In this document: piece after piece, positions 1-64,000 of the stretch
How the letters are laid out: every line of letters begins with the position of its first letter
Numbering within the stretch: position 1 is the first letter of the stretch
Source of the DNA: an uncultured Acidobacteriaceae bacterium
GTDB taxonomy: Bacteria > Acidobacteriota > Terriglobia > Terriglobales > Acidobacteriaceae
Assembly (NCBI GenBank): GCA_963787495.1
Contig: CAWBDA010000004.1
Location: forward strand, 166,015 to 230,014
DNA: 64,000 nt
Direction: 5' to 3'
Notes under the pieces: model-generated
What the model saw: the letters and a program-made list of their open reading frames with translations, nothing else
The model's database searches: none
Told to the model about the DNA's origin: nothing
Position numbers and translations under genes: made by a program

Positions 1-222
1 CGCAAGCTGGTGGACAAGCGGGTGTTTCCGGCGATCGATATTCAGCGGTCGGGCACGCGTAAGGAAGAGTTGCTGATTCCGCGGGAAGATTTGTCGCGGA
101 TCTGGGTGCTGCGCAAGGTGCTGAACCCGCTGTCTCCAGTGGAAGCCATGGAGTTGCTGATCGACAAGCTGAGCAAGACGAAGTCGAATGGCGAGTTTTT
201 GGCGAATATGAGCGCGCTGTAA
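1..222 (+). CDS. rho: transcription termination factor Rho, C-terminal fragment (5' end lies outside the window)
   Basis: Open from base 1 in the frame of ORF 10..222. The translation [36 protein letters not shown] matches the conserved Rho C-terminal region. Stop is TAA at 220-222. Confidence 0.9.
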
Positions 223-230
223 GTAGAAGC

Positions 231-258
231 ACCGAGTTGCGAGTACCGAGTACCGAGT
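231..258. repeat. tandem heptad array ACCGAGT TGCGAGT ACCGAGT ACCGAGT
   Basis: Four consecutive 7-nt units read directly, starting 9 nt after the rho stop. No inverted partner is seen nearby. Confidence 0.8.
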
Positions 259-366
259 AAGAAGCCGGCAGTTCCGGCACTTGCAACTATTTCCAGTTCG
301 TCCCAGCCGAAAGTGTCATACTTTAGGAACGGGCATGTAGGTCCACGCCCGGTTTTCGAGGACACT

Positions 367-738
367 ATGCAACTCCCACGTATCGCCTGGGCCTTTTCTC
401 TCTGTTTGCTGTTCGCGCTTTCTAGCAATGCGCAGATTCCGTCCCCACGGCAGGGTGGGCCTCCAGCGCCGCCGGGGCGAGGGGAATCCTCACCAACGAC
501 GGGGGATGGGGACGAAAATCAGGAGCGGCTGGCTCGTGACATGGCTAAGAAAGCCAATCAATCGCGTCAGGCTTTGCTCAAGGCCGATACTGACAGGCTG
601 CTTAAGCTGGCGGTGGAACTGAAGGACTCCGTGGACAAATCGAGTGAGAACGTTCTGTCGCTTGACGTGGTTAAGAAGGCGGAGGAGATTGAGAAGCTGG
701 CGCACAGCGTGAAGGACAAGATGAAGGGGCCTAACTAG
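367..738 (+). CDS. hypothetical secreted protein
   Basis: Internal ATG of ORF 313..738 gives MQLPRIAWAFSLCLLFALSSNAQ, a signal-peptide-like N-terminus, followed by a charged helical C-terminal half. No recognisable family. Confidence 0.5.
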   Translation: MQLPRIAWAFSLCLLFALSSNAQIPSPRQGGPPAPPGRGESSPTTGDGDENQERLARDMAKKANQSRQALLKADTDRLLKLAVELKDSVDKSSENVLSLDVVKKAEEIEKLAHSVKDKMKGPN

Positions 739-744
739 GGGAAT

Positions 745-780
745 CGGGCAATTTGGCGATTGGGTGATTTTGCGATTTGA
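745..780. repeat. tandem octamer array CGGGCAAT TTGGCGAT TGGGTGAT TTTGCGAT (GCGAT-type)
   Basis: Four to five 8-nt units read directly, starting 7 nt after the stop of the preceding ORF. Confidence 0.6.
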
Positions 781-803
781 GAGCCTTCGAGAAACCCGCA
801 TGC

Positions 804-1136
804 TCAGTGATGATAGGCGCCTTTGAAGTACCACAGGAAGGCGAGAAGTGCGCTTCCCCAGAGTACACTGCTCCGTGCAACTCGCGATGCATATTTGCTA
901 GCGAGCGACACCCCACCTAATAGAAGCGAGGCCCACACCATTGCCCAACTCCGGGCCTCGGATTGGCCGACGCGGGTCATCACCCAAAGGGAGATGATTC
1001 CAGCGGCAATTTCGAGCATTCGCAAGAAGAAGGCAGGTTCGTTCTTGTAGGAACGGATCTCGGCTACGGCTGCCACAAGGAAACATCCGAGCGGCAGGAG
1101 CAGAAAGGCGTAGACGATTAGAACTATCGAACCCAC
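804..1136 (-). CDS. hypothetical small membrane protein
   Basis: 110-aa ORF with three to four hydrophobic segments (IVLIVYAFLLLPLGCFLVAAV, IAAGIISLWVM, LLLGGVSLA, ALLAFLWYF). No family recognised. Confidence 0.4.
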   Translation of the reverse strand: MGSIVLIVYAFLLLPLGCFLVAAVAEIRSYKNEPAFFLRMLEIAAGIISLWVMTRVGQSEARSWAMVWASLLLGGVSLASKYASRVARSSVLWGSALLAFLWYFKGAYHH

Positions 1137-1162
1137 GTTCGAACCCTTTGCCGGGCGGTGCC

Positions 1163-1196
1163 CGACGGGCAGCCGAGGGCAGCTGTCCCCACATGA
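1163..1196. repeat. 34-bp palindromic REP-like element, copy 1 (CGACGGGCAGCCGAGGGCAGCTGTCCCCACATGA)
   Basis: 31/34 identical to 4090-4123 in the same orientation. A related copy lies inverted at 21998-22029. Lies in the intergenic gap downstream of hppA. Confidence 0.8.
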
Positions 1197-1222
1197 ACCT
1201 CTTTCCTTGCAGCGCTTTCGCG

Positions 1223-3748
1223 CTACTCCGCGTTGCCACTTCTTATTCGCATGCCGTAGAAGGAGCGGTAGACGAAGAAGAACGAGACCAAGAAGAACAC
1301 TAAAGCCAGCATGTTTGTGATGGTCGATCCCTGGTCTCGCGTGAGCGTTACTGCTAGTTCGACTGCGAGCAGTCCGAATAGGGTGGTGAATTTGATTACG
1401 GGATTCAGGGCTACGGACGAGGTGTCTTTGAAGGGGTCGCCGACGGTGTCGCCGATTACGGTGGCGTCGTGGAGTGGGGTTCCCTTCTGCTTCATTTCTA
1501 CTTCTACGATCTTTTTGGCGTTGTCCCAGGCGGCACCGGCGTTGGCCATGAAGATGGCTTGGTAGAGGCCGAAGATCGCAATCGAGATCAAGTAGCCGAC
1601 GAAGAAGAAGGGCTCGACGAAGGCGAAGGCCAGCGTTCCGAAGAAGACAGCGATGAAGATATTCAGCATGCCCTTCTGCGCATATTTCGTGCAGATCTCG
1701 ACTACCTTTTTGCTGTCCTCGACGGAGGCTTTAGCCACGCCATCGAGTTTGATGTTGGCTTTGATGAATTCCACCGCACGGTAGGCGCCGGTGGTGACGG
1801 CCTGCGTGGATGCGCCGGTGAACCAGTAAATCATCGCGCCGCCGGTGATCAGGCCGAGGAAGAACGGGGCGTGAAGAAGTGAGAGCTTGTCGACGTTTTC
1901 GGTGAGGCCGGCGGTGAGCGCCATGATGATGGAGAAGATCATGGTCGTGGCGCCGACTACGGCGGTGCCGATCAATACCGGCTTCGCCGTGGCTTTGAAG
2001 GTGTTGCCCGCGCCGTCGTTGGCTTCGAGCAGGTGTTTGGCGCGCTCGAAGTTGATTGACATGTTGAAGTCTTTCTTGATTTCGGCTTCGACGTTGGGAA
2101 CCTGCTCGATCAGCGAGAGTTCGTAGACGGATTGGGCGTTGTCGGTGACCGGGCCGTAGGAATCTACTGCGATGGTTACCGGGCCCATCCCTAAGAATCC
2201 GAAGGCTACCAGGCCGAAGGCAAATACCGCTGGAGCCAGCATGGTTGCGGCCGTTGCGAGGCCTAGCGTGCTGAAGTAATACGCGATGGACATCAGAACG
2301 ACCATCGACAAGCCGAGGTAGTATCCGGAGAAATTGCCGGCGACGAAGCCGGAGAGGATACCGAGCGATGCTCCACCTTCTTCAGCGGATGTGACGACTT
2401 CCTTCACGTGGCGCGATTCTGTGGAGGTGAACGACTTCACCAACTCTGGAATTAGTGCTCCGGCTAGAGTTCCGCACGAGATGATTGCGGCGAGCTTCCA
2501 CCACTGGGAAGCGTCCTCGCCGAGGCCGGGAATGAGGTAGTAGGAGACCAGGAAGGTTAGGGCGATGGAGACGACCGAAGTCAGCCATACCAGGGTGGTC
2601 AGCGGCGTTTCAAAATTCATGTCAGCAGCGTTGCCGAAGCGGGCTTTCGCGATGGCGCCGTTGAGGAAGTAGGAGATGGCGCTGGCGACGAGCATCATTA
2701 CGCGCATGACGAAGATCCAGACCAGCAGCTGGACCTGCACGTCGGCGTTTTTTACGCCTAGAAGAATGAAGGTGATCAAGGCCACGCCGGTTACGCCATA
2801 GGTTTCGAAGCCGTCGGCGGAGGGTCCGACGGAGTCGCCGGCGTTGTCACCGGTGCAGTCGGCGATTACGCCGGGGTTGCGGGCGTCGTCTTCTTTGATT
2901 TTGAAGACGATCTTCATGAGGTCGGAACCGATGTCGGCGATTTTGGTGAAGATGCCGCCGGCGATGCGCAGGGCGGCCGCGCCTAAGGACTCGCCGATGG
3001 CGAATCCGATGAAGCAGGGGCCGGCGTAGTCGCCGGGGACGAAGAGCAGGATGATGAGCATGATCAGAAGCTCGACGCTGATTAGCATCATGCCGATGCT
3101 CATGCCGGCTTCGAGAGGAATCTGGTAGACCGGGAAAGGTTTGCCGGGCAAGGAGGCGAACGCGGTGCGCGAGTTGGCGAAGGTGTTTACGCGGATGCCG
3201 AACCAGGCTACGCCGTAGCTGCCGGCGATGCCGACCAGACTGAATAAGAGAATGATGGGGAGTGTGAGTGCGACGGATTTGCCGGGCACGGGCTTGAGCC
3301 AACCGAAATATAAAGTGATGATTACGGCGATGAAAACCCACAGGAACAAAATGAAGTGGCCTTGGGTGATCAGGTAGGTTTTGCAGGTTTCGTAGATGAG
3401 TTCGGAGATTTCGCGCATGGAACGGTGCACGGGCAGGTTCTTGAGGCGCAGGTAGATGACCATGCCGAAGCCGAGTCCGAAAATGCAGAAGAGAATTCCG
3501 ATCTGAAGCAGGTTGTGGCCGTTGATGGCTCCGTTGAGGAAGCTGACTGAGGAAAGGTCAGGGAGTTTTAACGAGGCTTCGCCGCCGGCTTCTCCGGAGG
3601 ATTGAGCTAGAGCTGTGGCAGGGCCGACGGTTAGAAGCGTGGCCAGAGCCAAAGTCTTTCTCAGGAAAGCGTTCAGGGAAGCGCTTTTCAGGAAACCAGA
3701 TACCACACGGCGACCTTCGGACGCAGCGGTGGCGAGCCAGGTGCGCAT
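1223..3748 (-). CDS. hppA: membrane-bound H+/Na+-translocating pyrophosphatase
   Basis: Highly hydrophobic polytopic ORF with motifs GDNAGDSVGPSADGFETYG and GDTVGDPFKDTSSVALNPVIKF, typical of M-PPases. ATG at 3748 is preceded by GGAGGG. Confidence 0.93.
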   Translation of the reverse strand: MRTWLATAASEGRRVVSGFLKSASLNAFLRKTLALATLLTVGPATALAQSSGEAGGEASLKLPDLSSVSFLNGAINGHNLLQIGILFCIFGLGFGMVIYLRLKNLPVHRSMREISELIYETCKTYLITQGHFILFLWVFIAVIITLYFGWLKPVPGKSVALTLPIILLFSLVGIAGSYGVAWFGIRVNTFANSRTAFASLPGKPFPVYQIPLEAGMSIGMMLISVELLIMLIILLFVPGDYAGPCFIGFAIGESLGAAALRIAGGIFTKIADIGSDLMKIVFKIKEDDARNPGVIADCTGDNAGDSVGPSADGFETYGVTGVALITFILLGVKNADVQVQLLVWIFVMRVMMLVASAISYFLNGAIAKARFGNAADMNFETPLTTLVWLTSVVSIALTFLVSYYLIPGLGEDASQWWKLAAIISCGTLAGALIPELVKSFTSTESRHVKEVVTSAEEGGASLGILSGFVAGNFSGYYLGLSMVVLMSIAYYFSTLGLATAATMLAPAVFAFGLVAFGFLGMGPVTIAVDSYGPVTDNAQSVYELSLIEQVPNVEAEIKKDFNMSINFERAKHLLEANDGAGNTFKATAKPVLIGTAVVGATTMIFSIIMALTAGLTENVDKLSLLHAPFFLGLITGGAMIYWFTGASTQAVTTGAYRAVEFIKANIKLDGVAKASVEDSKKVVEICTKYAQKGMLNIFIAVFFGTLAFAFVEPFFFVGYLISIAIFGLYQAIFMANAGAAWDNAKKIVEVEMKQKGTPLHDATVIGDTVGDPFKDTSSVALNPVIKFTTLFGLLAVELAVTLTRDQGSTITNMLALVFFLVSFFFVYRSFYGMRIRSGNAE

Positions 3749-4089
3749 AATGAGTCCCTCCAAATAGATAGCGTTTCAGGAATATATAAACGTGCTTAGG
3801 CACTTTCTTCCGGCGAAGCATCCCAGGTCCGAGCACGCCCAGTGCAGCTTACGGGGGATTCAGTTGCCGGAATTCCGAACACGCTTCCACCGCAAACCTT
3901 CAACGGAGAGTTGGAGTTTGGCCGCGTCGGAATTTGCGCCTGGACTGGCTGGAGATCAAGACTGCGCTCCGGGCATCCCAGTGCAAAACATGCGTTTATA
4001 ACATGTTGGGAGGACAAGGGTCAATCGGGCGGGGGACGGCGTAGTGGGCCAGTTTGCCGTGCGGGACGGAAAAATCGTCGAGCTTCGCT

Positions 4090-4123
4090 CGACGGACAGC
4101 CGAGGGCGGCTGTCCCCACATAA
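4090..4123. repeat. 34-bp palindromic REP-like element, copy 2 (CGACGGACAGCCGAGGGCGGCTGTCCCCACATAA)
   Basis: Core GACAGCC-GAGGGC-GGCTGTC is a perfect 7-bp stem. An adjacent GTCGAGC-TTC-GCTCGAC hairpin lies at about 4076-4092. Confidence 0.8.
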
Positions 4124-4163
4124 GCGCTTCCTCCGGGTTCGAGCGGCCACCATTTAGGGGAAA

Positions 4164-4197
4164 AGAGGCGAGTCCCGCAAGCACCGGGCTCGCCTCT
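4164..4197 (-). terminator. rho-independent terminator downstream of the sedolisin gene
   Basis: On the minus strand: AGAGGCGAG, a 16-nt loop, CTCGCCTCT (9-bp stem), followed by TTTTCCCC. Lies 25 nt after the stop. Confidence 0.7.
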
Positions 4198-4221
4198 GGT
4201 CTTGAGGCTTCGACGTACGAT

Positions 4222-6009
4222 CTACTGCGGATAGGTGGTCGGAATTACCTGGTTGATCTTCAAAATATCCCAAGATCCTAGTCCGGTGACATAGTCGTAT
4301 CCCGGGAGGGCAGTGTATAAACCGTTGCCGCCGAGGATAGCGTCGTTGAAATCGGTACTGCTCGGAGTCGGACCCCCGTTCGCAAGTTGATAGATCAGTG
4401 GTCCAGCGAAGCCGAGTTTGTTGCTATGCGAGGTTTCAATTCGCGCCCATGATCCCATGGCTAACGGCGAGGACAGACTAGTTCCGCCGACGAGCGTGGC
4501 CGTGCCGTCGACGAAGATGTTGGCCGCGCAGATGGCCACTTCGGCACCCCCAGCACACATCGAGACATCGGGCACACCCCGGTCGCCGACCTCAGAGCTG
4601 GGAACGATAGGCAGCGTGCCCGATCCCGTGTACGCCTGCCAGAATGGAGAGGTCTCGAAATAGCTGGGTCCGCCGCCGCTGAAATCAGCGGCCGTCTCGA
4701 AGTCGTAGGTGTAATCGGTATTCGTAAACAGATAGGTTCCGCCAACCGCGATCACGTAAGGCGACGAGGCCGGATAGGCTGTGTCGGGCGGTCCAGACAA
4801 AGGTACCCCGTTGGTTCCTTCTACCGGGCAAGCTGAGCCTTGATCGCCGGACGAGGCAAATGCGGTTATGCCCTGCAGCGCCGCTTCCCCAAATAACTCA
4901 TCATCCAGAAGCATCGAGCCGTCGATATAGGGAAAGAATTCGCACTCGCCGAATGACATATTAAAGGCCTTTACCTGGTTGCTGGTTACTGCTTTGTTAA
5001 TGGCCAGGCCGAGGTCGGAATCGGTCATCGAGGTGGCTACATAGAAATAGAGATGTGAGACCTGTTGCGCGATTCCGGTCGAGGTCTGGGAATCGAGATC
5101 CCACTCATCCGCACCACTCGTGTCCGGGCTCGCGATGCCGGCGTTCACAACGGTTACGGGAACTTGCGGCAGGCTGTATGTCGTCTCATAAGTCCGCAGA
5201 TCTTTGACGACCTGGGTGAGATCGCCTTCGGCGATGATGCCCACCGCCGTGGACTTCCCTGTGGGAAAGTTTTTTGCCGGACAGTTGGGATTGTCCGCCG
5301 GACACGCCGCGTCATAACTTATCTGATACTGCTGCGGGGTAAACGTCTCGTTAGAAACGTCGGGAGTTGGACACTGAGGCGGTGTGCAGGGCACGGTTTG
5401 CCGGCCAGTATTCAGATGGGCCAAGTCGGAGTGCAGTCTCGCAATGTTGTTGAGACCGAGGACAGCCAGCACGGCGCCGGAAAGCGAGGCGGGGACTTGC
5501 GCGTCCGAAGAGTTGGCGAAGACGGTGGCGCCGTTCAGTGAGTATTGAGATAACGAGGTATTGAACGCCGCTTCGGCATTGGCGGCGGTTCCATCGGCTT
5601 CTACAAGAAGCTGATTGTCGGCAACGGTTACGTTGGTAAATCCGTTGCTGGTGAGGTAGCTCTCGACCGCCTGCACTTGCGCCGCTGTTGGCCCGAACTG
5701 TTGAACGAACTGCTGGACGGAAAGTGCGGTTCCGTTGAGCGAATCGCCCGGCGTGAGCATGCGTTTGAGGGTGGGTTGGACCTGATTTGCATTTTGTTCC
5801 TGTAAACCTACAACAATGTGAATAGATGTGGAGGGAGCCAAAGCTCCAATCAGAGTCAGATTGGATACAGTCTGCACCGGATATGCTTTGGTAGCGGTGG
5901 AGACCCAGCCTTGCGCACTGGCAAGGGTTGAGGTGAATACTGCGAGAAGCGCCATCTGGAGCACTGCAAACTTGGCAGTCCTGTTGGTACGACGAGCGGG
6001 CGTAGTCAT
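4222..6009 (-). CDS. secreted S53 (sedolisin/kumamolisin-like) serine peptidase with pro-domain
   Basis: Signal peptide ending LASAQG and an N-terminal activation-domain-like region. C-terminal GGTSLSSPLAMG fits the sedolisin SGTSxxxP serine motif. ATG 6009 is preceded by GGAG. Confidence 0.85.
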   Translation of the reverse strand: MTTPARRTNRTAKFAVLQMALLAVFTSTLASAQGWVSTATKAYPVQTVSNLTLIGALAPSTSIHIVVGLQEQNANQVQPTLKRMLTPGDSLNGTALSVQQFVQQFGPTAAQVQAVESYLTSNGFTNVTVADNQLLVEADGTAANAEAAFNTSLSQYSLNGATVFANSSDAQVPASLSGAVLAVLGLNNIARLHSDLAHLNTGRQTVPCTPPQCPTPDVSNETFTPQQYQISYDAACPADNPNCPAKNFPTGKSTAVGIIAEGDLTQVVKDLRTYETTYSLPQVPVTVVNAGIASPDTSGADEWDLDSQTSTGIAQQVSHLYFYVATSMTDSDLGLAINKAVTSNQVKAFNMSFGECEFFPYIDGSMLLDDELFGEAALQGITAFASSGDQGSACPVEGTNGVPLSGPPDTAYPASSPYVIAVGGTYLFTNTDYTYDFETAADFSGGGPSYFETSPFWQAYTGSGTLPIVPSSEVGDRGVPDVSMCAGGAEVAICAANIFVDGTATLVGGTSLSSPLAMGSWARIETSHSNKLGFAGPLIYQLANGGPTPSSTDFNDAILGGNGLYTALPGYDYVTGLGSWDILKINQVIPTTYPQ

Positions 6010-6330
6010 GGAAATTTCTCCTTGTCTTTAATCTCTAGTGACGAGCGGCAGATCAAACCGGGCTCTGACAGGAGTGGCAGATGGTTCCGCGGTCCGAGGA
6101 GGTGCCCTTCGCATGCGCACTGTGTGTGCTGTAGGTTCGCTTTCGCTCGCACAGGAAGGGGCATATCGGATATGGCGCGAACGAACGAATGACGCTCTGC
6201 ACCGCTATCCAGAAGCTTTAGTACCAATTGCATTCGCGGAATGATCGTACGGAGCCCTGGTGGCGTCGATAGGGACGACAGCGTAGATTTCAGCGGTTAA
6301 ACCTGTAGGCAGAGCCGCGGCATTGGCCAC

Positions 6331-6390
6331 CAAACTCTTGTGCACGAAACTCTTGTGCACGAAACTCTTGTGCACGAAACTCTTGTGCAC
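6331..6390. repeat. 15-bp tandem repeat x4 (GAAACTCTTGTGCAC; first unit starts with C)
   Basis: Read directly: one variant unit plus three perfect units. Each unit contains the palindrome GTGCAC. Lies 16 nt downstream of the comM stop. Confidence 0.95.
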
Positions 6391-6405
6391 ATGGCGAGCG
6401 TCGTC

Positions 6406-7953
6406 CTAGGTCCAATAGGTGCGGTCGAGGGAGCGGTACTGGATGGCCTCGGCGATGTGTTTGGGCTCGATGGAGGCCGTCTCTTCGATGTCGGCTATCG
6501 TGCGGGCTACTTTCAGGATGCGGTCGTGAGCGCGGGCGCTTAGGCCCTGCTGGGTCATCGCGCGCTCGAGCAGGCGCTCGCAGTCGGCGGAAAGTTCGCA
6601 GAAGGTGCGGATGTGGCGGGATGACATTTGGGCGTTGCAATAAATCTTTTCCCGGGATGAGGCGAAGCGTTCGAGCTGCTTTTGGCGGGTGCGCATCACT
6701 CGCTCGCGGATTTTTGCCGAACTTTCTGGTTCGTTGGTGGAGCGCATTTCCTTGTAGTTCACGGCGGGGACGTCGATGTGGATATCGATGCGGTCCATGA
6801 GTGGGCCTGAGATTTTCGAGATGTAGCGCTGGATCATTGGTGTTGTGCACTGGCACTCGCGGGTGCGATCGTTGCGGAAGCCGCAGGGGCAGGGATTCAT
6901 GGCGGCCGCGAGCATGAAGCGGGCGGGAAACGTCAGCGCCATGGCGGCGCGGGCGATGGTGACCGAGCCATCTTCGAGGGGCTGGCGCAGGACTTCGAGG
7001 ACGTTACGGGGGAATTCGGGGAGTTCGTCGAGGAAGAGCAGGCCGTTGTGGGAGAGCGAGACTTCGCCAGGGCGCGGGATCACGCCCCCGCCGATCAAGC
7101 CGGCGTCGGAGATGGTGTGGTGAGGGGAGCGGTAGGGTCGCTTGCCCACGAGGCCGCTGCCGGGGTCGAGCACTCCGGCTACGCTGTGAATCTTGGTGGT
7201 CTCGAGGGCTTCTTCGAACGTAAGCGGTGGCAGGATAGTGGGCATGCGCTTGGCGAGCATGGTTTTCCCGGAGCCGGGCGGGCCGATCATGAGGATGTTA
7301 TGGCCTCCGGCGCAGGAGATTTCGATGGCGCGCTTGGCGGTTTGCTGGCCGCGGACGTCTTTGAAGTCGACCAGAAATTCTTGCGATTCTTTTAGGAGCG
7401 CGTCACCATCGGCTTTTAGCGGGACGATTCCGTTTCCTGAGTTCACGAAGTGGATTACGTCGAGGAGGGAACGGACGGGGTAGACATCGACTCCGCCGAC
7501 CATGGCGGCTTCGCGAGCGTTGGCTTCGGGCACGACCAGCTTTGAAATCTTGCGGGTGCGGGCTTCTAGCGCGATGGGGAGCGTACCTCGAATGCCGCGC
7601 ACTCCGCCGTCCAGTGACAACTCGCCGATGAAGAGGCAGTCCTCGATCGTCTTCTGCGTGAGGCCTCCGTAGGCGCCTACGATCCCTAACGCCATTGGTA
7701 AGTCGAATCCTGAGCCTTCTTTCTTTATGTCGGCGGGGGCGAGGTTGATGGTGATGTGGGTGGGAGGGATGTCGTAGCCGCAGTTTTTCAGGGCAGCGCG
7801 GACACGGTCGCGGCTCTCGCGGACTGCGGCATCGGGAAGACCGACGGTGTGGAAGTGGTCCTGGTCGGTTTTGATGCCGGAGCAGTCGACTTCCACCTGA
7901 ATGATGTTGGCGTCGATGCCGTAGACCGCGGCGCTGAGGGTCTTGTAGAGCAT
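6406..7953 (-). CDS. comM: YifB/ComM family Mg-chelatase-like AAA+ ATPase
   Basis: [13 protein letters not shown] Walker A and LFLDELPEF Walker B, with a Lon-like N-terminal domain. Start taken at [12 protein letters not shown] (ATG 7953, GGAGC upstream) rather than the longest ORF. Confidence 0.9.
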
Positions 7954-8229
7954 GGGTGCTCCGGGCGACACTTCCTTCCTGCTTCGTGCCGCCGTCGGCA
8001 CACCGAGGCCTGATTCCGGAATGTGGCTAGGGTACGCGTGTGGAGGCAGGCGTGGCTGTGATGGATGTCACAGGGTGGGGCTGTGGATTTTCACGGTGGG
8101 GTAGTGCGAGATGGTTTGGCCGATCGTGGGGGAACAGGCCCTCTGAGCGGCCATATTAGGGGCCACATTGTCGCAAGTCAATTTATTGCGGCGCGAGCAC
8201 TCCCTGGCCCCCGAGAGAGGATATCCCTG

Positions 8230-8820
8230 TCAGTTCTGCGACGGATACACGCCTTCCAGAGCGATGATGCAGGTGAGGGCCAGGTACGGGGGCATGGTTG
8301 GCACGGGAGTGGTTCCTCCTGCCGTACCGATGGATTTGCTGCTCATGACTGCGTCCGGCGCCAGTGAACTGTAAGTCGCGAGACCAGAATCACCGGCCGA
8401 CACTGCACCCGCCGGCGCCTTCGTGTTTCCCGTGGTGCTGCTCACATGCAAGCTATGAGAATGTTTCGGCATCTGCGCCACGCTGAGAGTGACGGAGGTG
8501 TGTCCGCCAGTCTGACCGAGAATGTAAGAGGCTCCCGCCGGCTCGCCCATGCCTAGCGGCATCCTTCCCTGAAGATTGGGCAGGGCGAAGGTGGTTTTGC
8601 CGTCGCCGCCGTAAGTGGTCCCTAGAAGGTTAAAAAGGGCCTCGTTCTGCGAGATCGGAAGAAGCTGGCCATTGCAAAGTGCCCACCCTTGCGGGGCGAA
8701 ACTGAACGCCACAAATCTGATTTCTCCGACATATGGCGTCACCCCCTGAGCGCTTGCCAGCGGGACCATCCACATTCCGACTGCTACGATCGCGACGCAA
8801 AACACAGAGCGCAGTTTCAT
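8230..8820 (-). CDS. secreted phage-tail-collar domain protein (MdpB-like)
   Basis: Signal peptide MKLRSVFCVAIVAVGMWMVPLASAQG, then PYVGEIRFVAFSFAPQGWALCNGQLLPISQNEALFNLLGTTYGGDG and FALPNLQGR. AAGGAG lies before ATG 8820. Confidence 0.8.
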   Translation of the reverse strand: MKLRSVFCVAIVAVGMWMVPLASAQGVTPYVGEIRFVAFSFAPQGWALCNGQLLPISQNEALFNLLGTTYGGDGKTTFALPNLQGRMPLGMGEPAGASYILGQTGGHTSVTLSVAQMPKHSHSLHVSSTTGNTKAPAGAVSAGDSGLATYSSLAPDAVMSSKSIGTAGGTTPVPTMPPYLALTCIIALEGVYPSQN

Positions 8821-9115
8821 ACATTTCTCCTTTTTGCCTGCAAAAACGGCACGTAACGATACACCGGTTTCGGCAGCTCGCATAGAGTGAAAAGACTTTC
8901 CATCGGGCGCTTACCGAGCGGTAGTGTTTAGCAATTTTGCCGTCGGCGTACACTGAACCTTCAATGGATTGAGGACACAGCCAGACCTAGTCACACCGAA
9001 GTAACCGAATTCTGAGACAGCTACAACGATTGCTTTGCCCCCGCCAGTATAATTACGGTGGTTTAATGATTGGCGGTCTTGTCGTTCCACGAACGCGAGA
9101 CCGGGTGTTCTCCCC

Positions 9116-11260
9116 ATGAGTCAGGACTTTTCAGATACTCGACAACCCCGCGCTCCGCAGGACCGTCCTTCGAAAAATCTTGAACGCGAAGAATCTCAGC
9201 TTTGGCGATGGATTCTTTTGTTCATGGTCCTGCTGGCGGCGGGATTTGCCTACCTCGCCTGGGAGCGACTGGAAGCCCTGCCTTATCATCTGGGTCCGGC
9301 AGCTTTGGGTGTGCTGCTGTTGTCCGTGCTGCTCGCGGTTTACGCCTACGGGCGGCGGCGGGAAGTCGTCGAACTCAAGATGTTGCTTCAGGATTTGCAG
9401 GAGCATGTGGGAGCTGCTCCCTCGGAACAGCAACTCGATCAGCTCAACGAGATGATTGCGCGCTCGCAGCGCAGCTTTAAGGAGCTGATTGATTCCTTCG
9501 AAGATGCCGCTTGCGCCGTTTCGCTGGACGGCACCTTGCGCACGGTCAATAAGAGTGTGGCCGAACTGGTTGCGCTTCCCTTCACCGAGATCGTCGGAAA
9601 GAAGTTTTTCGAATTCCTGGAAGAACCAACCCGCGACAGCCTGGAATCTGGGCTCAGCCGGTTTCTGGAGAAGAGACACTGGACCGGTACAGTCCGAGTG
9701 CGTTTGAAAAACAACCCTCGGCCACATTTTTTTGAGTGCGTGCTCAATGCGATCGTCAAAAGCGGCGAGGTGGTTGGTGTCAGCGTGCTGGGACGGGATG
9801 TGACCGGGCAGCACGAAAAAGAGCTGCGTTTCACCGAACTTTTCGAGACTCTGCAGGAAGGCGCTTACTTCAGCACGCCAGAGGGCAGACTGCTGGACGC
9901 CAATCCCGCGCTGGTGAGCATTCTGGGATATGCGACGAAAGATGAGCTGCTGGCACTTGACCCGATCAAGCTGAATGTGAATCCGGCAGAAGAGCCCGTG
10001 CTGGGCCGTGCTCCTGACGATCGCGGCGGGGTGCGGGCGCGCGAGATTACGCTGCGCAAGAAGGATGGGACATCCGCGGTTTTCCTGGAGTCTTCGCGCG
10101 CCGTGTGGGACGCGGCCGGCAAGCTGATTCGTTACCAGGGCACGCTGGTCGACGTCACGGAACGGCGCAAGCTGGAGCGGCAACTGCTGCAGCAGGAGGA
10201 ATTCCGCCGGCATTTGCTGGAGGGCTTCCCCGACCTGATTCTCGTGATCGATCTGCAGCAGCGCTATACGTTTGTGAGTTCACGGGTGCGCGACCTGCTG
10301 GGGTACCAACCTGAGGATCTGTTGGGCAAGAAGATTTCTGAGACCGAGGATCATTCGCCCGAGCTGGTGGCACTGCACCACGACGTGGCTTCGGGCATCC
10401 GGATTTTTGGCGCAGCGGAATATGGTGCGCGGCACCGGGATGGCAGCTGGCGTACGATGCGCGCTTCTGCCAGCCAATTCTTTGACGCCGAATCCAAACC
10501 CGGCGGCGTAATCGTTTCCGTGCGCGACATCACGATGGAAAAGAAGCTCGAGCACCAGATCGTGCAGAGCGAGCGCCTGGCCGCCATGGGCGCGATGATT
10601 GGCGGCGTGGCCCATGAACTCAATAATCCTTTGACCAGCATTCTGGGGGTCAGCGAACTTCTGCAAGACAGTCAAACCACTGACGCCGCGCGTAAGCAAA
10701 TCGGTATTTTGCAACAGCAAGCTCGCCGCGCTGCTGAGATTGTTCATAACCTGACCTATTTCTCTAGGCCGCCGGCGCCCGGAAAAACTCCCGTAAACCT
10801 CGGGGAGATCGTCGAACGCACGCTCAATCTGCACGCCTACTCGCTGCGGAAAAACAACATCACCGTGGACTTCCTTCGCGAGCCCGGGTTGCCTTATGTG
10901 CAAGCCGACCCGCACCAGTTGATGCAAGTTTTCTTGAACTTGATTCTGAACGCGGAGCAGGCGATCCGCGAGGCACGCGACAAGGGAACGTTGCGCATTC
11001 GCCTCGGAAGCAGCGGGGAATCAGTCTGGGCCAGCTTTCACGATGATGGTCCGGGGATTCCCGGAGATATTCTGGGCAGTATCTTCGATCCCTTTTACAC
11101 TACGAAGCGGCCGGGGCGCGGAACCGGTTTGGGGCTCAGCATCTGCAAGGCAGTGATGAAGGAGCACAACGGAGCGATCGAAGCCGCGAATGCTCCTGGC
11201 GGGGGAGCGGTATTCACGGTGACGCTGCACACCGCGGCGGCTTCTGCTACTTCAAGCTAG
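9116..11260 (+). CDS. membrane PAS-domain sensor histidine kinase
   Basis: Two N-terminal TM segments, repeated PAS-like regions, H-box HELNNPLTSILG, and N/G boxes LNLILNAEQA, DDGPGI, GTGLGLSI. Confidence 0.85.
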   Translation: MSQDFSDTRQPRAPQDRPSKNLEREESQLWRWILLFMVLLAAGFAYLAWERLEALPYHLGPAALGVLLLSVLLAVYAYGRRREVVELKMLLQDLQEHVGAAPSEQQLDQLNEMIARSQRSFKELIDSFEDAACAVSLDGTLRTVNKSVAELVALPFTEIVGKKFFEFLEEPTRDSLESGLSRFLEKRHWTGTVRVRLKNNPRPHFFECVLNAIVKSGEVVGVSVLGRDVTGQHEKELRFTELFETLQEGAYFSTPEGRLLDANPALVSILGYATKDELLALDPIKLNVNPAEEPVLGRAPDDRGGVRAREITLRKKDGTSAVFLESSRAVWDAAGKLIRYQGTLVDVTERRKLERQLLQQEEFRRHLLEGFPDLILVIDLQQRYTFVSSRVRDLLGYQPEDLLGKKISETEDHSPELVALHHDVASGIRIFGAAEYGARHRDGSWRTMRASASQFFDAESKPGGVIVSVRDITMEKKLEHQIVQSERLAAMGAMIGGVAHELNNPLTSILGVSELLQDSQTTDAARKQIGILQQQARRAAEIVHNLTYFSRPPAPGKTPVNLGEIVERTLNLHAYSLRKNNITVDFLREPGLPYVQADPHQLMQVFLNLILNAEQAIREARDKGTLRIRLGSSGESVWASFHDDGPGIPGDILGSIFDPFYTTKRPGRGTGLGLSICKAVMKEHNGAIEAANAPGGGAVFTVTLHTAAASATSS

Positions 11261-11267
11261 CGGCATC

Positions 11268-12464
11268 CTAATCTCTTTCCACGGCCATAGCCACGGCATT
11301 GCCTCCGCCCAGGCACAGCGCGGCAATTCCACGTTTCACATTGCGGCGGGTCATTTCATAGATCAGAGTGACGAGCACACGCGCGCCACTGGCTCCGATG
11401 GGGTGTCCGATGGCGACTGCGCCGCCGTTCACATTCACTTTATTGGGATCGAGGCCAAGCTCGCGCATCACGCCCAAGGCCTGCACTGAGAAAGCTTCGT
11501 TCAGTTCGTAGAGATCAACGTCGTCCTTTTCCCATCCCGTCTTTTCCCAGATGGTGCGCACCGCGCCGACCGGAGCCATCATCACCCACTTGGGCTCGAC
11601 GCCGCTGGTAGCTTGCGCCACAATTCGAACCATGGGCTGGACTCCGAGTTCTTTCGCCCGTCGCGCGCTGGTCACCACCACAGCCGCCGCTCCGTCATTT
11701 ACTCCGGGAGCATTTCCGGCGGTCACGGTGCCATCTTTCTTGAACGCGGGCTTCAGCGAACGGAGGACTTCGATCGTCGTATCTTCACGCGGGGATTCGT
11801 CTTTCTCGAAGAGGACTGGGGCTTCGCCTTTTTTCTTCGCAGGAATCTCTACCGGGACAATCTGCGACTTGAAGCGGCACTCCTTCATGGCGGCGACTGC
11901 TTTGCGGTGAGAGTGCACGGCGAATTCATCCTGCTCTTCGCGCGTGATGCCATATTTTTCAGCCACGTTCTCGCCGGTGATTCCCATGTGGTAGTCGTTG
12001 TAAATATCCCAGAGGCCGTCGTGCACCATCGAATCGATCACTTTGCCGTTGCCGAGGCGGTATCCCCCACGGGCTTGCGGGAGCAGGTAGGGAGCGTTGG
12101 TCATCGATTCCATACCGCCCGCCACGACGATTGAGCTGTTTCCGGTCTGCACTGCTTGCGCTGCGAGAGCCACTGCTTTCAATCCTGAGCCACAAACTTT
12201 GTTGATTGTCATGGCACCTGTCGCCGGCGACAATCCTCCGAAAATTGCGGCCTGCCGCGCCGGATTTTGTCCTAAGCCGGCGGGAAGGACGTTGCCCATA
12301 ATGCATTCGTCGACTTGATCGGAGCTTAATCCGGCGCGCTTCACGGCCTCGCGCACCACGATCGCGCCGAGCTGTGGGGCACTCAAGTCGGTGAGACTGC
12401 CCTGGAACTTTCCCACTGCCGTACGACAACCGGAAATGATGACAACCTCATCGAAAGCCGCCAT
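11268..12464 (-). CDS. acetyl-CoA C-acetyltransferase (thiolase II)
   Basis: [11 protein letters not shown] active-site Cys region, [12 protein letters not shown], and C-terminal [13 protein letters not shown] thiolase signature. Confidence 0.93.
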
Positions 12465-12734
12465 TGATCATGCTCCCGCGAAGATTTCGCATTGTCATTA
12501 TAGATGCAGCAGGGCGCGAAAACGATGGGCTTCTGCGGACTGGTTGCGTTGCCTTTCGACCCATCGCACACAGACAAGCGAGAGACGCGCGGCAGATCAG
12601 TGCCGTCCTTTTCTCTTTTGCGAATGCATGCGCGGAGTGTGTTTTGAACGGAGCAACATTAGAATTTTCTGTTTTGCTCTCGTCTCTCCATGACTTTGGT
12701 ACAACACCGCCCGTTCGGTGCGTGCATTTTTTTC

Positions 12735-12763
12735 TTGACTTCATTTTTCATTAACTCTATACA
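12735..12763 (+). promoter_or_regulatory. sigma70-like promoter: TTGACT, 17 nt spacer, TATACA(AT)
   Basis: Near-consensus -35 (12735-12740) and -10 (12758-12763) with a 17-nt spacer, inside a conspicuously AT-rich stretch. Confidence 0.55.
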
Positions 12764-12830
12764 ATCAATTAGTTGCAACAAATGATCGTTGCAGATTTTT
12801 CCATGAACAATGGAAGGGAGAATAGAAACA

Positions 12831-12872
12831 ATGGCAACCAAGAAAAAGGCAAAAAAGAAAAAGAAGCATTAA
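12831..12872 (+). CDS. candidate 13-codon lysine-rich micro-ORF (MATKKKAKKKKKH), or part of a small RNA
   Basis: ATG 12831 is preceded by GGAAGGGAG (12812-12820) and the stop is TAA 12870-12872. It lies between the promoter at 12735 and the terminator at 12892. No homology evidence is available. Confidence 0.25.
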   Translation: MATKKKAKKKKKH

Positions 12873-12891
12873 GAAAGTCAGTACGAAGTCG

Positions 12892-12927
12892 AAAAAGGGG
12901 GACGCCGAAAGCGTCCCCTAAGTTTTT
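12892..12927. terminator. bidirectional rho-independent terminator
   Basis: AAAAA, GGGGACGC, CGAAA, GCGTCCCC, TAAGTTTTT: an 8-bp GC stem flanked by an A-run and a T-run. Lies 32 nt after the minus-strand helicase stop and 20 nt after the micro-ORF. Confidence 0.8.
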
Positions 12928-12958
12928 GTAGAGAATTTCGGCGTCCACTGACCGTCGA

Positions 12959-15913
12959 TCAGTCCTCGGCACTCTTCGCCGGAACGCGCTTTTCCTGAGC
13001 TGGGCACAATCCTCGGAACGCGCAGAAATTACAGTGAAAGCCGGGTTCTGGTTCGAAGTCGCCTGCAGCGATGCCACGCGCCACAGCTAGCACTCGGTCC
13101 CGCGCTCTCTCCAACTGGAACTCGGAGCGCCTTGAGAAAATGGGAACGTTGCCTTGGAGATTATGAAAGACGAGTGCGTCGGCGCGGTACCCCCACTTTT
13201 CGCGCGCGGCGATGGCGTAGATCGAGAGTTGGAGACTTTCGTCGGCATCCTCCTGCGAGCGGGCTTTGCCGGTCTTGTAGTCGACGATGTGTACGCTGTC
13301 ATGGGCGGCGCGGTCGATGCGGTCGATGCGGCCTGCAACCTTCGTGCCCGCGATCTGCACGTCGAACCATTCTTCGGTGTGCAGGACCTCGGGTGCAGGA
13401 GCTGAGCGCGTGCCGGCAAGAAAATCCTGCAACTGCCCCACCCCCTGCTTCAGGTACAGTTCGCGCTGATAGTTGTCCTGGATTCCAGAGGCAGCGAGGT
13501 CGTCACGAAAGAGTTGCAGCAGCTCTTCGTCACGCTTGCTCCGGCCAAGGCGCGCGGCCTCATAGTAAGTGCGAAGCACGCGGTGCATAGCTGCGCCGTA
13601 TTGCATGGCGGCGTGGACCTGTCGGGCCAGCTTCCATTCGCGTTCGAACTTGAACTGCAAAGGACAAGTCTCGTATGTTTCGACGGCGGTGGCGCTCAAC
13701 CTCGCGTCCAGCCCCTCGATTGGGGGGAGCGCAAGCCAGGCTGCGAGCCGGGAGCCCTGGGGATAAGCCGCGTCCGCTGCCGCGGCGATTTCTATCAGTT
13801 CGGGTTGCGAAGGGAGCGCCGCACGCGCCCTGAGCCAAGGTTGCAGGGACAGGTTGCCGATGAGTTCGCGCATCAGTCCGGCCGGAGTTTTGTCGCGGCC
13901 GATTCCCTGCTTTCCGTAAATGTGCAGGGAATCCCTGGCCCGGGTCATCGCCACATAAAAAAGCCGGCGTTCCTCCTGATCGTAAAGGGTCTTGTCATCG
14001 CTAGCAGTAGCCGAATCCGGATCGCGCAACTCGCGAGGAAACTCCACCAGAGTTTCCCGGTAACTGGCGGGGAACGAACCGCTGGTGGCGCGCAGGATGA
14101 AGACGTGTGCGAACTCCAACCCTTTGACTCCGTGAGCGGTCATCAGGTGCACGGCATCCTCGTCCTCTTTCGACGTCAACGGAATCACGCCGGCGGCTTC
14201 GCGAAAGTAATTCAGGTATTCGATCCATTCGCCCAGTTCCTTGGTCTTTGTGGTCGCCTTCTCTTCCCAAGCGGCGGCAAACTTCAGAGCGGCCTGCAGG
14301 ATTGCAGATTTTAGGTCAAGCTTGAACTGCCTTGCGATCAACTGTAGAGCAGCGTGTGTCTTAGCCTGCTTCTGGTTGACCTCGTCACGGGCCCGGCGCA
14401 CAGAGTCGAGCACTGCTCGACCACCAGCGACTTCGCCGAGCACGGAGGCCAGCGGGATCACCGCTCCCTCTTTCGATTCCCTGGCAATCGCGCGGAGAGT
14501 AGTGCGAAGTTGCTCCGGATCCACATCGAATTGAGGCAAGGCGGCTACTCGAAAAAGACTGGCATCGGCTGCCAGGTCGACCACCACCGCAACGCAGGCA
14601 AACAAATCCCGCACCTCGGGTGTGTCACTGACGTCCATGTTCTCGATGGAGAAAGGAATTTCCCGCTCGGCCAGTTGCTGGACAACGCTATCGCGATGGA
14701 CGTGCGAGCGGTACAGGACGCCGAAATCTTTCCATTTGCAACGCAAACGCCGCCGCGTCTCTTCGATGATGCGGGCCACGTCGGGCGCTTCCGCATCTCT
14801 GGCGGCAAAGGAGATGGCTTCCACGGGAAAGTTAACCAGCGCCTTCCCTTCTTGCCTCCCTTCTTCTTCCCGCGCCGACTGCAGAGGAGTCCGCCTGTAG
14901 GCAAATGCATCGCCCGCGCCAAACACCGGAGGGTTCTTGTCGACTACGGCAAAGGCACACTGCAGAATAGGCGTAGTCGAACGCCGGTTCTTGCCCAGCA
15001 CGACCAGCCTGGTCTGAGGAAAATGCCGGCGGAACAAATGAAACGCGGCGCTGGACGCACCGCGAAACCGGTAGATCGCCTGATCGGGATCTCCTACCCC
15101 GAAGACGTTTGCTTCAGCCCCCGCCAGTGCGGCCAGAACCTTGATCTGCGCAAAGTTGGCGTCCTGAAATTCGTCGACCAGAATGAAGCGGGCGCGGGCG
15201 CGCTCTGCGGCTCGCAGGCTCTCGTCGGTCGTCAACAACTCGCGCGCTCGCGTGATCATGTGGCCGAATGTGCCCAGATTCTCTTCGCGCAGCCACTTCT
15301 CTGTTGTGGCGAAAACGCGGGCGATTTCCTGGCAGCGCGCGATCACTTCGGCGTCGCTCAATTGATCCTTGGACTTTGCAACCCGGGGAACCGGGGTTTC
15401 GCCGCGCTCCAGCCGCGCAACGTACTCCGCGTACTGTTCCGGCGTTACCAGTTCGTCGTGACAGCGGCTGAGGAAGCCCAGCAAATCGTTGAGAAACTGC
15501 CCCACATTTGCTGCCCGGACGTAGTGCTCGAGATGAAGCTCGTGGATTCTCTTGCGCAGATAAATCCAAAGATCCTTTTCGTCGAGCACGCCAAACTTCT
15601 TCCCTGCGCGGATCAGCAGGCCATTGCAGTAGTCGTGGAAGGTCGCGGAATGAATCGGCTTGCCCAGTAGGGTGCGGACGCGATCGCGCATCTCTCCGGC
15701 GGCGGCCACCGTGTAGGTAAGGGCCAACACTTCTTCAGGCTTTGCGTGCCCCTGCACGACAAGGTGGGCGACTCGATGAATCAAAACCGAAGTTTTCCCG
15801 GTGCCAGCTCCGGCCACCACCAGCATCGCCCCGTGAACGTGCTCGATGGCCTCGCGCTGGCGATCGTCGGGGACGAACTGGGCAGGATAGGATTGCGATT
15901 TGGAGACAGCCAT
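12959..15913 (-). CDS. UvrD/PcrA-type helicase fused to a C-terminal PD-(D/E)XK nuclease domain (AddA-like)
   Basis: Walker A AGAGTGKTS, motif II VDEFQDAN, C-terminal IVDYKTGK and the CNFCAFRGLC cysteine cluster. Confidence 0.85.
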   Translation of the reverse strand: MAVSKSQSYPAQFVPDDRQREAIEHVHGAMLVVAGAGTGKTSVLIHRVAHLVVQGHAKPEEVLALTYTVAAAGEMRDRVRTLLGKPIHSATFHDYCNGLLIRAGKKFGVLDEKDLWIYLRKRIHELHLEHYVRAANVGQFLNDLLGFLSRCHDELVTPEQYAEYVARLERGETPVPRVAKSKDQLSDAEVIARCQEIARVFATTEKWLREENLGTFGHMITRARELLTTDESLRAAERARARFILVDEFQDANFAQIKVLAALAGAEANVFGVGDPDQAIYRFRGASSAAFHLFRRHFPQTRLVVLGKNRRSTTPILQCAFAVVDKNPPVFGAGDAFAYRRTPLQSAREEEGRQEGKALVNFPVEAISFAARDAEAPDVARIIEETRRRLRCKWKDFGVLYRSHVHRDSVVQQLAEREIPFSIENMDVSDTPEVRDLFACVAVVVDLAADASLFRVAALPQFDVDPEQLRTTLRAIARESKEGAVIPLASVLGEVAGGRAVLDSVRRARDEVNQKQAKTHAALQLIARQFKLDLKSAILQAALKFAAAWEEKATTKTKELGEWIEYLNYFREAAGVIPLTSKEDEDAVHLMTAHGVKGLEFAHVFILRATSGSFPASYRETLVEFPRELRDPDSATASDDKTLYDQEERRLFYVAMTRARDSLHIYGKQGIGRDKTPAGLMRELIGNLSLQPWLRARAALPSQPELIEIAAAADAAYPQGSRLAAWLALPPIEGLDARLSATAVETYETCPLQFKFEREWKLARQVHAAMQYGAAMHRVLRTYYEAARLGRSKRDEELLQLFRDDLAASGIQDNYQRELYLKQGVGQLQDFLAGTRSAPAPEVLHTEEWFDVQIAGTKVAGRIDRIDRAAHDSVHIVDYKTGKARSQEDADESLQLSIYAIAAREKWGYRADALVFHNLQGNVPIFSRRSEFQLERARDRVLAVARGIAAGDFEPEPGFHCNFCAFRGLCPAQEKRVPAKSAED

Positions 15914-15978
15914 TGCGGCTCAGAATACCACCACGATCAGAAGCGCAGGAAACGCGGCTCGGGAAACCCAAGAAGAAC

Positions 15979-16698
15979 TCAGATTGGGTACAGTGCGGAG
16001 GCCACAACGGTCGTCGCCGCGATCGCGGCTGTCTCGGCGCGCAGAATGGTGTTGCCGAGCGAGGCGGAAGTCCATCCGGATTGGCAAAATGATTGCAGTT
16101 CGCCTTCGGTCCAGCCGCCCTCGGGACCAACTGCCAGAACAATCTCCGCGTCGGCTGTTTTCGGTTTCACAACGTCCCGCAGCAAGGTTTGCTCTTCCGA
16201 TTCCGCGAGCACGATCCGCAAGGCTCGCGGCCAGCTCAGCGCCTCTGCCAGCCTGACCGGCATGGCAATCTCCGGCGGCGCGGCGCGGCGCGACTGTTCC
16301 GCCGCTTGCCGGGCGATGCGTTGCCATCGCTCCGCGCGTTTCACCGACGCGGCAGCCAGATGCGGGTCTGTGCGTCGTGCGATTACCGGCACAATCCGCG
16401 CGACGCCCAGCTCTGTGCACTTCTCGATCGCCCACTCCATGCGGTCAAACTTGAAGACCGCGAGAATCAGAGTGATCTCCGTCTGGTTCGATCGGGAGAT
16501 TTCTTCGCCTAACTCAAATTCGAGGCGGCCATCGCCTACAAAGGAAATTCGCCCGCGGCGCACGACACTGCCGGCTGCAATATCGAAATCCTGCCCGACG
16601 CGGGCTCGCAGCACGCGTACCAGATGATCCGCATGCTCGCCGATCAGGGCAGCGCGATCACCCGAGACTTCGTCAGCAATAAAACGACGGCGGGTCAT
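15979..16698 (-). CDS. rsmE: 16S rRNA (uracil1498-N3)-methyltransferase
   Basis: MTRRRFIAD N-terminus, VGPEGGWTEGE and NTILRAETAAI motifs typical of RsmE. Confidence 0.9.
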   Translation of the reverse strand: MTRRRFIADEVSGDRAALIGEHADHLVRVLRARVGQDFDIAAGSVVRRGRISFVGDGRLEFELGEEISRSNQTEITLILAVFKFDRMEWAIEKCTELGVARIVPVIARRTDPHLAAASVKRAERWQRIARQAAEQSRRAAPPEIAMPVRLAEALSWPRALRIVLAESEEQTLLRDVVKPKTADAEIVLAVGPEGGWTEGELQSFCQSGWTSASLGNTILRAETAAIAATTVVASALYPI

Positions 16699-16701
16699 TT
16701 G

Positions 16702-16829
16702 TCAGTTCTCAGTTCTCAGTTCTCAGTTCTCAGGAAAGCAAAACCCGGAGGCTCGGGGCTGTCAACTTTTGGGCAGGATGACCTTCGGGAAGGCTGAGCG
16801 ACTCTACTGAGAACTGAGAACTGGGAACT
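16702..16829. repeat. inverted heptad-repeat element, CAGTTCT family
   Basis: (TCAGTTC)x4 plus TCAG at 16702-16733. CTGAGAA CTGAGAA CTGGGAA CT at 16807-16829. The arms are complementary with a 73-nt spacer. Confidence 0.95.
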
Positions 16830-16834
16830 CCTCT

Positions 16835-17968
16835 TCACCCGAACATGTCTTTCACTTTGCCCAGCAGAGACCGCATCATCGGCTGATTGTCCACCTTCGC
16901 GGTCGTCTCGAGTTCCTGCAGCAGCTCTTTCTGGCGTTTGCTCAGCTTGCTCGGAATCTGCACCCGCACTTCCACGTAGAGATCGCCCTTGCCGTGTCCA
17001 TTCAACACGGGCACTCCCTTGTTGCGGACGCGAAACGTGGTGCCGGGCTGGGTTCCATCTGGAATCTTGAGCATATGCTCGCCTTCGAGAGCAGGCACGC
17101 GAATCTCCGTGCCCATGGCCGCTTGGGTCACCGATAGCGGGACAACGCAGTGCAGGTCATTCCCTTCCCGAACAAAAAATGGGTGCTCCTTCACATGCAG
17201 CACCAGGTATAGATCGCCCGCGGGCCCTCCGAAAGGTCCGGCTTCGCCGCCTCCCGTGAACCGGATGCGCGTGCCGTCTTCCACTCCCGCCGGAATCTTA
17301 GCGTCGACCGCTCGCTGCCGCAGAAGCCGGCCTTCGCCTTTGCACTTCGGGCAGGGATCGGTGATAACGCTGCCCGTTCCCTGGCAGGAAGGGCAAGTCC
17401 GCGCAATGCTGAAAAAGCCCTGCTGATACCGCACCTGACCGCGACCGGCGCACGAACGGCAGGTTGTAGGACCTTTCCCCGGCGCGGTTCCGGAGCCCTG
17501 GCAATCCTCGCAGGCTTCATGACGGCGCACCAGGATGTGCTTCTCCACGCCGAATGCAGCCTCTTCGAACTCGATGGTTAAGTCTTCGCGCAAATCCGCG
17601 CCGCGCTGCACCCGGCTGCGGCGGCGTCCACTACCTCCCAAGACATCACCAAAGCCGAAAAACTCGCCAAAGATTTCGCCCAGGTCCTGGAAAGGCGTGC
17701 CCTCGAAGCCCCCGCCCGAACTGGCTGCACTTCCCACTCCGGCATGGCCGTAGCGGTCGTAGAGCGACCGCTTCTCGGAGTCGGCCAGTATTGCATAGGC
17801 TTCCGTAACTTCCTTGAACCGCTCTTCCGCATCCGGATTGTTCGGATTCCGATCGGGATGGTACTGCATGGCAAGCTTGCGATAAGCGCTCTTCAGCTCC
17901 TGATCGCTCACCGTACGGCTCACCGACAATACTTCGTAATAATCGCGTTTTGCGTTCGTGGCCAGAAT
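16835..17968 (-). CDS. dnaJ: molecular chaperone DnaJ (start codon non-canonical, see findings)
   Basis: J domain with HPDRN and four CxxCxGxG repeats (CEDCQGSG, CRSCAGRG, CPSCQGTG, CPKCKGEG). The conserved KRDYYEVL lies upstream of the first ATG/GTG/TTG. Confidence 0.9.
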   Translation of the reverse strand: MLATNAKRDYYEVLSVSRTVSDQELKSAYRKLAMQYHPDRNPNNPDAEERFKEVTEAYAILADSEKRSLYDRYGHAGVGSAASSGGGFEGTPFQDLGEIFGEFFGFGDVLGGSGRRRSRVQRGADLREDLTIEFEEAAFGVEKHILVRRHEACEDCQGSGTAPGKGPTTCRSCAGRGQVRYQQGFFSIARTCPSCQGTGSVITDPCPKCKGEGRLLRQRAVDAKIPAGVEDGTRIRFTGGGEAGPFGGPAGDLYLVLHVKEHPFFVREGNDLHCVVPLSVTQAAMGTEIRVPALEGEHMLKIPDGTQPGTTFRVRNKGVPVLNGHGKGDLYVEVRVQIPSKLSKRQKELLQELETTAKVDNQPMMRSLLGKVKDMFG

Positions 17969-18019
17969 AGGCGCCTTTCTTCAATGAAAAAAACTTAAGA
18001 CACTCCAACCCATCGGAAC

Positions 18020-18598
18020 TTACTTCCCATGATTTCTGGCCACCTTCACCATCGCAGGCCGCAGTAGCCGGTCTTTGAACTTGTAGCCGCGCTGCAACTC
18101 CTCAACCACCTGATGATCGGGAGCTTCCGTGGTTTCCACCATTTCGACAGCTTCGTGGAATCGCGGATCAAACTCTTCGCCCTTCGACGCAATGGGATGC
18201 ACCGAAAGCTTGGCCAGCGCCGCCTGCAGCTGCTTGTAAATCAGTTCCACTCCGGCACGCAGTTCGGACGCATCCGACTTCACCTGCAGCGCGCGCTCCA
18301 GGCTATCCACCACCGGCAGCAAGGTCTTGATCGCATCTGCGACGGCGTAATCGCGAAACTCCTGCTGCTCCTTGCCGGCCCGACGGCGCGCATTTTCAAA
18401 CTCCGCTTGCGCGCGCGCCAGCCGGTCGAGCAGCGAATCGCGCTCCGCTTTCAGCTTCTGCAATTCCGATTCTGAGGCCGGAGAGTCCGCGCTCGCCGCC
18501 GCAACGCTGTCATCCCCATCTCCCGCAGTCAGTTCGTGATCCAGGTCCAGCGGAGCTTTCTCTACTTCTGACCTACCGTTTGCTTTAGCCATAAACAA
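18020..18598 (-). CDS. grpE: nucleotide exchange factor GrpE
   Basis: Coiled-coil N-terminal half and C-terminal FDPRFHEAVEMVET...VVEELQRGYKFKDRLLRPAMVKV. Confidence 0.9.
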   Translation of the reverse strand: MFMAKANGRSEVEKAPLDLDHELTAGDGDDSVAAASADSPASESELQKLKAERDSLLDRLARAQAEFENARRRAGKEQQEFRDYAVADAIKTLLPVVDSLERALQVKSDASELRAGVELIYKQLQAALAKLSVHPIASKGEEFDPRFHEAVEMVETTEAPDHQVVEELQRGYKFKDRLLRPAMVKVARNHGK

Positions 18599-18604
18599 CT
18601 GTGA

Positions 18605-19645
18605 TTACTCCGATTCATTCAGAATTTTGTCAAAGAGCCGCGCGATATAAGAAACCGCGGTCATGGTGTGCTGATAATCCATGCGCGTTGGACCAATCAC
18701 CGCCAGCGAGCCAAACATATCAGTTCCCGACCGCGCCGGCGCTCCGATCAACACGAAGTTCTGCATGGAAGGCAAAGCATCATCCAGCCCGATCACCACC
18801 CTTACCGCTTCCTGCTTCACGTCGAGGTAAGCCCCAAGGAGGTTCGCGACTTTTTCCTTCTCCTCGAGAGTCTTCAGCATCTCCTGCAGACGCTTGCGGT
18901 CTTCTTGCCCCGTAACCAGGTTGGCCGCGCCTTCCACGAACACCACCTGCGCGCCGGGTTCGGCGGCGAGCGCGCCTTGCTTGTAGAGTTGCTCGATGGA
19001 GTTCATCAGGCGGTCGTATTCACTACGTTCCTGCTCAATCCTCCGGCCCAACTCTGAGCGCATCGACTCCATCGTCCAGCCACGAAAATTCTCGTTGATA
19101 TAGCGCGCCGCAAGATCCAGCTCGGCCTGCGGCAGATCGAGCCGCAACACACGGTCGCGCACCAAGCCGGAACGCGTTACCAGCACAGCGAGCACTTTCT
19201 GCTCGCCCAGGCGCGAGAAGTAAACATGCTCCAGCGCATTCTTGGCCCCGGTCGTGGCCACGGTCACCCCTACGTTCCGCGAAATCAGCGACAACACATG
19301 CGAGGTGCGCTCCATGAATTCCGGCACATCGGTAATGCCGGCCAGCGAGTCAGAAATCAGGCTTTCTTCCTGCGGCGCCAGCCGCGCCGTTCCCGTAATC
19401 TGCTCGACGTAGTAGCGGTAAGCGTCAGTGGTCGGTACGCGTCCGGACGAGGCGTGGGTCTGCTCCAGAAAGCCCGCGTCTGAGAGGTCCGCCATCACAT
19501 TGCGAATCGATGCCGGACTCAACCCCTCACGGTTCGACCGCGCCAGCGTGCGCGAACCGACGGGCTCGCCCGTGGAAATAAAAGTCTCCACGATCGCCGT
19601 CAGAACTTCGCGTTCGCGCTTGCCGATATTGGGATCAGATGGCAT
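18605..19645 (-). CDS. hrcA: heat-inducible transcription repressor HrcA
   Basis: N-terminal wHTH REREVLTAIVETFISTGEPVGSRTLA. Length and C-terminal domain are typical. Start taken at ATG 19645 (MPSDPNIGK). Confidence 0.9.
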   Translation of the reverse strand: MPSDPNIGKREREVLTAIVETFISTGEPVGSRTLARSNREGLSPASIRNVMADLSDAGFLEQTHASSGRVPTTDAYRYYVEQITGTARLAPQEESLISDSLAGITDVPEFMERTSHVLSLISRNVGVTVATTGAKNALEHVYFSRLGEQKVLAVLVTRSGLVRDRVLRLDLPQAELDLAARYINENFRGWTMESMRSELGRRIEQERSEYDRLMNSIEQLYKQGALAAEPGAQVVFVEGAANLVTGQEDRKRLQEMLKTLEEKEKVANLLGAYLDVKQEAVRVVIGLDDALPSMQNFVLIGAPARSGTDMFGSLAVIGPTRMDYQHTMTAVSYIARLFDKILNESE

Positions 19646-19879
19646 GTTCTGTAAAGGGATCAGCCAGGCTTGCGGCCAGATCACAATCTCCAGCTAAGTA
19701 TTTTAGATGCAGAAACTTACCTTAGGACGCAAATGCCGCGTCCTGCTTGGATTCTAGGAATGCTCCACCTTCCTGTCAAGGACCGCAGGGACCGGCTCCA
19801 CCGCCGAACCTCTACTCCATCTTCCCCTGATACGCCATCCCCCGGTATCCTCAACTCGCAGGTGGCAAAATCATTTGCG

Positions 19880-21028
19880 ATGAAATCCAAACCACATGTC
19901 GCAGTCGTCGGAGCCGGCGCCTTCGGCGGCTGGACTGCCCTGCATCTTCTTGAGCGCGGAGCTCGCGTCACCTTGCTCGACGCCTGGGGCCCGGGCAACT
20001 CGCGCGCCTCTTCGGGCGGCGAAACCCGCATCATGCGCGGCACCTATGGTCCGGACCAACCCTACACTGAGACCGCCGCACGCGCCCTCAAGCTGTGGGC
20101 AAAATATGAACGCCGATGGAAGAGGCAGTTTCTTCATCGCACAGGCGTTGTTTGGATGGTGAGCAGCCGCGACGATGCTTACGAACGGCGCTCGCTCGAA
20201 GTGCTTCGCCAGGCCCACATGAAGTTTCAGAAACTCTCCACACCGGAGATGAAGAAGCGCTGGCCGCAGATCAACTTCGAGGATGTCCATTGGGGAATCT
20301 TTGAACCTGAATGCGGATACCTCGACGCCCGTGCCAGCTGCCAGGCGGTGGTCGACGCATTCGTCTCCGAAGGGGGCATCTATCGGCAGCTCGCGGTCTC
20401 ACCCGACGGACTGGAAGGCGGGCATCTTCCTAGCTTGGCGCTCTCGGATGGCTCGCGCCTCCGCTCCGATTACTACGTCTTCGCTTGCGGCCCGTGGCTG
20501 GGTAAGCTGTTTCCAGAAACGTTAGGCAGCGTAATTTGTCCTACCAAGCAGGACATTTTCTTCTTCGGTACGCCCGCCGGAGACTTCCGCTTCACGGACG
20601 AGCTTCTTCCAGTGTGGGGCGACCACGGCAAGCGTTTTTTCTACGGCATTCCAGGCAACGACCGCCGCGGATTCAAGGTGGCAGATGATACGCGCGGCGG
20701 CCCGTTCGATCCAACCTCTGGCGAGAGAGTGTTCAGTCAAGCAACACTGAAGCGGGTTCGCGAATACATTGCCTTCCGCTTTCCCGCGATGAAAGATGCT
20801 CCGCTCGTCGAAACCCGCGTCTGCCAATACGAGCAGACTGCAGACAGTAATTTCATTGTGGATCGCCATCCCCGGATGGGTAACGTTTGGCTGATGGGCG
20901 GCGGATCGGGACACGGATTCAAACATGGACCGGCGCTGGGAGAGCTGATGGCGTGGTTGATCCTGAAAGATGACGAACCGGATGCAGGTTGGCGACTGTC
21001 GCGGTTCCGGAAGCGACAGACAAGATAA
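19880..21028 (+). CDS. FAD-dependent oxidoreductase (DAO / sarcosine-oxidase-like family)
   Basis: Start at MKSKPHVAVVGAGAFGGWTALHLLERGARVTLLD (Rossmann GxGxxG). C-terminal GGGSGHGFKHGP. Confidence 0.8.
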   Translation: MKSKPHVAVVGAGAFGGWTALHLLERGARVTLLDAWGPGNSRASSGGETRIMRGTYGPDQPYTETAARALKLWAKYERRWKRQFLHRTGVVWMVSSRDDAYERRSLEVLRQAHMKFQKLSTPEMKKRWPQINFEDVHWGIFEPECGYLDARASCQAVVDAFVSEGGIYRQLAVSPDGLEGGHLPSLALSDGSRLRSDYYVFACGPWLGKLFPETLGSVICPTKQDIFFFGTPAGDFRFTDELLPVWGDHGKRFFYGIPGNDRRGFKVADDTRGGPFDPTSGERVFSQATLKRVREYIAFRFPAMKDAPLVETRVCQYEQTADSNFIVDRHPRMGNVWLMGGGSGHGFKHGPALGELMAWLILKDDEPDAGWRLSRFRKRQTR

Positions 21029-21049
21029 AGAAGGGTCGCAGAGTGCTAG

Positions 21050-21070
21050 CCTGTGCTCCTCTGTGGTTAA
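21050..21070. repeat. CTSYGTG-type short repeat motif (CCTGTG CTCCTCTGTG GTTAA)
   Basis: Resembles 27545-27573 and 55207-55233. Lies in a 49-nt convergent gap. Confidence 0.4.
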
Positions 21071-21077
21071 GGTTTCC

Positions 21078-21944
21078 TTACTGAATCTGAATCACACTGG
21101 CCGACTCGCCTGCCTTAATCTCTCCCACGCGCGCAATCACATTCCGAGCAAATGCGAAGATCGACTTGGCATGTGGTGAATTTTCGCCTTCGAGCACAAT
21201 CGGCTTCCCACCGTCCCCGGACTTGCGCACTTCAGGATCAAGCTCGATGCTCCCGAGAAATGGCACGCTGAAATGCGCCGCCATCTTCTCCGCCCCACCG
21301 CGTGAGAAGATATCGATCTCGTGGTTGCAGTGCGGACACGTAAAAAAGCTCATGTTCTCGACCACACCCACCAGGTCGACCTTCATCTGCCGGAACATCT
21401 CGATGGCTTTGCGCGCATCTTGCAACGAAACGTCAGACGGAGTCGAAACTACCACCGCGCCCGTCAGCGGTACCGACTGCACCAGCGACAACGCGATATC
21501 GCCCGTCCCCGGCGGCAGGTCGACGACCATGTAATCCAGATGTCCCCACTCCACCAGCCCGAGAAACTGCTTCACGATCTGGTGCAACATGGGACCGCGC
21601 CAGATGATGGGCTTGTCCCCGGGATTAAGAAATCCGACGGAAATCACCTTCAAGCCAAACGCCTCCAGCGGCTGAATGCGGTTTTCCCCAACCGTCTTCG
21701 GCTGCCCGCTCACGCCCAGCATCAGCGGGACGTTCGGCCCGTAAACATCGGCGTCAAGCAGGCCAACCTTGTGTCCCATCTTCGCCAGCGCGACCGCCAG
21801 GTTCACCGACAGCGTGGTCTTGCCCACGCCTCCCTTGCCCGAACCCACGGCAATGATGGCATCGACTCCTGGCAACGGTTGCGGCCCCGGCACGCCCTGC
21901 CCGGGATGAGACGGCATATGTGCACTCAAAGGATCACACTCCAA
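21078..21944 (-). CDS. apbC: Mrp/ApbC-type iron-sulfur cluster carrier ATPase
   Basis: Deviant Walker A GSGKGGVGKTT and a CPHCNHEIDIF CxxC motif. Confidence 0.9.
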   Translation of the reverse strand: MECDPLSAHMPSHPGQGVPGPQPLPGVDAIIAVGSGKGGVGKTTLSVNLAVALAKMGHKVGLLDADVYGPNVPLMLGVSGQPKTVGENRIQPLEAFGLKVISVGFLNPGDKPIIWRGPMLHQIVKQFLGLVEWGHLDYMVVDLPPGTGDIALSLVQSVPLTGAVVVSTPSDVSLQDARKAIEMFRQMKVDLVGVVENMSFFTCPHCNHEIDIFSRGGAEKMAAHFSVPFLGSIELDPEVRKSGDGGKPIVLEGENSPHAKSIFAFARNVIARVGEIKAGESASVIQIQ

Positions 21945-21997
21945 GAATCAATCAGGATGGATCAAACACTTAAGATTATACAGGGCTGAATCGTTTC

Positions 21998-22029
21998 TCA
22001 TGTAGAGACAGCTGCCTCGGCTGTCAGAG
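21998..22029. repeat. REP-like element, copy 3 (inverted orientation, one G shorter)
   Basis: The reverse complement CTCTGACAGCCGAGGCAGCTGTCTCTACATGA aligns with 1163-1196. Lies between the cydB stop and the apbC start. Confidence 0.7.
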
Positions 22030-22080
22030 ATTGGAGGCAGTCCGGCGACAGTCAGAGAAGCCTCAGGCGCTCGGAAAAGC

Positions 22081-23124
22081 TCAGTAACCTTCCCCCTCCA
22101 GCCGCACCTTCCCGCGAAACATGCGAAACAGCAGAGTGAAGTATCCCAGAGCTAGAACCATCCCCAGAACCCACCACGTCAAGCCGACGGTGAGCCCGTG
22201 CCGTCCCGCGGCAGTGTTGTAAATGGTCAGGCTTCTGTGAGCAGGATCCGTGCTAGCCGGCAGCACCACGGGATACAGCGCGAACGCCGCCCCCACCAGC
22301 ATTCCCACGATGTAAAGAGCTGAGCCAACGAAAGCAAGTTTGTCCTGCCCTTTGCGAATGGCATAGATCATCACGCCAAGACTGCCAAACACGACCACGG
22401 GAATCAGAAACCCGGCGGCATGGTGCTTGTAGTTGTCGAGCACGGTCGGCTGTACGTAGCAGGTCGCCACCAGGCCGACGATCGTCAACAGAACCTGCAC
22501 GGGCCACGCCCGCAGTGCGATGCCGCGGGTCCGCTGATTCAAGTCGCCGTCCGTTTTGACCGCGACATACAAAGACCCATGCGCCGTCAGCGTCACCAGC
22601 GCGATGACCCCGGTCAGCACGGTGTACCAATCGAGGATCCCGGTATTCGCGCCCACCCTGAAATTCGTCCACAGCGGCTCGAAGAAATAGCCGTCAACTC
22701 CCAAAGGCACGCCGCGCACCACGTTCCCCAGAGCCGCGCCGAAAAAAATCGCCAGCAGCACGCTCGAAACGCAGAAGATCAAATCGAAGAAGCCGACCCA
22801 GACCGGATTCTCCATATGCGCGCGCAGCTCAATGCCAATGCCGCGCAGCATCAGCAGCCACAGCACCATCATCAGCGGCAGATAGAATCCGCTGAAGCTG
22901 GAGGCGTAGAGCAACGGAAAAGCAAAGTAAAGCGTCCCACCCGCCGCAACCAGCCAGACTTCATTGCCATCCCACACTGGGCCGATGGCGCGCAAAATCT
23001 TTCGCCGCTCGTCGTTCGTCCGGGTCACGGCCAGGTAAATCGCACCGGCGCCGAGATCGAACCCGTCCAGCACCACGTAAGCCGCTACCATGACGGTCAC
23101 GATCATGAACCATAGGGTTTCCAT
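22081..23124 (-). CDS. cydB: cytochrome bd ubiquinol oxidase subunit II
   Basis: Polytopic protein starting METLWFMIVTVMVAAYVVLDGFDLGAG. GAGGAG precedes ATG 23124. Lies 25 nt after the cydA stop. Confidence 0.9.
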   Translation of the reverse strand: METLWFMIVTVMVAAYVVLDGFDLGAGAIYLAVTRTNDERRKILRAIGPVWDGNEVWLVAAGGTLYFAFPLLYASSFSGFYLPLMMVLWLLMLRGIGIELRAHMENPVWVGFFDLIFCVSSVLLAIFFGAALGNVVRGVPLGVDGYFFEPLWTNFRVGANTGILDWYTVLTGVIALVTLTAHGSLYVAVKTDGDLNQRTRGIALRAWPVQVLLTIVGLVATCYVQPTVLDNYKHHAAGFLIPVVVFGSLGVMIYAIRKGQDKLAFVGSALYIVGMLVGAAFALYPVVLPASTDPAHRSLTIYNTAAGRHGLTVGLTWWVLGMVLALGYFTLLFRMFRGKVRLEGEGY

Positions 23125-23149
23125 CGCGCTCCTCGCAAGGCAATACGCT

Positions 23150-24493
23150 CTAGTGCCCCGAACTCCCCTCGGCCACCGGCCCACGCTCGATCTCACGGCG
23201 CACCAGAAACAAGAACAAGATTCCCAGCACCGTGTACATCCCAAGAAATCCCAGCAGCGTGAACATCACATTCCCCGCCGACACCATCTTCGAATATCCG
23301 TCCACCGTGCGCATCAAACCGTAGACCAGCCAGGGCTGCCGCCCCAGTTCCGCCGTCATCCAGCCCGCGGTGTTGGCGATGTAAGGGAAGGGCAAGGCCA
23401 GCATCAGAACCCACAGTATCCATCGCGCAGAGAATAACTTTCCACGCCACAACAGAAACGCCGCGACCACCATCATTGCGATGAAGATGGTCCCCAGCCC
23501 AACCATAATGTGGTAGCTGTAGTACAGAAGCGCGATGTTCTCCGGCCACATGTCCGCCGGGAATGCGTCCAGCCCCTGCACATCGGCCTTCCACGCACGG
23601 TAAGTCAGAAAGCTGAGCGCGTTCGGAACCTCAATCGGATTATCGATCTTGCGCTGACCCACATCCGGCTGCCCGAGGATCACTAGCGGCGCTCCCGTTT
23701 GGCTCACGAACAGCGCTTCCATGGCGGCCAGCGTCACCGGTTGATGCACGGCAACCATCCGTCCCTGGCCGTCGCCGGTAGGAAACAGCTGCAAAACACT
23801 GAAAATCAATCCGGCGACCACTCCCACGCGCAAGAAAATCCGGCCGTGGGCTTCAAACCTCCCCCAGAGCAGGTAGAACGCGCCCACCGACGCCATTACA
23901 AACGCGCCCGTAATCACGGCCCCGCTCATGTTGTGCGCATACTGCCACCCTGCCCAAGGATTGAGCACCAGTTCCCAAAAGCTGCCCAGTTGCACCGATC
24001 CATCCTTGGCCCCGACGAAGCCCACGGGATGCTGCATCCACGCATCCGTGGCGATGATGAAGAACGCCGAAAGCCACGATCCCAAAAATACGGCAACCGC
24101 CGACCACCAGTGCGCACGCGGGCCAAGCCGCTTCTCTCCGTAAAGAAACAATCCGAGAAACGCTGACTCCAGGAAGAAAGCAAATACGCCCTCCATGGCC
24201 AGCGTCTGCCCGATCACGCCTCCGGCAAAGCGCGAAAAGTGCGACCAGTTCGTGCCAAACTGAAATTCCATCGGAATTCCAGTCACCACCCCCAGCACGA
24301 AGTTGATACCGAAAATCCGCGCCCAAAAGCGCGCCGCCTGATGATAAGTCTCGTCATTGCGGAGAAGGCCGAGCGTCTTGAGCACCACAATCAGCGGTGC
24401 CAGTCCCATCGTGAGTTGCGGAAAGAGATAGTGGAAGGTAATCGTGAACGCGAAGTGAATGCGATGAACCAGAAGCGCACTATCCATGAACAT
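23150..24493 (-). CDS. cydA: cytochrome bd ubiquinol oxidase subunit I
   Basis: HRIHFAFTITFHYLFPQLTMGL N-terminus and the conserved AELGRQPWLVYG motif. Confidence 0.93.
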   Translation of the reverse strand: MFMDSALLVHRIHFAFTITFHYLFPQLTMGLAPLIVVLKTLGLLRNDETYHQAARFWARIFGINFVLGVVTGIPMEFQFGTNWSHFSRFAGGVIGQTLAMEGVFAFFLESAFLGLFLYGEKRLGPRAHWWSAVAVFLGSWLSAFFIIATDAWMQHPVGFVGAKDGSVQLGSFWELVLNPWAGWQYAHNMSGAVITGAFVMASVGAFYLLWGRFEAHGRIFLRVGVVAGLIFSVLQLFPTGDGQGRMVAVHQPVTLAAMEALFVSQTGAPLVILGQPDVGQRKIDNPIEVPNALSFLTYRAWKADVQGLDAFPADMWPENIALLYYSYHIMVGLGTIFIAMMVVAAFLLWRGKLFSARWILWVLMLALPFPYIANTAGWMTAELGRQPWLVYGLMRTVDGYSKMVSAGNVMFTLLGFLGMYTVLGILFLFLVRREIERGPVAEGSSGH

Positions 24494-24537
24494 TCCCCTG
24501 GGCGCACTGTGTAGGCTAACTTTATCCGTGGAGGGCG

Positions 24538-24559
24538 GGATGTGACGTCGATCACATCC
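24538..24559. promoter_or_regulatory. CRP/FNR-family-type operator GGATGTGA-CGTCGA-TCACATCC
   Basis: Perfect 8-bp inverted repeat containing TGTGA-N6-TCACA, centred about 55 bp upstream of the cydA ATG. Confidence 0.5.
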
Positions 24560-24568
24560 GTTTGCGGA

Positions 24569-25069
24569 TTACCGTTTCGCCTTCCTTCGCCGCTCCAACT
24601 CCGCCCGGCGAATCTCGCGCCGCCGCCCCGCGTCGTCATAGCGACGACGTTGCTCGTCCGTGTCGGGCACCACAGGCGCGACCTTCAAGTGGTTCCCCTT
24701 GCCATCGATGGCCACAAATGTGAGGTAGGCCGATGCCACATGCTGCGCCGTGTCCGCAATGTAATTCTCCACCCAAACCTTCACGCCCACTTCCATGGAG
24801 GAATGAAACACGCGGTTCACTGACGATCTCAAAATCGCCAGGTCCCCAATCTTCACCGGCACCAGGAAATCAATGTGATCGACGGAAGCCGTGACCACAT
24901 AACTCCGCGAGTGGCGGTGACACGCCATCGCGCCCGCCAGGTCGATCCAATGCATCAACCGGCCTCCGAGCAGCGCACCCAGGGGGTTGGCATCATTGGG
25001 CAGAACAATTTCCGTCATCTCCGATTGCGAGTCCCTGACAGACCGCGGCGTCAAATTCGCTTCGCTCAT
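24569..25069 (-). CDS. acyl-CoA thioesterase (hotdog fold, YciA-like)
   Basis: MSEANLTPRSVRDSQSEMTEIVLPNDANPLGALLGGRLMHWIDLAGAMA. Confidence 0.8.
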   Translation of the reverse strand: MSEANLTPRSVRDSQSEMTEIVLPNDANPLGALLGGRLMHWIDLAGAMACHRHSRSYVVTASVDHIDFLVPVKIGDLAILRSSVNRVFHSSMEVGVKVWVENYIADTAQHVASAYLTFVAIDGKGNHLKVAPVVPDTDEQRRRYDDAGRRREIRRAELERRRKAKR

Positions 25070-25117
25070 AGTTCGTCTTCCCCTTTCGGTGGGTGGCACT
25101 CCTGGTGTGAGTCAGCT

Positions 25118-25618
25118 CTAACTGGCCGCCCGTGTTACTTCCTGCCTTTTTTTCCTCTCCATATACGATTCGAGAAAACACTCCACCATTCGCTGCAGGC
25201 GGCTGTCGGAATGCGGCTCTACCCACCGCGTCTCGAAGGCATCAAACTCTAACGTCCCATGGTCCATCGGACGATGCGCGCGCTCGCATACATAGCGAAT
25301 TTGGATGCGCCGGCCAGTCCCATTCTCCGAATCATTGCCCGCACGTTTAACCGCAAACCGCACAGAATCCCACGCTCGCTCTCGAGGTAACCGCCCACAG
25401 CCCTCCGCATACCCAAGATTGCAGAACTCGTGCAATTCGTGCTGCGACGGAGTCTCGCCCTCATGTCCCGGCGCCGTGCAGTGGCCGCTCCACCCGCATC
25501 CTAGCGGAAGCCGCTCGGGGTGCAGCCAACTCCCGTTCGCCACCTTCTCCACCGGCATAAAAAACGGACAAGACACCAACACCCTCCCGCAGCGCTTAAA
25601 ATGGAAAGGACTGCTCAT
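25118..25618 (-). CDS. hypothetical Cys/His-rich protein
   Basis: Start at MSSPFHFKRCG (ATG 25618, GAGGTGA upstream). Multiple Cys residues (CPFF, GCGWSGHC, FCNLGYAEGCG). No family recognised. Confidence 0.5.
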   Translation of the reverse strand: MSSPFHFKRCGRVLVSCPFFMPVEKVANGSWLHPERLPLGCGWSGHCTAPGHEGETPSQHELHEFCNLGYAEGCGRLPRERAWDSVRFAVKRAGNDSENGTGRRIQIRYVCERAHRPMDHGTLEFDAFETRWVEPHSDSRLQRMVECFLESYMERKKRQEVTRAAS

Positions 25619-25705
25619 TCTACTCACCTCAAGATATGCAGGCCAATACAAGGCGCTATGCAATCTCGAAGCGAAGAGGCTGTCTGTAGTAACCTCGTCT
25701 AAGCT

Positions 25706-25727
25706 GGCCACTGACCACCGACCACTG
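25706..25727. repeat. orphan heptad arm GGCCACT GACCACC GACCACT G (CAGTGGY family)
   Basis: Three units with no inverted partner within the intergenic region. Ends 4 nt before ATG 25732. Confidence 0.85.
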
Positions 25728-25731
25728 TCTT

Positions 25732-26040
25732 ATGGACCGCATCGCCGCACTCAACGAAGTCCTCACGCAGAATCCGAACGACACTTTCGCCCGTTACGGC
25801 CTGGCAATGGAATACTCCAAGCAGGGCGACCTCGACCGCTCGCTCGCCGAATTCTCCATCCTGCTCAAATCCAGTCCCGACTATACTCCCGGCTATTTCA
25901 TGGCCGCACAAACGCTAGCCCGGGCCGACAGAATTGCCGAAGCCAAAGCCATGCTCACCGACGGCATAGCCTCCGCCCGGCGCACCGGCAACCTTCACGC
26001 CCAGGGCGAGATGGAAGCGATGCTGGCGGAGCTGGGATGA
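25732..26040 (+). CDS. small tetratricopeptide-repeat protein
   Basis: MDRIAALNEVLTQNPNDTFARYGLAMEYSKQGDLDRSLAEF shows a TPR-like helical repeat pattern. Confidence 0.7.
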   Translation: MDRIAALNEVLTQNPNDTFARYGLAMEYSKQGDLDRSLAEFSILLKSSPDYTPGYFMAAQTLARADRIAEAKAMLTDGIASARRTGNLHAQGEMEAMLAELG

Positions 26041-26050
26041 CCGCCGATTG

Positions 26051-26833
26051 TCACTCCGTCATCCGCCCCATAAACCATTCCACCACTGCCGGAAACAGCT
26101 GATAAACCTTCTGTGGCACATACATCGTCCACGGCACAACCACTTCCCGCTTTTGCTTCAAATATCCCTGCAGCGTAGCCTGAGCCACCCGCTCGGCGGT
26201 AATCCCCTTCACCGATCCCGGACGGACTTGCTTCAACTCGTTCCCGCGAATCGCATTCTCTCCAAACGCGGTCCGCACATAGCCCGGACAAACTGTCAGC
26301 ACATGAATCCCGTCCTTCTTCAACTCTACCCCCGCCGCCTTGCCCATCGCATTGAGCGCGAACTTGGTCGCGCTGTAAGCCGCATGAAACGGGATTGGAA
26401 TATGCCCCGCCACGCTCGAAATATTGATGATCGTCCCCCCGCCCTGCTGCCGCATCACCGGAATCACGGCCTGCATCGCCCCGACCGCTCCAAACAAATT
26501 CGTGTCGAACATTTCCCGGCATGCCGCCATATCCATCTGCGCCACCGAATCCAGCAGCCCATGCCCGGCATTGTTCACCCAAACGTCGATCCTCTTGAAG
26601 TGATGCAGCGTCAGCCCGATCACGCGGTCAACGTCTTCCCGGTGCCGGACGTCGCAAGCCATGGCCAGAATCCGCTCGCCATGCCCCACTCGCCCTCGCG
26701 CCGCTTCTACCCGGCCCACGTCGCGCGACAGCATCACCACGCTCGCCCCGCGATCGGCAAAAATCTTAGCAATCGCTTCCCCGATCCCCATCGAAGCACC
26801 GGTCACCACCACAACTTTCCCCGAAAGTTCCAT
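26051..26833 (-). CDS. SDR-family oxidoreductase
   Basis: VVVTGASMGIGEAIA (TGxxxGxG), NNAG, and YSATKFAL (YxxxK). Confidence 0.9.
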   Translation of the reverse strand: MELSGKVVVVTGASMGIGEAIAKIFADRGASVVMLSRDVGRVEAARGRVGHGERILAMACDVRHREDVDRVIGLTLHHFKRIDVWVNNAGHGLLDSVAQMDMAACREMFDTNLFGAVGAMQAVIPVMRQQGGGTIINISSVAGHIPIPFHAAYSATKFALNAMGKAAGVELKKDGIHVLTVCPGYVRTAFGENAIRGNELKQVRPGSVKGITAERVAQATLQGYLKQKREVVVPWTMYVPQKVYQLFPAVVEWFMGRMTE

Positions 26834-26859
26834 AGCGCGCTTTTATTCCTCTGCATCTG

Positions 26860-27534
26860 GTGAAGTCAAGCGCTGGCGTACAATCAGGACGGCGCGCTGA
26901 TCCCCTCGCTCACCGCGGAGACGCCTTGGAAACCCTTCTACCCCTGTTCCCGCTCGACGTCGTCTTGTTCCCCGGCACCGCCCTCCCCTTGCACATCTTT
27001 GAGCCGCGCTACAAAGAAATGATCGGCGAGTGTCTCGCCCAGCGTCGCACCTTTGGCGTAGTGCGCGCTGTCGAACAAGGTTTAGCCGAGATAGGATGCA
27101 CCGCCGAAATCATCACCGTGGTGAAAGAGTATCCCGACGGCCGGCTCGACCTGGTCACCGAAGGCCGCCAGCGTTTCGAACTTCTGCGCGTCAACCAGGA
27201 ACGGTCGTTTCTCCAAGCCGAGATTCTAATGATCGACGACGAGCCCGGAACCCCGCCACAGGCTGACGCCGCCCGAGCGGTTCAGTTGCACTCCGAACTC
27301 CTCGCCATAGCCGGCGCCAAACAGGATCTCCCCGCAGCCGACCCCTCGTTGCTTTCTTTTCATCTCGCCGGTTCTGTGCCGCTCGATTTGGATTTCAAAC
27401 AGAAGTTGCTCTCCCTGCGCTCCGAACCGGAACGCCTGACCTTGCTCATCAGCTACCTCGAAACCATCATCCCCAACCTCCGCCGGGCCGCCAACGCCCG
27501 TGAAAAGGCCGGCGGCAACGGCCACGTCCACTGA
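26860..27534 (+). CDS. LON substrate-binding (Lon N-terminal) domain protein
   Basis: LPLFPLDVVLFPGTALPLHIFEPRYKEMI. Start is uncertain: GTG 26860 or in-frame TTG 26926. Confidence 0.75.
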   Translation: MKSSAGVQSGRRADPLAHRGDALETLLPLFPLDVVLFPGTALPLHIFEPRYKEMIGECLAQRRTFGVVRAVEQGLAEIGCTAEIITVVKEYPDGRLDLVTEGRQRFELLRVNQERSFLQAEILMIDDEPGTPPQADAARAVQLHSELLAIAGAKQDLPAADPSLLSFHLAGSVPLDLDFKQKLLSLRSEPERLTLLISYLETIIPNLRRAANAREKAGGNGHVH

Positions 27535-27601
27535 GACGGGGCCTACCCTGTGAACCTCCGTGCCCTCTGTGGGAAGATTTTGATTTTCCGCTTCAGCGAC
27601 C

Positions 27602-27639
27602 AAAGCCCGAAGCCCGCAAGCCCGCAAGCCGCGTATAAT
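27602..27639 (+). promoter_or_regulatory. tandem RAAGCCC array (x4) abutting a perfect TATAAT box
   Basis: AAAGCCC GAAGCCC GCAAGCCC GCAAGCC at 27602-27630, then GCG, then TATAAT at 27634-27639, which is 27 nt before ATG 27666. Confidence 0.45.
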
Positions 27640-27665
27640 CCATACAAGTATTCGGGGGTTCCCTC

Positions 27666-29162
27666 ATGCTTCTTCCGCGCACACTGGGCGAATTGCGCCG
27701 CAGCACCTTTTCTGAAGAACGCCTGCGCACCCGCCGCGTGAAGGACGAACTCCGCGACAACCTCATCGCCCGCCTGCGTCACCACGACGATTCCGGCATC
27801 TTCCCTGGCATCGTCGGCTACGACGACACCGTCGTGCCCCAAATCGTGAATGCCGTCCTCTCGCGCCACAATTTCATTCTGCTCGGCCTGCGCGGCCAGG
27901 CCAAAAGCCGCATCCTGCGGGCTCTTACCACGCTGCTCGATCCTCACATGCCTTACCTCACGGGATGCGAGATTCGTGACAATCCCTACGCTCCCATCTG
28001 CCGCCGCTGCCGCGAAGAAGTCGCGCGGCTCGGCGATGCCGCTCTCATTTCTTATCTAACTCCCGACGACCGCTACGTGGAAAAACTCGCCACGCCCGAT
28101 GTAACCATCGCCGACCTGATCGGCGACATCGACCCCATCAAAGCCGCCCGCGGCGGCCACGAACTGTCGAGCGAGTTCACCGTTCACTACGGCCTGCTTC
28201 CCCGCGCCAATCGCGGCATCTTCGCCATCAACGAACTTCCCGACCTCGCCGGGAAAATTCAGGTCGGCCTGTTCAACATTATGCAGGAAGGCGACGTGCA
28301 GATTAAGGGCTATCCCATCCGCCTCCCGCTCGACGTGGCCATCGTCTTCAGCGCCAATCCCGAGGACTATACCGCTCGCGGCAAAATCATCACCCCGCTC
28401 AAAGACCGCATCGGCTCCGAGATTCGCACGCACTACCCGGCGACGGTCGATGAAGGCATCGCCATCACCGCGCAGGAAGCCTGGACCAGCCGCAACGGCC
28501 ATCCCATGCATCTACCCACCTACATTCAGGAAGTAATCGAGCGCATCGCCTTTGCTGCCCGCGAAGACAAGAAAATCGACAAGCGTAGCGGCGTAAGCCA
28601 ACGCCTGCCGATCTCCGCAATGGAGAACGTAATCTCCAACGCCGAGCGCCGCGCGCTGCGCAATGACGAAAAACTCGTGGTGCCACGCGTCAGCGACGTC
28701 TACGCCGCCCTACCCGCCATCACCGGAAAACTGGAACTCGAATACGAGGGCGAAATGAAAGGAGCCGACCACGTCTCCCGCGAACTGATCCGCGCTGCCA
28801 TCGCGAAAACGTACGATGAGTACTTCACCGGCGCTAACGTGCAGCAGATCGTGCAGTGGTTTGATTTAGGCGGCGAGATTCACCTCTCCGATTCCATTGC
28901 CGCGTTGGAAGCGCTAGAAAACCTGAAAGAAATTCAGGGCCTGATCGACAAGCTAGGCCCGCTAGGAGTCTCGCAGAAGGAAAGTCCGGAGCAACAGGTC
29001 TCCGCCGCCGAATTCATCCTCGAAGGCCTGCACGCCCACAAGCGCATCGGCCGCAACGAAGAACGAGTCTTCAAAGCCGGAGAGAAAAAGCCCGAGCCAC
29101 AGCGCGAAAAAAGTTTCGAGAAGGAAGAACCGCCGTATCGGCAGAGAAGGCAGTTTAATTAA
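27666..29162 (+). CDS. MoxR/ChlI-like AAA+ ATPase with deviant Walker motifs
   Basis: GLRGQAKS in the Walker A position and RGIFAINELPDL in the Walker B position, plus a QEGDVQIKG...VFSANPEDY MoxR-like core. Paired with a vWA gene. Confidence 0.8.
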   Translation: MLLPRTLGELRRSTFSEERLRTRRVKDELRDNLIARLRHHDDSGIFPGIVGYDDTVVPQIVNAVLSRHNFILLGLRGQAKSRILRALTTLLDPHMPYLTGCEIRDNPYAPICRRCREEVARLGDAALISYLTPDDRYVEKLATPDVTIADLIGDIDPIKAARGGHELSSEFTVHYGLLPRANRGIFAINELPDLAGKIQVGLFNIMQEGDVQIKGYPIRLPLDVAIVFSANPEDYTARGKIITPLKDRIGSEIRTHYPATVDEGIAITAQEAWTSRNGHPMHLPTYIQEVIERIAFAAREDKKIDKRSGVSQRLPISAMENVISNAERRALRNDEKLVVPRVSDVYAALPAITGKLELEYEGEMKGADHVSRELIRAAIAKTYDEYFTGANVQQIVQWFDLGGEIHLSDSIAALEALENLKEIQGLIDKLGPLGVSQKESPEQQVSAAEFILEGLHAHKRIGRNEERVFKAGEKKPEPQREKSFEKEEPPYRQRRQFN

Positions 29163-29234
29163 GTGGTCAGTGGCCAGTGGCCAGTCAAAGCCATTAGGCG
29201 TCAGGTTTTACTGATCACTGACCACTGGCCACTG
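29162..29234. repeat. inverted heptad-repeat element, CAGTGGY family
   Basis: AGTGGTC AGTGGCC AGTGGCC AGTC at 29162-29186. ACTGATC ACTGACC ACTGGCC ACTG at 29210-29234. 23-nt spacer. Confidence 0.95.
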
Positions 29235-29237
29235 CTT

Positions 29238-30476
29238 ATGAAACGCATCCGCTACTCCAAATACGTCCCCGACCCCGCCGGTGAAATGAGCCTGGAAGAC
29301 CTGCTCAGCGCGCTCTCCGACTACCTGCTGCAGAGCGGCTTCCAGAGCGACATGTGGTACGAGATGCCCGAGGGCGAGCAATCTCTCGACGACCTTCGCC
29401 GCGCCATCGAGCAAGCCCTGATGGAAGGCGATCAGTTCGACGAAGACATGCGCGAACGCCTCGAGCAAATGGCGGCGGACGGCGAACTCGACGAACTCAT
29501 CGAAAAATTAATCGAACGCATGCAGCAGGAAGACTACATCTCAATCGACCAACCGCCCGACCCGTCGCGTCCCTCCGGCGTAGGCGGACAAGTAGGTGAA
29601 AACGCTCCGCAAGCCAAATTTGAAATTACCGACAAGAGCCTCGACTTCCTCGGCTTCAAGTCCCTGCGCAACCTGCTTGGCTCGCTCGGTAAATCCAGCT
29701 TCGGACGCCACGACACCCGCGACCTCGCCACCGGAATCGAAGCCAGCGGCGCCTCCCGCACCTACGAATTCGGCGACACGCTCAACCTCGACATCACCGC
29801 CACGCTTTCAAGCGCGATCCAGCGCGAAGGCCTTGCTCTGCCGCTAAACATTGAATACTCGGACCTGCAAGTCCACCAGTGCGAATACCAATCCTCCTGC
29901 GCGACGGTCTTAATGCTCGACTGCTCACACTCGATGATTCTCTACAGCGAAGACCGCTTCACTCCTGCGAAAAAAGTCGCCATGGCGCTCTCCCACCTGA
30001 TCCGCACGCAGTATCCCGGCGACTCGCTTTCGCTAGTCCTCTTCCACGACTCCGCCGAAGAAGTTCCACTCTCGCAGCTAGCCCGCGTCAAGGTCGGCCC
30101 CTACTACACCAACACGCGCGAAGGCCTGCGCCTGGCGCAAAGAATCCTACAGCGCCAGAGAAAAGACATGAAGCAGATCGTCATGATCACCGACGGCAAA
30201 CCCTCCGCCCTAACCCTCGAAGACGGACGCATCTACAAGAACGCCTTTGGCCTCGACCCGCTGGTAGTAAGCCAGACGCTCGAAGAAGTCTCCAAGTGCA
30301 AGCGCGCCGGAGTCCTGATCAACACCTTCATGCTCGCATCAGACTATGGTTTGGTGCAATTCGTCCAGAAAGTAACCGAGATGTGCCGCGGCAAAGCCTA
30401 TTTCACCACTCCCTACACCCTGGGCCAATACCTGCTGATGGATTACATGTCGAGAAAGACGAAAACAATTCACTGA
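29238..30476 (+). CDS. von Willebrand factor A domain protein (partner of the AAA+ ATPase)
   Basis: Start at MKRIRYSKY (ATG 29238). MIDAS-like [10 protein letters not shown] and ITDGKPSA. Confidence 0.8.
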
Positions 30477-30647
30477 CAGGAGTCGAGAAGCGACGGCATT
30501 CATTACCCCGCACGTAAGTGTGGGGAAGGCGGGCGGGACATAGCTGAGTCCGCAAGGGACGGCACCCCTTTTGCTGGACAAACTGTGCCTTGTAGCCGCA
30601 TCCCCCTCGCCCCACATACCAAACTGCTGATACTCTTTTAACAGCCC

Positions 30648-31568
30648 ATGGCAAACTGCGTTCGATGCGGCCGTCAGCTCTCCGGTTTCTCCTTCGGCAA
30701 GAAAATCTGCCAGTGGTGTCGCCAGCACGAAGCCTACCAGCGCGGCGAAGTCCCCGACGACGCGCCGCAAACCGTTATGCCCACGCCCTGGGTCCGCCGC
30801 AATGAATCAACCATCGGCCTGACGCAAGTGATTTTCGGCATCAATGCCGCTGTTTTCCTGGGCATGGCGCTCTCAAGTTCTACCATCATGGACTTTCCGG
30901 TGCGCGAACTTATAGTGTGGGGCGCGAATGTAGGCGCGCTTACGTTCTCCGGAGAATGGTGGCGGCTACTGACCAACGTATTCGTTCATGGCGGCATCAT
31001 CCACATTGCCTTCAACATGTGGTGCCTGTGGAATCTGGGCCAACTCTGCGAATCGCTCTACGGACGCTGGACCTACGCCGCCGTCTATCTCATCTGCGGC
31101 CTGGGAGCCAGTCTTGCCAGCGCAGCCTGGCACCCCTTCGTCCCCAGCGTCGGCGCCTCGGGAGCAATCTTCGGGCTCGCCGGCGCGCTCATCACAGCCC
31201 TTAAGTTAGGAGAATTCTCGGTTCCGCGCGCCGCCCTTTCAGGCACGCTGCGCAGCCTTGGCGCGTTTGTGGTCTACAACCTGATCTTCGGATTCGTACT
31301 TCCCGGCGTCGACAACACTGCCCACATCGGCGGCCTGATCACCGGGCTCATCGTCGGCGCACTAATCGCCCTCATCGCCCCGCAGAAAGACCAAGCCCCG
31401 CGTCGCGTAGCGGTCTTTCTAGTCGTGATCCTCGCATTAGCCGGAGGCGCAATCGCCACGGCCCATCATTACGGCGCCCCCTTGCGCCTGGGACGCGTGA
31501 ATTACGAGCGCTCTGCTAACGTTCCTGAAGAACGAGTACCGCTCCGTCCGTCTACGCTGTCATGCTGA
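30648..31568 (+). CDS. rhomboid-family intramembrane serine protease with N-terminal zinc ribbon
   Basis: CVRCGRQL...CQWC ribbon. Motifs HIAFNMW, GASGAIFGL and HIGGLITG. Confidence 0.85.
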   Translation: MANCVRCGRQLSGFSFGKKICQWCRQHEAYQRGEVPDDAPQTVMPTPWVRRNESTIGLTQVIFGINAAVFLGMALSSSTIMDFPVRELIVWGANVGALTFSGEWWRLLTNVFVHGGIIHIAFNMWCLWNLGQLCESLYGRWTYAAVYLICGLGASLASAAWHPFVPSVGASGAIFGLAGALITALKLGEFSVPRAALSGTLRSLGAFVVYNLIFGFVLPGVDNTAHIGGLITGLIVGALIALIAPQKDQAPRRVAVFLVVILALAGGAIATAHHYGAPLRLGRVNYERSANVPEERVPLRPSTLSC

Positions 31569-31980
31569 GCGAGGTAGGGTCGTCTAAGGGACGATCCTAC
31601 ACAGTCGAAGCATCCCTATTTGCGCCGCGACCTTAGCCCCGCCGCTCTTTCCATCGATGCACATAGACATACGAGCATCTAGCTCTTCAACTCCCCACCG
31701 CCCTCGAAGCCTGATTAATCGCCTCATCTGTGTAAGCGGCGGCTCCCGCATCGCAATTAGCGATCGCAATTCGTCCAAGAGTTTTCCGCGCCCGCTCATA
31801 CGGCGTCTGGCCGCCTTCCCGGGATCTGTATCGACAGCGGCGAGCAGATGCCGGGGCCTCAAGGAAGCGCCTACGGTTACGGCACTCTGTTCAGGAAGCA
31901 CGGCGCGCAATGGCGCTCTTCATTCCCAGTTCGCCGTCGCTTCGATCGCTCAGAGGTTCTAGTATCGGCACGTGCGCGGA

Positions 31981-32211
31981 CTAGCCTTCAGACTTCTTGA
32001 CGGCCAGTTCAGCTCCCTGGAATCCGATGCGGCTGTGGGTGCCGTCGCAAAAAGGCTTGTTCACCGAGCCGCCACAGCGGCAGAGAGAAAAGGCGGGCTT
32101 GCCAGTGAGATCGAACTCGTTTCCGTTGACATCGACGAGTTCGATTGAACCCTCGGGCGCCTCTACGCGGTAGGGGCCGTTGGGACGGACTGTGATCTTT
32201 ACCTGAGCCAT
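31981..32211 (-). CDS. CDGSH-type iron-sulfur domain protein
   Basis: 76 aa starting MAQVKITVRPNGPYRV with CRCGGSVNKPFCDGTHS. GGAGG lies upstream of ATG 32211. Confidence 0.85.
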   Translation of the reverse strand: MAQVKITVRPNGPYRVEAPEGSIELVDVNGNEFDLTGKPAFSLCRCGGSVNKPFCDGTHSRIGFQGAELAVKKSEG

Positions 32212-32345
32212 GACTTCGATTCCTCCAACCTTACGGGTTTCTAGTAAGCCTAGAAAGATACCACCAAGCAGGGGCGGATGTCGCGGGGGCGCAGCTGTTT
32301 TGAACAGGACAGGGGTCGCTCCAACTCGCTCGGCCCTGCCAGAAA

Positions 32346-33317
32346 TCATGCTGCCGGGCCGACGCGGAGGATGCGACGGACGTCGAAGAAAACGACTATG
32401 GCGCCGACTATCAGGACCCAGATGGCTGAGTTTGCCGTCCACCGATTGAAGGATCTGACGAAATTGGCGGCATCGGGGAAAGAAACACCGCTAGCGCTGA
32501 ACCCTTGCAGCAGATTGGTCCGGCACAGCAAGTAAACCAATCCGAAGGAATAGCAATCGAGGCCGAGGCGGAGGCTGGCGCTGAGGCGCGTCCAGCGAGG
32601 ATTCGAAAGATTCATACAGGAGACAACGACGCCCGCCACGGTGACCACCACCAGTGCCCAGAAGAAATACGGCCAGCGGGGTGACAGCGTGATGGTAGTT
32701 CCAAAGATGTGAAACACGCGATGGAAGGCATCGAGCTGAATCCAGGTGGCCAAGGTTGCGACGACGACTGTCAGCTCGAAGATGGTGCCACCGCGAGAGA
32801 TTACGTTGCGATCGCGCACGGCCGGAAGCGCGCGCGGGTTCCAGTCGTTCAGCAGATGCAGCCGCGCCTGAGATCGGTCCAAAAGGGCGAAGATCAAGGT
32901 ATTGAAGAATAACGAGTAGGTACAGGCGAGCCACCAGGGCTCGAGCGATGCGAACAGCGCGGCACCGGGGTGGTCGGCGCGAAAGTCAGGGGAAAAGATG
33001 GCGATGCCCATCCAGACCAGCATCCATGGGAGCAGAAAATAGAGGACCAGCGACCGGATGATGACGCTGTAGATGGGAAAAAGCGCCGGGCCGATCAAGG
33101 ACTGCTGTGGCAGATAGCGCCCGGCCACGGCCATGGGAGATCCGCAGCGTTTGAGGATGGGTTCGACTTCGGGGTCGGTGAGTTTATGGCCGAGTTCGGT
33201 TTCTTTTTCCTCGATCTGCGAGCGAAGATCTTCGGAAAGTTCCGCGATGATGTCGTCCTTCTGATTGCCGGGCAACCAGAATTTAACGGCGTGCAAGTAA
33301 CGATCGACGAGTGCCAT
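32346..33317 (-). CDS. membrane protein co-transcribed with PadR (N-terminal helical domain plus about 6 TM segments)
   Basis: Start at MALVDRYLHAVKFWLPGNQKDDIIAELSEDLRSQIEE (ATG 33317), 20 nt after the PadR stop. Multiple hydrophobic segments. Confidence 0.6.
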   Translation of the reverse strand: MALVDRYLHAVKFWLPGNQKDDIIAELSEDLRSQIEEKETELGHKLTDPEVEPILKRCGSPMAVAGRYLPQQSLIGPALFPIYSVIIRSLVLYFLLPWMLVWMGIAIFSPDFRADHPGAALFASLEPWWLACTYSLFFNTLIFALLDRSQARLHLLNDWNPRALPAVRDRNVISRGGTIFELTVVVATLATWIQLDAFHRVFHIFGTTITLSPRWPYFFWALVVVTVAGVVVSCMNLSNPRWTRLSASLRLGLDCYSFGLVYLLCRTNLLQGFSASGVSFPDAANFVRSFNRWTANSAIWVLIVGAIVVFFDVRRILRVGPAA

Positions 33318-33337
33318 GACTTTGCTCCTTGATGCGC

Positions 33338-33682
33338 TTAGAAAATGTCTTCCAAAGATTCGTGAATGCTTTTCCACTCGATCAACAATTGTTTGAGGAT
33401 CAATTTGCCGTCGGGTGAAAGGCGGTAGAAACGCTTGTTGCGCTTGTCTTCTTCCCTCCACTGGCTGACCAGCAAGCCCTGGGTTTCCAGGCGGCGCAGC
33501 AACGGGTAGAGCGTGCCTTCGTCGATGGCCATGCCGTGATCGGCGAGCGTCTTTCGCAGCGTGTAGCCGTAGCGTTCGGTGCGCAAAGCCGCCAGCACCG
33601 CCAAAGGAAGGCTGCCGCGGCGGAGCTCCTGCCGGAGGTTTTCGAAGCGGTCGTCACTCTGGTTATCCATGCTATGCGACAT
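33338..33682 (-). CDS. PadR-family transcriptional regulator
   Basis: LRRGSLPLAVLAALRTERYGYTLRKTL...GTLYPLLRRLETQGLLVSQW. Start is ATG 33682 or 33670. Confidence 0.85.
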   Translation of the reverse strand: MSHSMDNQSDDRFENLRQELRRGSLPLAVLAALRTERYGYTLRKTLADHGMAIDEGTLYPLLRRLETQGLLVSQWREEDKRNKRFYRLSPDGKLILKQLLIEWKSIHESLEDIF

Positions 33683-33705
33683 ATAGTGTATGTCAAACAC
33701 TATAT
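33681..33705. promoter_or_regulatory. perfect 9-bp inverted repeat ATATAGTGT-N7-ACACTATAT (candidate PadR operator)
   Basis: Overlaps the first candidate start codon and a minus-strand TATATA box that lies 18 nt downstream of TTGCCA. Confidence 0.55.
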
Positions 33706-33798
33706 ACCACATAGTATAAGACGGTGGCAATAGATTTCTTTGGCGTCCGTCAGTAATGCCCTCAGCGCCTGAAGGCACGATGCGTCAAGAGCGTTTGC

Positions 33799-33818
33799 GG
33801 CACGACTGAAGTCGTGCC
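33799..33818. repeat. GC-rich hairpin GGCACGAC-TGAA-GTCGTGCC (TTCA-loop family)
   Basis: Perfect 8-bp stem, intergenic. Confidence 0.7.
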
Positions 33819-33890
33819 CTTCCCAGTTCGTAACGTCTCTTGATGAGTCATTGCGGCGACGCCAGATCCAGGTAAACAAATTGCTGCGCT

Positions 33891-34091
33891 TTAGGTTTTG
33901 CTGGAACTTCTCGCCGCTCTGGCAAGCTCTTCGGCGAGTTTCAAAGCGTTCATGGAGTGTTCGTGGGCCTGTCTGCTGAGTTCGTGAGCGGTCAGATGAT
34001 CTCCCTTGCCGTGAGCAACGGCAGCGGCGGTGTGGGCGTGGGCCGCAAGGTTATGGAGTTCTGCGAGTCGATTGTGGGAGCTTTGCGACAT
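33891..34091 (-). CDS. small histidine/alanine-rich helical protein
   Basis: MSQSSHNRLAELHNLAAHAHTAAAVAHGKGDHLTAHELSRQAHEHSMNALK. No function known. Confidence 0.45.
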   Translation of the reverse strand: MSQSSHNRLAELHNLAAHAHTAAAVAHGKGDHLTAHELSRQAHEHSMNALKLAEELARAARSSSKT

Positions 34092-34136
34092 TGATCTTCT
34101 CCTACCTTTCAAAACATCAAGTCATGATTTTAGATC

Positions 34137-35255
34137 TTAGGCGGCCAGGCTGTTGGCTGAGATCAGGCTGCGGTAGAGTTCCAGGTAATCGTCAATCATG
34201 CGCTTGGTGGTGAAGCGCTCGCGGGCGCGGGTGTAGGCGCGGTCGGCATAGGACTGGCGAAGGGAACGGTCGGCGTCGAGCTGGCGGAGGGTTTCCGCCA
34301 GACTGCCGGCGTCATTAGTGCGGAAGTAGAGTGCGGCATCGCCCCAGACTTCGCGGAAGCTGGGGATATCGTTGGCCACGATGGCGCAGCGAGAGAACGC
34401 GGCTTCAAGCGGCGCAATGCCGAGCGGTTCATAGCGCGCCGTAGCGGCGTAGACGGCGGCGCGGCTGTAGAGCGCGCGCAGCTGAGCCTCGGTTTGCGGG
34501 CCGCGAACGGCAACGGAACTCTGGTCGGTCGAAACTTTCACGTCGGCGCGGATGGGAATGCGCGGCACGGGCACGGTTTGCTCTGCGCCCACGATGCAGA
34601 CGGAGAACGGCTGCGCGTGTTGGGTGAGCAGGTGCACTTGCTTGCCGGCGTCGAGCAAGCGACCGACCGAGAGCACGGAGTCGTCCTTGCTGACGTAGGG
34701 ATTGAAGAAGATGGGATTGCGTCCGGGATAAATGACTGCCTCGCGGCGCGGCATTGTATAGGTGGCACGAAGAGTCTCGAGCATCCAGGCCGAGGGAGCG
34801 ACTACCGCATCGGCGGCGGCGATGCCGCGGACGACGGTATCGCGATACCAATTCAGCGTACGCGTGGGGCGCGGAGTGCAACCCTGCACTGCTTCGTTCC
34901 AACTGATGAGGTCGCCGTGGGCCATCACCACGCGTGGGATGTCGACCGGTATATTGCCGTGACAGAACTGGTGGAGGTGAAGCATGTCCGGCCGAACCTC
35001 GCGCACCACACTGACAAGGAACTCCGAGGATTCGTGCAGGTCTTGCGGCGCTTCGTCCATCCACTCGAGGCGGAAAGCCGTGGGTCGATATTCGAGGCCG
35101 TGGAGGAGTTCCATCCACGCGGTCTGCTCGGGAAGCGGAATTTCGCCAAAGCTAACCAGCGTGACTCGGACGCCGCGCGTGACCAGTCCTGTAACCAGCT
35201 CGCGGGTATAGGTCCAGGAGCCGGACATGGTATCGGCTGTGACCAAAACGTGCAC
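34137..35255 (-). CDS. GT-B fold glycosyltransferase (GT4-like)
   Basis: Start proposed at GTG 35255 (VHVLVTADTMSGSW), preceded by GGAGG. C-terminal ...ARYEPLGIAPLEAAFSRCAIVAND. Confidence 0.75.
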   Translation of the reverse strand: MHVLVTADTMSGSWTYTRELVTGLVTRGVRVTLVSFGEIPLPEQTAWMELLHGLEYRPTAFRLEWMDEAPQDLHESSEFLVSVVREVRPDMLHLHQFCHGNIPVDIPRVVMAHGDLISWNEAVQGCTPRPTRTLNWYRDTVVRGIAAADAVVAPSAWMLETLRATYTMPRREAVIYPGRNPIFFNPYVSKDDSVLSVGRLLDAGKQVHLLTQHAQPFSVCIVGAEQTVPVPRIPIRADVKVSTDQSSVAVRGPQTEAQLRALYSRAAVYAATARYEPLGIAPLEAAFSRCAIVANDIPSFREVWGDAALYFRTNDAGSLAETLRQLDADRSLRQSYADRAYTRARERFTTKRMIDDYLELYRSLISANSLAA

Positions 35256-35441
35256 AGTGCCTCCGGAGCGTGAGCCCGCAGTGGATGCGGGGTCTGGCGT
35301 GGCGCGCTCGCTTATTCTAGTGCGAAGGGGGTGAGGTTCGGGGAAAATTCTTTGGGACCCGGCAGGTGCAAGGTCTTGCATACCGACGGCGCCTGGGTCG
35401 TGCTTGCTGCAGGCCAGGGCTGGGCATCCGGGGAACGCGAA

Positions 35442-35927
35442 TCAGTTCGCGCCCAGCCTTAGCCTCATGTCACGGGCAAGATTATCGATAAGACGGATTT
35501 TTTCCGCGGCGGGGCCGGGGACCTGGGGTACGGCCATAGCCAGTTCGCAGGAAAGCAGCATGGCAGTGAGCGATTCGCACATTTCGCTGCGAATCTGTTG
35601 CTCGACCGAGCGGCGGGCCTGGGTTTCCTCACGCTTGCGGCGATGCAATGCGGAGCGCACTTCGCGCAACAGCCGCTCCATACCACTGACGGCGAAATTA
35701 AGGTAGACGGGGAAGGCTGTGCCCAGATGCTCGAGCACCTGGTCGCTTTCGCTTGGCTCATTCTCTAAAAGGAATTGATCGAGGACCACCGCTGAGTAAG
35801 GTTGTTCGCGCAGCCGGGCCACTGCTTGCGGCAGATCCGCCGCCCAGTGGGTTTCCTCGCCGGTGGCGTCTTTTACAGTGGCTGCGCACTCTTGGCCGCG
35901 TGCTGAAGGGGTTATGAGTAGAATCAT
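35442..35927 (-). CDS. receiver-like (pseudo-receiver) domain protein
   Basis: MILLITPS...AVVLDQ fits a CheY-like beta-alpha pattern but lacks the N-terminal acidic pair. Helical C-terminus. Confidence 0.45.
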   Translation of the reverse strand: MILLITPSARGQECAATVKDATGEETHWAADLPQAVARLREQPYSAVVLDQFLLENEPSESDQVLEHLGTAFPVYLNFAVSGMERLLREVRSALHRRKREETQARRSVEQQIRSEMCESLTAMLLSCELAMAVPQVPGPAAEKIRLIDNLARDMRLRLGAN

Positions 35928-36033
35928 GCTCTTTGCATTGCACGCCAGGCACCACTACCGCTGACATTGAAAAGACGTGGGTTAGACTGCGACGCCGATG
36001 CGCTGTTCCCATTACAGAACGGAAAAGCAGCTC

Positions 36034-36115
36034 TCAGTTCCCAGTTCTCAGTTCTTGGTTCTCAGCAAGACCACCTTTGCCAACCTGAGAACTGGGAACT
36101 GAGAACAGAGAACTG
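36034..36115. repeat. inverted heptad-repeat element, CAGTTCT family
   Basis: TCAGTTC CCAGTTC TCAGTTC TTGGTTC TCAG at 36034-36065. CTGAGAA CTGGGAA CTGAGAA CAGAGAA CTG at 36085-36115. 19-nt spacer. Confidence 0.95.
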
Positions 36116-36119
36116 TCTT

Positions 36120-37535
36120 TTAGGTCTGGGCGGCGTAGTCCTTTAGCTTGCGATACAGAGTTGTTTTGCCGATGCCGAGAAGGCGCGCGGCTTGTAACTT
36201 GTCACCGTTTAGTTCCGCAATGGCATTGAGGATGGTCTGCCTCTCAAGCTCCGCCATGGGGACGATTTTGTTCTGGCTATGTCCGTTTCCATTCGACGGG
36301 ACCGTAACATGCGCGCCTGCGATAGCCGGCGGCAAGTCAGGGACATGGATCAGCGGCCCGCTGGTAAAGGCGCAGGTGCGCTCCAGACAGTTTTCCAGTT
36401 CACGGACGTTGCCGGGCCAGTCATAAGCCAGCATGACTTTGACGGCCTCGTCGGTAATAATTTTTTCCTGCCCCGAAGCGCGCGATGTGCGCTCCATGAA
36501 ATGAGCGATAAGCAGCGGGATATCTTCGCGGCGCTCGCGCAGCGGAGGAATTCGCAGGCTGAGCACATTAAGACGGAAGTACAGGTCGCGGCGGAAAGAG
36601 CCTTCGGTCACGGCCTGCTCCAGAATTCGGTTGGTGGCGGCAAGGATGCGGACGTTGATCGGGATGCGGCGCGTGCTGCCGACCGGGCGAATCTCCTTTT
36701 CCTGAATCGCCCGCAGAAGCTTGGCCTGCAGGTCGACCGGCAACTCGCCAACTTCGTCGAGAAACACCGTGCCACCCTCGGCGATGGCCAGCAGTCCGTC
36801 TTTGGCCTGGTTGGCGCCGGTGAACGCGCCTCTGACATAGCCAAAGAGCTCGCTTTCGATCAGCGTGGGCACGAGCGAGCCGCAGTCGACGGGAATGAAA
36901 GGTTTGTCATGGAATGGTCCAGAGTAATGAATGGAGCGCGCGATCATTTCCTTGCCCGTGCCGCTCTCGCCGAGAATCAGTACCGGGTGGGAACTGTTGG
37001 CTGCCTTGGCGATGATGCGGTAGAGCTTCTCCATCTCCGGGGCGCGGCCGACGATGCCGCCGTAGCCCTGTTTGGACTTGAGTTTCTCCCGCAGCATCCG
37101 GTTCTCGGTTTTCAGCTTGAGGTGGTTGGACACGCGCTGCAGTAACAGCTTGAGTTCTTCGCCACTGAAGGGTTTGGTCACGTATTCATAAGCGCCATGC
37201 TTCATAGCCTGCACGGCCGACTGCACCGTGCCATAGCCCGTCACTACAACGACGAGGGCTTCGGGGCGGTGGGCTTTGATCTGGCGCAGAGCTTCGAGGC
37301 CGCCTGCTCCGGGCAAGCGCAGATCAAGCAGAACTGCGTCGATGCTCTGGGTTTGCAGCAGGCGATAGGCGTGCTCGGCGGAGTCAGCAACATGAGCGAT
37401 GAAACCCAGGGACAGGGCGACCTCGCGGCAAGCGTCGCGAATGGAGCGTTCGTCGTCGACGATGAGGAGGTTTAGGAAATTGGCGGCCATAATCTGAGGA
37501 GCAGCGAGGGTGTGGGTTACGGCAACTGACGTCAT
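36120..37535 (-). CDS. sigma54-dependent response regulator (NtrC family)
   Basis: Receiver LLIVDDERSIRD, AAA+ GESGTGKE, GAFTGA loop, C-terminal Fis-type HTH. The ATG overlaps the upstream kinase stop (ATGA). Confidence 0.9.
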   Translation of the reverse strand: MTSVAVTHTLAAPQIMAANFLNLLIVDDERSIRDACREVALSLGFIAHVADSAEHAYRLLQTQSIDAVLLDLRLPGAGGLEALRQIKAHRPEALVVVVTGYGTVQSAVQAMKHGAYEYVTKPFSGEELKLLLQRVSNHLKLKTENRMLREKLKSKQGYGGIVGRAPEMEKLYRIIAKAANSSHPVLILGESGTGKEMIARSIHYSGPFHDKPFIPVDCGSLVPTLIESELFGYVRGAFTGANQAKDGLLAIAEGGTVFLDEVGELPVDLQAKLLRAIQEKEIRPVGSTRRIPINVRILAATNRILEQAVTEGSFRRDLYFRLNVLSLRIPPLRERREDIPLLIAHFMERTSRASGQEKIITDEAVKVMLAYDWPGNVRELENCLERTCAFTSGPLIHVPDLPPAIAGAHVTVPSNGNGHSQNKIVPMAELERQTILNAIAELNGDKLQAARLLGIGKTTLYRKLKDYAAQT

Positions 37536-38482
37536 AAAAGTGATTCCTTTTTGATTTCCTGAATTGGTGTTGCTGACGGGGCCCCTGGAGCTGGATTGGT
37601 GGTGTCCAGAAGGTCGGAAGCGGCAGGCTGAGATGCGCGGGGGAGCAAGATCATGACGCGAGTGCCGCGGCCGGGTTCGCTTTCGAAGTGGATCAGTCCG
37701 CGATTTGTGGTAACGATGCTGCGGACTGTGGTTAGTCCCAAGCCGGTGCCTTGGCCGGCGTTTTTAGTGGTGAAGAATGGCACGAAGAGGCGTTGGCGGG
37801 TTGCGGCGTCCATGCCGTGACCGTTGTCGCCGACCACGAGTAGGACGCAAGGAAAAGCGGGCAGGCTGCTGGGCGCCTCGGCTTCGGCGACGGGCTGGAA
37901 TCTGCAGTTGCTGGTCTGAACCGTAATCCGGCCGCCGTTGGGCATGGCGTCGCGGGCATTGAGAACCAGGTTCAGTAAGACCTGCTGGGCCTGCGCCTGG
38001 TCAATGGTGACGGCGCCCAACTCTGGATCGAGGTGCAGATCGAGGGCGATGTTTTCACCGATCAGTCGGGTCAGCAAATCCTGCATCCCTCGGGCAATTT
38101 GGTTGAGGGACAGGGCGCGAACCGGCGTGACTTCGGGCCGAGCAAAAACGAGCAACTGCTTTACCAGGCCAGTACCATGCACGATGGCGGAGCGGATCTC
38201 CTCGGCGTAACGGCGACGGCGATCGCGCGCATCCATACTGGAAAGTAGAAGGTCGCAGTAGAGCATGACGCCGGTGAGCAGGTTGTTAAAGTCATGCACC
38301 ACACCGCCGGCCAGGCGGCCGACCGCCTCCCATCTCTGAGTTTGAAGAAGGCTCTCCTCTGCGGGAACCGCGGCGCTGGCGGTTCTGGTGTCATCTGCTG
38401 ACGCAGGTTCTGGCCACGGAAATGGGGTCGCGGTATTCATCTGCCTACTGTGGCGCGGGACGGTTCCCGAAAGAAACCCCAC
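37532..38482 (-). CDS. soluble histidine kinase (HisKA plus HATPase, no obvious sensor domain)
   Basis: H-box HDFNNLLTGV, N-box LNLVLNARDA, DNGHGM, GTGLGL. Start uncertain (GTG 38482 or ATG 38440). Confidence 0.85.
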   Translation of the reverse strand: MGFLSGTVPRHSRQMNTATPFPWPEPASADDTRTASAAVPAEESLLQTQRWEAVGRLAGGVVHDFNNLLTGVMLYCDLLLSSMDARDRRRRYAEEIRSAIVHGTGLVKQLLVFARPEVTPVRALSLNQIARGMQDLLTRLIGENIALDLHLDPELGAVTIDQAQAQQVLLNLVLNARDAMPNGGRITVQTSNCRFQPVAEAEAPSSLPAFPCVLLVVGDNGHGMDAATRQRLFVPFFTTKNAGQGTGLGLTTVRSIVTTNRGLIHFESEPGRGTRVMILLPRASQPAASDLLDTTNPAPGAPSATPIQEIKKESLL

Positions 38483-38720
38483 GATGGGCTATCTGATACC
38501 TTGGTGCTCCCGAAGCGGGAACGCCGAGGGTGGCAAACCGCCCCGCTGCTTCGACCTCAATATTAGGGGGAGAATCCAATGCTGCGAAGGGCACACGTCA
38601 CTCAAATCAGGAAAAGCCTGTGGAAAACTCGGCAAGTAATTTATTTTCTGTTACATAAGGAAAATAATAAGCACGCGCCACCATTCGAAAAGAAGGAATT
38701 AAGGAGGAAATCCAGCCGAT

Positions 38721-39443
38721 TTATTCGGAGATTGACCCGGAGGTTTGACGATCAGCCATTGAATTCTGATGGTCGAGCGTCACCGGAGCCGTCAGCCGGA
38801 AGGTGAGACGGTGTCCCTTTTGGACCTGCAGAACCGGCGAGCGCAGGTCTGGGCTGCCAGGGGACGAAACATTGGACGGTTGGGAGGTTCCCCGGGCAAA
38901 CAGGCTGGAGGTCTGTAGGACAAGTTGTCTGCCCTCGACGGTGATCGCGCTCAAAGTCAGCCGAAAATAGCCGGAACCGGGAACCAAGCCGGGATGGTCA
39001 GCGTCGGACTGCGCGGACTCGACCCGTCCAGTCACCGTAGTGCCACGCTCGATCACAGTATCCCCGTCAACGGTGAGGGGCGCGGCGACGGATGCCGTGA
39101 AAGCGTCCCCGGCATGAACCGTCGCGGTGGAAAGCGAGTCTTCCAGTTGCACGGTCAGGAGGGTTCCGGAGGGCAGGATGCGCGGATGCGATGCTGCTCG
39201 AAAAGGCAGGCCGGTAGCCAATTTCGCATCGGGCGGGACTGCGGGATGGGCGCCTCCGCTGCTGGACGAGGCTTGATCTGTATCGGGTCGGAATGGAAGT
39301 TTTTGTTCACCGGCCGAGCCGGCGTTCGTCGGATTCGAGGGCTCGGAGTGGACACAGCCTAGGGTTAAGGTCAGAGCAAGACAGCATATCCCGAAAGCGG
39401 AGCGGGACCGAAGAACCCTCGGAAGTGCTGTCATCGTATACAT
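38721..39443 (-). CDS. hypothetical lipoprotein
   Basis: MYTMTALPRVLRSRSAFGICCLALTLTLGC has a lipobox-like end. No family recognised. Confidence 0.5.
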   Translation of the reverse strand: MYTMTALPRVLRSRSAFGICCLALTLTLGCVHSEPSNPTNAGSAGEQKLPFRPDTDQASSSSGGAHPAVPPDAKLATGLPFRAASHPRILPSGTLLTVQLEDSLSTATVHAGDAFTASVAAPLTVDGDTVIERGTTVTGRVESAQSDADHPGLVPGSGYFRLTLSAITVEGRQLVLQTSSLFARGTSQPSNVSSPGSPDLRSPVLQVQKGHRLTFRLTAPVTLDHQNSMADRQTSGSISE

Positions 39444-39589
39444 GGTCGCGCGAGTTTCTGGTCTGTCATAGTGGCAAATGAAGTACCAGATCAGGGTCCG
39501 TGAAATCAAGTACATGCGGAGATGGGACAAACCACCCGTGTAGAAGTTTCTGGACTGGCACCCGTTTTGGCGGATTTCCGGCAGGGCAC

Positions 39590-41827
39590 CTACTTCTGGC
39601 TCAAAAGATAGAGTTCCGCGTAGCCGCCGGGTCGCGCGTAGACGATGGAGGAGAGGTCCTTGGAAAAATCGTAGGCATTACCGTTGCCCTGGTATGCCAG
39701 GGGAAACACGAACGGGACCTTCAGCGCGACTTGCGGCTTTCCGACGGTTTTACCTTTTTTCCAGGGCTGACGGTAAATCTTGACATCACCGCCAGAAGCA
39801 ACTGCATACATGAATGACTTGCCATCGCGGGCAAAGGTCGCAGCGAATGTTGGGATGCCGGGAAGCAATGGGAAGCACTTCCTATCCGAAACGGAGACCT
39901 CGTAGATTCCTATTCTTTCCCCCTGCAGTACATTGCCCAGCAGGTACTGTCCGCTGGGGTCGACGTCGGAAACTTGGCCACAATCGTCCACAAATTTTTC
40001 CAGGTTCGAATCGCCCACACGCCATTTCCAAACGGTTCCCATCGAACCCACCTTTTCCACGACACTCAAGAAGACGGATTTCTGGTCAGCGCTCCATACC
40101 GCTGTGTTGGTTTCCGCTCCCGTTGGGGGTAGCTGAGTGAGACCGGTGCCATCAGCTCCGACGATATAAGCTCTGGACGCGGCTCCAACCCCTGCCTCAA
40201 TGAAAGACAGGTGGAAGTTGTCTGACGCCCAGGTCCCCGTCTGTAGTGATACTCCGGTCGCGACTTTTACCTTCTTGCCGCCTTCGATGTCAGACACCCA
40301 GAGTTCTGTCTTATCAGACACCCAGGGATCTGTCTTATAGGGTGCTGGGAGCGTGATATACATCACGCGTTTTCCATCCGGCGAGATCGCGGGTTGAGTT
40401 GCGTCCTCGGCCACGATGTCCACCGACTCCTTTGAATGAACGTGGTAAGCAGTCAAGTAGCCGGTGGACTTGCCGTTTACATAGTAGATCCCTTCTCCGC
40501 CTGGATCTCGCATAGGGAAGAAGTCCGGCCCGGTTCCGAAGGTAATCTGCGTCAGGCTCCGGTCCAGCAGGGCGTACCTCCAGATGTTCGTCAGCCCGTT
40601 GACAGTACGACTGAAGAGCAGTGTTTTTCCGGGTTCGGCCCATGCCGCGTCACCATTCCTGACTACCTGGCCTAGGTCAACCGCCTCATGGGTGGTCAAG
40701 TTGATCCTAAAAAAGTTGCGGACGTTCGGCGAATCCCTTGGGAAAGCAACCGCGAGCAAGTCGTTGCCACCGGGAAACAAAAGCGCAGGGAAGAAGCGCA
40801 GGGTGGGATCCTGGGAGCTATATATCAATTCTTCGTTCAGTCCGGATTTGTCCGCACGAAAAATCCCGGGTCTATCGGACTTATCGTAGTAAACGGATGC
40901 GCCATCTGCAGAGGGGAGCGCGTACCAGGCCGCTGCCACACGGCGAGGCGTTCCACCGAGCGTAGGCACCATCCACACCTCGTCGCGGCCGAGAGACCTT
41001 CCGTAATAGATCTCTTTCCCATCGGGCGAGAACGCATCCACAGTCTTGTCGCCTTCGTCACTTGTGAGTTGAAGGGTTTCACCACCCGATGTGAGCATCA
41101 GAAACACTTGGGCGACGCCGCCCACGGGTGAATCGAACGCTATGGCGCGGCCGTCGGGGGATAGGAACGTGTCGTTCATCGGCTTATTCCAGTGGCTGAT
41201 TTGGCTAATCTTTGCGGGGCCGGTCGAGGTTTTCGACTGAGACCAAAAGTGATAGGCCAAAAGAAGTGCCGCCGGGATTACGACGCAAGCGACCAAAACA
41301 GCGTATCGCTTCCTTGCAACGCCAACTACGCGGTAAAACGGAATAGTCCGGCCCGCTGCGCCCGCAACTTCTAGAACCGAACGGTCAGATGGGTGGGCCG
41401 GTAGCGCCTGCGCCATGAGTGGCTCAGACGTTCCGGAAGCGCTGGACACGGTTGGGGCCTCAGTCGGGAGCTGAACCTCAGATGAGTCCAACGCTACCGC
41501 GGGCGCGATGAAACGGTATCCCCGCCGCGGAATTGTCTCGATGAACCGAGGGTTATCCGCCGAGTCGCCGAAGACAACGCGCAGTTTTCGAATGGCGGTG
41601 TTGATGCTTTCATCGAAACTAACGAAAGTGTCAGCCGGCCAGAGGTTCGCCTGCAACTCTTCGCGCGTGATTATTTCGCCGGGACGTTCCAGGAGCATCG
41701 CCAGGACTCGGAAAGGCTGCTCCTGCAGTGGAACTTTTCTTCCATTCTTGTGTACTTCGCCGGAGCCGAGATCCACTTCGAAGAGTCCCGCGCGAACACG
41801 GCGGCCGAAACTAGTGGGCGCTTCCAT
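39590..41827 (-). CDS. CadC/OmpR-type winged-helix DNA-binding domain, TM segment and TolB-like beta-propeller
   Basis: N-terminus LFEVDLGSGEVHKNGRKVPLQEQPFRVLAMLLERPGEIITREEL...IETIPRRGYRF. One TM (VLVACVVIPAALLLAY). Repeated SPDG propeller motifs. Confidence 0.8.
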   Translation of the reverse strand: MEAPTSFGRRVRAGLFEVDLGSGEVHKNGRKVPLQEQPFRVLAMLLERPGEIITREELQANLWPADTFVSFDESINTAIRKLRVVFGDSADNPRFIETIPRRGYRFIAPAVALDSSEVQLPTEAPTVSSASGTSEPLMAQALPAHPSDRSVLEVAGAAGRTIPFYRVVGVARKRYAVLVACVVIPAALLLAYHFWSQSKTSTGPAKISQISHWNKPMNDTFLSPDGRAIAFDSPVGGVAQVFLMLTSGGETLQLTSDEGDKTVDAFSPDGKEIYYGRSLGRDEVWMVPTLGGTPRRVAAAWYALPSADGASVYYDKSDRPGIFRADKSGLNEELIYSSQDPTLRFFPALLFPGGNDLLAVAFPRDSPNVRNFFRINLTTHEAVDLGQVVRNGDAAWAEPGKTLLFSRTVNGLTNIWRYALLDRSLTQITFGTGPDFFPMRDPGGEGIYYVNGKSTGYLTAYHVHSKESVDIVAEDATQPAISPDGKRVMYITLPAPYKTDPWVSDKTELWVSDIEGGKKVKVATGVSLQTGTWASDNFHLSFIEAGVGAASRAYIVGADGTGLTQLPPTGAETNTAVWSADQKSVFLSVVEKVGSMGTVWKWRVGDSNLEKFVDDCGQVSDVDPSGQYLLGNVLQGERIGIYEVSVSDRKCFPLLPGIPTFAATFARDGKSFMYAVASGGDVKIYRQPWKKGKTVGKPQVALKVPFVFPLAYQGNGNAYDFSKDLSSIVYARPGGYAELYLLSQK

Positions 41828-41995
41828 AACCCTCAACCAAGCGGGGATGATTTTACTCCAGGAATCCAGTTCATGGAAACCAATAACTCCTTCGCACGCT
41901 TTGTCTTAGCAAGTTAGAAGCAATTTATGGCGGGTCAATTGAACGCGCTTAAGTCATGCGTTAAGAAGAAGCGCACTAGCCGCGAGGAGAGAAGC

Positions 41996-42509
41996 ATGAA
42001 ACGCATCTTGATCTTCAGCCTGCTAGTTTTCGCCGCGGGCTGTGGCTCCAGTAAGAACACTGGAAGCGGATCGACGACGTCGATACCGGGGACGTGGAGC
42101 GTAACGGGAAATCTCGGTTCGCAAGGCGGATCGAGTACTTACCAGATTTCGTTCGTTTTCAAGCCCTTGCAGCGTCACCACCCCGGTGGGCATGTTCTCT
42201 GTGCAAGGACCCGTTTGCTTCACCGCCAACAACAACAGTGGGCAGGGCTCTATTTCCGGAACCGGATTGCCGAGCAGCTCGAAGAATACTGGGCAAGGAG
42301 TTCTGATCGGCGTGGCCACCAACCCCGTTCCCGCGAATGGGACATTCAACCTGCTTTTCGTTGCCGGCGACGCGAGTGGAAATTTCGTTGAGTTCACGGG
42401 CAGTGGCACAGTTTCGAATGGCACGATGACAGGCACCGGATCCTGCAGCGCAAGCACGCCCCTGTGCCAGGGGTTGAGTGGCACATTCTCAGGAACTTTC
42501 CAGCAGTAG
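41996..42509 (+). pseudogene. lipoprotein gene interrupted by a +1 frameshift at a T4 run
   Basis: MKRILIFSLLVFAAGCGSS... in the frame of ORF 41927 becomes Arg-rich nonsense after YQISFV. The protein-like sequence continues as SSPCSVTTPVGMFSVQGPV... in the frame of ORF 42186. Confidence 0.55.
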
Positions 42510-42551
42510 TTGCGATGCATCGAAAATACCGGTCGACATTGGAGACTCTTC

Positions 42552-43037
42552 ATGACTTCGCGGGCTTGCCTGGTTCTTGTGTTAGTCCTCGGGCTCCCCG
42601 CGGCGCTCTGTGCTCAGAAGCAGCAGGGTTCGTGGTCCGACTTGCGTGGCCTGAGGGTTGGCCAAGGGATTGAAGTGATCGAAGCCAGCATGAAACGCCA
42701 CGGTGGACAATTCGTCAGCGTAAACGATGACGTGCTCACACTGCAGGAAAAAAGTTCCGACGTATCGGTAAAACGCGAAGACGTCGTGCGCGTCTCGACC
42801 GCCTCCGGCGCCAGGCGCGGCGAGCACGCCGTGATCGGGCTTGTGGCCGGCGGACTCATTGGGGCCGCTATTGGAGCGGCTTCCGGCTCGAGCACCGGCT
42901 TCCTCGGCGGATCTTCGCGCGGACTCACGGCTCTGGTTGGCATCGCAATCGGTGCTCCGAGCGGGGCTGCCGTCGGCGCCACAATCCCGGCCCACGCAAC
43001 CGTCTACCGCGCTGCGCCTGCTGCCGCCGCGCACTAG
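42552..43037 (+). CDS. secreted protein with C-terminal glycine-zipper region
   Basis: Signal peptide MTSRACLVLVLVLGLPAALCAQ. C-terminal GLVAGGLIGAAIGAASGSSTGFLGG. Confidence 0.5.
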   Translation: MTSRACLVLVLVLGLPAALCAQKQQGSWSDLRGLRVGQGIEVIEASMKRHGGQFVSVNDDVLTLQEKSSDVSVKREDVVRVSTASGARRGEHAVIGLVAGGLIGAAIGAASGSSTGFLGGSSRGLTALVGIAIGAPSGAAVGATIPAHATVYRAAPAAAAH

Positions 43038-43116
43038 ACGATACCTACTTAGGGTGAGATTTCGACGTTGGGCAATTCGATCCTAGGCTTCAAAACTGCG
43101 ACTCAGGAGAACTCTC

Positions 43117-43452
43117 ATGACCCGCAACATTACACGAATAACACTTGTGATCGCTTCCGTCGCGGTGATTTGGGCGGCAATGGCTGTTTCTGCCATTTCC
43201 CAATCTTTCCCAGGTGCCGGCACTGTGATGACGTACAACGTAAACGAAGGAACCGATTTCCTGCAGGTGGTGGGCGCCACGACCGAGCTACAATTCCGGG
43301 TCGGCGTCGGCCAGATTCTTACGCAGGTCCAAGGTACCAATCCTCCGGAACGGATGCAGGCAGTGGCACGAGAAATCCTCGACCTGCCCGACGGATTGTG
43401 GCCCTCCGATCACGCAGCCCTGGCGGCAGGTGTGGTCGTGAGAAGTGACTAA
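43117..43452 (+). pseudogene. endonuclease/exonuclease/phosphatase-family gene with in-frame internal deletion
   Basis: The 111-aa product keeps the signal peptide, the EEP N-terminal TVMTYNVNEGTDF and the C-terminal WPSDHAAL. About 150-200 residues of catalytic core are missing. Confidence 0.5.
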
Positions 43453-43458
43453 ACGGAC

Positions 43459-43554
43459 TCGGCAATTGGCGCCGCGAGCGGAGCGATGGTGGACGCTGTG
43501 ATCCCCGCCCACACCACCATTTGCCGCGCCGCTCCTGCTGCCGCTGTTCACTAG
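43459..43554 (+). pseudogene. 3' fragment of a paralog of the 42552-43037 gene
   Basis: SAIGAASGAMVDAVIPAHTTICRAAPAAAVH* aligns with GIAIGAPSGAAVGATIPAHATVYRAAPAAAAH*. Both are followed by ACGATA. No upstream coding sequence. Confidence 0.65.
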
Positions 43555-43665
43555 ACGATATCGGCATGGAGGAACAAGATGCGAGCAATCAGTTTGCGAG
43601 GTGCGATTCTTAGGGCTGAGTTGGGCTGTGGCGGCGGAAGTTTCGTTGCGAGATCAGAAAGATCA

Positions 43666-44874
43666 ATGCCCTCAACCAAGCTGTCGAGGATCCTCGCAAC
43701 GAGTGTCTTCCTGTTGGGCTTGGCCGGGTGTGGGGGGTCACAAAAGGCGTGCCAGATTGTTCAGCCTGTTTGTTCCAGTAATTGCCAGCCCGTTGTAACT
43801 CCCGAATTTCTCTACGCCACCAGCACCAACCACGTTCTGGCTTTCACCATCGATCAAACCTCCGGGGCCCTGAGCGCGCCGCCGCTGGTGGCGGCCGGAC
43901 CGAACCAAAGTACCGGGATGGTAGCGTCTACGAACGGCCAGTTGTACGTTTCCGATTTCCTGAACGACGTGGTGGAGGGTTACTCAATCTCGAGTTCGGG
44001 CGCCCTCACCGCCATCCCAGCCTCGCCGTTTTCCCTGGAGGGCACGCCTCCCGGTGCGGGTGGTTTGAGTGTTTTTGTCCAAGGCAGTTCCTACTTATAT
44101 GCCACGGATCTCGATGCTGGGACGGTGGCAGGTTTTCTCTATGACTCAGGCAGTGGAATGCTCACACCAGTTCCGGGATCGCCTTTTCCTTCAGGCAATA
44201 CTCCTGTGCAGGCCGTCCAGGCGGCGCCCCAGGCAGCCAGCGCTCTGTTTTTATATGTAAGCAATGTGAATGACTCCGTCGGCGGGATTTCAGCCTACGC
44301 AATCAACCAACAAAATGGAGCGCTGTCCGAAATCATCGGTTCTCCGTTTCCGACCGGCGCGCCCGGATCGTTCCCCGGACCGTCGGCCATGGTGGTCAGC
44401 TACGGCAACGACTTTCTTTATGTCGCTCTGGCTGGGACAGCCAATGCAAATAATCAGATCGCAGCGTTCTCCATCAACCCAACGACCGGCTACCTTACCG
44501 CATTGCCCCAGTCCCCCTTCACAACCGGCAACGACCCGTTGCAGATGGCCTACGTGCCAGTCACAGCCAATACGCAAGGCTTCCTCTACACCGCCAATGT
44601 TCAGGACGGCACGATTTCCGCTTTCACGGCGGACAATACGACCGGGGTCTTAACGCCGGTAAACGGGTCTCCCTACACTTCCGGGACATCCGTCTGGGGG
44701 TTGAGTCAGATCTTGACATCTTCGGGAAACTTTTTTCTGTATGCCGCCGATCCTCAAGCTGAGACCATCACCGCCTACACGATTAACCCCAACACTGGAG
44801 CGCTCACTCCCCTTCAGGGCTCCCCGTTCGCCGCGGGAAGCGCGCCGATGCTGCTCACAATCACAGGTCAGTAG
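43666..44874 (+). CDS. lipoprotein, lactonase-type 7-bladed beta-propeller-like
   Basis: MPSTKLSRILATSVFLLGLAGCGG lipobox. Repeated blocks of about 45 aa of the type LYV...GxISAF.I....G.L..IPGSPF. Confidence 0.65.
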   Translation: MPSTKLSRILATSVFLLGLAGCGGSQKACQIVQPVCSSNCQPVVTPEFLYATSTNHVLAFTIDQTSGALSAPPLVAAGPNQSTGMVASTNGQLYVSDFLNDVVEGYSISSSGALTAIPASPFSLEGTPPGAGGLSVFVQGSSYLYATDLDAGTVAGFLYDSGSGMLTPVPGSPFPSGNTPVQAVQAAPQAASALFLYVSNVNDSVGGISAYAINQQNGALSEIIGSPFPTGAPGSFPGPSAMVVSYGNDFLYVALAGTANANNQIAAFSINPTTGYLTALPQSPFTTGNDPLQMAYVPVTANTQGFLYTANVQDGTISAFTADNTTGVLTPVNGSPYTSGTSVWGLSQILTSSGNFFLYAADPQAETITAYTINPNTGALTPLQGSPFAAGSAPMLLTITGQ

Positions 44875-44911
44875 CGGAGTCTTCGTCGTACTTCAGGATT
44901 CGGGCAAAGAA

Positions 44912-44948
44912 ATCGCGGAGGACGTTAACGTCCTCCGCGATGGTTTTT
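44912..44948. terminator. bidirectional terminator: 30-nt perfect palindrome plus T-run
   Basis: ATCGCGGAGGACGTTAACGTCCTCCGCGAT (13-bp stem, TTAA loop), followed by GGTTTTT and preceded by an A-rich tract. Lies between convergent genes. Confidence 0.85.
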
Positions 44949-44968
44949 CCCAGTCTGATTGCGCGCCG

Positions 44969-46786
44969 TTACGGCTTCTTGGTGGTCGGCTTCGCAGCAG
45001 GCTTCTTCGGCGCTGCTTTCTTCTTGGCCTCGGACTCCCTGCCGCCGATCAGCGTCAAGGCATCCGTGGCATTGAAGGGGAATTGGCGAACTGAGGTTTG
45101 GCCTGTTGTGCTCAAAGTGACATCCACCCGGCGATTGCTCGCCATCCTGATCGTCACGATGTTCCTGAGAACCCTCTGCCGCTCCTCGGGACTCAGCTCG
45201 GGATTGCTTTCGACCTCACCCTGTACTTCCTCAGTCGTGAGGTTGTGCTCCTTCCCGAACGCTTTGGTCTCGATGCTGCCCTCGGGAATGCCCTGCTCTA
45301 CCAGGAAGCTCTTGACGCGATCGACGCGACGCTGGGAGAGCGCCTGATTGAATTCGACGGACCCACGATGATCTGCGTGGCCGCCAAGAATCAAGTGCGC
45401 ATCCGGTTTGCTTTGGAGATATTCCTTGAAGTCCGCAGCCAGCGCGATCAACGTTTTCTGTTGGCTGGGCAGCAGACCACCCTTGGGATTCTTGACCAAT
45501 GGCTGGTTAACCACAAAGTAAACGCTGTGCAACGAGAGCCGGGCCTCCAGTCGTGCGACCTCTGGATTGACCGGTGGCGGCGGAGGATTCTCCACCATCA
45601 CTTGCGTGGTAGCTTGAGCGGTCAGACCGCGCGTGTCGGTGCAGGTTGCTCCAACCGTGATCGGACCTGGCGAGACACCCGTGGTGTTCAGCGTGGCCGA
45701 ACTACCGCTGCCCGAAACGGTTCCGCCGCTGGCCGTCCAGTTGGCGACCGAGACCCCAACGCTATCCGGGCTGCTGCAGTTGGCTGACAAGTTCACGGTT
45801 CCACCCGCCTGCAGGCTCGTCGGGTTGGCCGAGATGGAAATAGTCGGCGGGTTCTTGGGTGGCAGCGGCTTCACCGTAAAGTTCGCCGAGCAGCTCGCTA
45901 CGTTATTGTTCTTCTCTTTGGCATCGGTCACACGAGCGGTTACGGTATAGCTGCCGGGCGCCGCGTTGGTGGTGTCGATCTGCGCGGTAGTATCCTTCCC
46001 GGTAATCTGACCTCCAGTGCCGCTCCATTCGTACGTGACAGTATGCTTGGGGTTGAAGTTGCTCACAGCTACTGTTGCGGTGATTGGCTCACCGACCAGC
46101 ACTTCACCCGGCTGGACAGAACAACTGGCAGTTGGCGCTACCGCCGGCGCGCCCCCCCAACTGAAGACAATTCCGGTACGCAGTCGGACGCCTTCGAACG
46201 ACGGACGCCGTAGATCAGGAAACTCGGGAGCCGCAAAATCTGCATAGTTGTGCCTGGCCCAGACATAGTCGGCTTCAAACAAGCGAATTGCCCATCCCTT
46301 GCGGATGGGCAGATCCATTCCTCCACCCAGGATCGCTCCGATTCCATTGCTCCCGTCGAGACCGTTAACGGTTACGCGATTCAAACTCACCAAAGTATGC
46401 AAGAAGTAATTTGCATAATCGGTGCGCCACATAACGCGCGGCCCCACTGAAAATGTGGTTTCGCGCGGCGCTGGCATTGTGCTGCTGCTTCCCCCGTTCA
46501 GGCCGAGATCGAACTCCCCTCCCCAATGCCGGTCAAAATTGTAGGTGAAGTCGGCGCCGAATCCCTTGGCCATATCCGGCACTTGGAAGGCAGTTGGACT
46601 ATTGGGATCGCCGCCTGGCGCGGGAACTGTGCCGCCTGGATGCAGCCATTGATATCCCGCAAATATGTCATATTTCGGATTCGAGTCGCTCTGTGCGAGC
46701 GCGGAACTCGAGATGAGTGAAACCACCAGAACAACCAATAGACGTGTGACGTTGCGGCCCTTGCTTAAGCCAGAGCAAACTGACAT
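44969..46786 (-). CDS. OmpA-family outer-membrane protein with Ig-like repeats
   Basis: Signal peptide, N-terminal beta-barrel-like region, repeated Ig-like segments, C-terminal GHADHRGSVEFNQALSQRRVDRVKSFL. GGAGGA before ATG 46786. Confidence 0.8.
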   Translation of the reverse strand: MSVCSGLSKGRNVTRLLVVLVVSLISSSALAQSDSNPKYDIFAGYQWLHPGGTVPAPGGDPNSPTAFQVPDMAKGFGADFTYNFDRHWGGEFDLGLNGGSSSTMPAPRETTFSVGPRVMWRTDYANYFLHTLVSLNRVTVNGLDGSNGIGAILGGGMDLPIRKGWAIRLFEADYVWARHNYADFAAPEFPDLRRPSFEGVRLRTGIVFSWGGAPAVAPTASCSVQPGEVLVGEPITATVAVSNFNPKHTVTYEWSGTGGQITGKDTTAQIDTTNAAPGSYTVTARVTDAKEKNNNVASCSANFTVKPLPPKNPPTISISANPTSLQAGGTVNLSANCSSPDSVGVSVANWTASGGTVSGSGSSATLNTTGVSPGPITVGATCTDTRGLTAQATTQVMVENPPPPPVNPEVARLEARLSLHSVYFVVNQPLVKNPKGGLLPSQQKTLIALAADFKEYLQSKPDAHLILGGHADHRGSVEFNQALSQRRVDRVKSFLVEQGIPEGSIETKAFGKEHNLTTEEVQGEVESNPELSPEERQRVLRNIVTIRMASNRRVDVTLSTTGQTSVRQFPFNATDALTLIGGRESEAKKKAAPKKPAAKPTTKKP

Positions 46787-47173
46787 TCCATCCTCCAATA
46801 AAGTACGCGCGGTCTTGCCTGCGCTTTGGAGCGCGGGCTACGCGGAAAAAGATAACGCAGGATTAGCAGCGTGACCTCGATCTCTCCTGGGAAACGCGCA
46901 ATTCTAACGCACTGCAATCTCAAAGCGAAAGTCTGATTTTCAGGAATTGCCTCATCTGACAACCAATTTTGCAATTTCGCCGCAGGCGCACCCTTGTCTC
47001 AAATTGATATGACGTTGCCCGAAGCTGCGCTCAACGCGCTGCCGAGCCCGAAATGGCAGTGGGCATTCGCCCCCAGACCTTGCCCCACAGGAAGCAGGCC
47101 GCGTATGGTTATAGTTTCGCTGTTCGCGGAGCAGTGCCGAGCAACTCATTGAAAAGCGGGCAAAACCAAAGGG

Positions 47174-48580
47174 ATGAGCCACGAAAAAGTACTGATTGTC
47201 GAGGACGAAGAGAACGAACGCACGGGTCTGGCTGAGTTGGTTTTTTCCTGGGGATATCGGGCCGAAACTGCCCGGGACGGTATGGAAGGCCTGGAGAAGG
47301 CGGCGCAATGGGTCCCCTCCATTGTAATCACCGATCTCAAGATGCCGCGCATGGGGGGCATCGAACTGCTCGAACGGCTGGGCGAGCAATCCGAGGCCAT
47401 GGCCGTGATTCTGGTGACGGCGCAGGGGACAATCGACAGCGCAGTGCAGGCCATGCGCATGGGCGCGTATGACTACATCACCAAACCCATCGATACCAAC
47501 CGCCTGCGCACCATGCTGCAAAATGCGTCCACCCTGGTGGGAACTCGCGCCGAGCTGGAGACCGCCCGCCGCAAGCTGCGGGATTCCGGCTCGCTGGGCA
47601 CACTCCGCGGAGCGTCGCGCAAGATGCAGGAGATTTTCCGGCTCATCGAGCTGGTTTCACCCAGCACCGCGTCAGTGCTGATTACCGGAGCCAGCGGCAC
47701 AGGAAAGGAGTTAGTGGCTCGCACCATCCATCAACTGAGTCCGCGCCGCGAGCGGCCCTTCGTCGCCATCAACTGCGCGGCCATTCCTGAAACGCTGATC
47801 GAAAGCGAGATCTTCGGCCACGAAAAAGGCGCCTTCACCGGAGCTCTGGAGCGGCGCACCGGCTGTTTCGAGCTAGCCGAAGGCGGGACGATCCTGCTCG
47901 ACGAAATTGGGGAAATGCCGGTAGGAACCCAGGCCAAGCTGCTGCGCGTGCTCGAGGATCACAAGCTGCGCCGCTTGGGGAGCAAAGTGGAAACCTCGGT
48001 GGATGTGCGCGTGCTGGCTGCCACGAATAAAGTTCCCGACGATGCTGTCGCCAGCGGGGAATTGCGCAGCGATCTCTACTACCGGCTCAACGTGTTCAAC
48101 ATCCACATGCCTCCCTTGCGAGAACATAAGGAAGATATCGCCGATCTGGTGCAGCTGCTTCTGTCGGAAATGAGCGCCAAGCACTCCCGTAAGGTTGCTG
48201 CCGTCAGCGAGGCCGTGCTGAATCAGTTCAACAATTATTCCTGGCCGGGAAACGTCCGCGAATTGCGCAATACGATCGAACGCGCCGTAATCGTCTGCGA
48301 CAGCGGCATGATCGAAACCAAACACCTGCCTCCTGGGTTCGGCCACGCGCCCCTGCGCACGGCCGCGAATGATCCGGATGCGGTGCGTCTGGGCGTGGGC
48401 ACCACCGTCGGTGAAGCGGAAAAGATGCTGATCCTTAAAACCCTGGAGGCCACCAGCAACAACAAGACGAAAGCCGCGGAAATTCTCGGCATCAGCCTGA
48501 AAACCCTGCATAATAAGCTAAAGGAGTACGGCGGCAACGCCCCGGAAGCGGCCTCTGACAAAGAAGAGCAACCGCAGTGA
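47174..48580 (+). CDS. sigma54-dependent response regulator (NtrC family)
   Basis: Receiver VLIVEDEENERTGL, GASGTGKE, GAFTGA, C-terminal HTH KTKAAEILGISLKTLHNKLK. Confidence 0.9.
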   Translation: MSHEKVLIVEDEENERTGLAELVFSWGYRAETARDGMEGLEKAAQWVPSIVITDLKMPRMGGIELLERLGEQSEAMAVILVTAQGTIDSAVQAMRMGAYDYITKPIDTNRLRTMLQNASTLVGTRAELETARRKLRDSGSLGTLRGASRKMQEIFRLIELVSPSTASVLITGASGTGKELVARTIHQLSPRRERPFVAINCAAIPETLIESEIFGHEKGAFTGALERRTGCFELAEGGTILLDEIGEMPVGTQAKLLRVLEDHKLRRLGSKVETSVDVRVLAATNKVPDDAVASGELRSDLYYRLNVFNIHMPPLREHKEDIADLVQLLLSEMSAKHSRKVAAVSEAVLNQFNNYSWPGNVRELRNTIERAVIVCDSGMIETKHLPPGFGHAPLRTAANDPDAVRLGVGTTVGEAEKMLILKTLEATSNNKTKAAEILGISLKTLHNKLKEYGGNAPEAASDKEEQPQ

Positions 48581-48675
48581 TCAGTGTCCAGTGGTCAGTG
48601 GCCAGCGGAAAACTTTGCACCACGTCGTCACCTTCCCCACATCCGCTTAGACTGACCACTGACCACTGACCACTG
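48575..48675. repeat. inverted heptad-repeat element, CAGTGGY family
   Basis: CAGTGAT CAGTGTC CAGTGGT CAGTGGC CAGCGG at 48575-48608. (ACTGACC)x3 plus ACTG at 48651-48675. Confidence 0.95.
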
Positions 48676-48681
48676 TTTCCC

Positions 48682-50554
48682 ATGCGACGCAAAACCATCA
48701 TCGTGCTCGGCATCACCTTCATGGTGACAGTGATGGTGACCGCGTTCTCCTATCTCTACATCTCGCAGATCCTTCGCCAGCGCATCACCAATGCCTATGA
48801 AAGTGCCAGCCGCCTGACCCAGCAACTGGCCTACTTCGCCGGAAATGACCTGCCGGATTTGAGCAGCACCCGCATCGACACCAATGACCCCGCGGCGGTT
48901 CGGCGTGCTCTGGCCGAATACCTGCCGATGGATACCAACATCCTGAACAATCTGGAATCCGAGGTCGCGCTTTGGCCCTTCATCTACGATGCTTCCATCG
49001 TGGACGCGAACGGTAAGGCGCTCCTCCACACCAATCGTCAACTCGTGGGCAAGCAAGTTGTCCCACGGTTGGATTTTCGCACTGTGATGACTGCTCGCTC
49101 CCTGGACCAGCTCCGCCTGGTATACCTCCCTGCCAAAGTCTACGATGTAAGCTTCCCGCTGCAGTTGAACGGAGCGCCCTTCGGCACGATTCACATCGGC
49201 GTTTCCACAGTCTTTCTCCAGAGTGAAATTACCCCGCGTCTGATGCACGCCCTTTATTTCTCGATCGCGTCGATTTTCGCTTCTCTGTTGCTCGCTGCCG
49301 GCGTGTCGAATCTCGCTCTCGGACCGCTCAAGAAAATCAGCCGCAACCTGGATAGCGTCAGTTCCGGGGCAACCGAGGCACTCTCTGGAAACGAGTCGGA
49401 ACACGATGAATTCGGCTTGGTCACACTGAAAATCGCCAATCTGGGCCGGCAGATGCGCGACAGCCGGGAGATTTTCTCCGCACTGAAGGACAACGTGGAC
49501 CAGCTCATGTCGAAGTTGCAGGACGGCCTGATGCTGTTCGCGCGAGACAGCCGCGTGGTGCTGGTGAGTGCGCCGGTAGAGCGCTTCCTCGGCCGCCCCC
49601 GCGGAGAGCTGCTGGGCGGAACGGTGAAGGAAGTCTTCTCCGGAGACACGCCGCTCGAAGCCACAGTGCTGGATGCTTTTGAACACCGGCGCACTCTTTC
49701 GCAGCGCGAGTTCGTCGCGCCCGCCGGCAGGCGCGTCCAGGTCTCTTTGGATTTTGTTCAGGAAAAAAATACTCAGATCGGGGCCTTGCTGATCATGCGC
49801 GACGCCGAGTCGGTGCGCCGCATCGGAGACGAAATCGAGATGTCCCGCCGCCTCTCCGCTAGCGGACGCGTAACCGGCGGTGTCGCCCACGAAGTAAAGA
49901 ATCCCATCAATGCCATCGTCTTGCATTTGCAGCTGCTGCAGAACAAGCTGGCACAACTGGATCCCGATACCCGCCGCCATATGGACATCATCGGCAGCGA
50001 GATTCACCGGCTCGACCGCGTGGTGCAAACCCTGGTCGACTTCATGCGGGCTCGCGAGCTGCATCTGGTGGAAGTGGATTTCCGCCGCGTGCTCGAGGAA
50101 GTCGCGCTGCTCGCCGCTCCCGACGCGGAGCAGCATGGCGTCACCATCCAGCGTGACCTGCCGGCGGAGCCGCTGCCCATTAAGGCCGACCTGGACTTCA
50201 TGAAGCAGGCCCTTCTCAATGTCGTTCTGAACGGGATCCAGGCCATGCCTCAGGGAGGCCAACTTTCCATCACGGCGCGGCGCGACCGACAATGCCGCGG
50301 TCGCCGAGATCCGCGACCGGGGCATGGGCATTGCTCATGACGTGCAGGACAAGATTTTTGAGCTTTACTTCACCACAAAGAAAGACGGCAACGGCATCGG
50401 CCTGGCCCAGACTTACCAGATCTTGCAGTGGCACTACGGATCAGTGGAATTTGAATCGCGGGAAAGTGAGGGCTCGATGTTCCGTTTTCGCCTTCCGCTG
50501 GCCACCTCGAGCCTGCACTCGGAACACGAGGCTGCCGCCCACTTGAACCAGTGA
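48682..50554 (+). pseudogene. membrane HAMP/PAS sensor histidine kinase split by a frameshift inside the ATPase domain
   Basis: H-box HEVKNPINAI and N-box LLNVVLNGIQAM are in the frame of ORF 48682. The G1/G2 boxes IRDRGMGI and DGNGIGLA are in the frame of ORF 50324. The switch is near GACCGAC at 50284-50290. Confidence 0.65.
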
Positions 50555-50631
50555 TCTTGCTCAGAACTGATGTTTTCAGGCGCGCTTCGAAGCGTAAGAT
50601 TCAAGTAGCTTCGCCGCACAATGGATTCGAT

Positions 50632-51483
50632 ATGAATCTGGCCGCAATCCTCGGTTTTTGTCTGTTGAGCGCAGGTTGGTTACCGCCAGCCGCCCGCGGA
50701 ACTGTGCCGCAAACCGCAGGCCAGCCGCCCGCAGCGACCTCCTCAGACTCGTCCACTCAGCAGAGCCAGAGCCCCTCCGCGTCTCAACCACAGGCGCCCC
50801 CGGCGCAAAGCGCCGAGCCTACACAACCTGCGCCTTCTCCAACCAACGAAACTCCGAATTCCCCAGCGCAGGCCAAGCCGACTCCAGCAAAGCCCCGGCA
50901 TCATAAGAAAGCCGATTCGAATTGCTCGAACGCCCCAACTGCGCTGAATACTGCAGTAGGCAAGCCCGCCGATTCGCCGAATTCAGCGGATGCCGGCGCG
51001 GACAATGCATCGAACAACGCTGGCTCGATCAATCCCGAGTCGAACAGTCCTGAGTCGAACAATGCCGCGTCGAACAATGCCGCGTCGAACAATCCTGGGT
51101 CGACCGATCCTGGGTCAACCAATTCTGGGTCAACCAATTCTGGATCAAAGAATCCAGACTCTGCCGCCCTGAAACCTTGTCCGCCACCCAAAAAAGTTGT
51201 CCGCAACGGAGGATCGAACGAACCCAAGGTTCAACTAACCGGCGGCACAACTGCCCAACAGGCCGCAAATAAGTCCTCGACCGAGCAACTCAGAGCCGCC
51301 ACCGAAGAGAACCTGAAGAAAGCCGCAGGACTCCAACTCAACCCCAGCCAGAAGGAGATGGTAAGCCAGATCAAGCAGTTCATGGAACAATCAAAAGCAG
51401 CCGTCGCCGCAGGGGACCTGGAGCGCGGCCACAATCTCGCCCTGAAAGCTCAATTGCTTTCCGACGAGTTGGTCAAACCCTGA
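50632..51483 (+). CDS. secreted low-complexity (P/Q/S/N-rich) protein with pentapeptide repeats
   Basis: Signal peptide MNLAAILGFCLLSAGWLPPAARG. Eight 15-nt units at 51031-51150 encode NxxSN-type repeats. Helical C-terminus. Confidence 0.5.
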   Translation: MNLAAILGFCLLSAGWLPPAARGTVPQTAGQPPAATSSDSSTQQSQSPSASQPQAPPAQSAEPTQPAPSPTNETPNSPAQAKPTPAKPRHHKKADSNCSNAPTALNTAVGKPADSPNSADAGADNASNNAGSINPESNSPESNNAASNNAASNNPGSTDPGSTNSGSTNSGSKNPDSAALKPCPPPKKVVRNGGSNEPKVQLTGGTTAQQAANKSSTEQLRAATEENLKKAAGLQLNPSQKEMVSQIKQFMEQSKAAVAAGDLERGHNLALKAQLLSDELVKP

Positions 51484-51514
51484 ACACACATCGGGTACGC
51501 CTGAAACAATCGCG

Positions 51515-52435
51515 GTGCTAAAATTCGGCACCGTGCAAAATCAGCCCACGCAGCAGCAGATAGACGCGGTTACCCAGCTTGAGACGGCCGTTCGTTTTCA
51601 AAATGGCGATCTGGTTGAGACCGCTGTTTTTCAAGCATTCGCATCCGGCCTCCATCCGCTGCATTCGCAGCCTGTAATAATCTTGGCTGAGGTTCCGTGG
51701 CACTCGCGGCACGAAGATATAGTTAGGGCACTTCAACAATTGCGCAGCCCAGCGGCAGTGGATGCGCTTGAGCGAACCGCCCATGTGGTATACGACTATC
51801 TTGCGTACGATGACGGATTCGCGCTTGCACGAAAATGCACCTGGGCACCGGCAGATATTGGCACACCCGAGGCCCAGCAGGCGCTTACGCGACTGTCGGC
51901 GTGCGACAACTCAATCATCGCAAGCTACGCGCAAAAGCGATTGGCCAAGTGGCAAGATGAGTTGCACCGCAAAGGACACTCGCGCTCGGCAACCGTGAGC
52001 CAACCGACGCCCCCCTACTTCCTGTGGAATAGTCGTCAGCATTTCTTTACCTGCATCACTCCGGCGGATGCGGCCGAAGCAGGAAAGAAGGTGTCTCGCA
52101 TCACCTTGGTCACGGAGTATGACTCGAAGAGCACCATTTACGATTGTGGGGGTACGGCATGGGGTTTTCACTATGTGGGGCGGAGAGAAGAGTTTTCGCT
52201 GTTCGACCGACTCCTAGCCGGAGTCTACAATCCTTCCCGCGAGTTCCCGGTTTCCTATTCCAAACTTCGCGGCTATCAGTTCGCGGAGCTACAAGGTGCG
52301 TACCTCGACGGTGTTGCCCATGACGATGACATCTTGACTCAGTTTGTTGAAGCTGGCGAGTTGACGAAACGCATTATGCAGTGTTCGACCTTCGGAGAAC
52401 TGATCGAAACATGGAAGTGGATGAATACTGGCTGA
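51515..52435 (+). CDS. hypothetical protein (HEAT-like N-terminal region)
   Basis: 306-aa ORF with a GTG start. VRALQQLRSPAAVDALERTA resembles a HEAT/PBS-lyase repeat. The C-terminal half is unassigned. Confidence 0.45.
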   Translation: MLKFGTVQNQPTQQQIDAVTQLETAVRFQNGDLVETAVFQAFASGLHPLHSQPVIILAEVPWHSRHEDIVRALQQLRSPAAVDALERTAHVVYDYLAYDDGFALARKCTWAPADIGTPEAQQALTRLSACDNSIIASYAQKRLAKWQDELHRKGHSRSATVSQPTPPYFLWNSRQHFFTCITPADAAEAGKKVSRITLVTEYDSKSTIYDCGGTAWGFHYVGRREEFSLFDRLLAGVYNPSREFPVSYSKLRGYQFAELQGAYLDGVAHDDDILTQFVEAGELTKRIMQCSTFGELIETWKWMNTG

Positions 52436-52523
52436 TTCTCGCGCAGTGGCCACAACATAGGTATTCGCTGCCTAACCGTTGAAATATCGCCATATCACTG
52501 ATTGCGGTTTTCTGCGCCCACCC

Positions 52524-53681
52524 TCACTTCCCTTTCGCCCGCGCCGCATTCACCTTGTTCAACAGATCCTGCGACATGGCCTGCACTGGGCCGGAAATCT
52601 TCACCGCCTCCGTTAACACGTCGCGCGCTTCATTCACCCTGCTAAGCTTCGCGTAGGCAAAGCCCAGACGATAAAGCGCGATGGAGTATTGCTGATCGTC
52701 CTGTCCCTTCAACAGCGCCGCCGCCGACTTCAATTCCGGGATTGCCGCCGCCGTCTTATCTTGCTTCAGGTCGGCGTTTCCCAGAACCGAATGCGCAACT
52801 CCCGCCGACAGTTTGCGCGACTTATCGGCATCCGGATCATCAGCCTTTGCGACCGCAATCGCTTTCTGCGAATAAGTCACCGCCTTGGCAACGCTGCCCG
52901 GTCTAGGGTCGTCAACGTAAGATCCCGCCAGAAGCAGCAAAGCCGGCAGCGAGTTAGGATTCGCCGCCAGCGTTTTCTCTCCATACGCAACCAGCCGCGT
53001 TTGATCATTCAACTGGCCCGGCCCCAGCGTATACATGGCATAGCTTGAGACTTGATCCTGAAACTTCGAGTCCGGAAACGCGGCGGAGTACTTCTCGATG
53101 TCGGCCATCCGGCTCTTCGCATCATTCTCGCTGGCAATCACATTGAAACCCGCCGACTCGAGAAAATCGCAGTTGTTCTTGACCGCGCTCTTGTCTTCCT
53201 CTACTTGTTTGCGAAAATCCTCGTCGCTCATGCCTTCGGGCTTGGGTTGCTTGCCGATCGAGTTGCAGACCGCGCCTCCCTTCGCCGCATAGTCAATCAA
53301 CTTCGCGTTGTCCTTCGCCTGCTGCGCGATGCTGGCCTGCGAAACGAGAATATCGAGATTCCGCGGCGCCCCTGCCAGGGCCTTATCCCCGTAGTCAAGC
53401 GCCTTAGTCAAGTCGCCGGTAGCCTGGTAGGTCTGTGAAATCTGCCAGTTCCCATAAGCCACGGCCGCCGGGTTCGACGCGTATTTCTGCACGAAGTCCT
53501 GGTACATCGCAAGTTTCTTCGCCGCATCCTGCTCGTTCGAAATAGCCTGCAGATCATGGTCTTCCGGCGTGCCCGCAGGAATCACGATCTTGTCCATCTG
53601 TGCGCCCGCACGCGGAATGATAATGATAAACACGAAGCAGAAAATAACGGCAACCACCAGCGACCCCGCATAACGTTTCAT
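52524..53681 (-). CDS. secreted tetratricopeptide-repeat protein
   Basis: Signal/TM MKRYAGSLVVAVIFCFVFIIIIPRAGAQ and multiple TPR-like helical pairs. GAGGTGA before ATG 53681. Confidence 0.7.
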   Translation of the reverse strand: MKRYAGSLVVAVIFCFVFIIIIPRAGAQMDKIVIPAGTPEDHDLQAISNEQDAAKKLAMYQDFVQKYASNPAAVAYGNWQISQTYQATGDLTKALDYGDKALAGAPRNLDILVSQASIAQQAKDNAKLIDYAAKGGAVCNSIGKQPKPEGMSDEDFRKQVEEDKSAVKNNCDFLESAGFNVIASENDAKSRMADIEKYSAAFPDSKFQDQVSSYAMYTLGPGQLNDQTRLVAYGEKTLAANPNSLPALLLLAGSYVDDPRPGSVAKAVTYSQKAIAVAKADDPDADKSRKLSAGVAHSVLGNADLKQDKTAAAIPELKSAAALLKGQDDQQYSIALYRLGFAYAKLSRVNEARDVLTEAVKISGPVQAMSQDLLNKVNAARAKGK

Positions 53682-53769
53682 AGGTCACCTCAGCCTCGGC
53701 GAGAATGGATCTCCACATCCGAACAGCAGGCGAATCCTAGCTCCGAATGCGTGTGGAAGCAAGGAGAAC

Positions 53770-53854
53770 CAGTGGTCAGTGTCCAGTGGTCAGTGATCAA
53801 TAAAGCCCTCAATCAACGAGAGCGTTTCACTGGCCACTGGCCACTGACCAATGG
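53770..53854. repeat. inverted heptad-repeat element, CAGTGGY family
   Basis: CAGTGGT CAGTGTC CAGTGGT CAGTGAT CA at 53770-53799. CACTGGC CACTGGC CACTGAC CAATGG at 53828-53854. 28-nt spacer. Confidence 0.95.
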
Positions 53855-53883
53855 TTCTCGCGGACTTCATTTAAATTAGAGAG

Positions 53884-55140
53884 ATGCGCGCCATCCTCGG
53901 CCAGCGTCCGTTGCGTTTCGTCTTTGCCGCCAACGTGATCTCCATGTTGGGCAGCGGAATGAACTCGGCCGCCGTGGCCTGGTACATCCTCGAAGCCACG
54001 CACTCGGAAATGGCGCTCGGCACCTTCGCCGTTCTCCAAACCATTCCTGCCATGCTCATGCTCCCCTTCACCGGAGTCCTTATCGACCGCGAAGATCGCC
54101 GCCGCCTGGTCATGTGGCTCGATGCCGTGCGCGCCGTGATCATCGTAACCGTGGCCATCCTCGCGTTTCGGCATCGCGTGCAGCTCTGGCAACTCTACTT
54201 GATGAACACCCTCGTCGCCGCCGGTTTCTGGATGTTCTGGCCCACCATCACCGCGCTCATCCAGGAACTCACGCCCGAAGGCCAATTCGTGCAGTCGAAT
54301 ACATTTCTTTTAGCCGGAATTCAGGGAGGATGGCTCATCGCCGGCTCCATCGTCGGCTTCATGTACAACCACATCGGCCTCGGCGGCGTGCTGCTGATCG
54401 ACGTTTCCACCTACGTGGTCTCGTTTCTGTGTTATTTCGGAGTGCGCAAGGGACGCCACGTCGTGTTGCGCCCAGAGGAGCTGCGCGCCGATATTCTCGC
54501 CGCCGAAACCCAGCTCCAGCGCTTCTGGCGCGAGATGCGCGAAGGACTTCGCTTTCTCCGCGACCGTCGCTCCGTCGTCCTGCTCGGCATCAGTTGGGCG
54601 CTGTTTCTCGGCGCCATGATCACCGGAGTCGTCGTCACGCCCTCGCTGAGCGAGCGCGTTTTCCATGCCGGCGCCGTCGGCTACGGATGGCTCAACGCCG
54701 GCTGGGGCACCGGCGCGTTTCTCAGCGCCTTGTATGCTCCCGCAGTGATCGCGAGCCTGGGTGGTCGTCGTTCGGTTGCCTTTTCCATGGCGATCATCGC
54801 TGCGTGCGTCGTCTGCGCTCCCGTCTCGCACTGGCTGGTCGCCGCGATACTGCTCTATGGATTGATGGGATCGGCCCGCGGTGTCGGCGGTATCGCCATG
54901 AACACCAGCCTGATGGAAATGGTCCCGAAGCATCTGATGGGACGCGTGCAAAACGCGTTCTATTTTTTCGGTACGTTTCTCCAGCTTGTGCTCGCGCTCA
55001 GCGTAGGTGCCATGGCGCACAAAGTCAGCCTGGTAGCGGCGTTCGCCATTCTGGCCTGCGTTTACGGGTTGGCGTTCGTGGCCGCCAGCTGGCCCGTGGG
55101 AAACGTCGCCGCGATAGAGGAAGTCAGCACAGCGGAATGA
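53884..55140 (+). CDS. MFS transporter
   Basis: 418 aa with about 12 hydrophobic segments and an EntS-like layout. Confidence 0.85.
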   Translation: MRAILGQRPLRFVFAANVISMLGSGMNSAAVAWYILEATHSEMALGTFAVLQTIPAMLMLPFTGVLIDREDRRRLVMWLDAVRAVIIVTVAILAFRHRVQLWQLYLMNTLVAAGFWMFWPTITALIQELTPEGQFVQSNTFLLAGIQGGWLIAGSIVGFMYNHIGLGGVLLIDVSTYVVSFLCYFGVRKGRHVVLRPEELRADILAAETQLQRFWREMREGLRFLRDRRSVVLLGISWALFLGAMITGVVVTPSLSERVFHAGAVGYGWLNAGWGTGAFLSALYAPAVIASLGGRRSVAFSMAIIAACVVCAPVSHWLVAAILLYGLMGSARGVGGIAMNTSLMEMVPKHLMGRVQNAFYFFGTFLQLVLALSVGAMAHKVSLVAAFAILACVYGLAFVAASWPVGNVAAIEEVSTAE

Positions 55141-55162
55141 AGTCAATTTGCAAGCCGACACA

Positions 55163-55230
55163 GAGACACCAAGAAAACGAAGGCAAAACACCGCTGGTCT
55201 AGTTTTTCTCCGTGTCTCGGTGCCTCCGTG
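55163..55230. repeat. hairpin built from CTCNGTG octamer repeats
   Basis: GAGACACCAAGAAAAC (55163-55178) pairs with GTTTTTCTCCGTGTCTC (55202-55218). The right side continues as TCTCCGTG TCTCGGTG CCTCCGTG. Confidence 0.7.
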
Positions 55231-55279
55231 GTAAATGACGGTTCCCTGCTGTTATTCTTTCCCATTCCAAGGAGCACTC

Positions 55280-56050
55280 ATGTCTTCTGACCTGCAAGGC
55301 CGTAACGGCGTCGTTTTCGGAGTCGCCAACAAGCGCTCGATTGCCTGGTCCATCGCCCAGGGACTGCACGCCGCGGGCATGAAGCTGGCGATCACCTACC
55401 AGAACGAGCGCCTGGAGCAGGAAGCCAAAGACCTCATCCTCTCCCTGCCCGGAGCCCAGGGCTACATGTGCGACGTCAGCAAAGACGAAGAAATCGACCG
55501 CCTCTTCGCCACCCTCAAAGAACGTCACGGCAAGCTCCACACTCTGGTGCACTCCGTAGCCTACGCTCCCGCCGACGAACTGAAAGGGGAATTCCTAAAC
55601 ACTACGCGCGAGGGCTTCCGCGTCGCGCTCGATGTCAGCGTATATTCGCTGGTCGCGGTTGCCCGTGCCGCAGCCCCGCTCATGGAAGATGGCGGTTCCA
55701 TCATCACCATGACCTACTACGCTTCCGAGAAAGTCGTGCCTCGCTACAACGTGATGGCCGTAGCCAAGGCTGGTCTGGAGTGCTCGGTGCGCTATCTTGC
55801 GTATGAACTAGGAAAGAAGAAGATTCGTGTGAACGCCATCTCCGCTGGCCCCATCAAGACCCTCGCCGCCCGCGGCATCGCCGGCTTCGGCGACATGCTC
55901 AAAGGCCACGAAGAACGTGCCCCGCTGGGCCGCCGCGTGGAAGTAGAAGAAGTCGGCTCGACAGGAGTATTTCTAGCCTCCGACGCCAGCAGCGGCATCA
56001 CCGGCGAAGTCATTTATGTCGACTGCGGCTACAACATCATGGGATTTTGA
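55280..56050 (+). CDS. fabI: enoyl-[acyl-carrier-protein] reductase (NADH)
   Basis: GVANKRSIAWSIAQ, and YNVMAVAKAGLE (Y-x6-K). AAGGAG before ATG 55280. Confidence 0.93.
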   Translation: MSSDLQGRNGVVFGVANKRSIAWSIAQGLHAAGMKLAITYQNERLEQEAKDLILSLPGAQGYMCDVSKDEEIDRLFATLKERHGKLHTLVHSVAYAPADELKGEFLNTTREGFRVALDVSVYSLVAVARAAAPLMEDGGSIITMTYYASEKVVPRYNVMAVAKAGLECSVRYLAYELGKKKIRVNAISAGPIKTLAARGIAGFGDMLKGHEERAPLGRRVEVEEVGSTGVFLASDASSGITGEVIYVDCGYNIMGF

Positions 56051-56080
56051 ATCCAGGTCTCAGTTCTCGGTTTTCTTCTG

Positions 56081-56881
56081 CTACCGCATCAAAAACGAGA
56101 ATCCGTCGAACAAATATTCGTGCTTCCCATCCTTGGCCACCGGTTTCACTTCTCCACGACGTACCTGCTGGATCGCAGCAACCACCTTCGGAAGATAGCT
56201 GGGGTCGGCGACCGGCACATTGTGTGAAGGCAAGAGAAGTTGAACGCGAGGCGCCAGCGCAGCCAGTTTCTGCATCGACGCTACATAAGCGTCCAGATCC
56301 GTTTCCGGACGGTATAGATAGATCGGGCCAAGATAGAAGCTATCTCCCGTAAACAAAAGCCCGTTCTTATCGTCCAGCAGCGCGATAGCGTCGGGCGTAT
56401 GGCCGGGCGTGCCGATTACCTTCAGCGTGCGCCCACCCAAATCAATCTTGTCGCCATCGTGCAGCCAGTGCGTGATGTGGAATGGTTTGGTCGCGTACGC
56501 CTTCGCGTCGAACCCCGCTGGCAAAGTTCCGCAAATTTCGCCTGGAGCAAGTTCGGCTTGCGCGTCTTCTTTCGATCCGCCGGCGTTGGCCCGGGTGAAA
56601 TCCGTATCCATGCCATAGACATCGCGGAACCGCCAGTTGTCCCCAACGTGGTCGTTGTGAGTATGCGAATTCACCACGCTCACTGGAAGCTTGGTTAATC
56701 CTGCAACCACAGCCTGGATATTGCTGATGCCCATGCCGGTGTCGAACAGCAGCGCTCTGTCGCGGCCGATGACCAAATATGAAATGACCTCTTCCAGTTG
56801 GTGCGGTTCGTAGATCGCGAATATGCCTGGGCGAATCTTGTACACCTCGAACCAGGTATCCGCAGTTGGAACCCGCTCCAA
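56081..56881 (-). CDS. MBL-fold metallo-hydrolase (core; N-terminus probably frameshifted, see findings)
   Basis: HTHNDHVGD (HxHxDH) and GTPGHTPD. The in-frame sequence is open and protein-like upstream of the TTG at 56881. Confidence 0.8.
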   Translation of the reverse strand: MERVPTADTWFEVYKIRPGIFAIYEPHQLEEVISYLVIGRDRALLFDTGMGISNIQAVVAGLTKLPVSVVNSHTHNDHVGDNWRFRDVYGMDTDFTRANAGGSKEDAQAELAPGEICGTLPAGFDAKAYATKPFHITHWLHDGDKIDLGGRTLKVIGTPGHTPDAIALLDDKNGLLFTGDSFYLGPIYLYRPETDLDAYVASMQKLAALAPRVQLLLPSHNVPVADPSYLPKVVAAIQQVRRGEVKPVAKDGKHEYLFDGFSFLMR

Positions 56882-57015
56882 CTTGCTGTAAGCCGGACGG
56901 GGCAGCTTCTTGCACCACTCGGCCTGTGGGCAGCCAGAGAGGGCGTCAGACCGATTGTGAGGAACGTCGCCAGGAACAAGTTGTTGAGGCTCTTCATAAA
57001 CAGCTCACGGATGGT

Positions 57016-57441
57016 CTAACTCAGGATTCTGATCTTACGTTCATTCTCGCTCTGACGTTCCAAAGCAATCTCCACATCCCGCTCCCGCAGCAACCGCGGA
57101 AACTTCTCTCCCCACTCGATCAGCAAAACGCTGCCCTCGGCACGCAGATCATCGAGTCCGAGCGTTTCCAATTCCCGCGGAGTATCCACCCGGTAAAGAT
57201 CAATGTGATAGAGGTTGGCGCGCGGCCCGCGATATTCATGCACCAGCGTGAAGGTGGGACTGGTGACGTCTTCTTCTTCCGCCGCCCCAAAGCCAGCGGC
57301 GATTCCCTTGACCAGCGTGGTTTTTCCCGCCCCAAGATCGCCCCGCAGCAGAACCAGCTTGGGCGGCGCGAGCAGCTCCGTCAGGGTGCGCCCGAAGGCA
57401 ATGGTTTCCTCGGCCGAGCGTGTGGTGATCTCCCGCGTCAT
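57016..57441 (-). CDS. tsaE: tRNA t6A biosynthesis ATPase TsaE
   Basis: LLRGDLGAGKTTLVKGI P-loop, SPTFTLVHEY, and HIDLYR. Confidence 0.9.
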   Translation of the reverse strand: MTREITTRSAEETIAFGRTLTELLAPPKLVLLRGDLGAGKTTLVKGIAAGFGAAEEEDVTSPTFTLVHEYRGPRANLYHIDLYRVDTPRELETLGLDDLRAEGSVLLIEWGEKFPRLLRERDVEIALERQSENERKIRILS

Positions 57442-57524
57442 CTCGACCAGTATAGCGAGAGCGCCAGGGCAGAAAGTTAGCAGGTTCCGGAAAAACTCAC
57501 GAAAGCATCCAGTAACGTGGAAGA

Positions 57525-57575
57525 GCGGCGCTTTCAGCGCCGCGTCGACGCCATAAACATCGCGGGCTTCAGCCC
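57525..57575. repeat. pair of GC-rich TTCA-loop hairpins
   Basis: GCGGCGC-TTTCA-GCGCCGC (57525-57543) and GGGC-TTCA-GCCC (57564-57575). Confidence 0.65.
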
Positions 57576-57596
57576 CTGTGGTCGAATGCCTGCCTA

Positions 57597-57992
57597 CTAG
57601 ATCGTCCGCGGCACGTTAAACGCGGACGACTTCAGTCCCAGCAGACTCCGGTCCGTCACCTGGTCGAGCGAAGTACGCAAGCGGCGGTTGTCGTCATCCT
57701 CGAGCGCGACAAAGCGAAACGCCTGCAGCACACAATTCGTAGCCTTCTGCATGGGAGTTAGTATCTCCGCCATGCCGCGCACCGGGCCCGATTGCGTATG
57801 AAAGGCAACTTCGACGAAATCGCCCTCGGCCAGCGGACGCGGCAGTAACAGCAGTCCGCCCGTCGCCGAAATGGTTTGGAGTTTTGCTTTAGCGTGCCGG
57901 CCGTCTTCTAATCGAATCGCAGCCAGAACAGATGCTCCCAGCTGGACTCGGGCCGCGCGCCGCGAAGGATGCGGTTGGGGGAAGTGGGTCAT
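57597..57992 (-). CDS. PilZ-like domain protein
   Basis: RRAAR (RxxxR) followed about 25 aa later by TISATGG (approximate D/NxSxxG). Confidence 0.55.
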   Translation of the reverse strand: MTHFPQPHPSRRAARVQLGASVLAAIRLEDGRHAKAKLQTISATGGLLLLPRPLAEGDFVEVAFHTQSGPVRGMAEILTPMQKATNCVLQAFRFVALEDDDNRRLRTSLDQVTDRSLLGLKSSAFNVPRTI

Positions 57993-58201
57993 AAGCTATA
58001 TGCACTATGCGCCCCTTCGAAACCAGTAACAAGTTACGGAAGCAGAGTGACCGGATTCCCATGTCAGACAAGGGTTTAAGCCCAATAACCCCCACCTCAC
58101 CAAGCACATAGAAGTTGTTAACGGATGTGCTAATGTCCCACAGGACGATCAAGACGGCCCAACCGGACTCCCCTGGGCGCGCCAGTTGCCGCACCAGCCG
58201 T

Positions 58202-59764
58202 TCACCAACGCACAAGCTTTTCCCGCGCCGCTTCCTGAGTTCGTCGAAACGCTTCAGGAAGCCCTTGCAGAAGGTCAGTCGCCACCAGCGAATGCTCGCC
58301 CACTCTTTCCCGCATCACATCGCCGGCAAGTCCGTGCAGATGCACGGCGGCCAGCACCGCCAGAAAAGCGCTAGTCGAATGCTGCGCGATCATTCCCGCA
58401 ACCATCCCCGTCAAGATGTCCCCCGTGCCCCCGGTAGCCATGCCGGGATTGCCCGTCGTATTCACCCAGGCTTCACCGTCCGGCTGCACCACCAGCGTGC
58501 GATGCCCCTTCAGCGCCACGATAAGCTCGTGCTCGCGCGCGAACTTCCGCGCCGTACCCAACCGATCTTTCTGCACATCAGCAATGGTGCATCCGGCCAG
58601 CCGAGCCATCTCGCCCGGATGAGGCGTGATCACCAGCGTCCGCCCCGCGCCCTTCAATTCACCCGCGCGTCCCTCAAAAGCATTCAGGCCGTCAGCGTCC
58701 AAAACCACGGGGAGCCGAAGTCGCACAACTAAACTCCTCACCAGCTCTGCAGTCTGCGTATCCCGCGAAATCCCCGGCCCAATCGCGAGCACGGTCTTCC
58801 CTTCCGTCAACTCCTCGATGCGATCCAGCGCGTTTTTCGAGATCGTGCCCACATCAGTCTCGGGCAAGGGCTCAGTCATTAACTCGGTATGAAATCCGGC
58901 CACGGTTCCCAAAGCCGACTTCGCCGTTGCCACCGTCGAGAGTCCCGCGCCCGCGCGAAGCACAGCCATTCCCGCCATGGCCGCCGCTCCAGCCTTTCCG
59001 AGCGCCCCGCCGACCACCAGCACATGCCCGTAATTTCCCTTGTTCGACTCTGCCGGACGCGGCCCGATCAACCCTCCAATATCACGCGCCGTGATCACAT
59101 TCAGTCGCAGCGCCGAAACAATCGCCTCCTCCGGCGAACCGATGCCAGCCACAACAGTGGGCCCCCCAGTCAACATGCTGAACACATGAGCCGGACGAGG
59201 CGCAGTAAAAGTAACAACCTCATCGGCCCGGGCAATCGTCCCAGCTTGCGGACCCATCGCGTCCGCATCTGCGCCCGAAGGAATGTCTACCGCGATCACT
59301 GGAATCTGACTCGCATTCATGATCGCGATCGCTTCGGCATAGAGCCCGCTCACCGGAGGTTTGAAACCCGTGCCAAGCACCGCATCGATGTACAGGTCGG
59401 CCTCCAGCGAGAGCCGCACCTGCTCGCTCCTCAACTCTTCGCTGGAATGCACGGCGATTGCAGGGGACGGCAGTTTGCCAAACATGACAGCCGCATCGCC
59501 GCGCAAATCGGCGGAGTCCGCCAGCACGATCACCTGCACTTTCTTTCCTCGATCGTGCAGCCGCCGCGCCACCACAAAACCATCACCGCCGTTATTCCCT
59601 CTGCCGCAGAAAACCACAATCCGTCCAGCCGCAGCATGGCGCGAGAGCACGTAGTCAGCGACCGCCGCACCGGCGTTCTCCATCAGCGTGAGCGAAGGTA
59701 CCCCAAAGCGCTCGCTGGTAGCGCGGTCAATAGCTCGCATCTCTTCAGCAGAAACGATTTTCAT
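58202..59764 (-). CDS. nnr: bifunctional NAD(P)H-hydrate epimerase/dehydratase
   Basis: N-terminal YjeF_N MKIVSAEEMRAIDRATSERFGVPSLTLMENAG and C-terminal kinase-like GGTGDILTGMVAG. Confidence 0.9.
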   Translation of the reverse strand: MKIVSAEEMRAIDRATSERFGVPSLTLMENAGAAVADYVLSRHAAAGRIVVFCGRGNNGGDGFVVARRLHDRGKKVQVIVLADSADLRGDAAVMFGKLPSPAIAVHSSEELRSEQVRLSLEADLYIDAVLGTGFKPPVSGLYAEAIAIMNASQIPVIAVDIPSGADADAMGPQAGTIARADEVVTFTAPRPAHVFSMLTGGPTVVAGIGSPEEAIVSALRLNVITARDIGGLIGPRPAESNKGNYGHVLVVGGALGKAGAAAMAGMAVLRAGAGLSTVATAKSALGTVAGFHTELMTEPLPETDVGTISKNALDRIEELTEGKTVLAIGPGISRDTQTAELVRSLVVRLRLPVVLDADGLNAFEGRAGELKGAGRTLVITPHPGEMARLAGCTIADVQKDRLGTARKFAREHELIVALKGHRTLVVQPDGEAWVNTTGNPGMATGGTGDILTGMVAGMIAQHSTSAFLAVLAAVHLHGLAGDVMRERVGEHSLVATDLLQGLPEAFRRTQEAAREKLVRW

Positions 59765-59769
59765 AAGAA

Positions 59770-59939
59770 CAATGGCCAGTGTTCAGCGGCGAGTGATCAG
59801 TAAAACAAGTTAACGGCATAGGCTTTGTAACGGTCACTGACCACTGGCCACTAACTTTCGACTATAAAACAAAGGCCCTCCGCGCTGTGCGAAGGGCGTT
59901 TGACTTTGCTGGCCACTGGCCACTGATCACTGGCCACTG
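59770..59939. repeat. three-arm heptad-repeat element, CAGTGGY family
   Basis: CAATGGC CAGTGTT CAGCGGC GAGTGAT CAGT at 59770-59801. GGTCACT GACCACT GGCCACT at 59832-59852. GGCCACT GGCCACT GATCACT GGCCACT G at 59911-59939. Confidence 0.95.
59865..59898 (-). terminator. rho-independent terminator of the APC permease gene
   Basis: Minus strand: GCCCTTCGCACAGCGCGGAGGGC hairpin followed by CTTTGTTTTA. Lies about 30 nt after the stop. Confidence 0.65.
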
Positions 59940-61522
59940 CTTTTCAGCGCCTGAACCCGGCTGTGCTTCACGCTGTAGGTGAAGTAGACAATCAAGCCGA
60001 TGGCAAGCCAGCCGCCCAACCGGATCCAGTTCCACTTTCCAAGGTTCAGCATCATGTATCCGTTCGCGAGCACCCCCAGGATCGGCACCAGAGGCACCCA
60101 CGGCGTACGAAATGGCCGCGGCTGGCTGGGATTCGTATAGCGCAACACCATCACGGAAACCGACACGATCACAAAGGCCAGTAGAGTGCCGATGTTCACC
60201 ATCTTCCCAATTTCGTCAATCGGCGTCACGCTGCCCACAATCGCGGCCAGCAAGCCCACCAGAATCGTATTCTTCCAGGGCGTACGAAATCTGGGATGAA
60301 TGTCGGCGAAGAACTTCTTGGGCAACAGTCCATCATTCGCCATTGAATAAAGCACGCGCGTCTGCCCCAACAGCATTACCAGCATAACGCTGGTCAGCCC
60401 AGCCAAAGCCCCCAGCGTAATGATGTTCGCGGCAATGGGCAGACCCCGATCCAGGAATGCGACCGCGACCGGGGCTTCGATATTAATCTGTTGCCAGTGC
60501 ACCATTCCCGTCAGCACGCCCGCTACGGCGATGTACAAGACCGTACAGATCGCCAACGAGGCAATCATGCCGATCGGCAAGTCGCGCTGAGGATTCTTCG
60601 CCTCCTGCGCAGTGGTCGAAACTGCATCGAAACCAATGTAGGCGAAGAATATGTAGGCAGCGCCCTGCCAGATCCCGTTCATGCCGTGCGGCGCGTAGGC
60701 ATGCCAGTCCATCCCCCAGTTGGCGCGGTTGATGTAGTGAGCGCCCAGCCCGATCACGAAAAGTACGACCGACACCTTGATCACAACGATCGTCGCATTA
60801 AACCGCGCACTCTCTTTGATGCCGACGACGAGAATCGCTGTGATCACGAGCGCGATCAGGAAGGCGGGAAGGTTGAAACCGATCTCGGCTCCGAACAGAT
60901 GTGGCGCTCCCAAAAGATCGTGCGCCCGCTGCATCAGTTCCGGAGATTGAGTGCCGATGATCGCAGTCACTTTATCGAGGAACGCTTGCGAGGTTGTCCC
61001 CAGCGTCGGATCCGCAGCCTGTGCCATCTGCCGGGCAACGACCTTTTCTGCTGTCTTTAGCGCCGTCCAGTGATCGTAGGCCAGCCACAATGGCATGTGG
61101 ATATGAAAGATGTTGAGCAGTTCGATAAAGTGGTTCGACCAACCCGAAGACACCGTGCTGGCGCCCATTGCGTATTCCAGCGTGAGGTCCCAACCGATAA
61201 TCCAGGCCAACAGCTCACCCAAGGTAGCGTAGGCATAAGTGTAAGCGCTGCCCGCTAGCGGAATCATGGCCGCGAACTCCGCATAACAAAGACCGGCAAA
61301 TGCGCAACCCAAACCAGAAAGAACAAACGACAGTGAAAGCCCGGGACCGGCATACTGCGCTCCCAGCCCCACCATCACAAAGATCCCTGCTCCGATGATC
61401 GCGCCCACCCCCAGCGCGGTGAGCTGGAAAACTCCTAACGTGCGCTTGAGGCTGTGTTCGCCGGTCTCGCGAGCCTCCTCCATCAGCAGGTTCAGGGGCT
61501 TGGTTGCGAACAGATTTGCCAT
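59927..61522 (-). CDS. APC-superfamily amino acid permease (CAT-like, about 14 TM)
   Basis: LGVFQLTALGVGAIIGAGIFV... AAGGAG before ATG 61522. The last four codons and the stop lie inside a heptad arm. Confidence 0.9.
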   Translation of the reverse strand: MANLFATKPLNLLMEEARETGEHSLKRTLGVFQLTALGVGAIIGAGIFVMVGLGAQYAGPGLSLSFVLSGLGCAFAGLCYAEFAAMIPLAGSAYTYAYATLGELLAWIIGWDLTLEYAMGASTVSSGWSNHFIELLNIFHIHMPLWLAYDHWTALKTAEKVVARQMAQAADPTLGTTSQAFLDKVTAIIGTQSPELMQRAHDLLGAPHLFGAEIGFNLPAFLIALVITAILVVGIKESARFNATIVVIKVSVVLFVIGLGAHYINRANWGMDWHAYAPHGMNGIWQGAAYIFFAYIGFDAVSTTAQEAKNPQRDLPIGMIASLAICTVLYIAVAGVLTGMVHWQQINIEAPVAVAFLDRGLPIAANIITLGALAGLTSVMLVMLLGQTRVLYSMANDGLLPKKFFADIHPRFRTPWKNTILVGLLAAIVGSVTPIDEIGKMVNIGTLLAFVIVSVSVMVLRYTNPSQPRPFRTPWVPLVPILGVLANGYMMLNLGKWNWIRLGGWLAIGLIVYFTYSVKHSRVQALKSSGQ

Positions 61523-61544
61523 TCGTTTGGTTTCTCCTTAGCGC

Positions 61545-63212
61545 CTAGGCGGATGCGCGCTTAGCGCTCGCGCTTCTCGACCACGCGTAATATACCGGGA
61601 TGCCCAGAAGCACCACAATCAGCCCCGGCCACGTGAACTGAGGTTTGTAGAGCAATAGTACGACATCGATAAACAAAGCCATCACAATATAAATCGCCGG
61701 CAGCACCGGATAACCCGCCGCCCGATAGGGCCGCGGAGCATCCGGACGCGTCCGCCGCAGCACGAACAATCCCACAATCGTCAAAATGTAGAACACCAGC
61801 ACGGCGAAGATAATGTAATCGAGAAGCTGCCCGTAGCTGCCCGAGACGCACAGCAGGCACGCCCACACCATCTGCACCATCAGTGAAACCGCTGGCGTCT
61901 TGTATGTCGGATGCAGCTTGGCCACGCTGCGGAAGAACAGGCCATCCTTCGCCATGGCGTAGTAGACGCGCGCGCCCGAAAGAATCAGCCCGTTATTGCA
62001 GCCAAAGCTCGAGATCAAGATCGCCGCCGCCATCAGCAATCCGCCGGCGGCTCCGAACATCTGGGTCATCACCGCGGTCCCAACCCGGTCTTCGGCGGCG
62101 TACTTGATTCCACGTCCCAGAATCGTCGCCGCTCCCGCTGTTCCATCAAGCGGCAGCGCGTTTAGATAAATAAAGTTGCACGCGATGTAGAGCGCAATCA
62201 CCACGCCGGTCCCCAGCGCGAGCGACAAAGGCAGGTTGCGGCTGGGATTCTTCACTTCACCCGCCGTGAACGTCACATTATTCCAGGCATCCGCGGAAAA
62301 CAGCGACCCCACCTGCGCCACCGCCAGGATCGTCAGCGTGCCCACCATCACGATCGGCCCGCCCACTCCCACTTGCACCGCGTGCTGAGCGCCCAGTCCC
62401 GCATTCCGCCAGAAATGTCCACTGAAGTTTGTCGCCAGCGCCTGTGCATTGCGCCCCAAAGCCAGCCCGAACAAGGCCAGCCCCAGCAACGCCGAAACCT
62501 TGGCCGCGGTAAACACATTCTGGATGAGCGCTCCGGTTTTCAACCCAAATATGTTCACCACCGAGAGGAAGACTACGAGCAGGATGGCGACCAGGTTCTG
62601 CGTATTGATTCCCACATCCATGTTGCCCAGAACCATCGGCCCCACATGAATGGGCGGGACCTTCCAAATATGCAGAATCCAGTTGGAAGAAGAAACCGCA
62701 GGAAAAAAAACTCCGAGGAACTTTCCAAACGCCACGCCCACCGCCGCAATCGTCCCCGTCTGAATCACCAGAAAAAGTGTCCAGCCATAAAGAAATCCCC
62801 ACAGCGGCCCAAGCGCTTCGCGAAGATAAACGTACTGCCCGCCGGCTCGCGGCATCATCGCCGCCAACTCGCCATAGCTGAGCGCGGCAACAATGGTCAT
62901 GAACCCCGCCACTGCCCACGCGCCGATCAGCAGTGCCGGAGAATCCACTTCGCGGGCAATTTCCGCCGAAACAATAAAGATGCCCGAGCCGATCATCGAC
63001 CCCATGACCAGCATGGTTGCGCTGGTCAGGCCCAGACCCTTGACCAGTTCGTTGTCTTGACGGCTGTGGGTTTCCAAGTCGTTGCCCGCAGCCGGCCGCG
63101 TTGTCGATGTACCCAGGGTCCCTCCCCAGAAACTTCGCAGCGCCCGGAATTTGTAGCGCCGGCGTCTCGCCGGCTGTCGTGACGCGATCCCGCCCTCACC
63201 GGCAGACGTCAA
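61545..63212 (-). CDS. APC-superfamily amino acid permease
   Basis: LGLTSATMLVMGSMIGSGIFIV... with about 12 TM segments. The N-terminal roughly 50 residues of the longest ORF (TTG start) are Arg-rich and doubtful. Confidence 0.85.
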   Translation of the reverse strand: MTSAGEGGIASRQPARRRRYKFRALRSFWGGTLGTSTTRPAAGNDLETHSRQDNELVKGLGLTSATMLVMGSMIGSGIFIVSAEIAREVDSPALLIGAWAVAGFMTIVAALSYGELAAMMPRAGGQYVYLREALGPLWGFLYGWTLFLVIQTGTIAAVGVAFGKFLGVFFPAVSSSNWILHIWKVPPIHVGPMVLGNMDVGINTQNLVAILLVVFLSVVNIFGLKTGALIQNVFTAAKVSALLGLALFGLALGRNAQALATNFSGHFWRNAGLGAQHAVQVGVGGPIVMVGTLTILAVAQVGSLFSADAWNNVTFTAGEVKNPSRNLPLSLALGTGVVIALYIACNFIYLNALPLDGTAGAATILGRGIKYAAEDRVGTAVMTQMFGAAGGLLMAAAILISSFGCNNGLILSGARVYYAMAKDGLFFRSVAKLHPTYKTPAVSLMVQMVWACLLCVSGSYGQLLDYIIFAVLVFYILTIVGLFVLRRTRPDAPRPYRAAGYPVLPAIYIVMALFIDVVLLLYKPQFTWPGLIVVLLGIPVYYAWSRSASAKRASA

Positions 63213-63229
63213 TCCGAGGTCAAATGACT

Positions 63230-63862
63230 TTACCTCAGAACCCGGAAAAATTCCTCTGCTGATTTCCTAGGATCCCGTAACAGATCAGATATCACCGCCA
63301 CGGAATCGGCCCCAGCCTCAATCACGGAAGCTGCATTGCCCCGCGTAATCCCCCCAATAGCCACCAGGGGCTTCCGAGTCAACGACCGCGACCGGCGCAC
63401 CCCTTCAAGGCCCACCACAGGATCAGGCCGCTCTTTACTAGAGGTCGAAAACACGGGTCCAATGGCTAGATAGTCCGCCGACGTCTGATCCGCTTCTCTC
63501 ACCTGCTCCGGATTATGCGTCGAAACCCCAAGCCAGCTTCCCGAGCCAATGATCCCGCGAACCGACTCCGGCAAGAGATCGTCCTGCCCAACATGCACCC
63601 CGTCGAACTCCGCGAGGACACACAAATCCGCTCGATCATTCATGATGAGCGTTGGTACGTGTGGAGCCGGCGCCCTCGCCCGCAACTGCCGATGCAATTC
63701 GCGAGCCTGCTCCAGCATAACGCGAGCATCCCCGCTCTTATTGCGGTATTGCAGCAGCGTGCACCCGCCGGCAATAAGCTCCTCCGCAAAAACCGCGAGT
63801 TCTTCAGTAGTTGAAAAGAACGCCGCATCCACGACGGCGTAAAGGCGAGGAACAGAGATCAC
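63230..63862 (-). CDS. thiE: thiamine-phosphate synthase
   Basis: RLYAVVDA..., LLQYRNK, VHVGQDD, and AIGPVFST motifs. The GTG start overlaps the upstream stop (GTGA). Confidence 0.9.
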
Positions 63863-64000
63863 GCCGCCGAATCCTTCTTGCCAGCCGCCAGAAATCGCTC
63901 GATAAACCCCGTATCAAATTTCCCCGCGCGAAAGTCCGAATCAGCAAGAATCTTCCGGTGCAGCGGAATCGTCGTATAAACCCCCTCAACAATAAACATC
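63859..64000 (-). CDS. accC: acetyl-CoA carboxylase biotin carboxylase subunit, C-terminal fragment
   Basis: Minus-strand translation ...[41 protein letters not shown]. The 5' part lies outside the window. Confidence 0.8.

What the first reader, a model, noticed from the sequence alone, without database searches (positions are those of the whole stretch)
12735..12927. A self-contained mini transcription unit in an AT-rich island carries a 13-codon poly-lysine micro-ORF
This unit lies between the thiolase and helicase genes, both on the minus strand. The plus strand carries these elements in order:
- a near-consensus promoter, TTGACT-17-TATACA, at 12735-12763
- a leader of about 60 nt
- GGAAGGGAG
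- ATG GCA ACC AAG AAA AAG GCA AAA AAG AAA AAG AAG CAT TAA (MATKKKAKKKKKH, 12831-12872)
- a strong bidirectional terminator at 12892-12927

The region is visibly much more AT-rich than the rest of the window. The transcript would be about 155 nt. It could be a small RNA, a very basic micro-protein, or a lysine- or ribosome-stalling leader-type sensor. Eleven of its 13 codons are AAA, AAG or similarly A-rich. Nothing nearby explains it.
Basis: partly seen in the sequence, partly recalled or inferred. Interest (0 to 1): 0.65.

Follow-up and report, generated by a model that had tools for sequence, protein, structure and literature searches.

The report
Conserved polylysine micro-gene of Acidobacteria
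The 13-codon polylysine reading frame is a real gene with its own promoter and terminator, kept letter-perfect at the peptide level across a whole order of soil Acidobacteria and abundant in peat RNA. It is one of the shortest conserved free-standing bacterial genes seen, and its function is still unknown.

Summary
Window 12735-12927 holds, on the + strand, a promoter-like site, a ~60-nt leader, a Shine-Dalgarno box, ATG..TAA (MATKKKAKKKKKH, 12831-12872) and a bidirectional terminator, inside an AT-rich island.

It is not chance. In 79 of 79 informative related Acidobacteriota genomes the same peptide lies at the same place, between thiolase and helicase. Across 201 loci, 70 nucleotide versions encode only 9 peptides of 12-15 aa. 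All length variants are in frame, every Lys codon is AAA or AAG, and the antisense frame is not conserved.

The frame with its own Shine-Dalgarno box persists in three unit types whose leaders and trailers are otherwise unalignable. Type A, the window type, has two leader hairpins and a terminator supported by compensatory changes. Metatranscriptomes carry the unit at high depth.

No match was found in Rfam, NCBIfam or PDB, and the sequence string was not found in the held papers. Gene callers miss it.

Best reading: a translated, trans-acting polycationic micro-protein. Its most likely partner is RNA or the ribosome, by analogy with bL37, bS22, Thx and eL41; this step is inferred, not shown. 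A leader-type lysine sensor is unlikely, because the unit has its own terminator and no common downstream gene. An RNA-level role (A-R-N tract) is not excluded.

The parts
12692..12703 (+). Conserved box GACTTTGGTACA, about 30 nt upstream of the -35. Its role is unknown. It may belong to this unit or to the divergent thiolase promoter.
   Evidence: At least 90% conserved in 79 relatives while neighbouring intergenic sequence varies.
12727..12740 (+). T-tract (TTTTTTTC, resembling an UP element) followed by the -35 hexamer TTGACT (12735-12740).
   Evidence: Sequence. Nearly invariant in relatives. The same GCATTTTTTT-TTGAC arrangement heads the type C unit in L081, and type B has TTGACA.
12758..12765 (+). 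The -10 region: TATACA (17-nt spacer) overlapping TACAAT (19-nt spacer). The transcription start is predicted near 12770-12773 and has not been mapped.
   Evidence: Sequence and conservation. Not called by the generic promoter scan. RNA depth rises sharply from about 12776-12783.
12773..12794 (+). Leader hairpin 1: a 7-bp stem (TTGCAAC / GTTGCAG) with a variable 8-nt loop.
   Evidence: Present in the MFE fold. Four of 7 pairs show compensatory changes, such as AC..GT to GT..AC, and 94% of cells are paired. Predicted independently by RNAalifold.
12797..12817 (+). Leader hairpin 2: core TTCCAT / ATGGAA with a 5-nt loop, ending immediately 5' of the SD.
   Evidence: Present in the MFE fold. The core pairs are kept in 51-52 of 52 sequences, with two compensatory variants, CCGTG..ACGG (L153) and CCAG..CTGG (L155).
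12814..12825 (+). Invariant box AAGGGAGAATAG containing the Shine-Dalgarno core GGAG (12817-12820), 10 nt before the ATG.
   Evidence: Unique in the window. Invariant in type A units. A related AAGGGAAAATCG motif occurs in type B leaders, which add a separate GGAGG 7 nt before the ATG.
12831..12872 (+). Micro-ORF of 13 codons plus TAA, encoding MATKKKAKKKKKH. The mature form is probably ATKKKAKKKKKH, 1423.8 Da, net charge about +8.
   Evidence: Sequence. Present in 79 of 79 informative syntenic genome loci, with only synonymous changes and in-frame indels. Across 201 loci, 70 haplotypes encode 9 peptides. Mass and charge.
12873..12896 (+). Short 3' UTR spacer ending in an A-run (12892-12896). 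The A-run supplies the T-run of the minus-strand terminator.
   Evidence: Sequence. Lineage-specific in sequence.
12897..12927 (.). Bidirectional intrinsic terminator: GGGGGACGC-CGAAA-GCGTCCCCT plus TTTTT (12923-12927). It ends the micro-gene on the + strand and the convergent helicase gene on the - strand.
   Evidence: Called on both strands. 94% of cells are paired, with compensatory GGGGACGC to GGGGGCGC variants.

Best explanation
This is a free-standing gene for a micro-protein.

- Shown: a conserved promoter region drives a roughly 155-nt monocistronic + strand RNA, about 12772-12927, with two structured leader hairpins, an exposed Shine-Dalgarno box, an unstructured 13-codon ORF and an intrinsic terminator. 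The unit is conserved as a block and is abundant in soil and peat RNA.
- Shown by comparative sequence: selection acts on the encoded amino acids, so the ORF is translated into a 12-15-residue polylysine peptide (MATKKKAKK..KKH).
- Inferred: the peptide acts in trans as a small polycation that binds a nucleic-acid polyanion electrostatically. The most likely partner is ribosomal RNA, as a lineage-specific ribosome-associated peptide. It would work like the tiny basic ribosomal proteins bL37, bS22, Thx and eL41, which fill rRNA cavities.
- Inferred: the T-tract and TTGAC promoter and the strong SD serve high, constitutive output, and the alternation of AAA and AAG codons avoids slippery A-runs.

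My confidence that the ORF is translated and under peptide-level selection is about 0.8. That the partner is specifically RNA or the ribosome I put at 0.3-0.4.
For: Conservation of the ORF:
- The peptide is present at the syntenic site in 79 of 79 informative genome loci, whose helicase is 73-92% identical to the window's.
- Further type A loci in metagenomes have a helicase only 45-59% identical, and some carry the identical 13-mer.
- In the unbiased synteny set, all point differences in the ORF are third-position synonymous changes (ACC/ACG, AAA/AAG, CAT/CAC), and the few indels are multiples of 3.
- Over 201 loci, 70 nucleotide haplotypes give 9 peptides. Lengths are only 39, 42, 45 or 48 nt. 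Lys codons are 539 of 539 AAA or AAG. The codon-aligned antisense frame gives 70 different peptides.

Translation signals:
- ORF, SD and stop persist in three unit types (A, B, C) whose leaders and trailers are otherwise unalignable: AAGGGAG-N10-ATG, GGAGG-N7-ATG and AAGGAGG-N8-ATG.
- The ORF is predicted to be single-stranded, while the flanking helices show covariation.

Expression:
- Many metatranscriptomes hold the unit.
- In run X2, contig depth is 457-2465 over 12776-12911 against 0-12 in the flanks. Adapter junctions at 12783 and 12892 are oriented as expected for a + strand RNA in a dUTP library.
- Type B units are also present in RNA runs.

Other:
- A-run avoidance: the mean longest A-run is 5.4, against 6.35 +/- 0.18 in shuffles.
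- For the partner there is analogy only. bS22, bL37 and eL41 are very small, highly basic, rRNA-embedded proteins that annotation long overlooked (PMC10085706).
Against: - There is no direct evidence of translation: no Ribo-seq and no proteomics.
- The metagenome set (L081-L200) was ascertained with a pattern that fixes the first nine codons and His-stop. Only the 79 synteny-derived loci are unbiased for those positions.
- Lys codons are also A-R-N triplets, so third-position freedom in them does not by itself separate a coding constraint from an Hfq-type RNA constraint.
- Contig depth pools many strains, because the unit is far more conserved than its flanks. It may include DNA carry-over and has no strand information of its own.
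- Nothing links the peptide to ribosomes. It is half the size of the smallest known ribosomal protein, is nearly homopolymeric, is not next to ribosomal genes, and has no detectable similarity to bL37, bS22 or Thx.
Confidence: 0.4

Rival explanations
1. Same translated polylysine peptide, but the partner is not the ribosome. It could bind DNA or the nucleoid as a minimal histone-H1-like AKKA module, polyphosphate, or anionic membrane lipids, acting as a genetically encoded polyamine-like counter-ion or condensate modulator.
For: All the coding evidence above applies. Metatranscriptome contigs share the SD box and the first five codons (window 12814-12845) and then continue as longer Lys/Ala/Pro-rich ORFs such as MATKKAAKKKPAKKA. 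This composition is typical of bacterial H1-like nucleoid proteins and hints at a common origin. The insertions tolerated in the peptide are only A, S, G or K, which fits a non-specific electrostatic binder.
Against: No partner is identified. The longer ORFs were seen only as 30-nt contig extensions and were not recovered as loci. A 12-mer would bind DNA weakly compared with known nucleoid proteins. Strict conservation of the Met-Ala-Thr start and the terminal His suggests a more specific site than bulk charge neutralisation.
Confidence: 0.25
2. The RNA is the effector: a roughly 155-nt regulatory sRNA. Its A-rich (A-R-N)n tract binds the Hfq distal face and its terminator U-tail binds the proximal face, as in class II sRNAs, or the RNA acts as a sponge. 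Translation is incidental or only stabilises the RNA. A dual-function RNA is a milder version of this reading.
For: The leader, hairpins and terminator are as conserved as the ORF, and the helices show covariation. The fold is more stable than shuffles, z = -3.2. The ORF is nine or more consecutive A-R-N triplets followed by an intrinsic terminator. The RNA is abundant.
Against: No Rfam family matches, even at E up to 10, beyond sub-threshold minus-strand noise. An RNA model does not predict any of the following: an ATG at fixed phase; an SD at translation distance re-created in three different leaders; an invariant in-frame TAA; third-position-only variation at the non-A-R-N codons ACN, GCN and CAY; absence of AAC or AAT among 539 Lys codons; or indels only in multiples of 3.
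Confidence: 0.15
3. A cis-acting leader-type sensor. Ribosome pausing on the Lys run, caused by low Lys-tRNA or polylysine stalling, controls read-through of the terminator. Read-through would go into the downstream MerR gene in types B and C, or antisense into the helicase 3' end in type A.
For: A short ORF with 8 Lys codons is followed 24 nt later by a terminator. In 42 type B/C loci a MerR-family gene follows on the same strand.
Against: In type A the next gene is convergent. RNAalifold finds no conserved alternative (antiterminator) pairing involving the ORF or the terminator arms. The G-rich 5' arm has no complement in the purine-only ORF. In L081 a separate TTGACG-17-TAATAT promoter-like site lies between the unit's terminator and MerR. 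The identities of Thr3, Ala7 and His13 are conserved through synonymous change, which a Lys-codon counter does not need. The stop codon is too far from the hairpin (24 nt) for a terminating ribosome to melt it.
Confidence: 0.07
4. A chance ORF in an AT-rich intergenic spacer that merely holds the helicase terminator and the thiolase promoter.
For: AT-rich spacers between genes often contain promoter-like and terminator-like matches. The generic promoter scan did not call this site.
Against: The peptide is 100% conserved where the helicase is down to 49% identical. The ORF recurs in two other genomic contexts. RNA is abundant over the ORF.
Confidence: 0.01

Closest known systems
Tiny basic ribosomal proteins: bL37 (24 aa) and bS22 (33 aa) of Actinobacteria/Bacteroidota, bTHX of Thermus, eL41 of eukaryotes and archaea
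   Same: Very short, extremely basic products of their own small genes, long missed by annotation. They work by inserting into rRNA cavities (PMC10085706; abstracts). The unit here likewise looks like a strongly expressed housekeeping micro-gene, present in every genome of the clade.
   Different: The peptide is 12-15 aa, about half the size of the smallest of these, and is almost a Lys homopolymer with no Arg or hydrophobic residues. No sequence similarity is detectable (which are inconclusive at this length). No ribosome structure or mass spectrometry exists for this clade. It is not linked to ribosomal genes.
mccA, the 7-codon microcin C precursor gene (from my own knowledge, not tested here)
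   Same: A free-standing ORF of only a few codons with its own SD, followed by a terminator hairpin that yields an abundant short transcript. It shows that such short genes can be real and translated.
   Different: mccA ends in Asn and is always next to mccB-E modification and export genes. Here the C-terminus is His, and no neighbour is shared between unit types A and B/C.
Amino-acid leader peptides of attenuators (trpL, hisL, pheL, thrL)
   Same: A short ORF with a run of codons for one amino acid, followed by an intrinsic terminator.
   Different: No regulated downstream gene is common to the family, no antiterminator alternative is found, the unit has its own promoter and terminator, and the non-Lys residues are conserved at the amino-acid level.
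Class II Hfq-binding sRNAs and dual-function sRNAs (ChiX and MgrR; SgrS/SgrT, RNAIII/hld; from my own knowledge, and PMC12310071 listed)
   Same: An independent transcript of about 150 nt with structured 5' hairpins, an A-R-N-rich single-stranded tract and a Rho-independent terminator.
   Different: Coding signatures dominate (SD, ATG, phase, stop). No Rfam family matches. Hfq binding is untested.
Lys/Ala-rich histone-H1-like bacterial nucleoid proteins (Hc1 of Chlamydia, AlgP-type tails; from my own knowledge)
   Same: AKK and KKA-type composition. Metatranscriptome contigs show longer K/A/P-rich ORFs that share this gene's SD box and first codons.
   Different: Those proteins are 10-20 times longer. 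The micro-ORF ends with a conserved His-stop after 12-15 residues in every lineage sampled.

Membership tests
Any Rfam RNA family (sRNA, leader, riboswitch) | A covariance-model match at or above the family's gathering score | tested here: not met
   No hits at gathering score in the window. For 12400-13100 at E up to 10, only sub-threshold minus-strand matches of 16-20 bits against cut-offs of 41-76. Only tRNAs in six type B/C loci.
Tiny basic ribosomal proteins (bL37, bS22, bTHX, eL41) | Sequence match to the family profile or to a solved chain | tested here: inconclusive
   NCBIfam found nothing with a 20-aa extended form and a duplicated form. PDB phmmer found nothing. At 13 low-complexity residues these searches have no power, and the tools need at least 20 aa.
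Tiny basic ribosomal proteins (bL37, bS22, bTHX, eL41) | Physical presence in purified ribosomes (density in cryo-EM, mass spectrometry) | not testable with these tools
   No ribosome structure or proteomics for Terriglobia was found.
Tiny basic ribosomal proteins (bL37, bS22, bTHX, eL41) | Very small, very basic, core (present in every genome of the clade), highly expressed | tested here: met
   pI 10.85 and net charge about +8. Present in 79 of 79 informative genomes. High metatranscriptome depth. This shows it could work like these proteins. It does not show membership.
Leader-peptide transcription attenuator | ORF enriched in codons of the sensed amino acid | tested here: met
   8 of 13 codons are Lys.
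Leader-peptide transcription attenuator | Mutually exclusive terminator and antiterminator structures coupled to ribosome position | tested here: not met
   The consensus fold of 52 sequences gives only hairpin 1, hairpin 2 and the terminator. The ORF is unpaired and no alternative helix is conserved.
Leader-peptide transcription attenuator | A regulated structural gene downstream in the same transcript | tested here: not met
   In type A the next gene is convergent. In types B/C a MerR gene follows, but after a terminator and, in L081, with its own promoter-like site.
Hfq-dependent class II sRNA | (A-R-N)n tract plus an intrinsic terminator with a U-tail | tested here: met
   Nine or more A-R-N triplets lie in the ORF, and the terminator carries U5. 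The feature is shared by any Lys-rich ORF.
Hfq-dependent class II sRNA | Hfq binding and base-pairing targets; no requirement for translation | not testable with these tools
   Comparative data argue for a translation constraint instead.
Microcin C-type peptide precursor (mccA-like) | C-terminal Asn and an adjacent MccB-type adenylyltransferase with export genes | tested here: not met
   The C-terminus is His in all 201 copies. The neighbours are thiolase and helicase, or hydantoinase B and MerR, and none is shared.
Protein-coding gene (general) | Purifying selection on amino acids: synonymous changes only, in-frame indels, conserved start, SD and stop, and a non-conserved antisense frame | tested here: met

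The most novel reading that the evidence does not exclude
The mature 12-residue peptide ATKKKAKKKKKH is a stoichiometric, lineage-specific component of the Terriglobia ribosome, or of another core RNA machine. That would make it the smallest ribosomal protein known and one of the shortest conserved free-standing genes in bacteria. Its structured leader would serve as its autoregulatory site.
Probability: 0.25. Interest if true: 0.85.

Novelty: new variant of a known kind. Interest (0 to 1): 0.65.

Why it matters
Gene callers do not report ORFs this short. No gene is called at the unit in two long MAG contigs. Yet this one is more conserved than the enzymes beside it, is found in every sampled genome of an abundant soil and peat clade, and gives some of the deepest contigs over this locus in peat metatranscriptomes.

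If the peptide is a functional polycation, it pushes the lower size limit of conserved, trans-acting bacterial gene products to about 12 residues. It would also give a defined, easily synthesised molecule (1.4 kDa) to test on ribosomes, nucleoids or polyphosphate from Acidobacteria, a phylum with very little molecular biology. It also shows a simple way to find such genes: synteny, codon-phase conservation, and the same ORF recurring behind different leaders.

Tried and rejected
- Rfam at gathering score and at E up to 10: nothing.
- tRNA/tmRNA scan: nothing.
- NCBIfam and PDB with padded peptides: nothing, and uninformative at this length.
- Look-up of the window's helicase in the assembly index: not on record.
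- Full-text search for 'MATKKK' and several term combinations: no description found. PMC4833913 on leader genes is not relevant.
I used the metagenome locus L095 instead.

Readings considered and rejected:
- The 20-aa extension from ATG 12810 (MEGRIET-). The distance between that ATG and the ORF's ATG varies among relatives (20, 21, 22 and 23 nt), and its residues differ where it stays in frame.
- The 52-aa + strand ORF 12773-12931 and the minus-strand ORFs over the region. They are broken by 1-nt indels in the leader, and the codon-aligned antisense peptide differs in all 70 haplotypes.
- A second copy or repeat family. There is one copy in the window and one per locus.

Not achievable:
The contig lengths listed for the 120 best hydantoinase hits did not coincide with those of the type A contigs. 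That is only weakly informative.
- Strand-resolved reads, because all runs are held as contigs.

Full report
**1. What is in the sequence**

- TTGACT is at 12735-12740, preceded by a T-tract. A 17-nt spacer follows, then TATACA at 12758-12763, which overlaps TACAAT at 12760-12765.
- A leader of about 60 nt follows.
- The box AAGGGAGAATAG is at 12814-12825, with the Shine-Dalgarno core GGAG 10 nt before the ATG.
- The ORF is ATG GCA ACC AAG AAA AAG GCA AAA AAG AAA AAG AAG CAT TAA at 12831-12872, encoding MATKKKAKKKKKH.
- A GC-rich hairpin at 12897-12919 is flanked by AAAAA and TTTTT.

The terminator scan calls this hairpin on both strands. It therefore also ends the convergent helicase gene. 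The island is AT-rich: GC is 0.365-0.41, against about 0.6 around it.

The flanking genes are a thiolase (11268-12464, minus strand) and a UvrD-type helicase with a PD-(D/E)XK nuclease domain (12959-15913, minus strand).

Two corrections apply. Eight of the 13 codons are Lys. The promoter is not near-consensus in its -10: TATACA lacks the final T, and the generic scan did not call the site.

**2. Is it more than chance?**

The helicase protein retrieved 80 loci from species-representative genomes. All are Acidobacteriota MAGs labelled Candidatus Sulfotelmatobacter, Acidobacteriaceae and similar (class Terriglobia), and their helicases are 73-92% identical to the window's.

In 79 of them a Lys-rich mini-ORF lies just downstream of the helicase on the opposite strand. 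The 80th contig ends before that point.
- 76 copies encode exactly MATKKKAKKKKKH.
- Three differ by an in-frame loss of one Lys or an added Ala.
- The same scan found only one other Lys-rich mini-ORF in all these loci.

Within this unbiased set the ORF has 11 nucleotide versions. Every point difference is a synonymous third-position change: ACC/ACG, AAA/AAG or CAT/CAC. By my count only about 6 of the ORF's 39 sites are synonymous, so a run of purely synonymous changes is not expected without selection on the peptide. That step is inference.

The whole block from about 12692 to 12927 is 90-100% conserved, while the intergenic sequence on either side is not.

**3. The family is wider than the window's clade**

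One scan of metagenome contigs used a degenerate pattern that fixes MATKKKAKK and His-stop but leaves 6-15 free bases. These fall into three unit types.

- Type A is the window's type. It lies almost always between the thiolase (about 375 nt upstream, divergent) and the helicase. It reaches lineages whose helicase is only 45-59% identical to the window's, and some of these carry the identical 13-mer.
- Type B has a TTGACA-17-CAATAT promoter, a leader of about 135 nt and a separate GGAGG 7 nt before the ATG. A hairpin follows directly after the stop, and the terminator is different. It lies between a divergent hydantoinase B gene and a downstream MerR-family gene.
- Type C (L081) has the type B promoter but yet another leader (AAGGAGG-N8-ATG). 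It also sits upstream of MerR, which there has its own promoter-like site after the unit's terminator.

Across all 201 copies:
- 70 nucleotide haplotypes encode only nine peptides of 12-15 residues;
- ORF lengths are 39, 42, 45 or 48 nt only, and the one out-of-frame pattern match (L189) falls outside this count;
- all 539 Lys codons in distinct haplotypes are AAA or AAG, never AAC or AAT;
- the extra residues are only A, S, G or K;
- the codon-aligned antisense frame yields 70 different peptides.

The ascertainment pattern biases the first nine codons and the His-stop in L081-L200. It does not bias the free segment, the frame or the flanks.

The frame, a correctly spaced SD and a stop survive while leaders and trailers have diverged beyond alignment. 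This is the strongest argument that the ORF is translated and that the peptide, not just the RNA, is selected.

AAA and AAG are also ordered so as to avoid long A-runs. The mean longest run is 5.4, against 6.35 +/- 0.18 in shuffles (the haplotypes are not independent). This fits selection for faithful expression.

**4. RNA features**

The predicted transcript folds into hairpin 1 (12773-12794), hairpin 2 (12797-12817) and the terminator. The SD and ORF are left single-stranded. The energy is -34.5 kcal/mol, z = -3.2 against shuffles.

On 52 distinct type A sequences:
- 91.9% of cells pair;
- eight pairs show compensatory changes;
- no shuffle or slid register comes close.

RNAalifold finds the same three helices on its own. 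It finds no conserved pairing that involves the ORF, so there is no antiterminator. Type B has its own conserved post-stop hairpin and a covarying terminator.

**5. Expression**

Many soil, peat and permafrost metatranscriptomes hold the unit.

In run X2, contig depth is 457-2465 over 12776-12911 and 0-12 in the flanks. Short, deep contigs run into sequencing adapters at 12783 and 12892. With this adapter orientation, read 2 reads the + strand, which means a + strand RNA if the library is of the usual dUTP type. That is inference.

Other runs show the same local enrichment at lower depth. Type B units are likewise covered in RNA runs.

Caveats:
- contigs carry no strand of their own;
- depth pools all strains, because the unit is far more conserved than its flanks;
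- DNA carry-over cannot be excluded, and some contigs extend into the promoter at low depth.

**6. What it is not**

- No Rfam family matches.
- No tRNA or tmRNA is present.
- NCBIfam and PDB searches with padded peptides give nothing, though these searches have no power at 13 low-complexity residues.
- The string MATKKK occurs in no paper of the library, and term searches found no description.
- No gene is called at the unit in the MAG contigs L201 and L202.
- The upstream in-frame ATG at 12810 (a 20-aa form) is not conserved in phase or sequence.
- The overlapping longer ORFs on either strand are broken by leader indels or are unconserved.

**7. How it most likely works**

Shown: a conserved, self-contained, expressed unit whose ORF is under amino-acid-level purifying selection.

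Inferred: the product is probably ATKKKAKKKKKH after Met removal (1423.8 Da, net charge about +8). It acts in trans as a small polycation on a polyanionic partner.

I favour RNA or the ribosome, at about 0.3-0.4, for these reasons:
- the gene is core and single-copy per locus;
- it appears to be highly expressed;
- its T-tract plus TTGAC promoter resembles strong housekeeping promoters;
- the only well-documented class of tiny, extremely basic, long-overlooked bacterial gene products is the rRNA-embedded proteins bL37, bS22, Thx and eL41 (PMC10085706).

This is a claim that it works like those proteins, not that it belongs to their family. No defining feature of membership could be met.

The rivals:
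- A nucleoid, polyphosphate or membrane partner is nearly as plausible. The hint is metatranscriptome contigs that share this gene's SD box and first codons but continue as longer Lys/Ala/Pro-rich, H1-like ORFs.
- An RNA-level function (A-R-N tract plus U-tail, Hfq class II style), or a dual function, is not excluded. It fails to explain the start, SD, phase and stop conservation.
- A lysine or stalling attenuator is unlikely. The unit has its own terminator 24 nt after the stop, no antiterminator, no common downstream gene, and conserved non-Lys residues.

**8. Novelty and score**

The kind is known: small proteins, and tiny basic RNA-binding peptides. This family is undescribed as far as the tools can see and is unusual in degree:
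- 12-15 residues, nearly homopolymeric;
- 100% identical where a neighbouring helicase has dropped to about 50% identity;
- one of the shortest conserved free-standing bacterial genes.

I rate it a new variant of a known kind, with interest 0.65. The function remains an inference. The decisive experiments are straightforward: intact-mass MS and cryo-EM of ribosomes, start-codon versus recoded complementation, and Hfq co-IP.

Noticed in passing
window 12692-12703: The box GACTTTGGTACA, about 30 nt upstream of the -35, is at least 90% conserved in 79 relatives while the surrounding intergenic sequence varies. It could be a regulator site for the micro-gene or part of the divergent thiolase promoter.
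   Followed up: no
window 12814-12845 (metatranscriptome contigs of X2, X3, X8; also 12800-12850 in X4): RNA contigs share the SD box and the first 5-7 codons, then continue as longer Lys/Ala/Pro-rich ORFs (MATKKAAKKKPAKKA.., MATKKAVAKKPAKKA.., MATKKKAAKKTAKKKK..). Some have a different upstream leader. These may be longer relatives, or an H1-like gene from which the micro-ORF derives. None was found in the fetched loci.
   Followed up: partly
L081-L202, type B/C loci (e.g. L201 2127-2531, L081 4723 onward): In 42 loci the type B/C unit lies directly upstream of a MerR-family regulator gene on the same strand. In L081 a TTGACG-17-TAATAT promoter-like site lies between the unit's terminator and MerR. 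The adjacency is older than the split between leader types B and C.
   Followed up: partly
type A AAGGGAGAATAG (window 12814-12825); type B AAGGGAAAATCG about 25 nt before the ATG; L081 4608-4621 in the 3' UTR: A similar motif, AAGGGA(A/G)AAT(A/C)G, recurs in all three unit types but at different positions relative to the ORF. It may therefore be more than a Shine-Dalgarno element.
   Followed up: no
L089, L106, L112, L129, L165 (type A subfamilies with an Ala insertion): Where the peptide has an inserted Ala (GCC), the ORF segment GAAGGC is complementary to GCCTTC just after the stop codon. This suggests a lineage-specific ORF to 3' UTR hairpin.
   Followed up: no
L189 133-179: One copy has an A-run one base shorter, which shifts the frame so that the ORF runs on into the terminator. 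It is either an assembly error in a homopolymer or a pseudogene.
   Followed up: no
L011 and L055 (record titles): Two MAGs titled Verrucomicrobiia and Candidatus Deferrimicrobiaceae carry the same helicase (78-85% identity) and the identical micro-ORF as the Acidobacteriota MAGs. The contigs are probably mis-binned or mislabelled.
   Followed up: no
window 15979-17929: Upstream of the helicase on the minus strand lie an RsmE-type 16S rRNA methyltransferase (15979-16698) and DnaJ (16835-17929). This conserved housekeeping neighbourhood is also present in the related loci: a roughly 240-aa ORF lies beyond the helicase, and its representative includes an RsmE-like segment.
   Followed up: partly

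Follow-up and report, generated by a model that had tools for sequence, protein, structure and literature searches.

STRR hairpins have been described between hupS and hupL, with suggested roles in transcript stability or translational coupling (PMC2670836). GGGAATC repeats occur as convergent inverted pairs of fixed strand polarity that adjoin stop as well as start codons, and they are depleted between divergent genes (Rehm 2015, PMC4692102). In Beggiatoaceae, arrays of TAACTGA finish a few nucleotides ahead of start codons that lack a Shine-Dalgarno (SD) sequence, 132 of 170 sets being directed at a start, and a role in SD-independent ribosome loading or standby has been proposed for them (MacGregor 2015, PMC4679880). 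That study also summarises a slippage proposal by Mrazek for 7-mers. In the 5'-UTR of H. influenzae hmw, a hairpin of (ATCTTTC)n was shown experimentally to be processed by RNase III (PMC12721329). The earlier note on the DNA analysed here knew of no functional description of such arrays; their class is, as these reports document, already published (PMC4692102, PMC4679880, PMC2670836).

The 64-kb stretch analysed here (the window) contains heptanucleotide arrays at all seven loci pointed out before, far above chance: CAGTGGYCAGTGGY is matched 20 times with at most one mismatch (0.07 expected) and CAGTTCTCAGTTCT 9 times (0.01 expected). ACTG-N3-ACTG is present in 28 copies; a spacing of 10, the two-unit harmonic, is found 19 times, and the remaining spacings occur 0-5 times each. 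Tandem Repeats Finder reported the paired arms as period-7 arrays, and the lone arm was found by matching of the unit motif (Table 1). The proposed anatomy of two unit families with a common CAGT core and inverted arms was recovered, and so was the lack of relatedness between spacers, which share at most 7 nt among the window loci; the pairs are therefore not MITE copies, in agreement with the earlier note. Two further, weaker loci beyond the original seven follow the same boundary rule. The arrays are very probably dispersed STRR/LSSR-type heptanucleotide simple-sequence repeats of an acidobacterium near Candidatus Sulfotelmatobacter. The host is a soil acidobacterium, and the usual form of the arrays is two mirror-image runs between genes.

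Table 1. Array arms and associated features in the window. TRF, period-7 array in Tandem Repeats Finder, at the same coordinates unless given.
Feature	Coordinates	Strand	Description	Detection
Extra locus	231..259	+	(ACCGAGT) x4, GAGT-core variant; ~8-10 nt past TAA stop (220-222)	
Pre-start arm, rsmE	16702..16733	-	minus sense (GAACTGA) x4.6; 3 nt ahead of ATG (16698)	TRF
Post-stop arm, dnaJ	16806..16829	-	minus sense AGTTCCCAGTTCTCAGTTCTCAGT; 5 nt past stop (16835-16837)	TRF
Lone pre-start arm, TPR gene	25706..25727	+	GGCCACTGACCACCGACCACTG; 4 nt ahead of ATG (25732); no partner arm	unit motif, outside TRF list
Post-stop arm, AAA+ gene	29162..29185	+	GTGGTCAGTGGCCAGTGGCCAGT; 0 nt from TAA (29160-62)	TRF
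Pre-start arm, vWA gene	29210..29234	+	ACTGATCACTGACCACTGGCCACTG; 3 nt ahead of ATG (29238)	TRF
Distal arm	36028..36065	-	AGAACTG type, minus sense; next minus-strand ORF start ~100 nt on (35927)	TRF
Post-stop arm, sigma-54 response regulator	36085..36115	-	CAGTTCT type, minus sense; 4 nt past stop (36120-22)	TRF
Post-stop arm, sigma-54 response regulator	48575..48605	+	TGA stop (48578-80) within first CAGTGAT unit	TRF
Pre-start arm, histidine kinase	48651..48675	+	(ACTGACC) x3.6; 6 nt ahead of ATG (48682); TGA in 3/3 frames	TRF
Divergent-region arm	53769..53797	-	ACTG sense on minus, toward TPR gene (start 53681, 88 nt off)	TRF, 53769-95
Divergent-region arm	53828..53854	+	ACTG sense on plus, toward MFS gene (ATG 53884, 29 nt off)	TRF
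Extra locus	56051..56080	+	degenerate CAGGTCT CAGTTCT CGGTTTT (CAGKTCT x3); ~3 nt past fabI stop; takes up all 30 nt that separate fabI (stop 56048-50) from the convergent metallo-beta-lactamase-fold gene (stop 56081-83)	
Degenerate pre-start arm, nnr	59774..59800	-	minus sense ACTGATCACTCGCCGCTGAACACTGGCC; 5-9 nt ahead of ATG (59764)	TRF
Third, inner arm, 59.7 kb locus	59833..59853	-	minus sense TAGTGGCCAGTGGTCAGTGAC; able to pair with nnr-proximal arm	
Intrinsic-terminator-like hairpin	59875..59897	-	GCCCTTCGCACAGCGCGGAGGGC then CTTTGTTTT; between outer arms of 59.7 kb locus	
Post-stop arm, APC permease	59909..59939	-	stop (59927-29) within CAGTGAT unit, minus sense	TRF

Flanking genes were identified by Pfam as rsmE, dnaJ, a TPR gene, an AAA+ gene, a vWA gene, two sigma-54 response regulators, a histidine kinase, nnr and an APC permease. 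These identities agree with those given before, the AAA+ gene having only a weak match of the sigma-54-interaction/AAA+ type (E 7e-4, under the curated cut-off). In the direction that leads away from the adjoining ORF, the unit is CAGTGGY or CAGTTCT, and the array lies a few nucleotides from the ORF end; the mRNA carries (CAGTNNN)n past the stop codon and its complement, (NNNACTG)n, ahead of the start codon. The post-stop arm had been placed 0-5 nt from the stop codon or across it, which holds for dnaJ, the AAA+ gene and one regulator on the one hand and for the other regulator and the permease, with the stop inside a CAGTGAT unit, on the other. A distance of 3-6 nt between pre-start arm and start codon likewise stands for rsmE, the TPR gene, the vWA gene and the histidine kinase; for nnr it becomes 5-9 nt, the value depending on whether a degenerate ATTG unit is counted. 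All five of these starts lack a 4-mer SD sequence, in line with the lack of a GGAGG-like motif stated in the earlier note, yet this does not distinguish them, because only about 24% of the called window starts carry one.

Adjacency to ORF boundaries extends beyond the window. We compared 121 sequences (0.95 Mb) from many phyla, with gene boundaries outside the window taken from our own codon-score ORF caller. Among simple-sequence repeats, period 7 dominates with 148 arrays, compared to at most 8 for any other period between 4 and 12. The ACTG-core unit of the window recurs in many phyla, and the same genomes hold many unrelated heptad families. Of 170 intergenic arrays, 92 have their ACTG 3' end no more than 15 nt from a stop (69) or start codon (23), and 13 have the opposite end at such a distance; where an ATG follows within 12 nt of an array, 24 cases are sense and 4 antisense. 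About two thirds of the arrays across phyla are unpaired and follow the identical polarity (38 post-stop, 14 pre-start). All 35 inverted pairs are laid out CAGT..ACTG, which follows automatically from the polarity rule of single arrays: two arrays of fixed polarity in one short intergenic region are necessarily convergent and able to pair. Of 31 classifiable pairs, 21 lie between co-directional genes. Seven pairs are located between convergent genes and one between divergent genes; arrays were found in 6.9% of divergent, 18.5% of co-directional and 25.5% of convergent intergenic regions.

These counts bear on the idea that the pre-start arm alone is functional, as an unstructured, A/C-rich site of SD-independent ribosome loading or standby, with the post-stop arm being incidental. 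In five genes of the window, as in many genes of other phyla, (NNNACTG)n ends 3-12 nt before an SD-less ATG, in line with the core, orientation and position of the start-directed TAACTGA sets, and comparison of the regulator-kinase locus of the window with the orthologue L035 shows stronger conservation of the pre-start than of the post-stop arm. Post-stop arrays are nevertheless the commoner ones, also when unpaired arrays are considered by themselves; moreover, arrays are depleted in divergent regions, where only starts occur, and SD absence is common in the window anyway. We regard this idea as improbable.

A further feature of polarity is that YAG-N4 stands on the strand that leads away from the ORF in 35 of 49 unit families, against 7 for the complement; with CAGT relatives excluded, the figures are 19/32 and 5/32. 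The core positions of the unit are invariant and positions 5-7 variable, the typical arm has 3-5 units, and within each genome a few unit families are common to many loci. By analogy to HutP, the arrays might be periodic sites for a multimeric protein that binds single-stranded nucleic acid and recognises a short core at 7-nt intervals; once bound to the post-stop (YAG-N4)n arm, such a protein would compete with formation of the hairpin and thereby decide what becomes of the downstream cistron. Just past the hutP stop codon, HutP contacts three XAG motifs with 4 nt between them and reads only A and G of (XAG-N4)3 on each trimeric face; the intercistronic terminator there has this site at its 5' side (PMC2425495). 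However, neither HutP nor TRAP nor another periodic RNA binder is encoded by the window ORFs, YAG does not occur in Xanthomonas GGGAATC, and pre-start arms, which present the complement on the mRNA, would not be bound. Protein binding therefore appears distinctly unlikely.

As had been suggested, the paired arms are able to form stems. Predicted RNA hairpins of the window pairs have folding energies of -45 to -84 kcal/mol (z-scores -3.3 to -9), with imperfect stems of 25-35 bp and loops of 19-108 nt. Our best guess, which we would rate at somewhat below an even chance, is that a hairpin acts post-transcriptionally, as punctuation, where two cistrons meet. With both arms on one transcript, an imperfect double-stranded stem of 25-35 bp would form, the base of which would clamp together the stop codon of the upstream gene and the SD-less start region of the gene that follows. 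The stem could act as a 3' stabiliser for the upstream cistron or as a processing site for an RNase III-type enzyme. It would also occlude the downstream start region until the stem is removed by cleavage or opened by a ribosome that terminates 0-5 nt from its base; the A/C-rich, G-poor pre-start arm may then serve as an unstructured landing site for ribosomes. The predominance of co-directional pairs (21/31), the depletion in divergent regions, the folding energies and the hmw precedent for RNase III processing argue for such a hairpin. Against it stand the unpaired arrays, the one divergent pair, distant orthologues without arrays and the 59.7 kb locus, where the outer arms bracket a canonical intrinsic-terminator-like hairpin and thus may never share one transcript.

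The hairpin as the selected unit is weakened by several observations. Unpaired arrays show the same polarity; folding is not biased towards the sense strand (sense versus antisense 10 vs 10, with 69 vs 67 G-U pairs; 13 vs 9 in a second comparison); unit numbers of the two arms do not correlate among orthologues (rho 0.22, p 0.32); and RNAalifold found no covariation (covariation term +0.53). Inverted, intergenic arms past stop codons, T-rich tails behind several arms and the seven pairs between convergent genes might also be expected of mobile-element copies (a MITE or REPIN-like doublet) or of plain Rho-independent terminators. Both are scarcely tenable: spacers are unrelated, arm lengths vary independently, unpaired arrays are common, the window has no transposase or RAYT gene, and the arms are tandem 7-mers instead of a fixed REP of 20-40 nt. 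As terminators, stems and loops of the predicted sizes would be unusual, most pairs lie inside apparent operons, and the 59.7 kb locus already has its terminator between the arms.

The window is orthologous to loci of Sulfotelmatobacter and other Acidobacteriota MAGs, which carry arrays at the same sites with differing unit counts, persisting over 72-86% DNA identity. At the regulator-kinase locus, for which 80 orthologues were compared, arrays are limited to close relatives and vary freely in unit number; intergenic regions measure 88-152 nt with arrays and 17-67 nt without. Since distant orthologues have none, coupling of this gene pair does not require arrays. The close relatives L130 and L141 have lost theirs, lineages L125 and L195 carry other heptad families at the orthologous site, and CCAGTGGCTAA or CCAGCAGCTAG is already present at the C-terminus of the ancestral regulator. 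The intergenic regions of two loci whose flanks are 94% identical differ in length by 46 nt. Arrays were thus very probably gained in a recent clade, within ancestrally short (~45 nt) intergenic regions, and unit numbers change fast, presumably by replication slippage.

Such turnover could mean that slippage, to which 7-base units would be intrinsically prone, generates the arrays as by-products that are for the most part neutral or mildly selfish. They would nucleate at unit-like sequences near ORF ends, such as the ancestral regulator C-terminus, and persist where and in whichever orientation they are harmless, the hairpin being a side effect of two arrays in one intergenic region, each directed at the gene on its own side. 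Clade-specific gain and loss, the many unrelated families, the automatic 35:0 layout and the absence of covariation, strand asymmetry and arm-length correlation from the pairs are in line with this account, as is the Mrazek proposal as summarised in PMC4679880. Slippage by itself does not account for a defined array end 0-6 nt from ORF boundaries or for YAG-N4 on the ORF-leaving strand; the retention of sites across divergent genomes and the recurrence of an ACTGA core across phyla (PMC4679880) also speak against it. We consider this account somewhat unlikely. The repeat-derived hairpin at cistron boundaries, taken whole, remains our tentative explanation, rated a little short of even odds.

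This kind of array is already known, with cyanobacterial STRRs, Xanthomonas/Nostoc GGGAATC and Beggiatoaceae TAACTGA as examples. The window arrays share polarity, convergent pairing and stop adjacency with Xanthomonas/Nostoc GGGAATC; YAG, absent from the Xanthomonas repeat, is present in most unit families of our sample. With TAACTGA of Beggiatoaceae they have core, orientation and position in common, and the ACTGA core recurs across phyla.

Tandem Repeats Finder reports arrays at each of the seven positions for which the earlier note had claimed a tandem 7-nt unit, with a period of 7 and 3.4-5.4 copies per array. Within the window, CAGTGGYCAGTGGY is matched 20 times with at most one mismatch, compared to 0.07 matches expected from shuffled sequences, and CAGTTCTCAGTTCT is matched nine times, compared to 0.01 expected. 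The spacing ACTG-N3-ACTG occurs 28 times, while all other spacings, the two-unit harmonic excepted, occur 0-5 times. Including two weaker loci (see table), the window-only scan yields nine heptad loci within 64 kb and 52 intergenic regions. The inverted pairing described before was likewise found, six of the seven loci being inverted pairs. Moreover, the argument that the loci differ from a MITE holds: they have no conserved internal sequence, as the spacers are unrelated (19-108 nt long, at most 7 nt in common), and their arm lengths vary independently.

By direct sequence inspection, with the flanking genes confirmed with Pfam, we could also reproduce the positional pattern. The proximal (post-stop) arm either contains the stop codon of the upstream gene or begins 0-5 nt behind it for dnaJ, the AAA+ gene, both sigma-54 regulators and the APC permease, and the ATG codons of rsmE, the TPR gene, the vWA gene, the histidine kinase (HK) gene and nnr lie 3-9 nt past the distal (pre-start) arm. 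The earlier note had furthermore attached importance to the lack of a Shine-Dalgarno (SD) sequence at these five starts. Indeed no SD is present at any of them, but as only about a quarter of the called window starts have one, this argument counts for little.

The 59.7 kb locus, i.e. the intergenic region between the APC permease gene and nnr, proved to be more complex than previously described, holding inside its outer arms both a third arm and a hairpin that resembles an intrinsic terminator. The heptad hairpin between dnaJ and rsmE marks the end of the hrcA-grpE-dnaJ heat-shock operon (15979-19684, minus strand; Pfam HrcA, GrpE and DnaJ). At many loci, among them window positions 29207-29216 and the comparison loci L007, L037, L080 and L103 (L-numbers denote loci from other genomes or metagenomes), the innermost ACTG-sense unit reads TTTACTG or TTAACTG and hence resembles TAACTGA; in the opposite sense such an array ends in CAGTAAA or CAGTTAA. 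Arrays of GAGTACC/TAGTACC, resembling the GAGT-core array of the window, were seen in L051, L059 and L067. Two further tandem repeats with longer units are included in the table.

Additional repeat features located in the window
Feature	Position	Strand	Context
Intrinsic-terminator-like hairpin GCCCTTCGCACAGCGCGGAGGGC, then CTTTGTTTT	59875-59897	minus	Between the outer heptad arms of the 59.7 kb locus; kept in the L003 orthologue
(ACCGAGT) x4, GAGT-core array, weaker heptad locus	231-259		Starts about 8-10 nt past the TAA stop at 220-222; same post-stop polarity
Degenerate CAGGTCT CAGTTCT CGGTTTT, weaker heptad locus	56051-56080		Follows the fabI stop directly, by the same rule; occupies the 30 nt that separate convergent fabI (stop 56048-50) from a metallo-beta-lactamase-fold gene (stop 56081-83)
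15-nt tandem repeat CACGAAACTCTTGTG, 4.2 copies, 97% matches	6328-6390		GTGCAC formed at each junction; located 16 nt beyond the stop codon of an Mg-chelatase-like (ComM/ChlI family) gene, 6406-8001(-)
15/30/45-nt coding repeats giving a low-complexity S/N/P-rich tract (..NNASNNAGSINPESNSPESNNAASNNAASNNPGSTDPGSTNSGSTNSGSKNPDS..)	51010-51155		In ORF 50551-51483, whose protein is Pfam-less

A scan with CACTGRYCACTGRYCACTG, using one genome per species, returned at least 120 loci. Among the matches listed, most belong to Acidobacteriota, while Planctomycetota, Chloroflexota, Verrucomicrobiota, Cyanobacteria, Nitrospirota and further phyla are also represented; these matches include GTCACTG arrays in Scytonema and Cyanothece genomes. 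Three of the listed loci align with parts of the window as orthologues, with a DNA identity of 72-86%; two of them are labelled Candidatus Sulfotelmatobacter, which places the window in an acidobacterium from that neighborhood. In relatives, the arrays occupy the identical intergenic site at all four comparable loci, with differing unit numbers and point changes (alignments with L035, L100 and L003).

To describe the arrangement of the arrays relative to genes we used a 0.95-Mb sample, in which an array was defined as at least three ACTG cores at period 7 and genes were called by our own codon-score ORF caller. This sample contains 198 arrays. In all 35 inverted pairs, whichever strand is read, the CAGT arm precedes the ACTG arm, the opposite layout being absent. 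For 69 of the 170 intergenic arrays the 3' end of the ACTG strand lies within 15 nt of the stop codon of an opposite-strand gene, which in the gene sense corresponds to STOP-(CAGTNNN)n, and for 23 it lies within 15 nt of a same-strand start; the other array end is equally near an ORF boundary in only 13. Unpaired arrays, few of which have even a weak partner arm, follow the same polarity (38 + 14 versus 7). As the 35:0 ratio already follows from this polarity of single arrays, the inverted layout may be a consequence of the rule and not its point. Pairs lie between co-directional genes in 21 cases, convergent genes in 7 and divergent genes in 3, and the fraction of intergenic regions that carry an array of any unit rises from divergent (6.9%) over co-directional (18.5%) to convergent ones (25.5%).

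The phenomenon extends beyond the ACTG core. When tandem repeats with periods of 4-12 were counted in the sample genomes, period 7 accounted for 148 arrays and every other period for at most 8; many of the heptad families in these genomes lack an ACTG core. The strand reading away from the adjacent ORF is predominantly G+T-rich, both for ACTG-core arrays (74:13) and for other arrays (23:7). A G+T ('keto') excess fails as a rule for the CAGAAGN families, which are in turn covered by a YAG rule: YAG is found on the ORF-leaving strand in 35 of 49 unit families, versus 7 for its complement, and after removal of CAGT relatives still in 19 of 32, versus 5 of 32. Taken together, these data suggest a sample-wide rule that holds across unit sequences, according to which a defined array end abuts the ORF, YAG-N4 lies on the leaving strand and pairs are all convergent. 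Convergent pairs of other families were also observed in relatives, namely TTGATTG/CAATCAA in L154 (3389-3477) and CAGATTG/CAATCTG in L171 (6498-6579), both with the G+T-rich arm first.

The evolution of the arrays was followed at the regulator-kinase locus, which comprises a sigma-54 response regulator and a histidine kinase. With the histidine kinase as query, a scan of metagenomes provided 80 orthologous loci with 66-90% amino-acid identity. Hereby, arrays are restricted to the closer relatives (roughly at least 77% identity), where the regulator-kinase intergenic region spans 88-152 nt, compared to 17-67 nt (median 43.5 nt) in array-less relatives; two close relatives, L130 and L141, lack arrays. 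Within the arrayed clade the regulator C-terminus has changed from ..VPSS* to ..Q(T/P)Q*, with the first CAGTGAT unit providing the stop codon, and CCAGTGGCTAA is already present at the regulator C-terminus of some array-less relatives. Inverted pairs of other heptad families occur at the orthologous site as well in further Acidobacteria lineages, i.e. TAGGGAT/ATCCCTA in L125 (2400-2493) and CGATTKC/CAATCGR in the distant L195 (2395-2490). Between L139 and L140, whose flanks are 94% identical, the intergenic region differs by 46 nt. The reading in which the spacer is the ancestral intergenic sequence was set aside: local alignment of the two gives a mean score of 11.85, compared to 11.26 for shuffles, and an ACCTTC..CGCAC motif is shared. 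In three orthologues (L158, L159 and L169), three to four 14-nt tandem copies of a ATTGCGACGAACAG-like sequence are located some 60 nt ahead of the kinase start and duplicate the start-codon sequence ATGCTGCGACGA of the kinase; these repeats look as if the start region itself had been the seed for slippage.

Three NNACTGA units place TGA in all three frames, and CAGTGGY likewise places GTG in all three, as would be expected of a barrier of stops across three frames or of a 'ribosome relay' on GUG/UGA. As a general rule this reading has to be rejected, as CAGTTCT contains no start codons and both CGATTKC (seen here) and GGGAATC (published) contain neither stops nor starts.

The arm pairs are predicted to form RNA hairpins of -45 to -84 kcal/mol (z-scores of -3.3 to -9) with stems of 25-35 bp and loops of 19-108 nt. 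An intrinsic terminator, for which a short GC-rich stem, a loop of 3-8 nt and a U-tract are expected, can be dismissed on these dimensions. A terminator consensus scan flags the inner hairpin of the 59.7 kb locus and apical sub-hairpins, never arm pairs; as its number of matches equals the shuffle expectation, the scan is informative for the inner hairpin alone. Folding is not asymmetric between the sense and antisense strand, neither in 20 co-directional pairs (10 versus 10; G-U pairs 69 versus 67) nor in 22 orthologues (13 versus 9). Moreover, arm unit numbers of orthologues are uncorrelated (rho = 0.22). Covariation was not found in an alignment of nine orthologues (RNAalifold term +0.53), in which the register of the repeat arms is ambiguous and the few double changes fall on R/Y positions that are already variable. 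At the 59.7 kb locus, one arm pair brackets a terminator. In conclusion, four tests, concerning folding strand, arm number, covariation and the bracketed terminator, give no sign of selection on the hairpins. An origin of the arrays that is largely neutral and driven by slippage is doubtful in our judgement, yet nearly as likely as the mechanism we favor.

This favored mechanism, our best guess, is a tentative one and its elements are meant jointly. Co-transcribed arm pairs would form dsRNA that punctuates the space between cistrons and serves stability or processing; the arm pair would occlude the SD-less start region, and ribosomes terminating at the base of the stem would lift this occlusion. 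The gene-boundary polarity and the YAG-N4 regularity are accounted for by none of the models. By analogy with HutP one may also conceive, as a distinctly improbable reading, that heptad arrays are the cis sites of a widespread, hitherto unrecognized gene-boundary punctuation system. A multimeric protein of HutP-like geometry would read the mirror polarity of the arrays, in which YAG-N4 repeats lie on the ORF-leaving strand across unrelated unit families and phyla. Such a candidate protein would sample a 2-3 nt core every 7 nt and would decide on the pairing of the post-stop arm with the pre-start arm; this choice would in turn set processing, stability and translational coupling of neighboring cistrons genome-wide.

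Acidobacteriota are a dominant soil phylum, and here the architecture known from other heptad repeats appears at about one locus per 7 kb in the window, at housekeeping operons including hrcA-grpE-dnaJ-rsmE and two-component systems. If the rule reflects function, it would point to a general way in which SD-poor lineages punctuate polycistronic mRNAs; if mutation is behind it, the mutational process is unusually ordered and still needs explanation. In both cases gene callers and operon predictors should allow for the arrays, which supply stop codons and, inside operons, stretch intergenic distances of about 45 nt to some 125 nt.

Knowledge of heptanucleotide repeats in cyanobacteria dates back to 1990; they were subsequently reported from Xanthomonas and Beggiatoaceae. 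We know of no established function for them except at one Haemophilus virulence gene, and H. influenzae hmw is to our knowledge the sole case in which the mechanism of a heptamer-array hairpin has been dissected experimentally. Rfam 15 gave no match at the gathering threshold over the whole window, and the exact repeat strings were not found in the searchable literature. REP elements are fixed imperfect palindromes of 20-40 nt with a GTAG or CGTC head that are mobilized by RAYT transposases. The window arrays resemble REPs and REPINs as dispersed intergenic inverted doublets with hairpins after genes, and a role in mRNA stability has been proposed for REPs. However, the window arms are variable-number tandem 7-mers without a GTAG or CGTC head and no Y1 transposase (RAYT) gene was found among the window ORFs scanned with Pfam, which makes this assignment very unlikely. 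Mimicry of the anti-SD region of 16S rRNA (GAUCAC) and a Chi-like reading were dropped, as they suit too few units and the families are too diverse; a sigma-54 promoter is contradicted by the spacing, and integron attC sites by the conserved synteny of the loci, which are core genes.

The classical units of the cyanobacterial STRRs are CCCCAGT, TTGGTCA and CAACAGT. Two of these three contain CAGT, and TTGGTCA differs by one base from GTGGTCA. STRRs have been described in heterocystous cyanobacteria and, like the window arrays, consist of 7-bp tandem units able to form hairpins between co-transcribed genes, but their arrays are often much longer and the stop/start polarity seen here is outside their definition. 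Such STRR hairpins have been noted in the hupS-hupL intergenic region, where they are suggested to stabilize the transcript or to couple translation (PMC2670836).

The direct repeat TAACTGA, present in marine Beggiatoaceae as well as in some Cyanobacteria and Bacteroidetes (MacGregor 2015, PMC4679880), comes in arrays of 2-6 units that stop about one to a few nucleotides before SD-less starts. The window arrays share with them the ACTGA core, the sense orientation and the position at SD-less starts (rsmE, TPR, vWA, HK and nnr); the window units are GAACTGA, one base from TAACTGA, and CCACTG(A/G), of which CCACTGA is two bases away. In Beggiatoaceae, nearly all are single direct arrays aimed at start codons, with one inverted repeat in 170 sets (PMC4679880), whereas the window loci are mostly inverted pairs and post-stop arrays are commonest across phyla. 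With only the core of the unit in common and six of seven loci inverted, the window arrays do not belong to the TAACTGA class proper.

In the 5'-UTR of H. influenzae hmw1A, the transcribed heptameric SSR (ATCTTTC)n forms one arm of a long hairpin that is cleaved by RNase III; this single phase-variable virulence locus has at least 10 units and a second arm that is non-repetitive and G-rich (PMC12721329). The window arrays, too, are predicted to contribute a heptamer arm to a long hairpin adjoining a start region, but the hmw1A repeat does not form a genome-wide family at housekeeping genes. HutP binds (XAG-N4)3 just past the hutP stop codon at the B. subtilis hut terminator (PMC2425495), and the post-stop arms similarly read (CAG-N4)3-5 on the sense strand, on the 5' side of an intercistronic hairpin. 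The HutP site may be viewed, by analogy, as a precedent in geometry for recognition of a core at 7-nt intervals. In contrast to the window arrays, it is a single operon-specific site with a dedicated regulator and no tandem identity beyond XAG; no HutP-family protein was found among the window ORFs scanned with Pfam.

Xanthomonas carries heptamers of GGGAATC and Nostoc heptamers of GGGGA(T/C)T, for which no function is known; they typically form arrays of about 4 units in hundreds of dispersed intergenic copies, and each genome holds 70-75 convergent inverted pairs (Rehm et al. 2015, PMC4692102). Co-directional genes have more of these arrays between them, and divergent ORFs fewer; one repeat strand coincides with the coding strand where an array directly follows or overlaps a stop codon, and with the non-coding strand where an array closely precedes an ORF, and loci are kept in related species with variable unit numbers (PMC4692102). 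The window arrays share the tandem 7-nt units, the polarity, the convergent pairs, the depletion between divergent genes and the variable unit number. They differ in their CAGTGGY/CAGTTCT units, in the phylum and in the pre-start arm ending just 3-6 nt from the ATG. As these units lack G-tracts, they have no G-quadruplex potential, and the G-richness or G-quadruplex reading of Rehm and co-workers does not apply. With tandem units, dispersed copies, ORF-end polarity, convergent pairs and cross-species loci, the window arrays are an instance of the known, itself unexplained heptanucleotide SSR class (STRR/LSSR/GGGAATC-type), to which they add the occurrence in Acidobacteriota and the CAGTGGY and CAGTTCT units.

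What the first reader, a model, noticed from the sequence alone, without database searches (positions are those of the whole stretch)
59770..59939. A three-arm heptad element allows mutually exclusive pairings around an intrinsic terminator
On the minus strand the order is:
- the permease's last four codons plus TGA, inside arm 3 (59911-59939)
- a conventional hairpin plus U-tract terminator (59898-59865)
- arm 2 (59832-59852)
- a 30-nt loop
- arm 1 (59770-59801)
- 5 nt
- the nnr ATG (59764)

Arms 2 and 3 have the same polarity and are both complementary to arm 1. Arm 1 could therefore pair locally with arm 2, or long-range with arm 3 while enclosing the terminator. This resembles an attenuator or antiterminator topology.
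Basis: partly seen in the sequence, partly recalled or inferred. Interest (0 to 1): 0.65.

Follow-up and report, generated by a model that had tools for sequence, protein, structure and literature searches.

The report
Dispersed heptad-repeat hairpin, not an attenuator
The three arms are real, but they are one compound copy of a family of 7-base-repeat hairpins found between genes across this soil acidobacterium and its relatives, ending right against start codons that lack a ribosome-binding site, and nothing in their layout lets them control the terminator they surround.

Summary
On the minus strand, a CAGTGGC-type heptad array covers the permease stop codon (arm 3). It is followed by a conserved intrinsic terminator, a second array (arm 2), a 30-nt loop, a complementary array (arm 1), 5 nt, and the nnr ATG. 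Arm 1 can pair with arm 2 or with arm 3.

The attenuator reading fails for three reasons:
- Neither pairing touches the terminator stem.
- Arm 1 is transcribed 65-100 nt after the U tract.
- The three-arm layout is not conserved in orthologs.

The arms belong to a dispersed family. Six other sites in the window, and many in related Terriglobia genomes, carry tandem heptads, mostly as inverted pairs with a fixed polarity (GT-rich arm 5', AC-rich arm 3'; 34 of 36). The 3' arm ends 0-14 nt before a start codon with no Shine-Dalgarno. The 5' arm often starts at the upstream stop codon.

At a given site the hairpin is present or absent among orthologs, and its heptad flavour differs between sister lineages.

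The closest published parallels are the TAACTGA start-codon-proximal heptamers of Beggiatoaceae and cyanobacteria, and the Haemophilus hmw 5'-UTR heptamer hairpin.

The most likely role, which is inferred, is a structured Shine-Dalgarno-less leader acting on nnr translation or mRNA fate. A neutral simple-sequence-repeat origin is a serious rival.

The parts
59909..59941 (-). Arm 3. A GT-rich heptad array (minus strand GCAGTGGC CAGTGAT CAGTGGC CAGTGGC CAG) that overlaps the last permease codons (S-G-Q) and the TGA stop at 59929-59927.
   Evidence: period 7, 4.4 copies. The same array sits on the ...SGQ* end of the permease in L003, L004, L005, L013, L019, L020, L023 and L033.
59866..59897 (-). 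Intrinsic terminator of the permease gene: stem 59897-59875, then the T tract 59873-59866.
   Evidence: 9 pairs, 7 G-C, 5-nt loop, tail CTTTGTTTTA. The hairpin folds at -17.6 kcal/mol and is intact in all folds. The sequence GGCCCTCCGC-N-GCGGAGGGCC TTTTTGTTTTATAGTC is conserved in orthologs. It occurs only once in the window.
59861..59866 (-). TATAGT, a -10-like hexamer that directly follows the T tract. It is conserved as TATAGT or TAAGAT in orthologs. Its role as a promoter is inferred only.
   Evidence: The sigma-70 consensus scan found no full promoter here.
59832..59853 (-). Arm 2. A GT-rich heptad array (TAGTGGC CAGTGGT CAGTGAC C) that forms the 5' arm of the local hairpin.
59802..59831 (-). 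The 30-nt loop of the local hairpin. It has no similarity to the loops of the other elements.
59770..59801 (-). Arm 1. An AC-rich (sense-strand) degenerate heptad array, ACTGATC ACTCGCC GCTGAAC ACTGGCC ATTG. It is the 3' arm and lies next to the start codon.
   Evidence: period 14, 1.9 copies.
59762..59769 (-). The pyrimidine spacer TTCTT plus the nnr ATG. There is no Shine-Dalgarno motif.
48575..48675 (+). Family member between an NtrC-type response regulator and a histidine kinase. The stop codon (CAG TGA) lies in the 5' arm, and the 3' arm ends 6 nt before the ATG.
   Evidence: -46.9 kcal/mol, z = -4.5.
29162..29234 (+). Family member. The upstream TAA stop abuts the 5' arm, and the 3' arm ends 3 nt before the ATG of a VWA-domain gene.
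   Evidence: -42.7 kcal/mol, z = -6.4.
53769..53854 (+). Family member between divergent genes. The 3' arm ends 29 nt before the ATG of an MFS transporter gene.
   Evidence: -66.9 kcal/mol, z = -9.6.
16702..16829 (-). Family member with a second heptad flavour (CAGTTCT / AGAACTG), lying between dnaJ and rsmE. It has a 72-nt loop, and the 3' arm ends 3 nt before the ATG.
   Evidence: -60.7 kcal/mol, z = -4.4. The scan found no terminator in the loop.
36028..36115 (-). Family member of the CAGTTCT flavour. The 5' arm begins 4 nt after the stop codon of a sigma-54 activator gene, and the next ATG is 100 nt further on.
   Evidence: -51.2 kcal/mol, z = -5.6.
25702..25727 (+). A single AC-rich array with no inverted partner. 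It ends 4 nt before the ATG of a TPR gene.

Best explanation
The region is a compound copy of a clade-wide family of heptad-repeat hairpins.

What a typical copy looks like:
- It is made of tandem 7-nt units arranged as an inverted pair.
- The GT-rich array (CAGTGGC-like) is always on the 5' side and the AC-rich array (GCCACTG-like) on the 3' side.
- It fills a Shine-Dalgarno-less spacer. The 5' arm starts at or next to the upstream stop codon, or just after a terminator. The 3' arm ends 0-14 nt before the next start codon.

At this locus:
- Arm 3 with arm 1 has the canonical stop-to-start span.
- Arm 2 is an extra GT-rich array lying inside the loop.
- The conserved permease terminator is also enclosed in that loop.

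Shown:
- The repeat family, its polarity and its position relative to start and stop codons.
- Its restriction to non-coding DNA.
- Its presence or absence, and its change of flavour, among orthologs.
- The independence of the terminator from every alternative pairing.

Inferred:
- In RNA, the AC-rich, G-poor array plus a short pyrimidine spacer is the SD-independent leader of nnr.
- The GT-rich arm folds back on that leader, so the start codon sits at the foot of a long imperfect stem.
- The element therefore acts on nnr translation initiation or on mRNA processing. It could mask the leader. Where the 5' arm carries the upstream stop codon, a terminating ribosome could open the stem. It does not act on termination at 59866.
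For: Family and significance.

Non-coding restriction:
- All seven CAGT/ACTG sites lie in the 11% of the window that is non-coding.
- They overlap genes only by 1, 6 and 13 nt at gene ends.

Polarity:
- 34 of 36 hairpins in the window plus 80 genome loci have the GT-rich arm on the 5' side.
- In an independent set of IMG/VR contigs, 15 arrays have a GT-rich partner upstream and 0 have one downstream.

Position:
- Of 129 period-7 arrays in 1.22 Mb, 45 end 0-14 nt before the start of an ORF of at least 80 aa when read in the AC-rich direction. Beyond 15 nt the distribution is mostly 1-3 arrays per 5-nt bin.
- Arrays sit before nnr, before the 332-aa MKAFRN gene and before the histidine kinase in many genomes. 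Some lack an inverted partner (L022, L052, L054, L018).

No Shine-Dalgarno in the spacers.

Orthology at nnr:
- After the terminator, the spacer is either 15-43 nt without a hairpin or 85-146 nt with one.

Orthology at the response regulator-kinase junction:
- Most orthologs at about 77% amino-acid identity or more have an 88-152-nt hairpin running from CAG TGA to 2-10 nt before the ATG; a few in that range (L090, L101, L103) have short, array-free spacers.
- Most more distant orthologs have 17-65-nt spacers with no arrays.

Terminator: it is untouched in all folds.

Published precedents:
- Heptamers with an ACTGA core end a few nt before start codons that lack an RBS (PMC4679880).
- A transcribed heptamer array forms one arm of a 5'-UTR hairpin that controls expression through RNase III (PMC12721329).
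Against: - No expression or probing data exist. The soil metagenome and metatranscriptome contigs only showed that the array is a dispersed repeat.
- Orthologs without the element also lack an SD. The array is therefore not needed for SD-less initiation and may simply be tolerated there.
- Downstream genes share no functional theme.
- Loops are unrelated, copy number and flavour vary, and sister lineages differ.
- RNAalifold gives no net covariation signal: the term is +0.6 and only 5 of 25 pairs show any double change.
- The arms mismatch periodically at the variable heptad positions.
- Two window copies (53769 and 36028) are 29 and 100 nt from the start codon.
- The stop-codon coupling idea cannot apply to copies that follow a terminator or lie between divergent genes.
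Confidence: 0.5

Rival explanations
1. These are neutral or selfish simple-sequence-repeat hairpins with no function. Heptad arrays arise by replication slippage. The two arms are kept alike by hairpin-templated (quasi-palindrome) correction. Copies survive only where they do no harm, which means short SD-less spacers. The three arms are an accident of two neighbouring expansions.
For: - The hairpin is present or absent at the same site among orthologs.
- Flavour switches between sister lineages.
- Loops are unrelated.
- Arms mismatch periodically and show no covariation signal.
- Downstream genes share no functional theme.
- Arrays run into the last codons of upstream genes and supply the stop codon (...Q* = CAG TGA), as expected for unconstrained expansion.
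Against: - Slippage does not predict a fixed 5'-GT / 3'-AC polarity (34 of 36, and 15 to 0). Because a palindrome reads the same on both strands, the polarity also cannot come from a replication-strand bias.
- The hairpin persists at the response regulator-kinase junction in most orthologs across 77-90% protein identity.
- The outer ends coincide with the stop and start codons, rather than leaving the 17-65-nt ancestral spacer as flanks.
Confidence: 0.25
2. These are mRNA-fate elements comparable to REP/BIME hairpins or RNase III sites. The long imperfect stem would block 3' exonucleases, be cut by RNase III, or act as a weak terminator through the pyrimidine/U run after the 3' arm. This would set the ratio of upstream to downstream gene expression.
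For: - Stems are 20-30 bp with energies of -31 to -67 kcal/mol.
- The 3' arms are followed by CTT, TTTCCC, CTTTTCC or TTTT.
- One copy (36028-36115) sits 4 nt after a stop codon but 100 nt from the next start codon.
- There is an experimental precedent: the hmw heptamer hairpin is processed by RNase III.
Against: - This does not explain unpaired AC-rich arrays at the same start-codon-proximal position.
- It does not explain the polarity rule.
- The terminator scan flags none of these hairpins as terminator-like; its only such site on the coding strand at the nnr locus is the separate conventional terminator.
- No RNA-end data are available.
Confidence: 0.15
3. The three arms form a riboregulator in which the choice between arm 2:arm 1 and arm 3:arm 1 controls termination at the enclosed terminator, acting as an attenuator or antiterminator.
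For: Both pairings are thermodynamically possible and mutually exclusive, and the long-range one is favoured by about 30 kcal/mol. The same three-arm order occurs in L005, L019 and L033.
Against: - The terminator stem takes part in neither alternative.
- Arm 1 is made after the terminator.
- There is no Rfam match.
- The arrangement is not conserved, and arm flavours do not match in L004 and L023.
- The arms are dispersed repeats.
Confidence: 0.04
4. This is a mobile element of the REP/RAYT or MITE kind, inserted as a unit by a transposase.
For: The elements are dispersed, extragenic and palindromic. They appear as about 70-110-nt indels at orthologous sites. En-bloc flavour replacement between sister lineages could reflect re-insertion.
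Against: - Copies share no full-length consensus. Only the heptad arms are alike, and the loops are unrelated.
- No GTAG head, terminal inverted repeat with target-site duplication, or conserved internal sequence was seen.
- Arm length varies in whole heptads, as expected for slippage.
- The loops at the kinase site resemble one another across orthologs, which points to vertical descent.
Confidence: 0.04

Closest known systems
TAACTGA intergenic heptamer direct repeats of marine Beggiatoaceae, some Cyanobacteria and Bacteroidetes (MacGregor 2015, PMC4679880)
   Same: - Tandem 7-nt units share the ACTGA core. The window has CCACTGA/G and GAACTGA.
- They are oriented toward, and end a few nt before, start codons.
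- A Shine-Dalgarno is usually absent.
- Some overlap the end of the upstream ORF.
- Downstream genes share no functional theme.
- Function is unknown, and translational control has been proposed.
   Different: - There, 169 of 170 sets are direct repeats and only one is inverted. Here most are inverted pairs that form long hairpins with a fixed GT-to-AC polarity.
- The units here are GC-rich and come in several flavours (CAGTGGC, GTCGTTG, CAGTTCT, GATTTCA, TAGGGAT).
- The phylum is different (Acidobacteriota).
Haemophilus influenzae hmw 5'-UTR (ATCTTTC)n hairpin processed by RNase III (PMC12721329)
   Same: A transcribed heptamer array forms an arm of a long 5'-UTR hairpin just upstream of the coding region, and it acts post-transcriptionally.
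   Different: - It is a single contingency locus.
- The other arm is a non-repeat G-rich segment.
- Repeat number drives phase variation of an adhesin.
- Nothing here shows repeat-number switching or RNase III cleavage.
Cyanobacterial STRR heptanucleotide repeats and start-codon-proximal heptamers in Nostoc (preprint 10.1101/2022.06.06.494920; STRR unit sequences recalled from memory)
   Same: Dispersed tandem heptamers lie in intergenic DNA near start codons or promoters. Deleting them changed reporter output, and no binding partner has been identified.
   Different: - The units differ (TTTTGAA in the preprint).
- No hairpin architecture with a polarity rule is described.
- The effects reported were mainly on promoter activity and regulator binding.
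REP/BIME extragenic palindromes of enterobacteria (from general knowledge)
   Same: They are dispersed palindromes in intercistronic and 3' regions that can stabilise upstream mRNA and affect expression when close to a stop codon.
   Different: - REPs have a conserved sequence of about 35 nt with a GTAG head and are linked to RAYT transposases.
- Here only the heptad periodicity and core are shared, the loops are unrelated, and the 3' arm abuts start codons.
Transcription attenuators and antiterminators (trp leader, T-box, riboswitch expression platforms; from general knowledge)
   Same: They have mutually exclusive helices near an intrinsic terminator.
   Different: In those systems the alternative helix uses nucleotides of the terminator stem and is available before the terminator is complete. 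Here neither condition holds.

Membership tests
Transcription attenuator / antiterminator | The alternative helix shares nucleotides with the terminator stem, so that one excludes the other. | tested here: not met
   The terminator hairpin (59897-59875) is intact in the MFE and in folds with arm 1, arm 2 or arm 3 blocked.
Transcription attenuator / antiterminator | The competing segment is transcribed before or while the terminator forms. | tested here: not met
   Arm 1 (59801-59770) lies 65-96 nt downstream of the end of the U tract at 59866.
Transcription attenuator / antiterminator | There is a sensing module (leader peptide, ligand aptamer, tRNA or protein site). | tested here: not met
   Rfam gave no hit at gathering score. 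At E <= 1 the only match was a chance miRNA hit of 18 bits. No leader ORF lies between the arms.
Transcription attenuator / antiterminator | The alternative pairings are conserved in orthologs. | tested here: not met
   Arm 3 occurs without a hairpin (L013, L020). Arm flavours do not match in L004 and L023. The hairpin occurs without arm 3 in L001, L006, L007, L009, L017 and L032. The long-range helix is the MFE only in the window and L019.
Intrinsic (Rho-independent) terminator (59897-59866 only) | A G+C-rich stem-loop is followed directly by a U tract downstream of a stop codon. | tested here: met
   (9 pairs, 7 G-C, tail CTTTGTTTTA). The hairpin folds at -17.6 kcal/mol. It is conserved in orthologs. 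Function was not measured.
Start-codon-proximal heptamer repeats (TAACTGA type, PMC4679880) | Tandem 7-nt units are oriented toward, and end a few nt before, a start codon. | tested here: met
   The gaps are 3, 6, 4, 3 and 5 nt at five window sites. In the wider set, 45 of 129 arrays end 0-14 nt before a long ORF.
Start-codon-proximal heptamer repeats (TAACTGA type, PMC4679880) | No Shine-Dalgarno lies between the repeat and the start codon. | tested here: met
   The spacers are CTT, TTTCCC, TCTT, CAA and TTCTT.
Start-codon-proximal heptamer repeats (TAACTGA type, PMC4679880) | The unit is TAACTGA and the sets are direct repeats. | tested here: not met
   The units are CCACTGR, GAACTGA and CCAACGA, and most sets are inverted pairs. 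It works like this family but is not the same family.
REP/BIME | There is a conserved full-length consensus with a GTAG head. | tested here: not met
   Only the arms are similar, the loops are unrelated, and there is no GTAG head.
REP/BIME | The elements are associated with a RAYT (Y1 transposase) gene in the genome. | not tested
   The window's proteins were not all scanned, and the whole genome is not available.
MITE | There are terminal inverted repeats, a target-site duplication and a conserved internal sequence. | tested here: not met
   Neither a shared internal sequence nor a flanking duplication was seen at the six window copies.
Phase-variable SSR contingency locus | Repeat number varies within populations and switches expression. 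| tested here: inconclusive
   Copy number differs between species. The metagenome contigs gave no indel calls at this site.

The most novel reading that the evidence does not exclude
The heptad arrays could form a genome-wide post-transcriptional system in a clade of Terriglobia.
- The AC-rich (CCACUGR)n array would be an SD-independent ribosome- or protein-loading leader.
- The GT-rich array would be its cis mask.
- Free GT-rich arrays such as arm 3 would act in trans, as an anti-leader RNA or sponge, on every AC-leader mRNA. Arm 3 is carried just upstream of a conserved terminator at the 3' end of the terminated permease transcript, and it is retained in orthologs that have no complementary partner nearby.
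Probability: 0.1. Interest if true: 0.8.

Novelty: new variant of a known kind. Interest (0 to 1): 0.42.

Why it matters
Tandem heptamers next to start codons have been noted in cyanobacteria, Beggiatoaceae and Bacteroidetes without a resolved function.

Here the same kind of unit (ACTG core) appears in another phylum in a more structured form:
- It is an inverted pair with a strict 5'-GT / 3'-AC polarity.
- It spans from the upstream stop codon to the next start codon.
- It always lies in spacers without a Shine-Dalgarno.

That polarity cannot come from DNA-strand effects, so it points to a constraint read on a single strand, most simply the mRNA.

If the arrays really substitute for or gate ribosome binding, they would be a widespread SD-independent initiation or control device in abundant soil bacteria. 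They would also give clear constructs to test: array alone, array plus mask, and swapped polarity.

For annotation, the practical lesson is that such three-arm layouts around terminators in these genomes are repeat-family debris, not dedicated attenuators.

Tried and rejected
- Exact-protein look-up of Nnr to find the source contig returned nothing on record.
- Soil metagenome and one metatranscriptome run held at most 27% of the sampled 31-mers.
  - The contigs were too fragmentary to show transcript ends.
  - They only showed many unrelated flanks piling on 59909-59939. The 'joints' across the element have sides of only 23-32 nt and were judged to be alignment ambiguity or other copies.
- Rfam gave nothing at gathering score, and one meaningless miRNA hit at E <= 1.
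- I suspected a second window copy (16702-16829) also enclosed a terminator. The scan found none and the fold shows no such hairpin, so I dropped the idea.
- I considered a Shine-Dalgarno placed upstream of the 5' arm and brought to the AUG by the hairpin, as recalled for phage T4 gene 38. SD-like purine runs precede the 5' arm at only two copies (16829 and 53769), and at 53769 the run is inside the stem, so I rejected this as a general rule.
- The terminator stem as a dispersed repeat was rejected, because it occurs once in the window.
- The sigma-70 scan found no promoter in 59000-60500. The TATAGT box after the T tract therefore remains only a conserved -10-like hexamer.
- Classical covariation at the response regulator-kinase hairpin showed no net signal.
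- In the viral-contig sample, unpaired arrays showed only a 2:1 bias toward a nearby start codon (16 against 8 of 39), which is weak.
- Technical failures: a first regex for the terminator failed, one literature query was malformed, one paper was not held, and one script call returned nothing.
Full report
**Observation.** Read on the minus strand, the order is as follows.
- The amino-acid permease ORF (59927..61522, BcaP/APC family) ends AGC AGT GGC CAG TGA.
- This end lies inside a tandem heptad array (59909-59941; period 7, 4.4 copies).
- A terminator-like hairpin follows: stem 59897-59875, 9 pairs, tail CTTTGTTTTA.
- Then come TATAGT, a second array (59853-59832), a 30-nt loop, a degenerate complementary array (59801-59770), TTCTT, and the ATG of nnr.
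- nnr (58202..59764) is the bifunctional NAD(P)H-hydrate repair enzyme.

The repeat finder confirms that arm 1 is complementary to both arm 3 (40 nt at 78%) and arm 2 (14 nt at 93%). It also shows that arms 2 and 3 are direct copies. The RNA folds far better than shuffles (-83.6 kcal/mol, z = -6.4).

**The alternative pairings.**
- In the full 196-nt RNA, the minimum-energy fold is the long-range arm 3:arm 1 helix enclosing the terminator. It has about 30 expected arm 3:arm 1 pairs, against 1.3 for arm 2:arm 1.
- Blocking arm 3 gives the local arm 2:arm 1 hairpin at -53.1 kcal/mol.
- An RNA that starts after the terminator folds at -33.2 kcal/mol.
- Arm 2 pairs only with the loop-proximal half of arm 1, and that hairpin alone is modest (-30.7 kcal/mol, z = -2.6).
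- In every fold the terminator hairpin (-17.6 kcal/mol) is intact. No arm overlaps its stem, and arm 1 is synthesised 65-96 nt after the U tract.

An attenuator needs a competitor for the terminator stem that is available before the stem closes. Neither condition holds here.

**The arms are copies of a dispersed repeat.**
- CACTGGCCACTG with up to 2 mismatches occurs 38 times, against 5.7 expected.
- Chains of at least three CAGT or ACTG cores at period 7 occur 11 times, against 0 in shuffles.
- Besides this locus, the window has inverted heptad pairs at 29162-29234, 48575-48675 and 53769-53854 (CAGTGGC flavour).
- It has two more at 16702-16829 and 36028-36115 (CAGTTCT flavour), and a single array at 25702-25727.
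- They fold into long imperfect stems of -43 to -67 kcal/mol, with z from -4.4 to -9.6.
- Their loops are unrelated.
- All seven sites lie in the 11% of the window that is non-coding, and they touch genes only at their last codons.
- The downstream genes have nothing in common: VWA, histidine kinase, TPR, MFS, RsmE and Nnr.

**Rules of the family.** The organism is a Terriglobia acidobacterium near *Candidatus* Sulfotelmatobacter. The best Nnr match is 86% identical, and all 80 genome loci are MAGs, most of them labelled Acidobacteriota/Terriglobia.
- In the window plus those loci, 34 of 36 hairpins have the GT-rich array on the 5' side.
- Because a palindrome reads the same from either strand, this polarity cannot reflect a DNA-strand bias.
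- In the window plus 160 related loci (1.22 Mb), 45 of 129 period-7 arrays end 0-14 nt before the start of a long ORF when read in the AC-rich direction. Beyond that the distribution is mostly 1-3 arrays per 5-nt bin.
- The spacers before the ATG are short and pyrimidine-rich (CTT, TTTCCC, TCTT, TTCTT) and carry no Shine-Dalgarno. Other genes in the window do have GGAG-type motifs, about 16 of 56 by a crude count.
- In co-directional pairs, the 5' arm begins at or inside the upstream stop codon.
- Some genomes carry only the AC-rich array before the same start codon (L022, L052, L054, L018).
- An independent scan of IMG/VR found four or more CCACTGN units in 49 contigs. Fifteen arrays have a GT-rich partner upstream and none has one downstream. 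The bias of unpaired arrays toward a nearby start codon is only weak, 16 against 8 of 39.

**Evolution at two sites.**
- *Upstream of nnr.* Orthologs that share the permease and its conserved terminator fall into two groups. One has a 15-43-nt spacer with no hairpin (for example L025: TATAGTCGTGGGCGTT-ATG). The other has an 85-146-nt spacer that is a heptad hairpin.
- *Flavour at nnr.* The flavour is CAGTGGC in some orthologs and GTCGTTG in others. Sister lineages on an Nnr tree differ: L019 against L023, and the window against L001 and L004.
- *Arm 3.* It is present in L003, L004, L005, L013, L019, L020, L023 and L033, whatever lies downstream. This includes loci with no hairpin and loci with a non-complementary one. 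L043 has a two-arm version with only half a terminator in the loop.
- *At the response regulator-histidine kinase junction.* I examined 80 metagenome loci. Most orthologs at about 77% identity or more have an 88-152-nt hairpin. Its 5' arm supplies the last codon and the stop (...Q* = CAG TGA TCAGTGG), and its 3' arm ends 2-10 nt before the ATG. A few in that range (L090, L101, L103) have short, array-free spacers. Most more distant orthologs have 17-65-nt spacers, TAG or TAA stops and no arrays, and they also lack an SD.
- *Covariation.* RNAalifold recovers a 25-pair consensus hairpin there but no net covariation. The structure is kept by the conserved heptad cores, and the variable positions often mismatch.

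**Interpretation.** Shown:
- This locus is a compound member of a clade-wide heptad-hairpin family.
- The terminator is an ordinary, conserved permease terminator.
- The three-arm layout is neither conserved nor able to gate that terminator.

Inferred:
- The position against SD-less start codons, the occurrence of the AC-rich array alone, and the strand-independent polarity point to a constraint at the RNA level.
- The most economical model is that the AC-rich, G-poor array plus the pyrimidine spacer is (or is compatible with) an SD-independent leader. The GT-rich arm then folds onto it and holds the start codon at the foot of a long stem.
- Where the 5' arm carries the upstream stop codon, a terminating ribosome would melt it. 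This would give coupling over 75-150 nt.
- For nnr, transcripts that begin after the terminator would carry the arm 2:arm 1 hairpin at their 5' end. Such a start is possible because a conserved TATAGT follows the T tract, and predicted leaderless genes are not rare in Acidobacteria (13% of genes in three genomes, PMC3160421). However, no full promoter was found. Read-through transcripts would instead form arm 3:arm 1.
- In both cases arm 1 is paired, so the choice of partner would not by itself change access to the start site.

**Rivals.**
- A purely neutral SSR origin explains the turnover, the lack of covariation and the lack of a functional theme. It does not explain the polarity or the exact stop-to-start span.
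- An mRNA-fate role (RNase III site, exonuclease barrier or weak terminator) is plausible, and the hmw hairpin is an experimental precedent (PMC12721329).
- A REP- or MITE-type mobile element is unlikely, because the copies share no consensus beyond the heptads.

**Relation to the literature.**
- MacGregor (PMC4679880) described TAACTGA direct repeats that end a few nt before start codons lacking an RBS in Beggiatoaceae, Cyanobacteria and Bacteroidetes. The function is unknown.
- A Nostoc preprint reports regulatory effects of start-proximal heptamers.
- My searches of the held library found no description of such arrays in Acidobacteria, and none of the inverted-pair form with fixed polarity. 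Absence from that library is not proof of novelty.
- I therefore rate it a new variant of a known kind. The specific attenuator claim is not supported.

Noticed in passing
window 6328-6390: There are four near-perfect tandem copies of a 15-nt unit, CACGAAACTCTTGTG (97% matches). They lie in the intergenic region between the stop of ORF 6406..7953 (-) and the start of ORF 4222..6009 (-). They could be a set of regulator binding sites.
   Followed up: no
window 51010-51155: Repeats of 15, 30 and 45 nt lie inside ORF 50632..51483 (+). In frame they encode pentapeptide-like SNN(A/P)x and GST(N/D)x repeats.
   Followed up: partly
window 231-259: A third heptad flavour, ACCGAGT, occurs in 4.1 copies with no clear inverted partner. 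The gene context at this end of the window is uncertain.
   Followed up: no
L003 3540-3990: In the closest relative with the same layout, about 370 nt lie between the arm 2-like and arm 1-like arrays. The stretch carries a small hydrophobic ORF (MFEAMFQPWHLV..., about 65 aa). The hairpin loop can therefore hold inserted DNA.
   Followed up: partly
L043 3900-4003: This is a two-arm version. The order is TAG stop, 5' arm, a loop with only the left half of the terminator, 3' arm, CTTTTCCC, ATG. The terminator has been lost between the arrays.
   Followed up: partly
L012, L015, L021, L038, L042 (around position 4001): Where a different gene precedes nnr, the nnr start overlaps the upstream stop codon (ATGA). 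nnr therefore lacks a Shine-Dalgarno in every gene order seen.
   Followed up: partly
L085 2407-2500; L050, L053, L054 (8870-9070 or 5320-5440): Further heptad flavours form hairpins: TAGGGAT / ATCCCTA at the kinase junction, and GATTTCA / AAATCTG arrays of up to 12 copies elsewhere.
   Followed up: no
L161-L209 (IMG/VR contigs): Arrays of four or more CCACTGN units occur in 49 contigs classed as viral, with GC content from 0.32 to 0.74. Some arrays have up to about 10 units, and some are followed by a normal AAGGAG Shine-Dalgarno. The host taxa are unknown.
   Followed up: partly
window 57597..57992 (-) and 12448..12744 (-): TATAG-type -10-like hexamers lie within a few nt of the ATG (CATATAGCTT-ATG and TGTATAGAGTTAATGAAAA-ATG). 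This hints at short-leader or leaderless starts in this genome.
   Followed up: no
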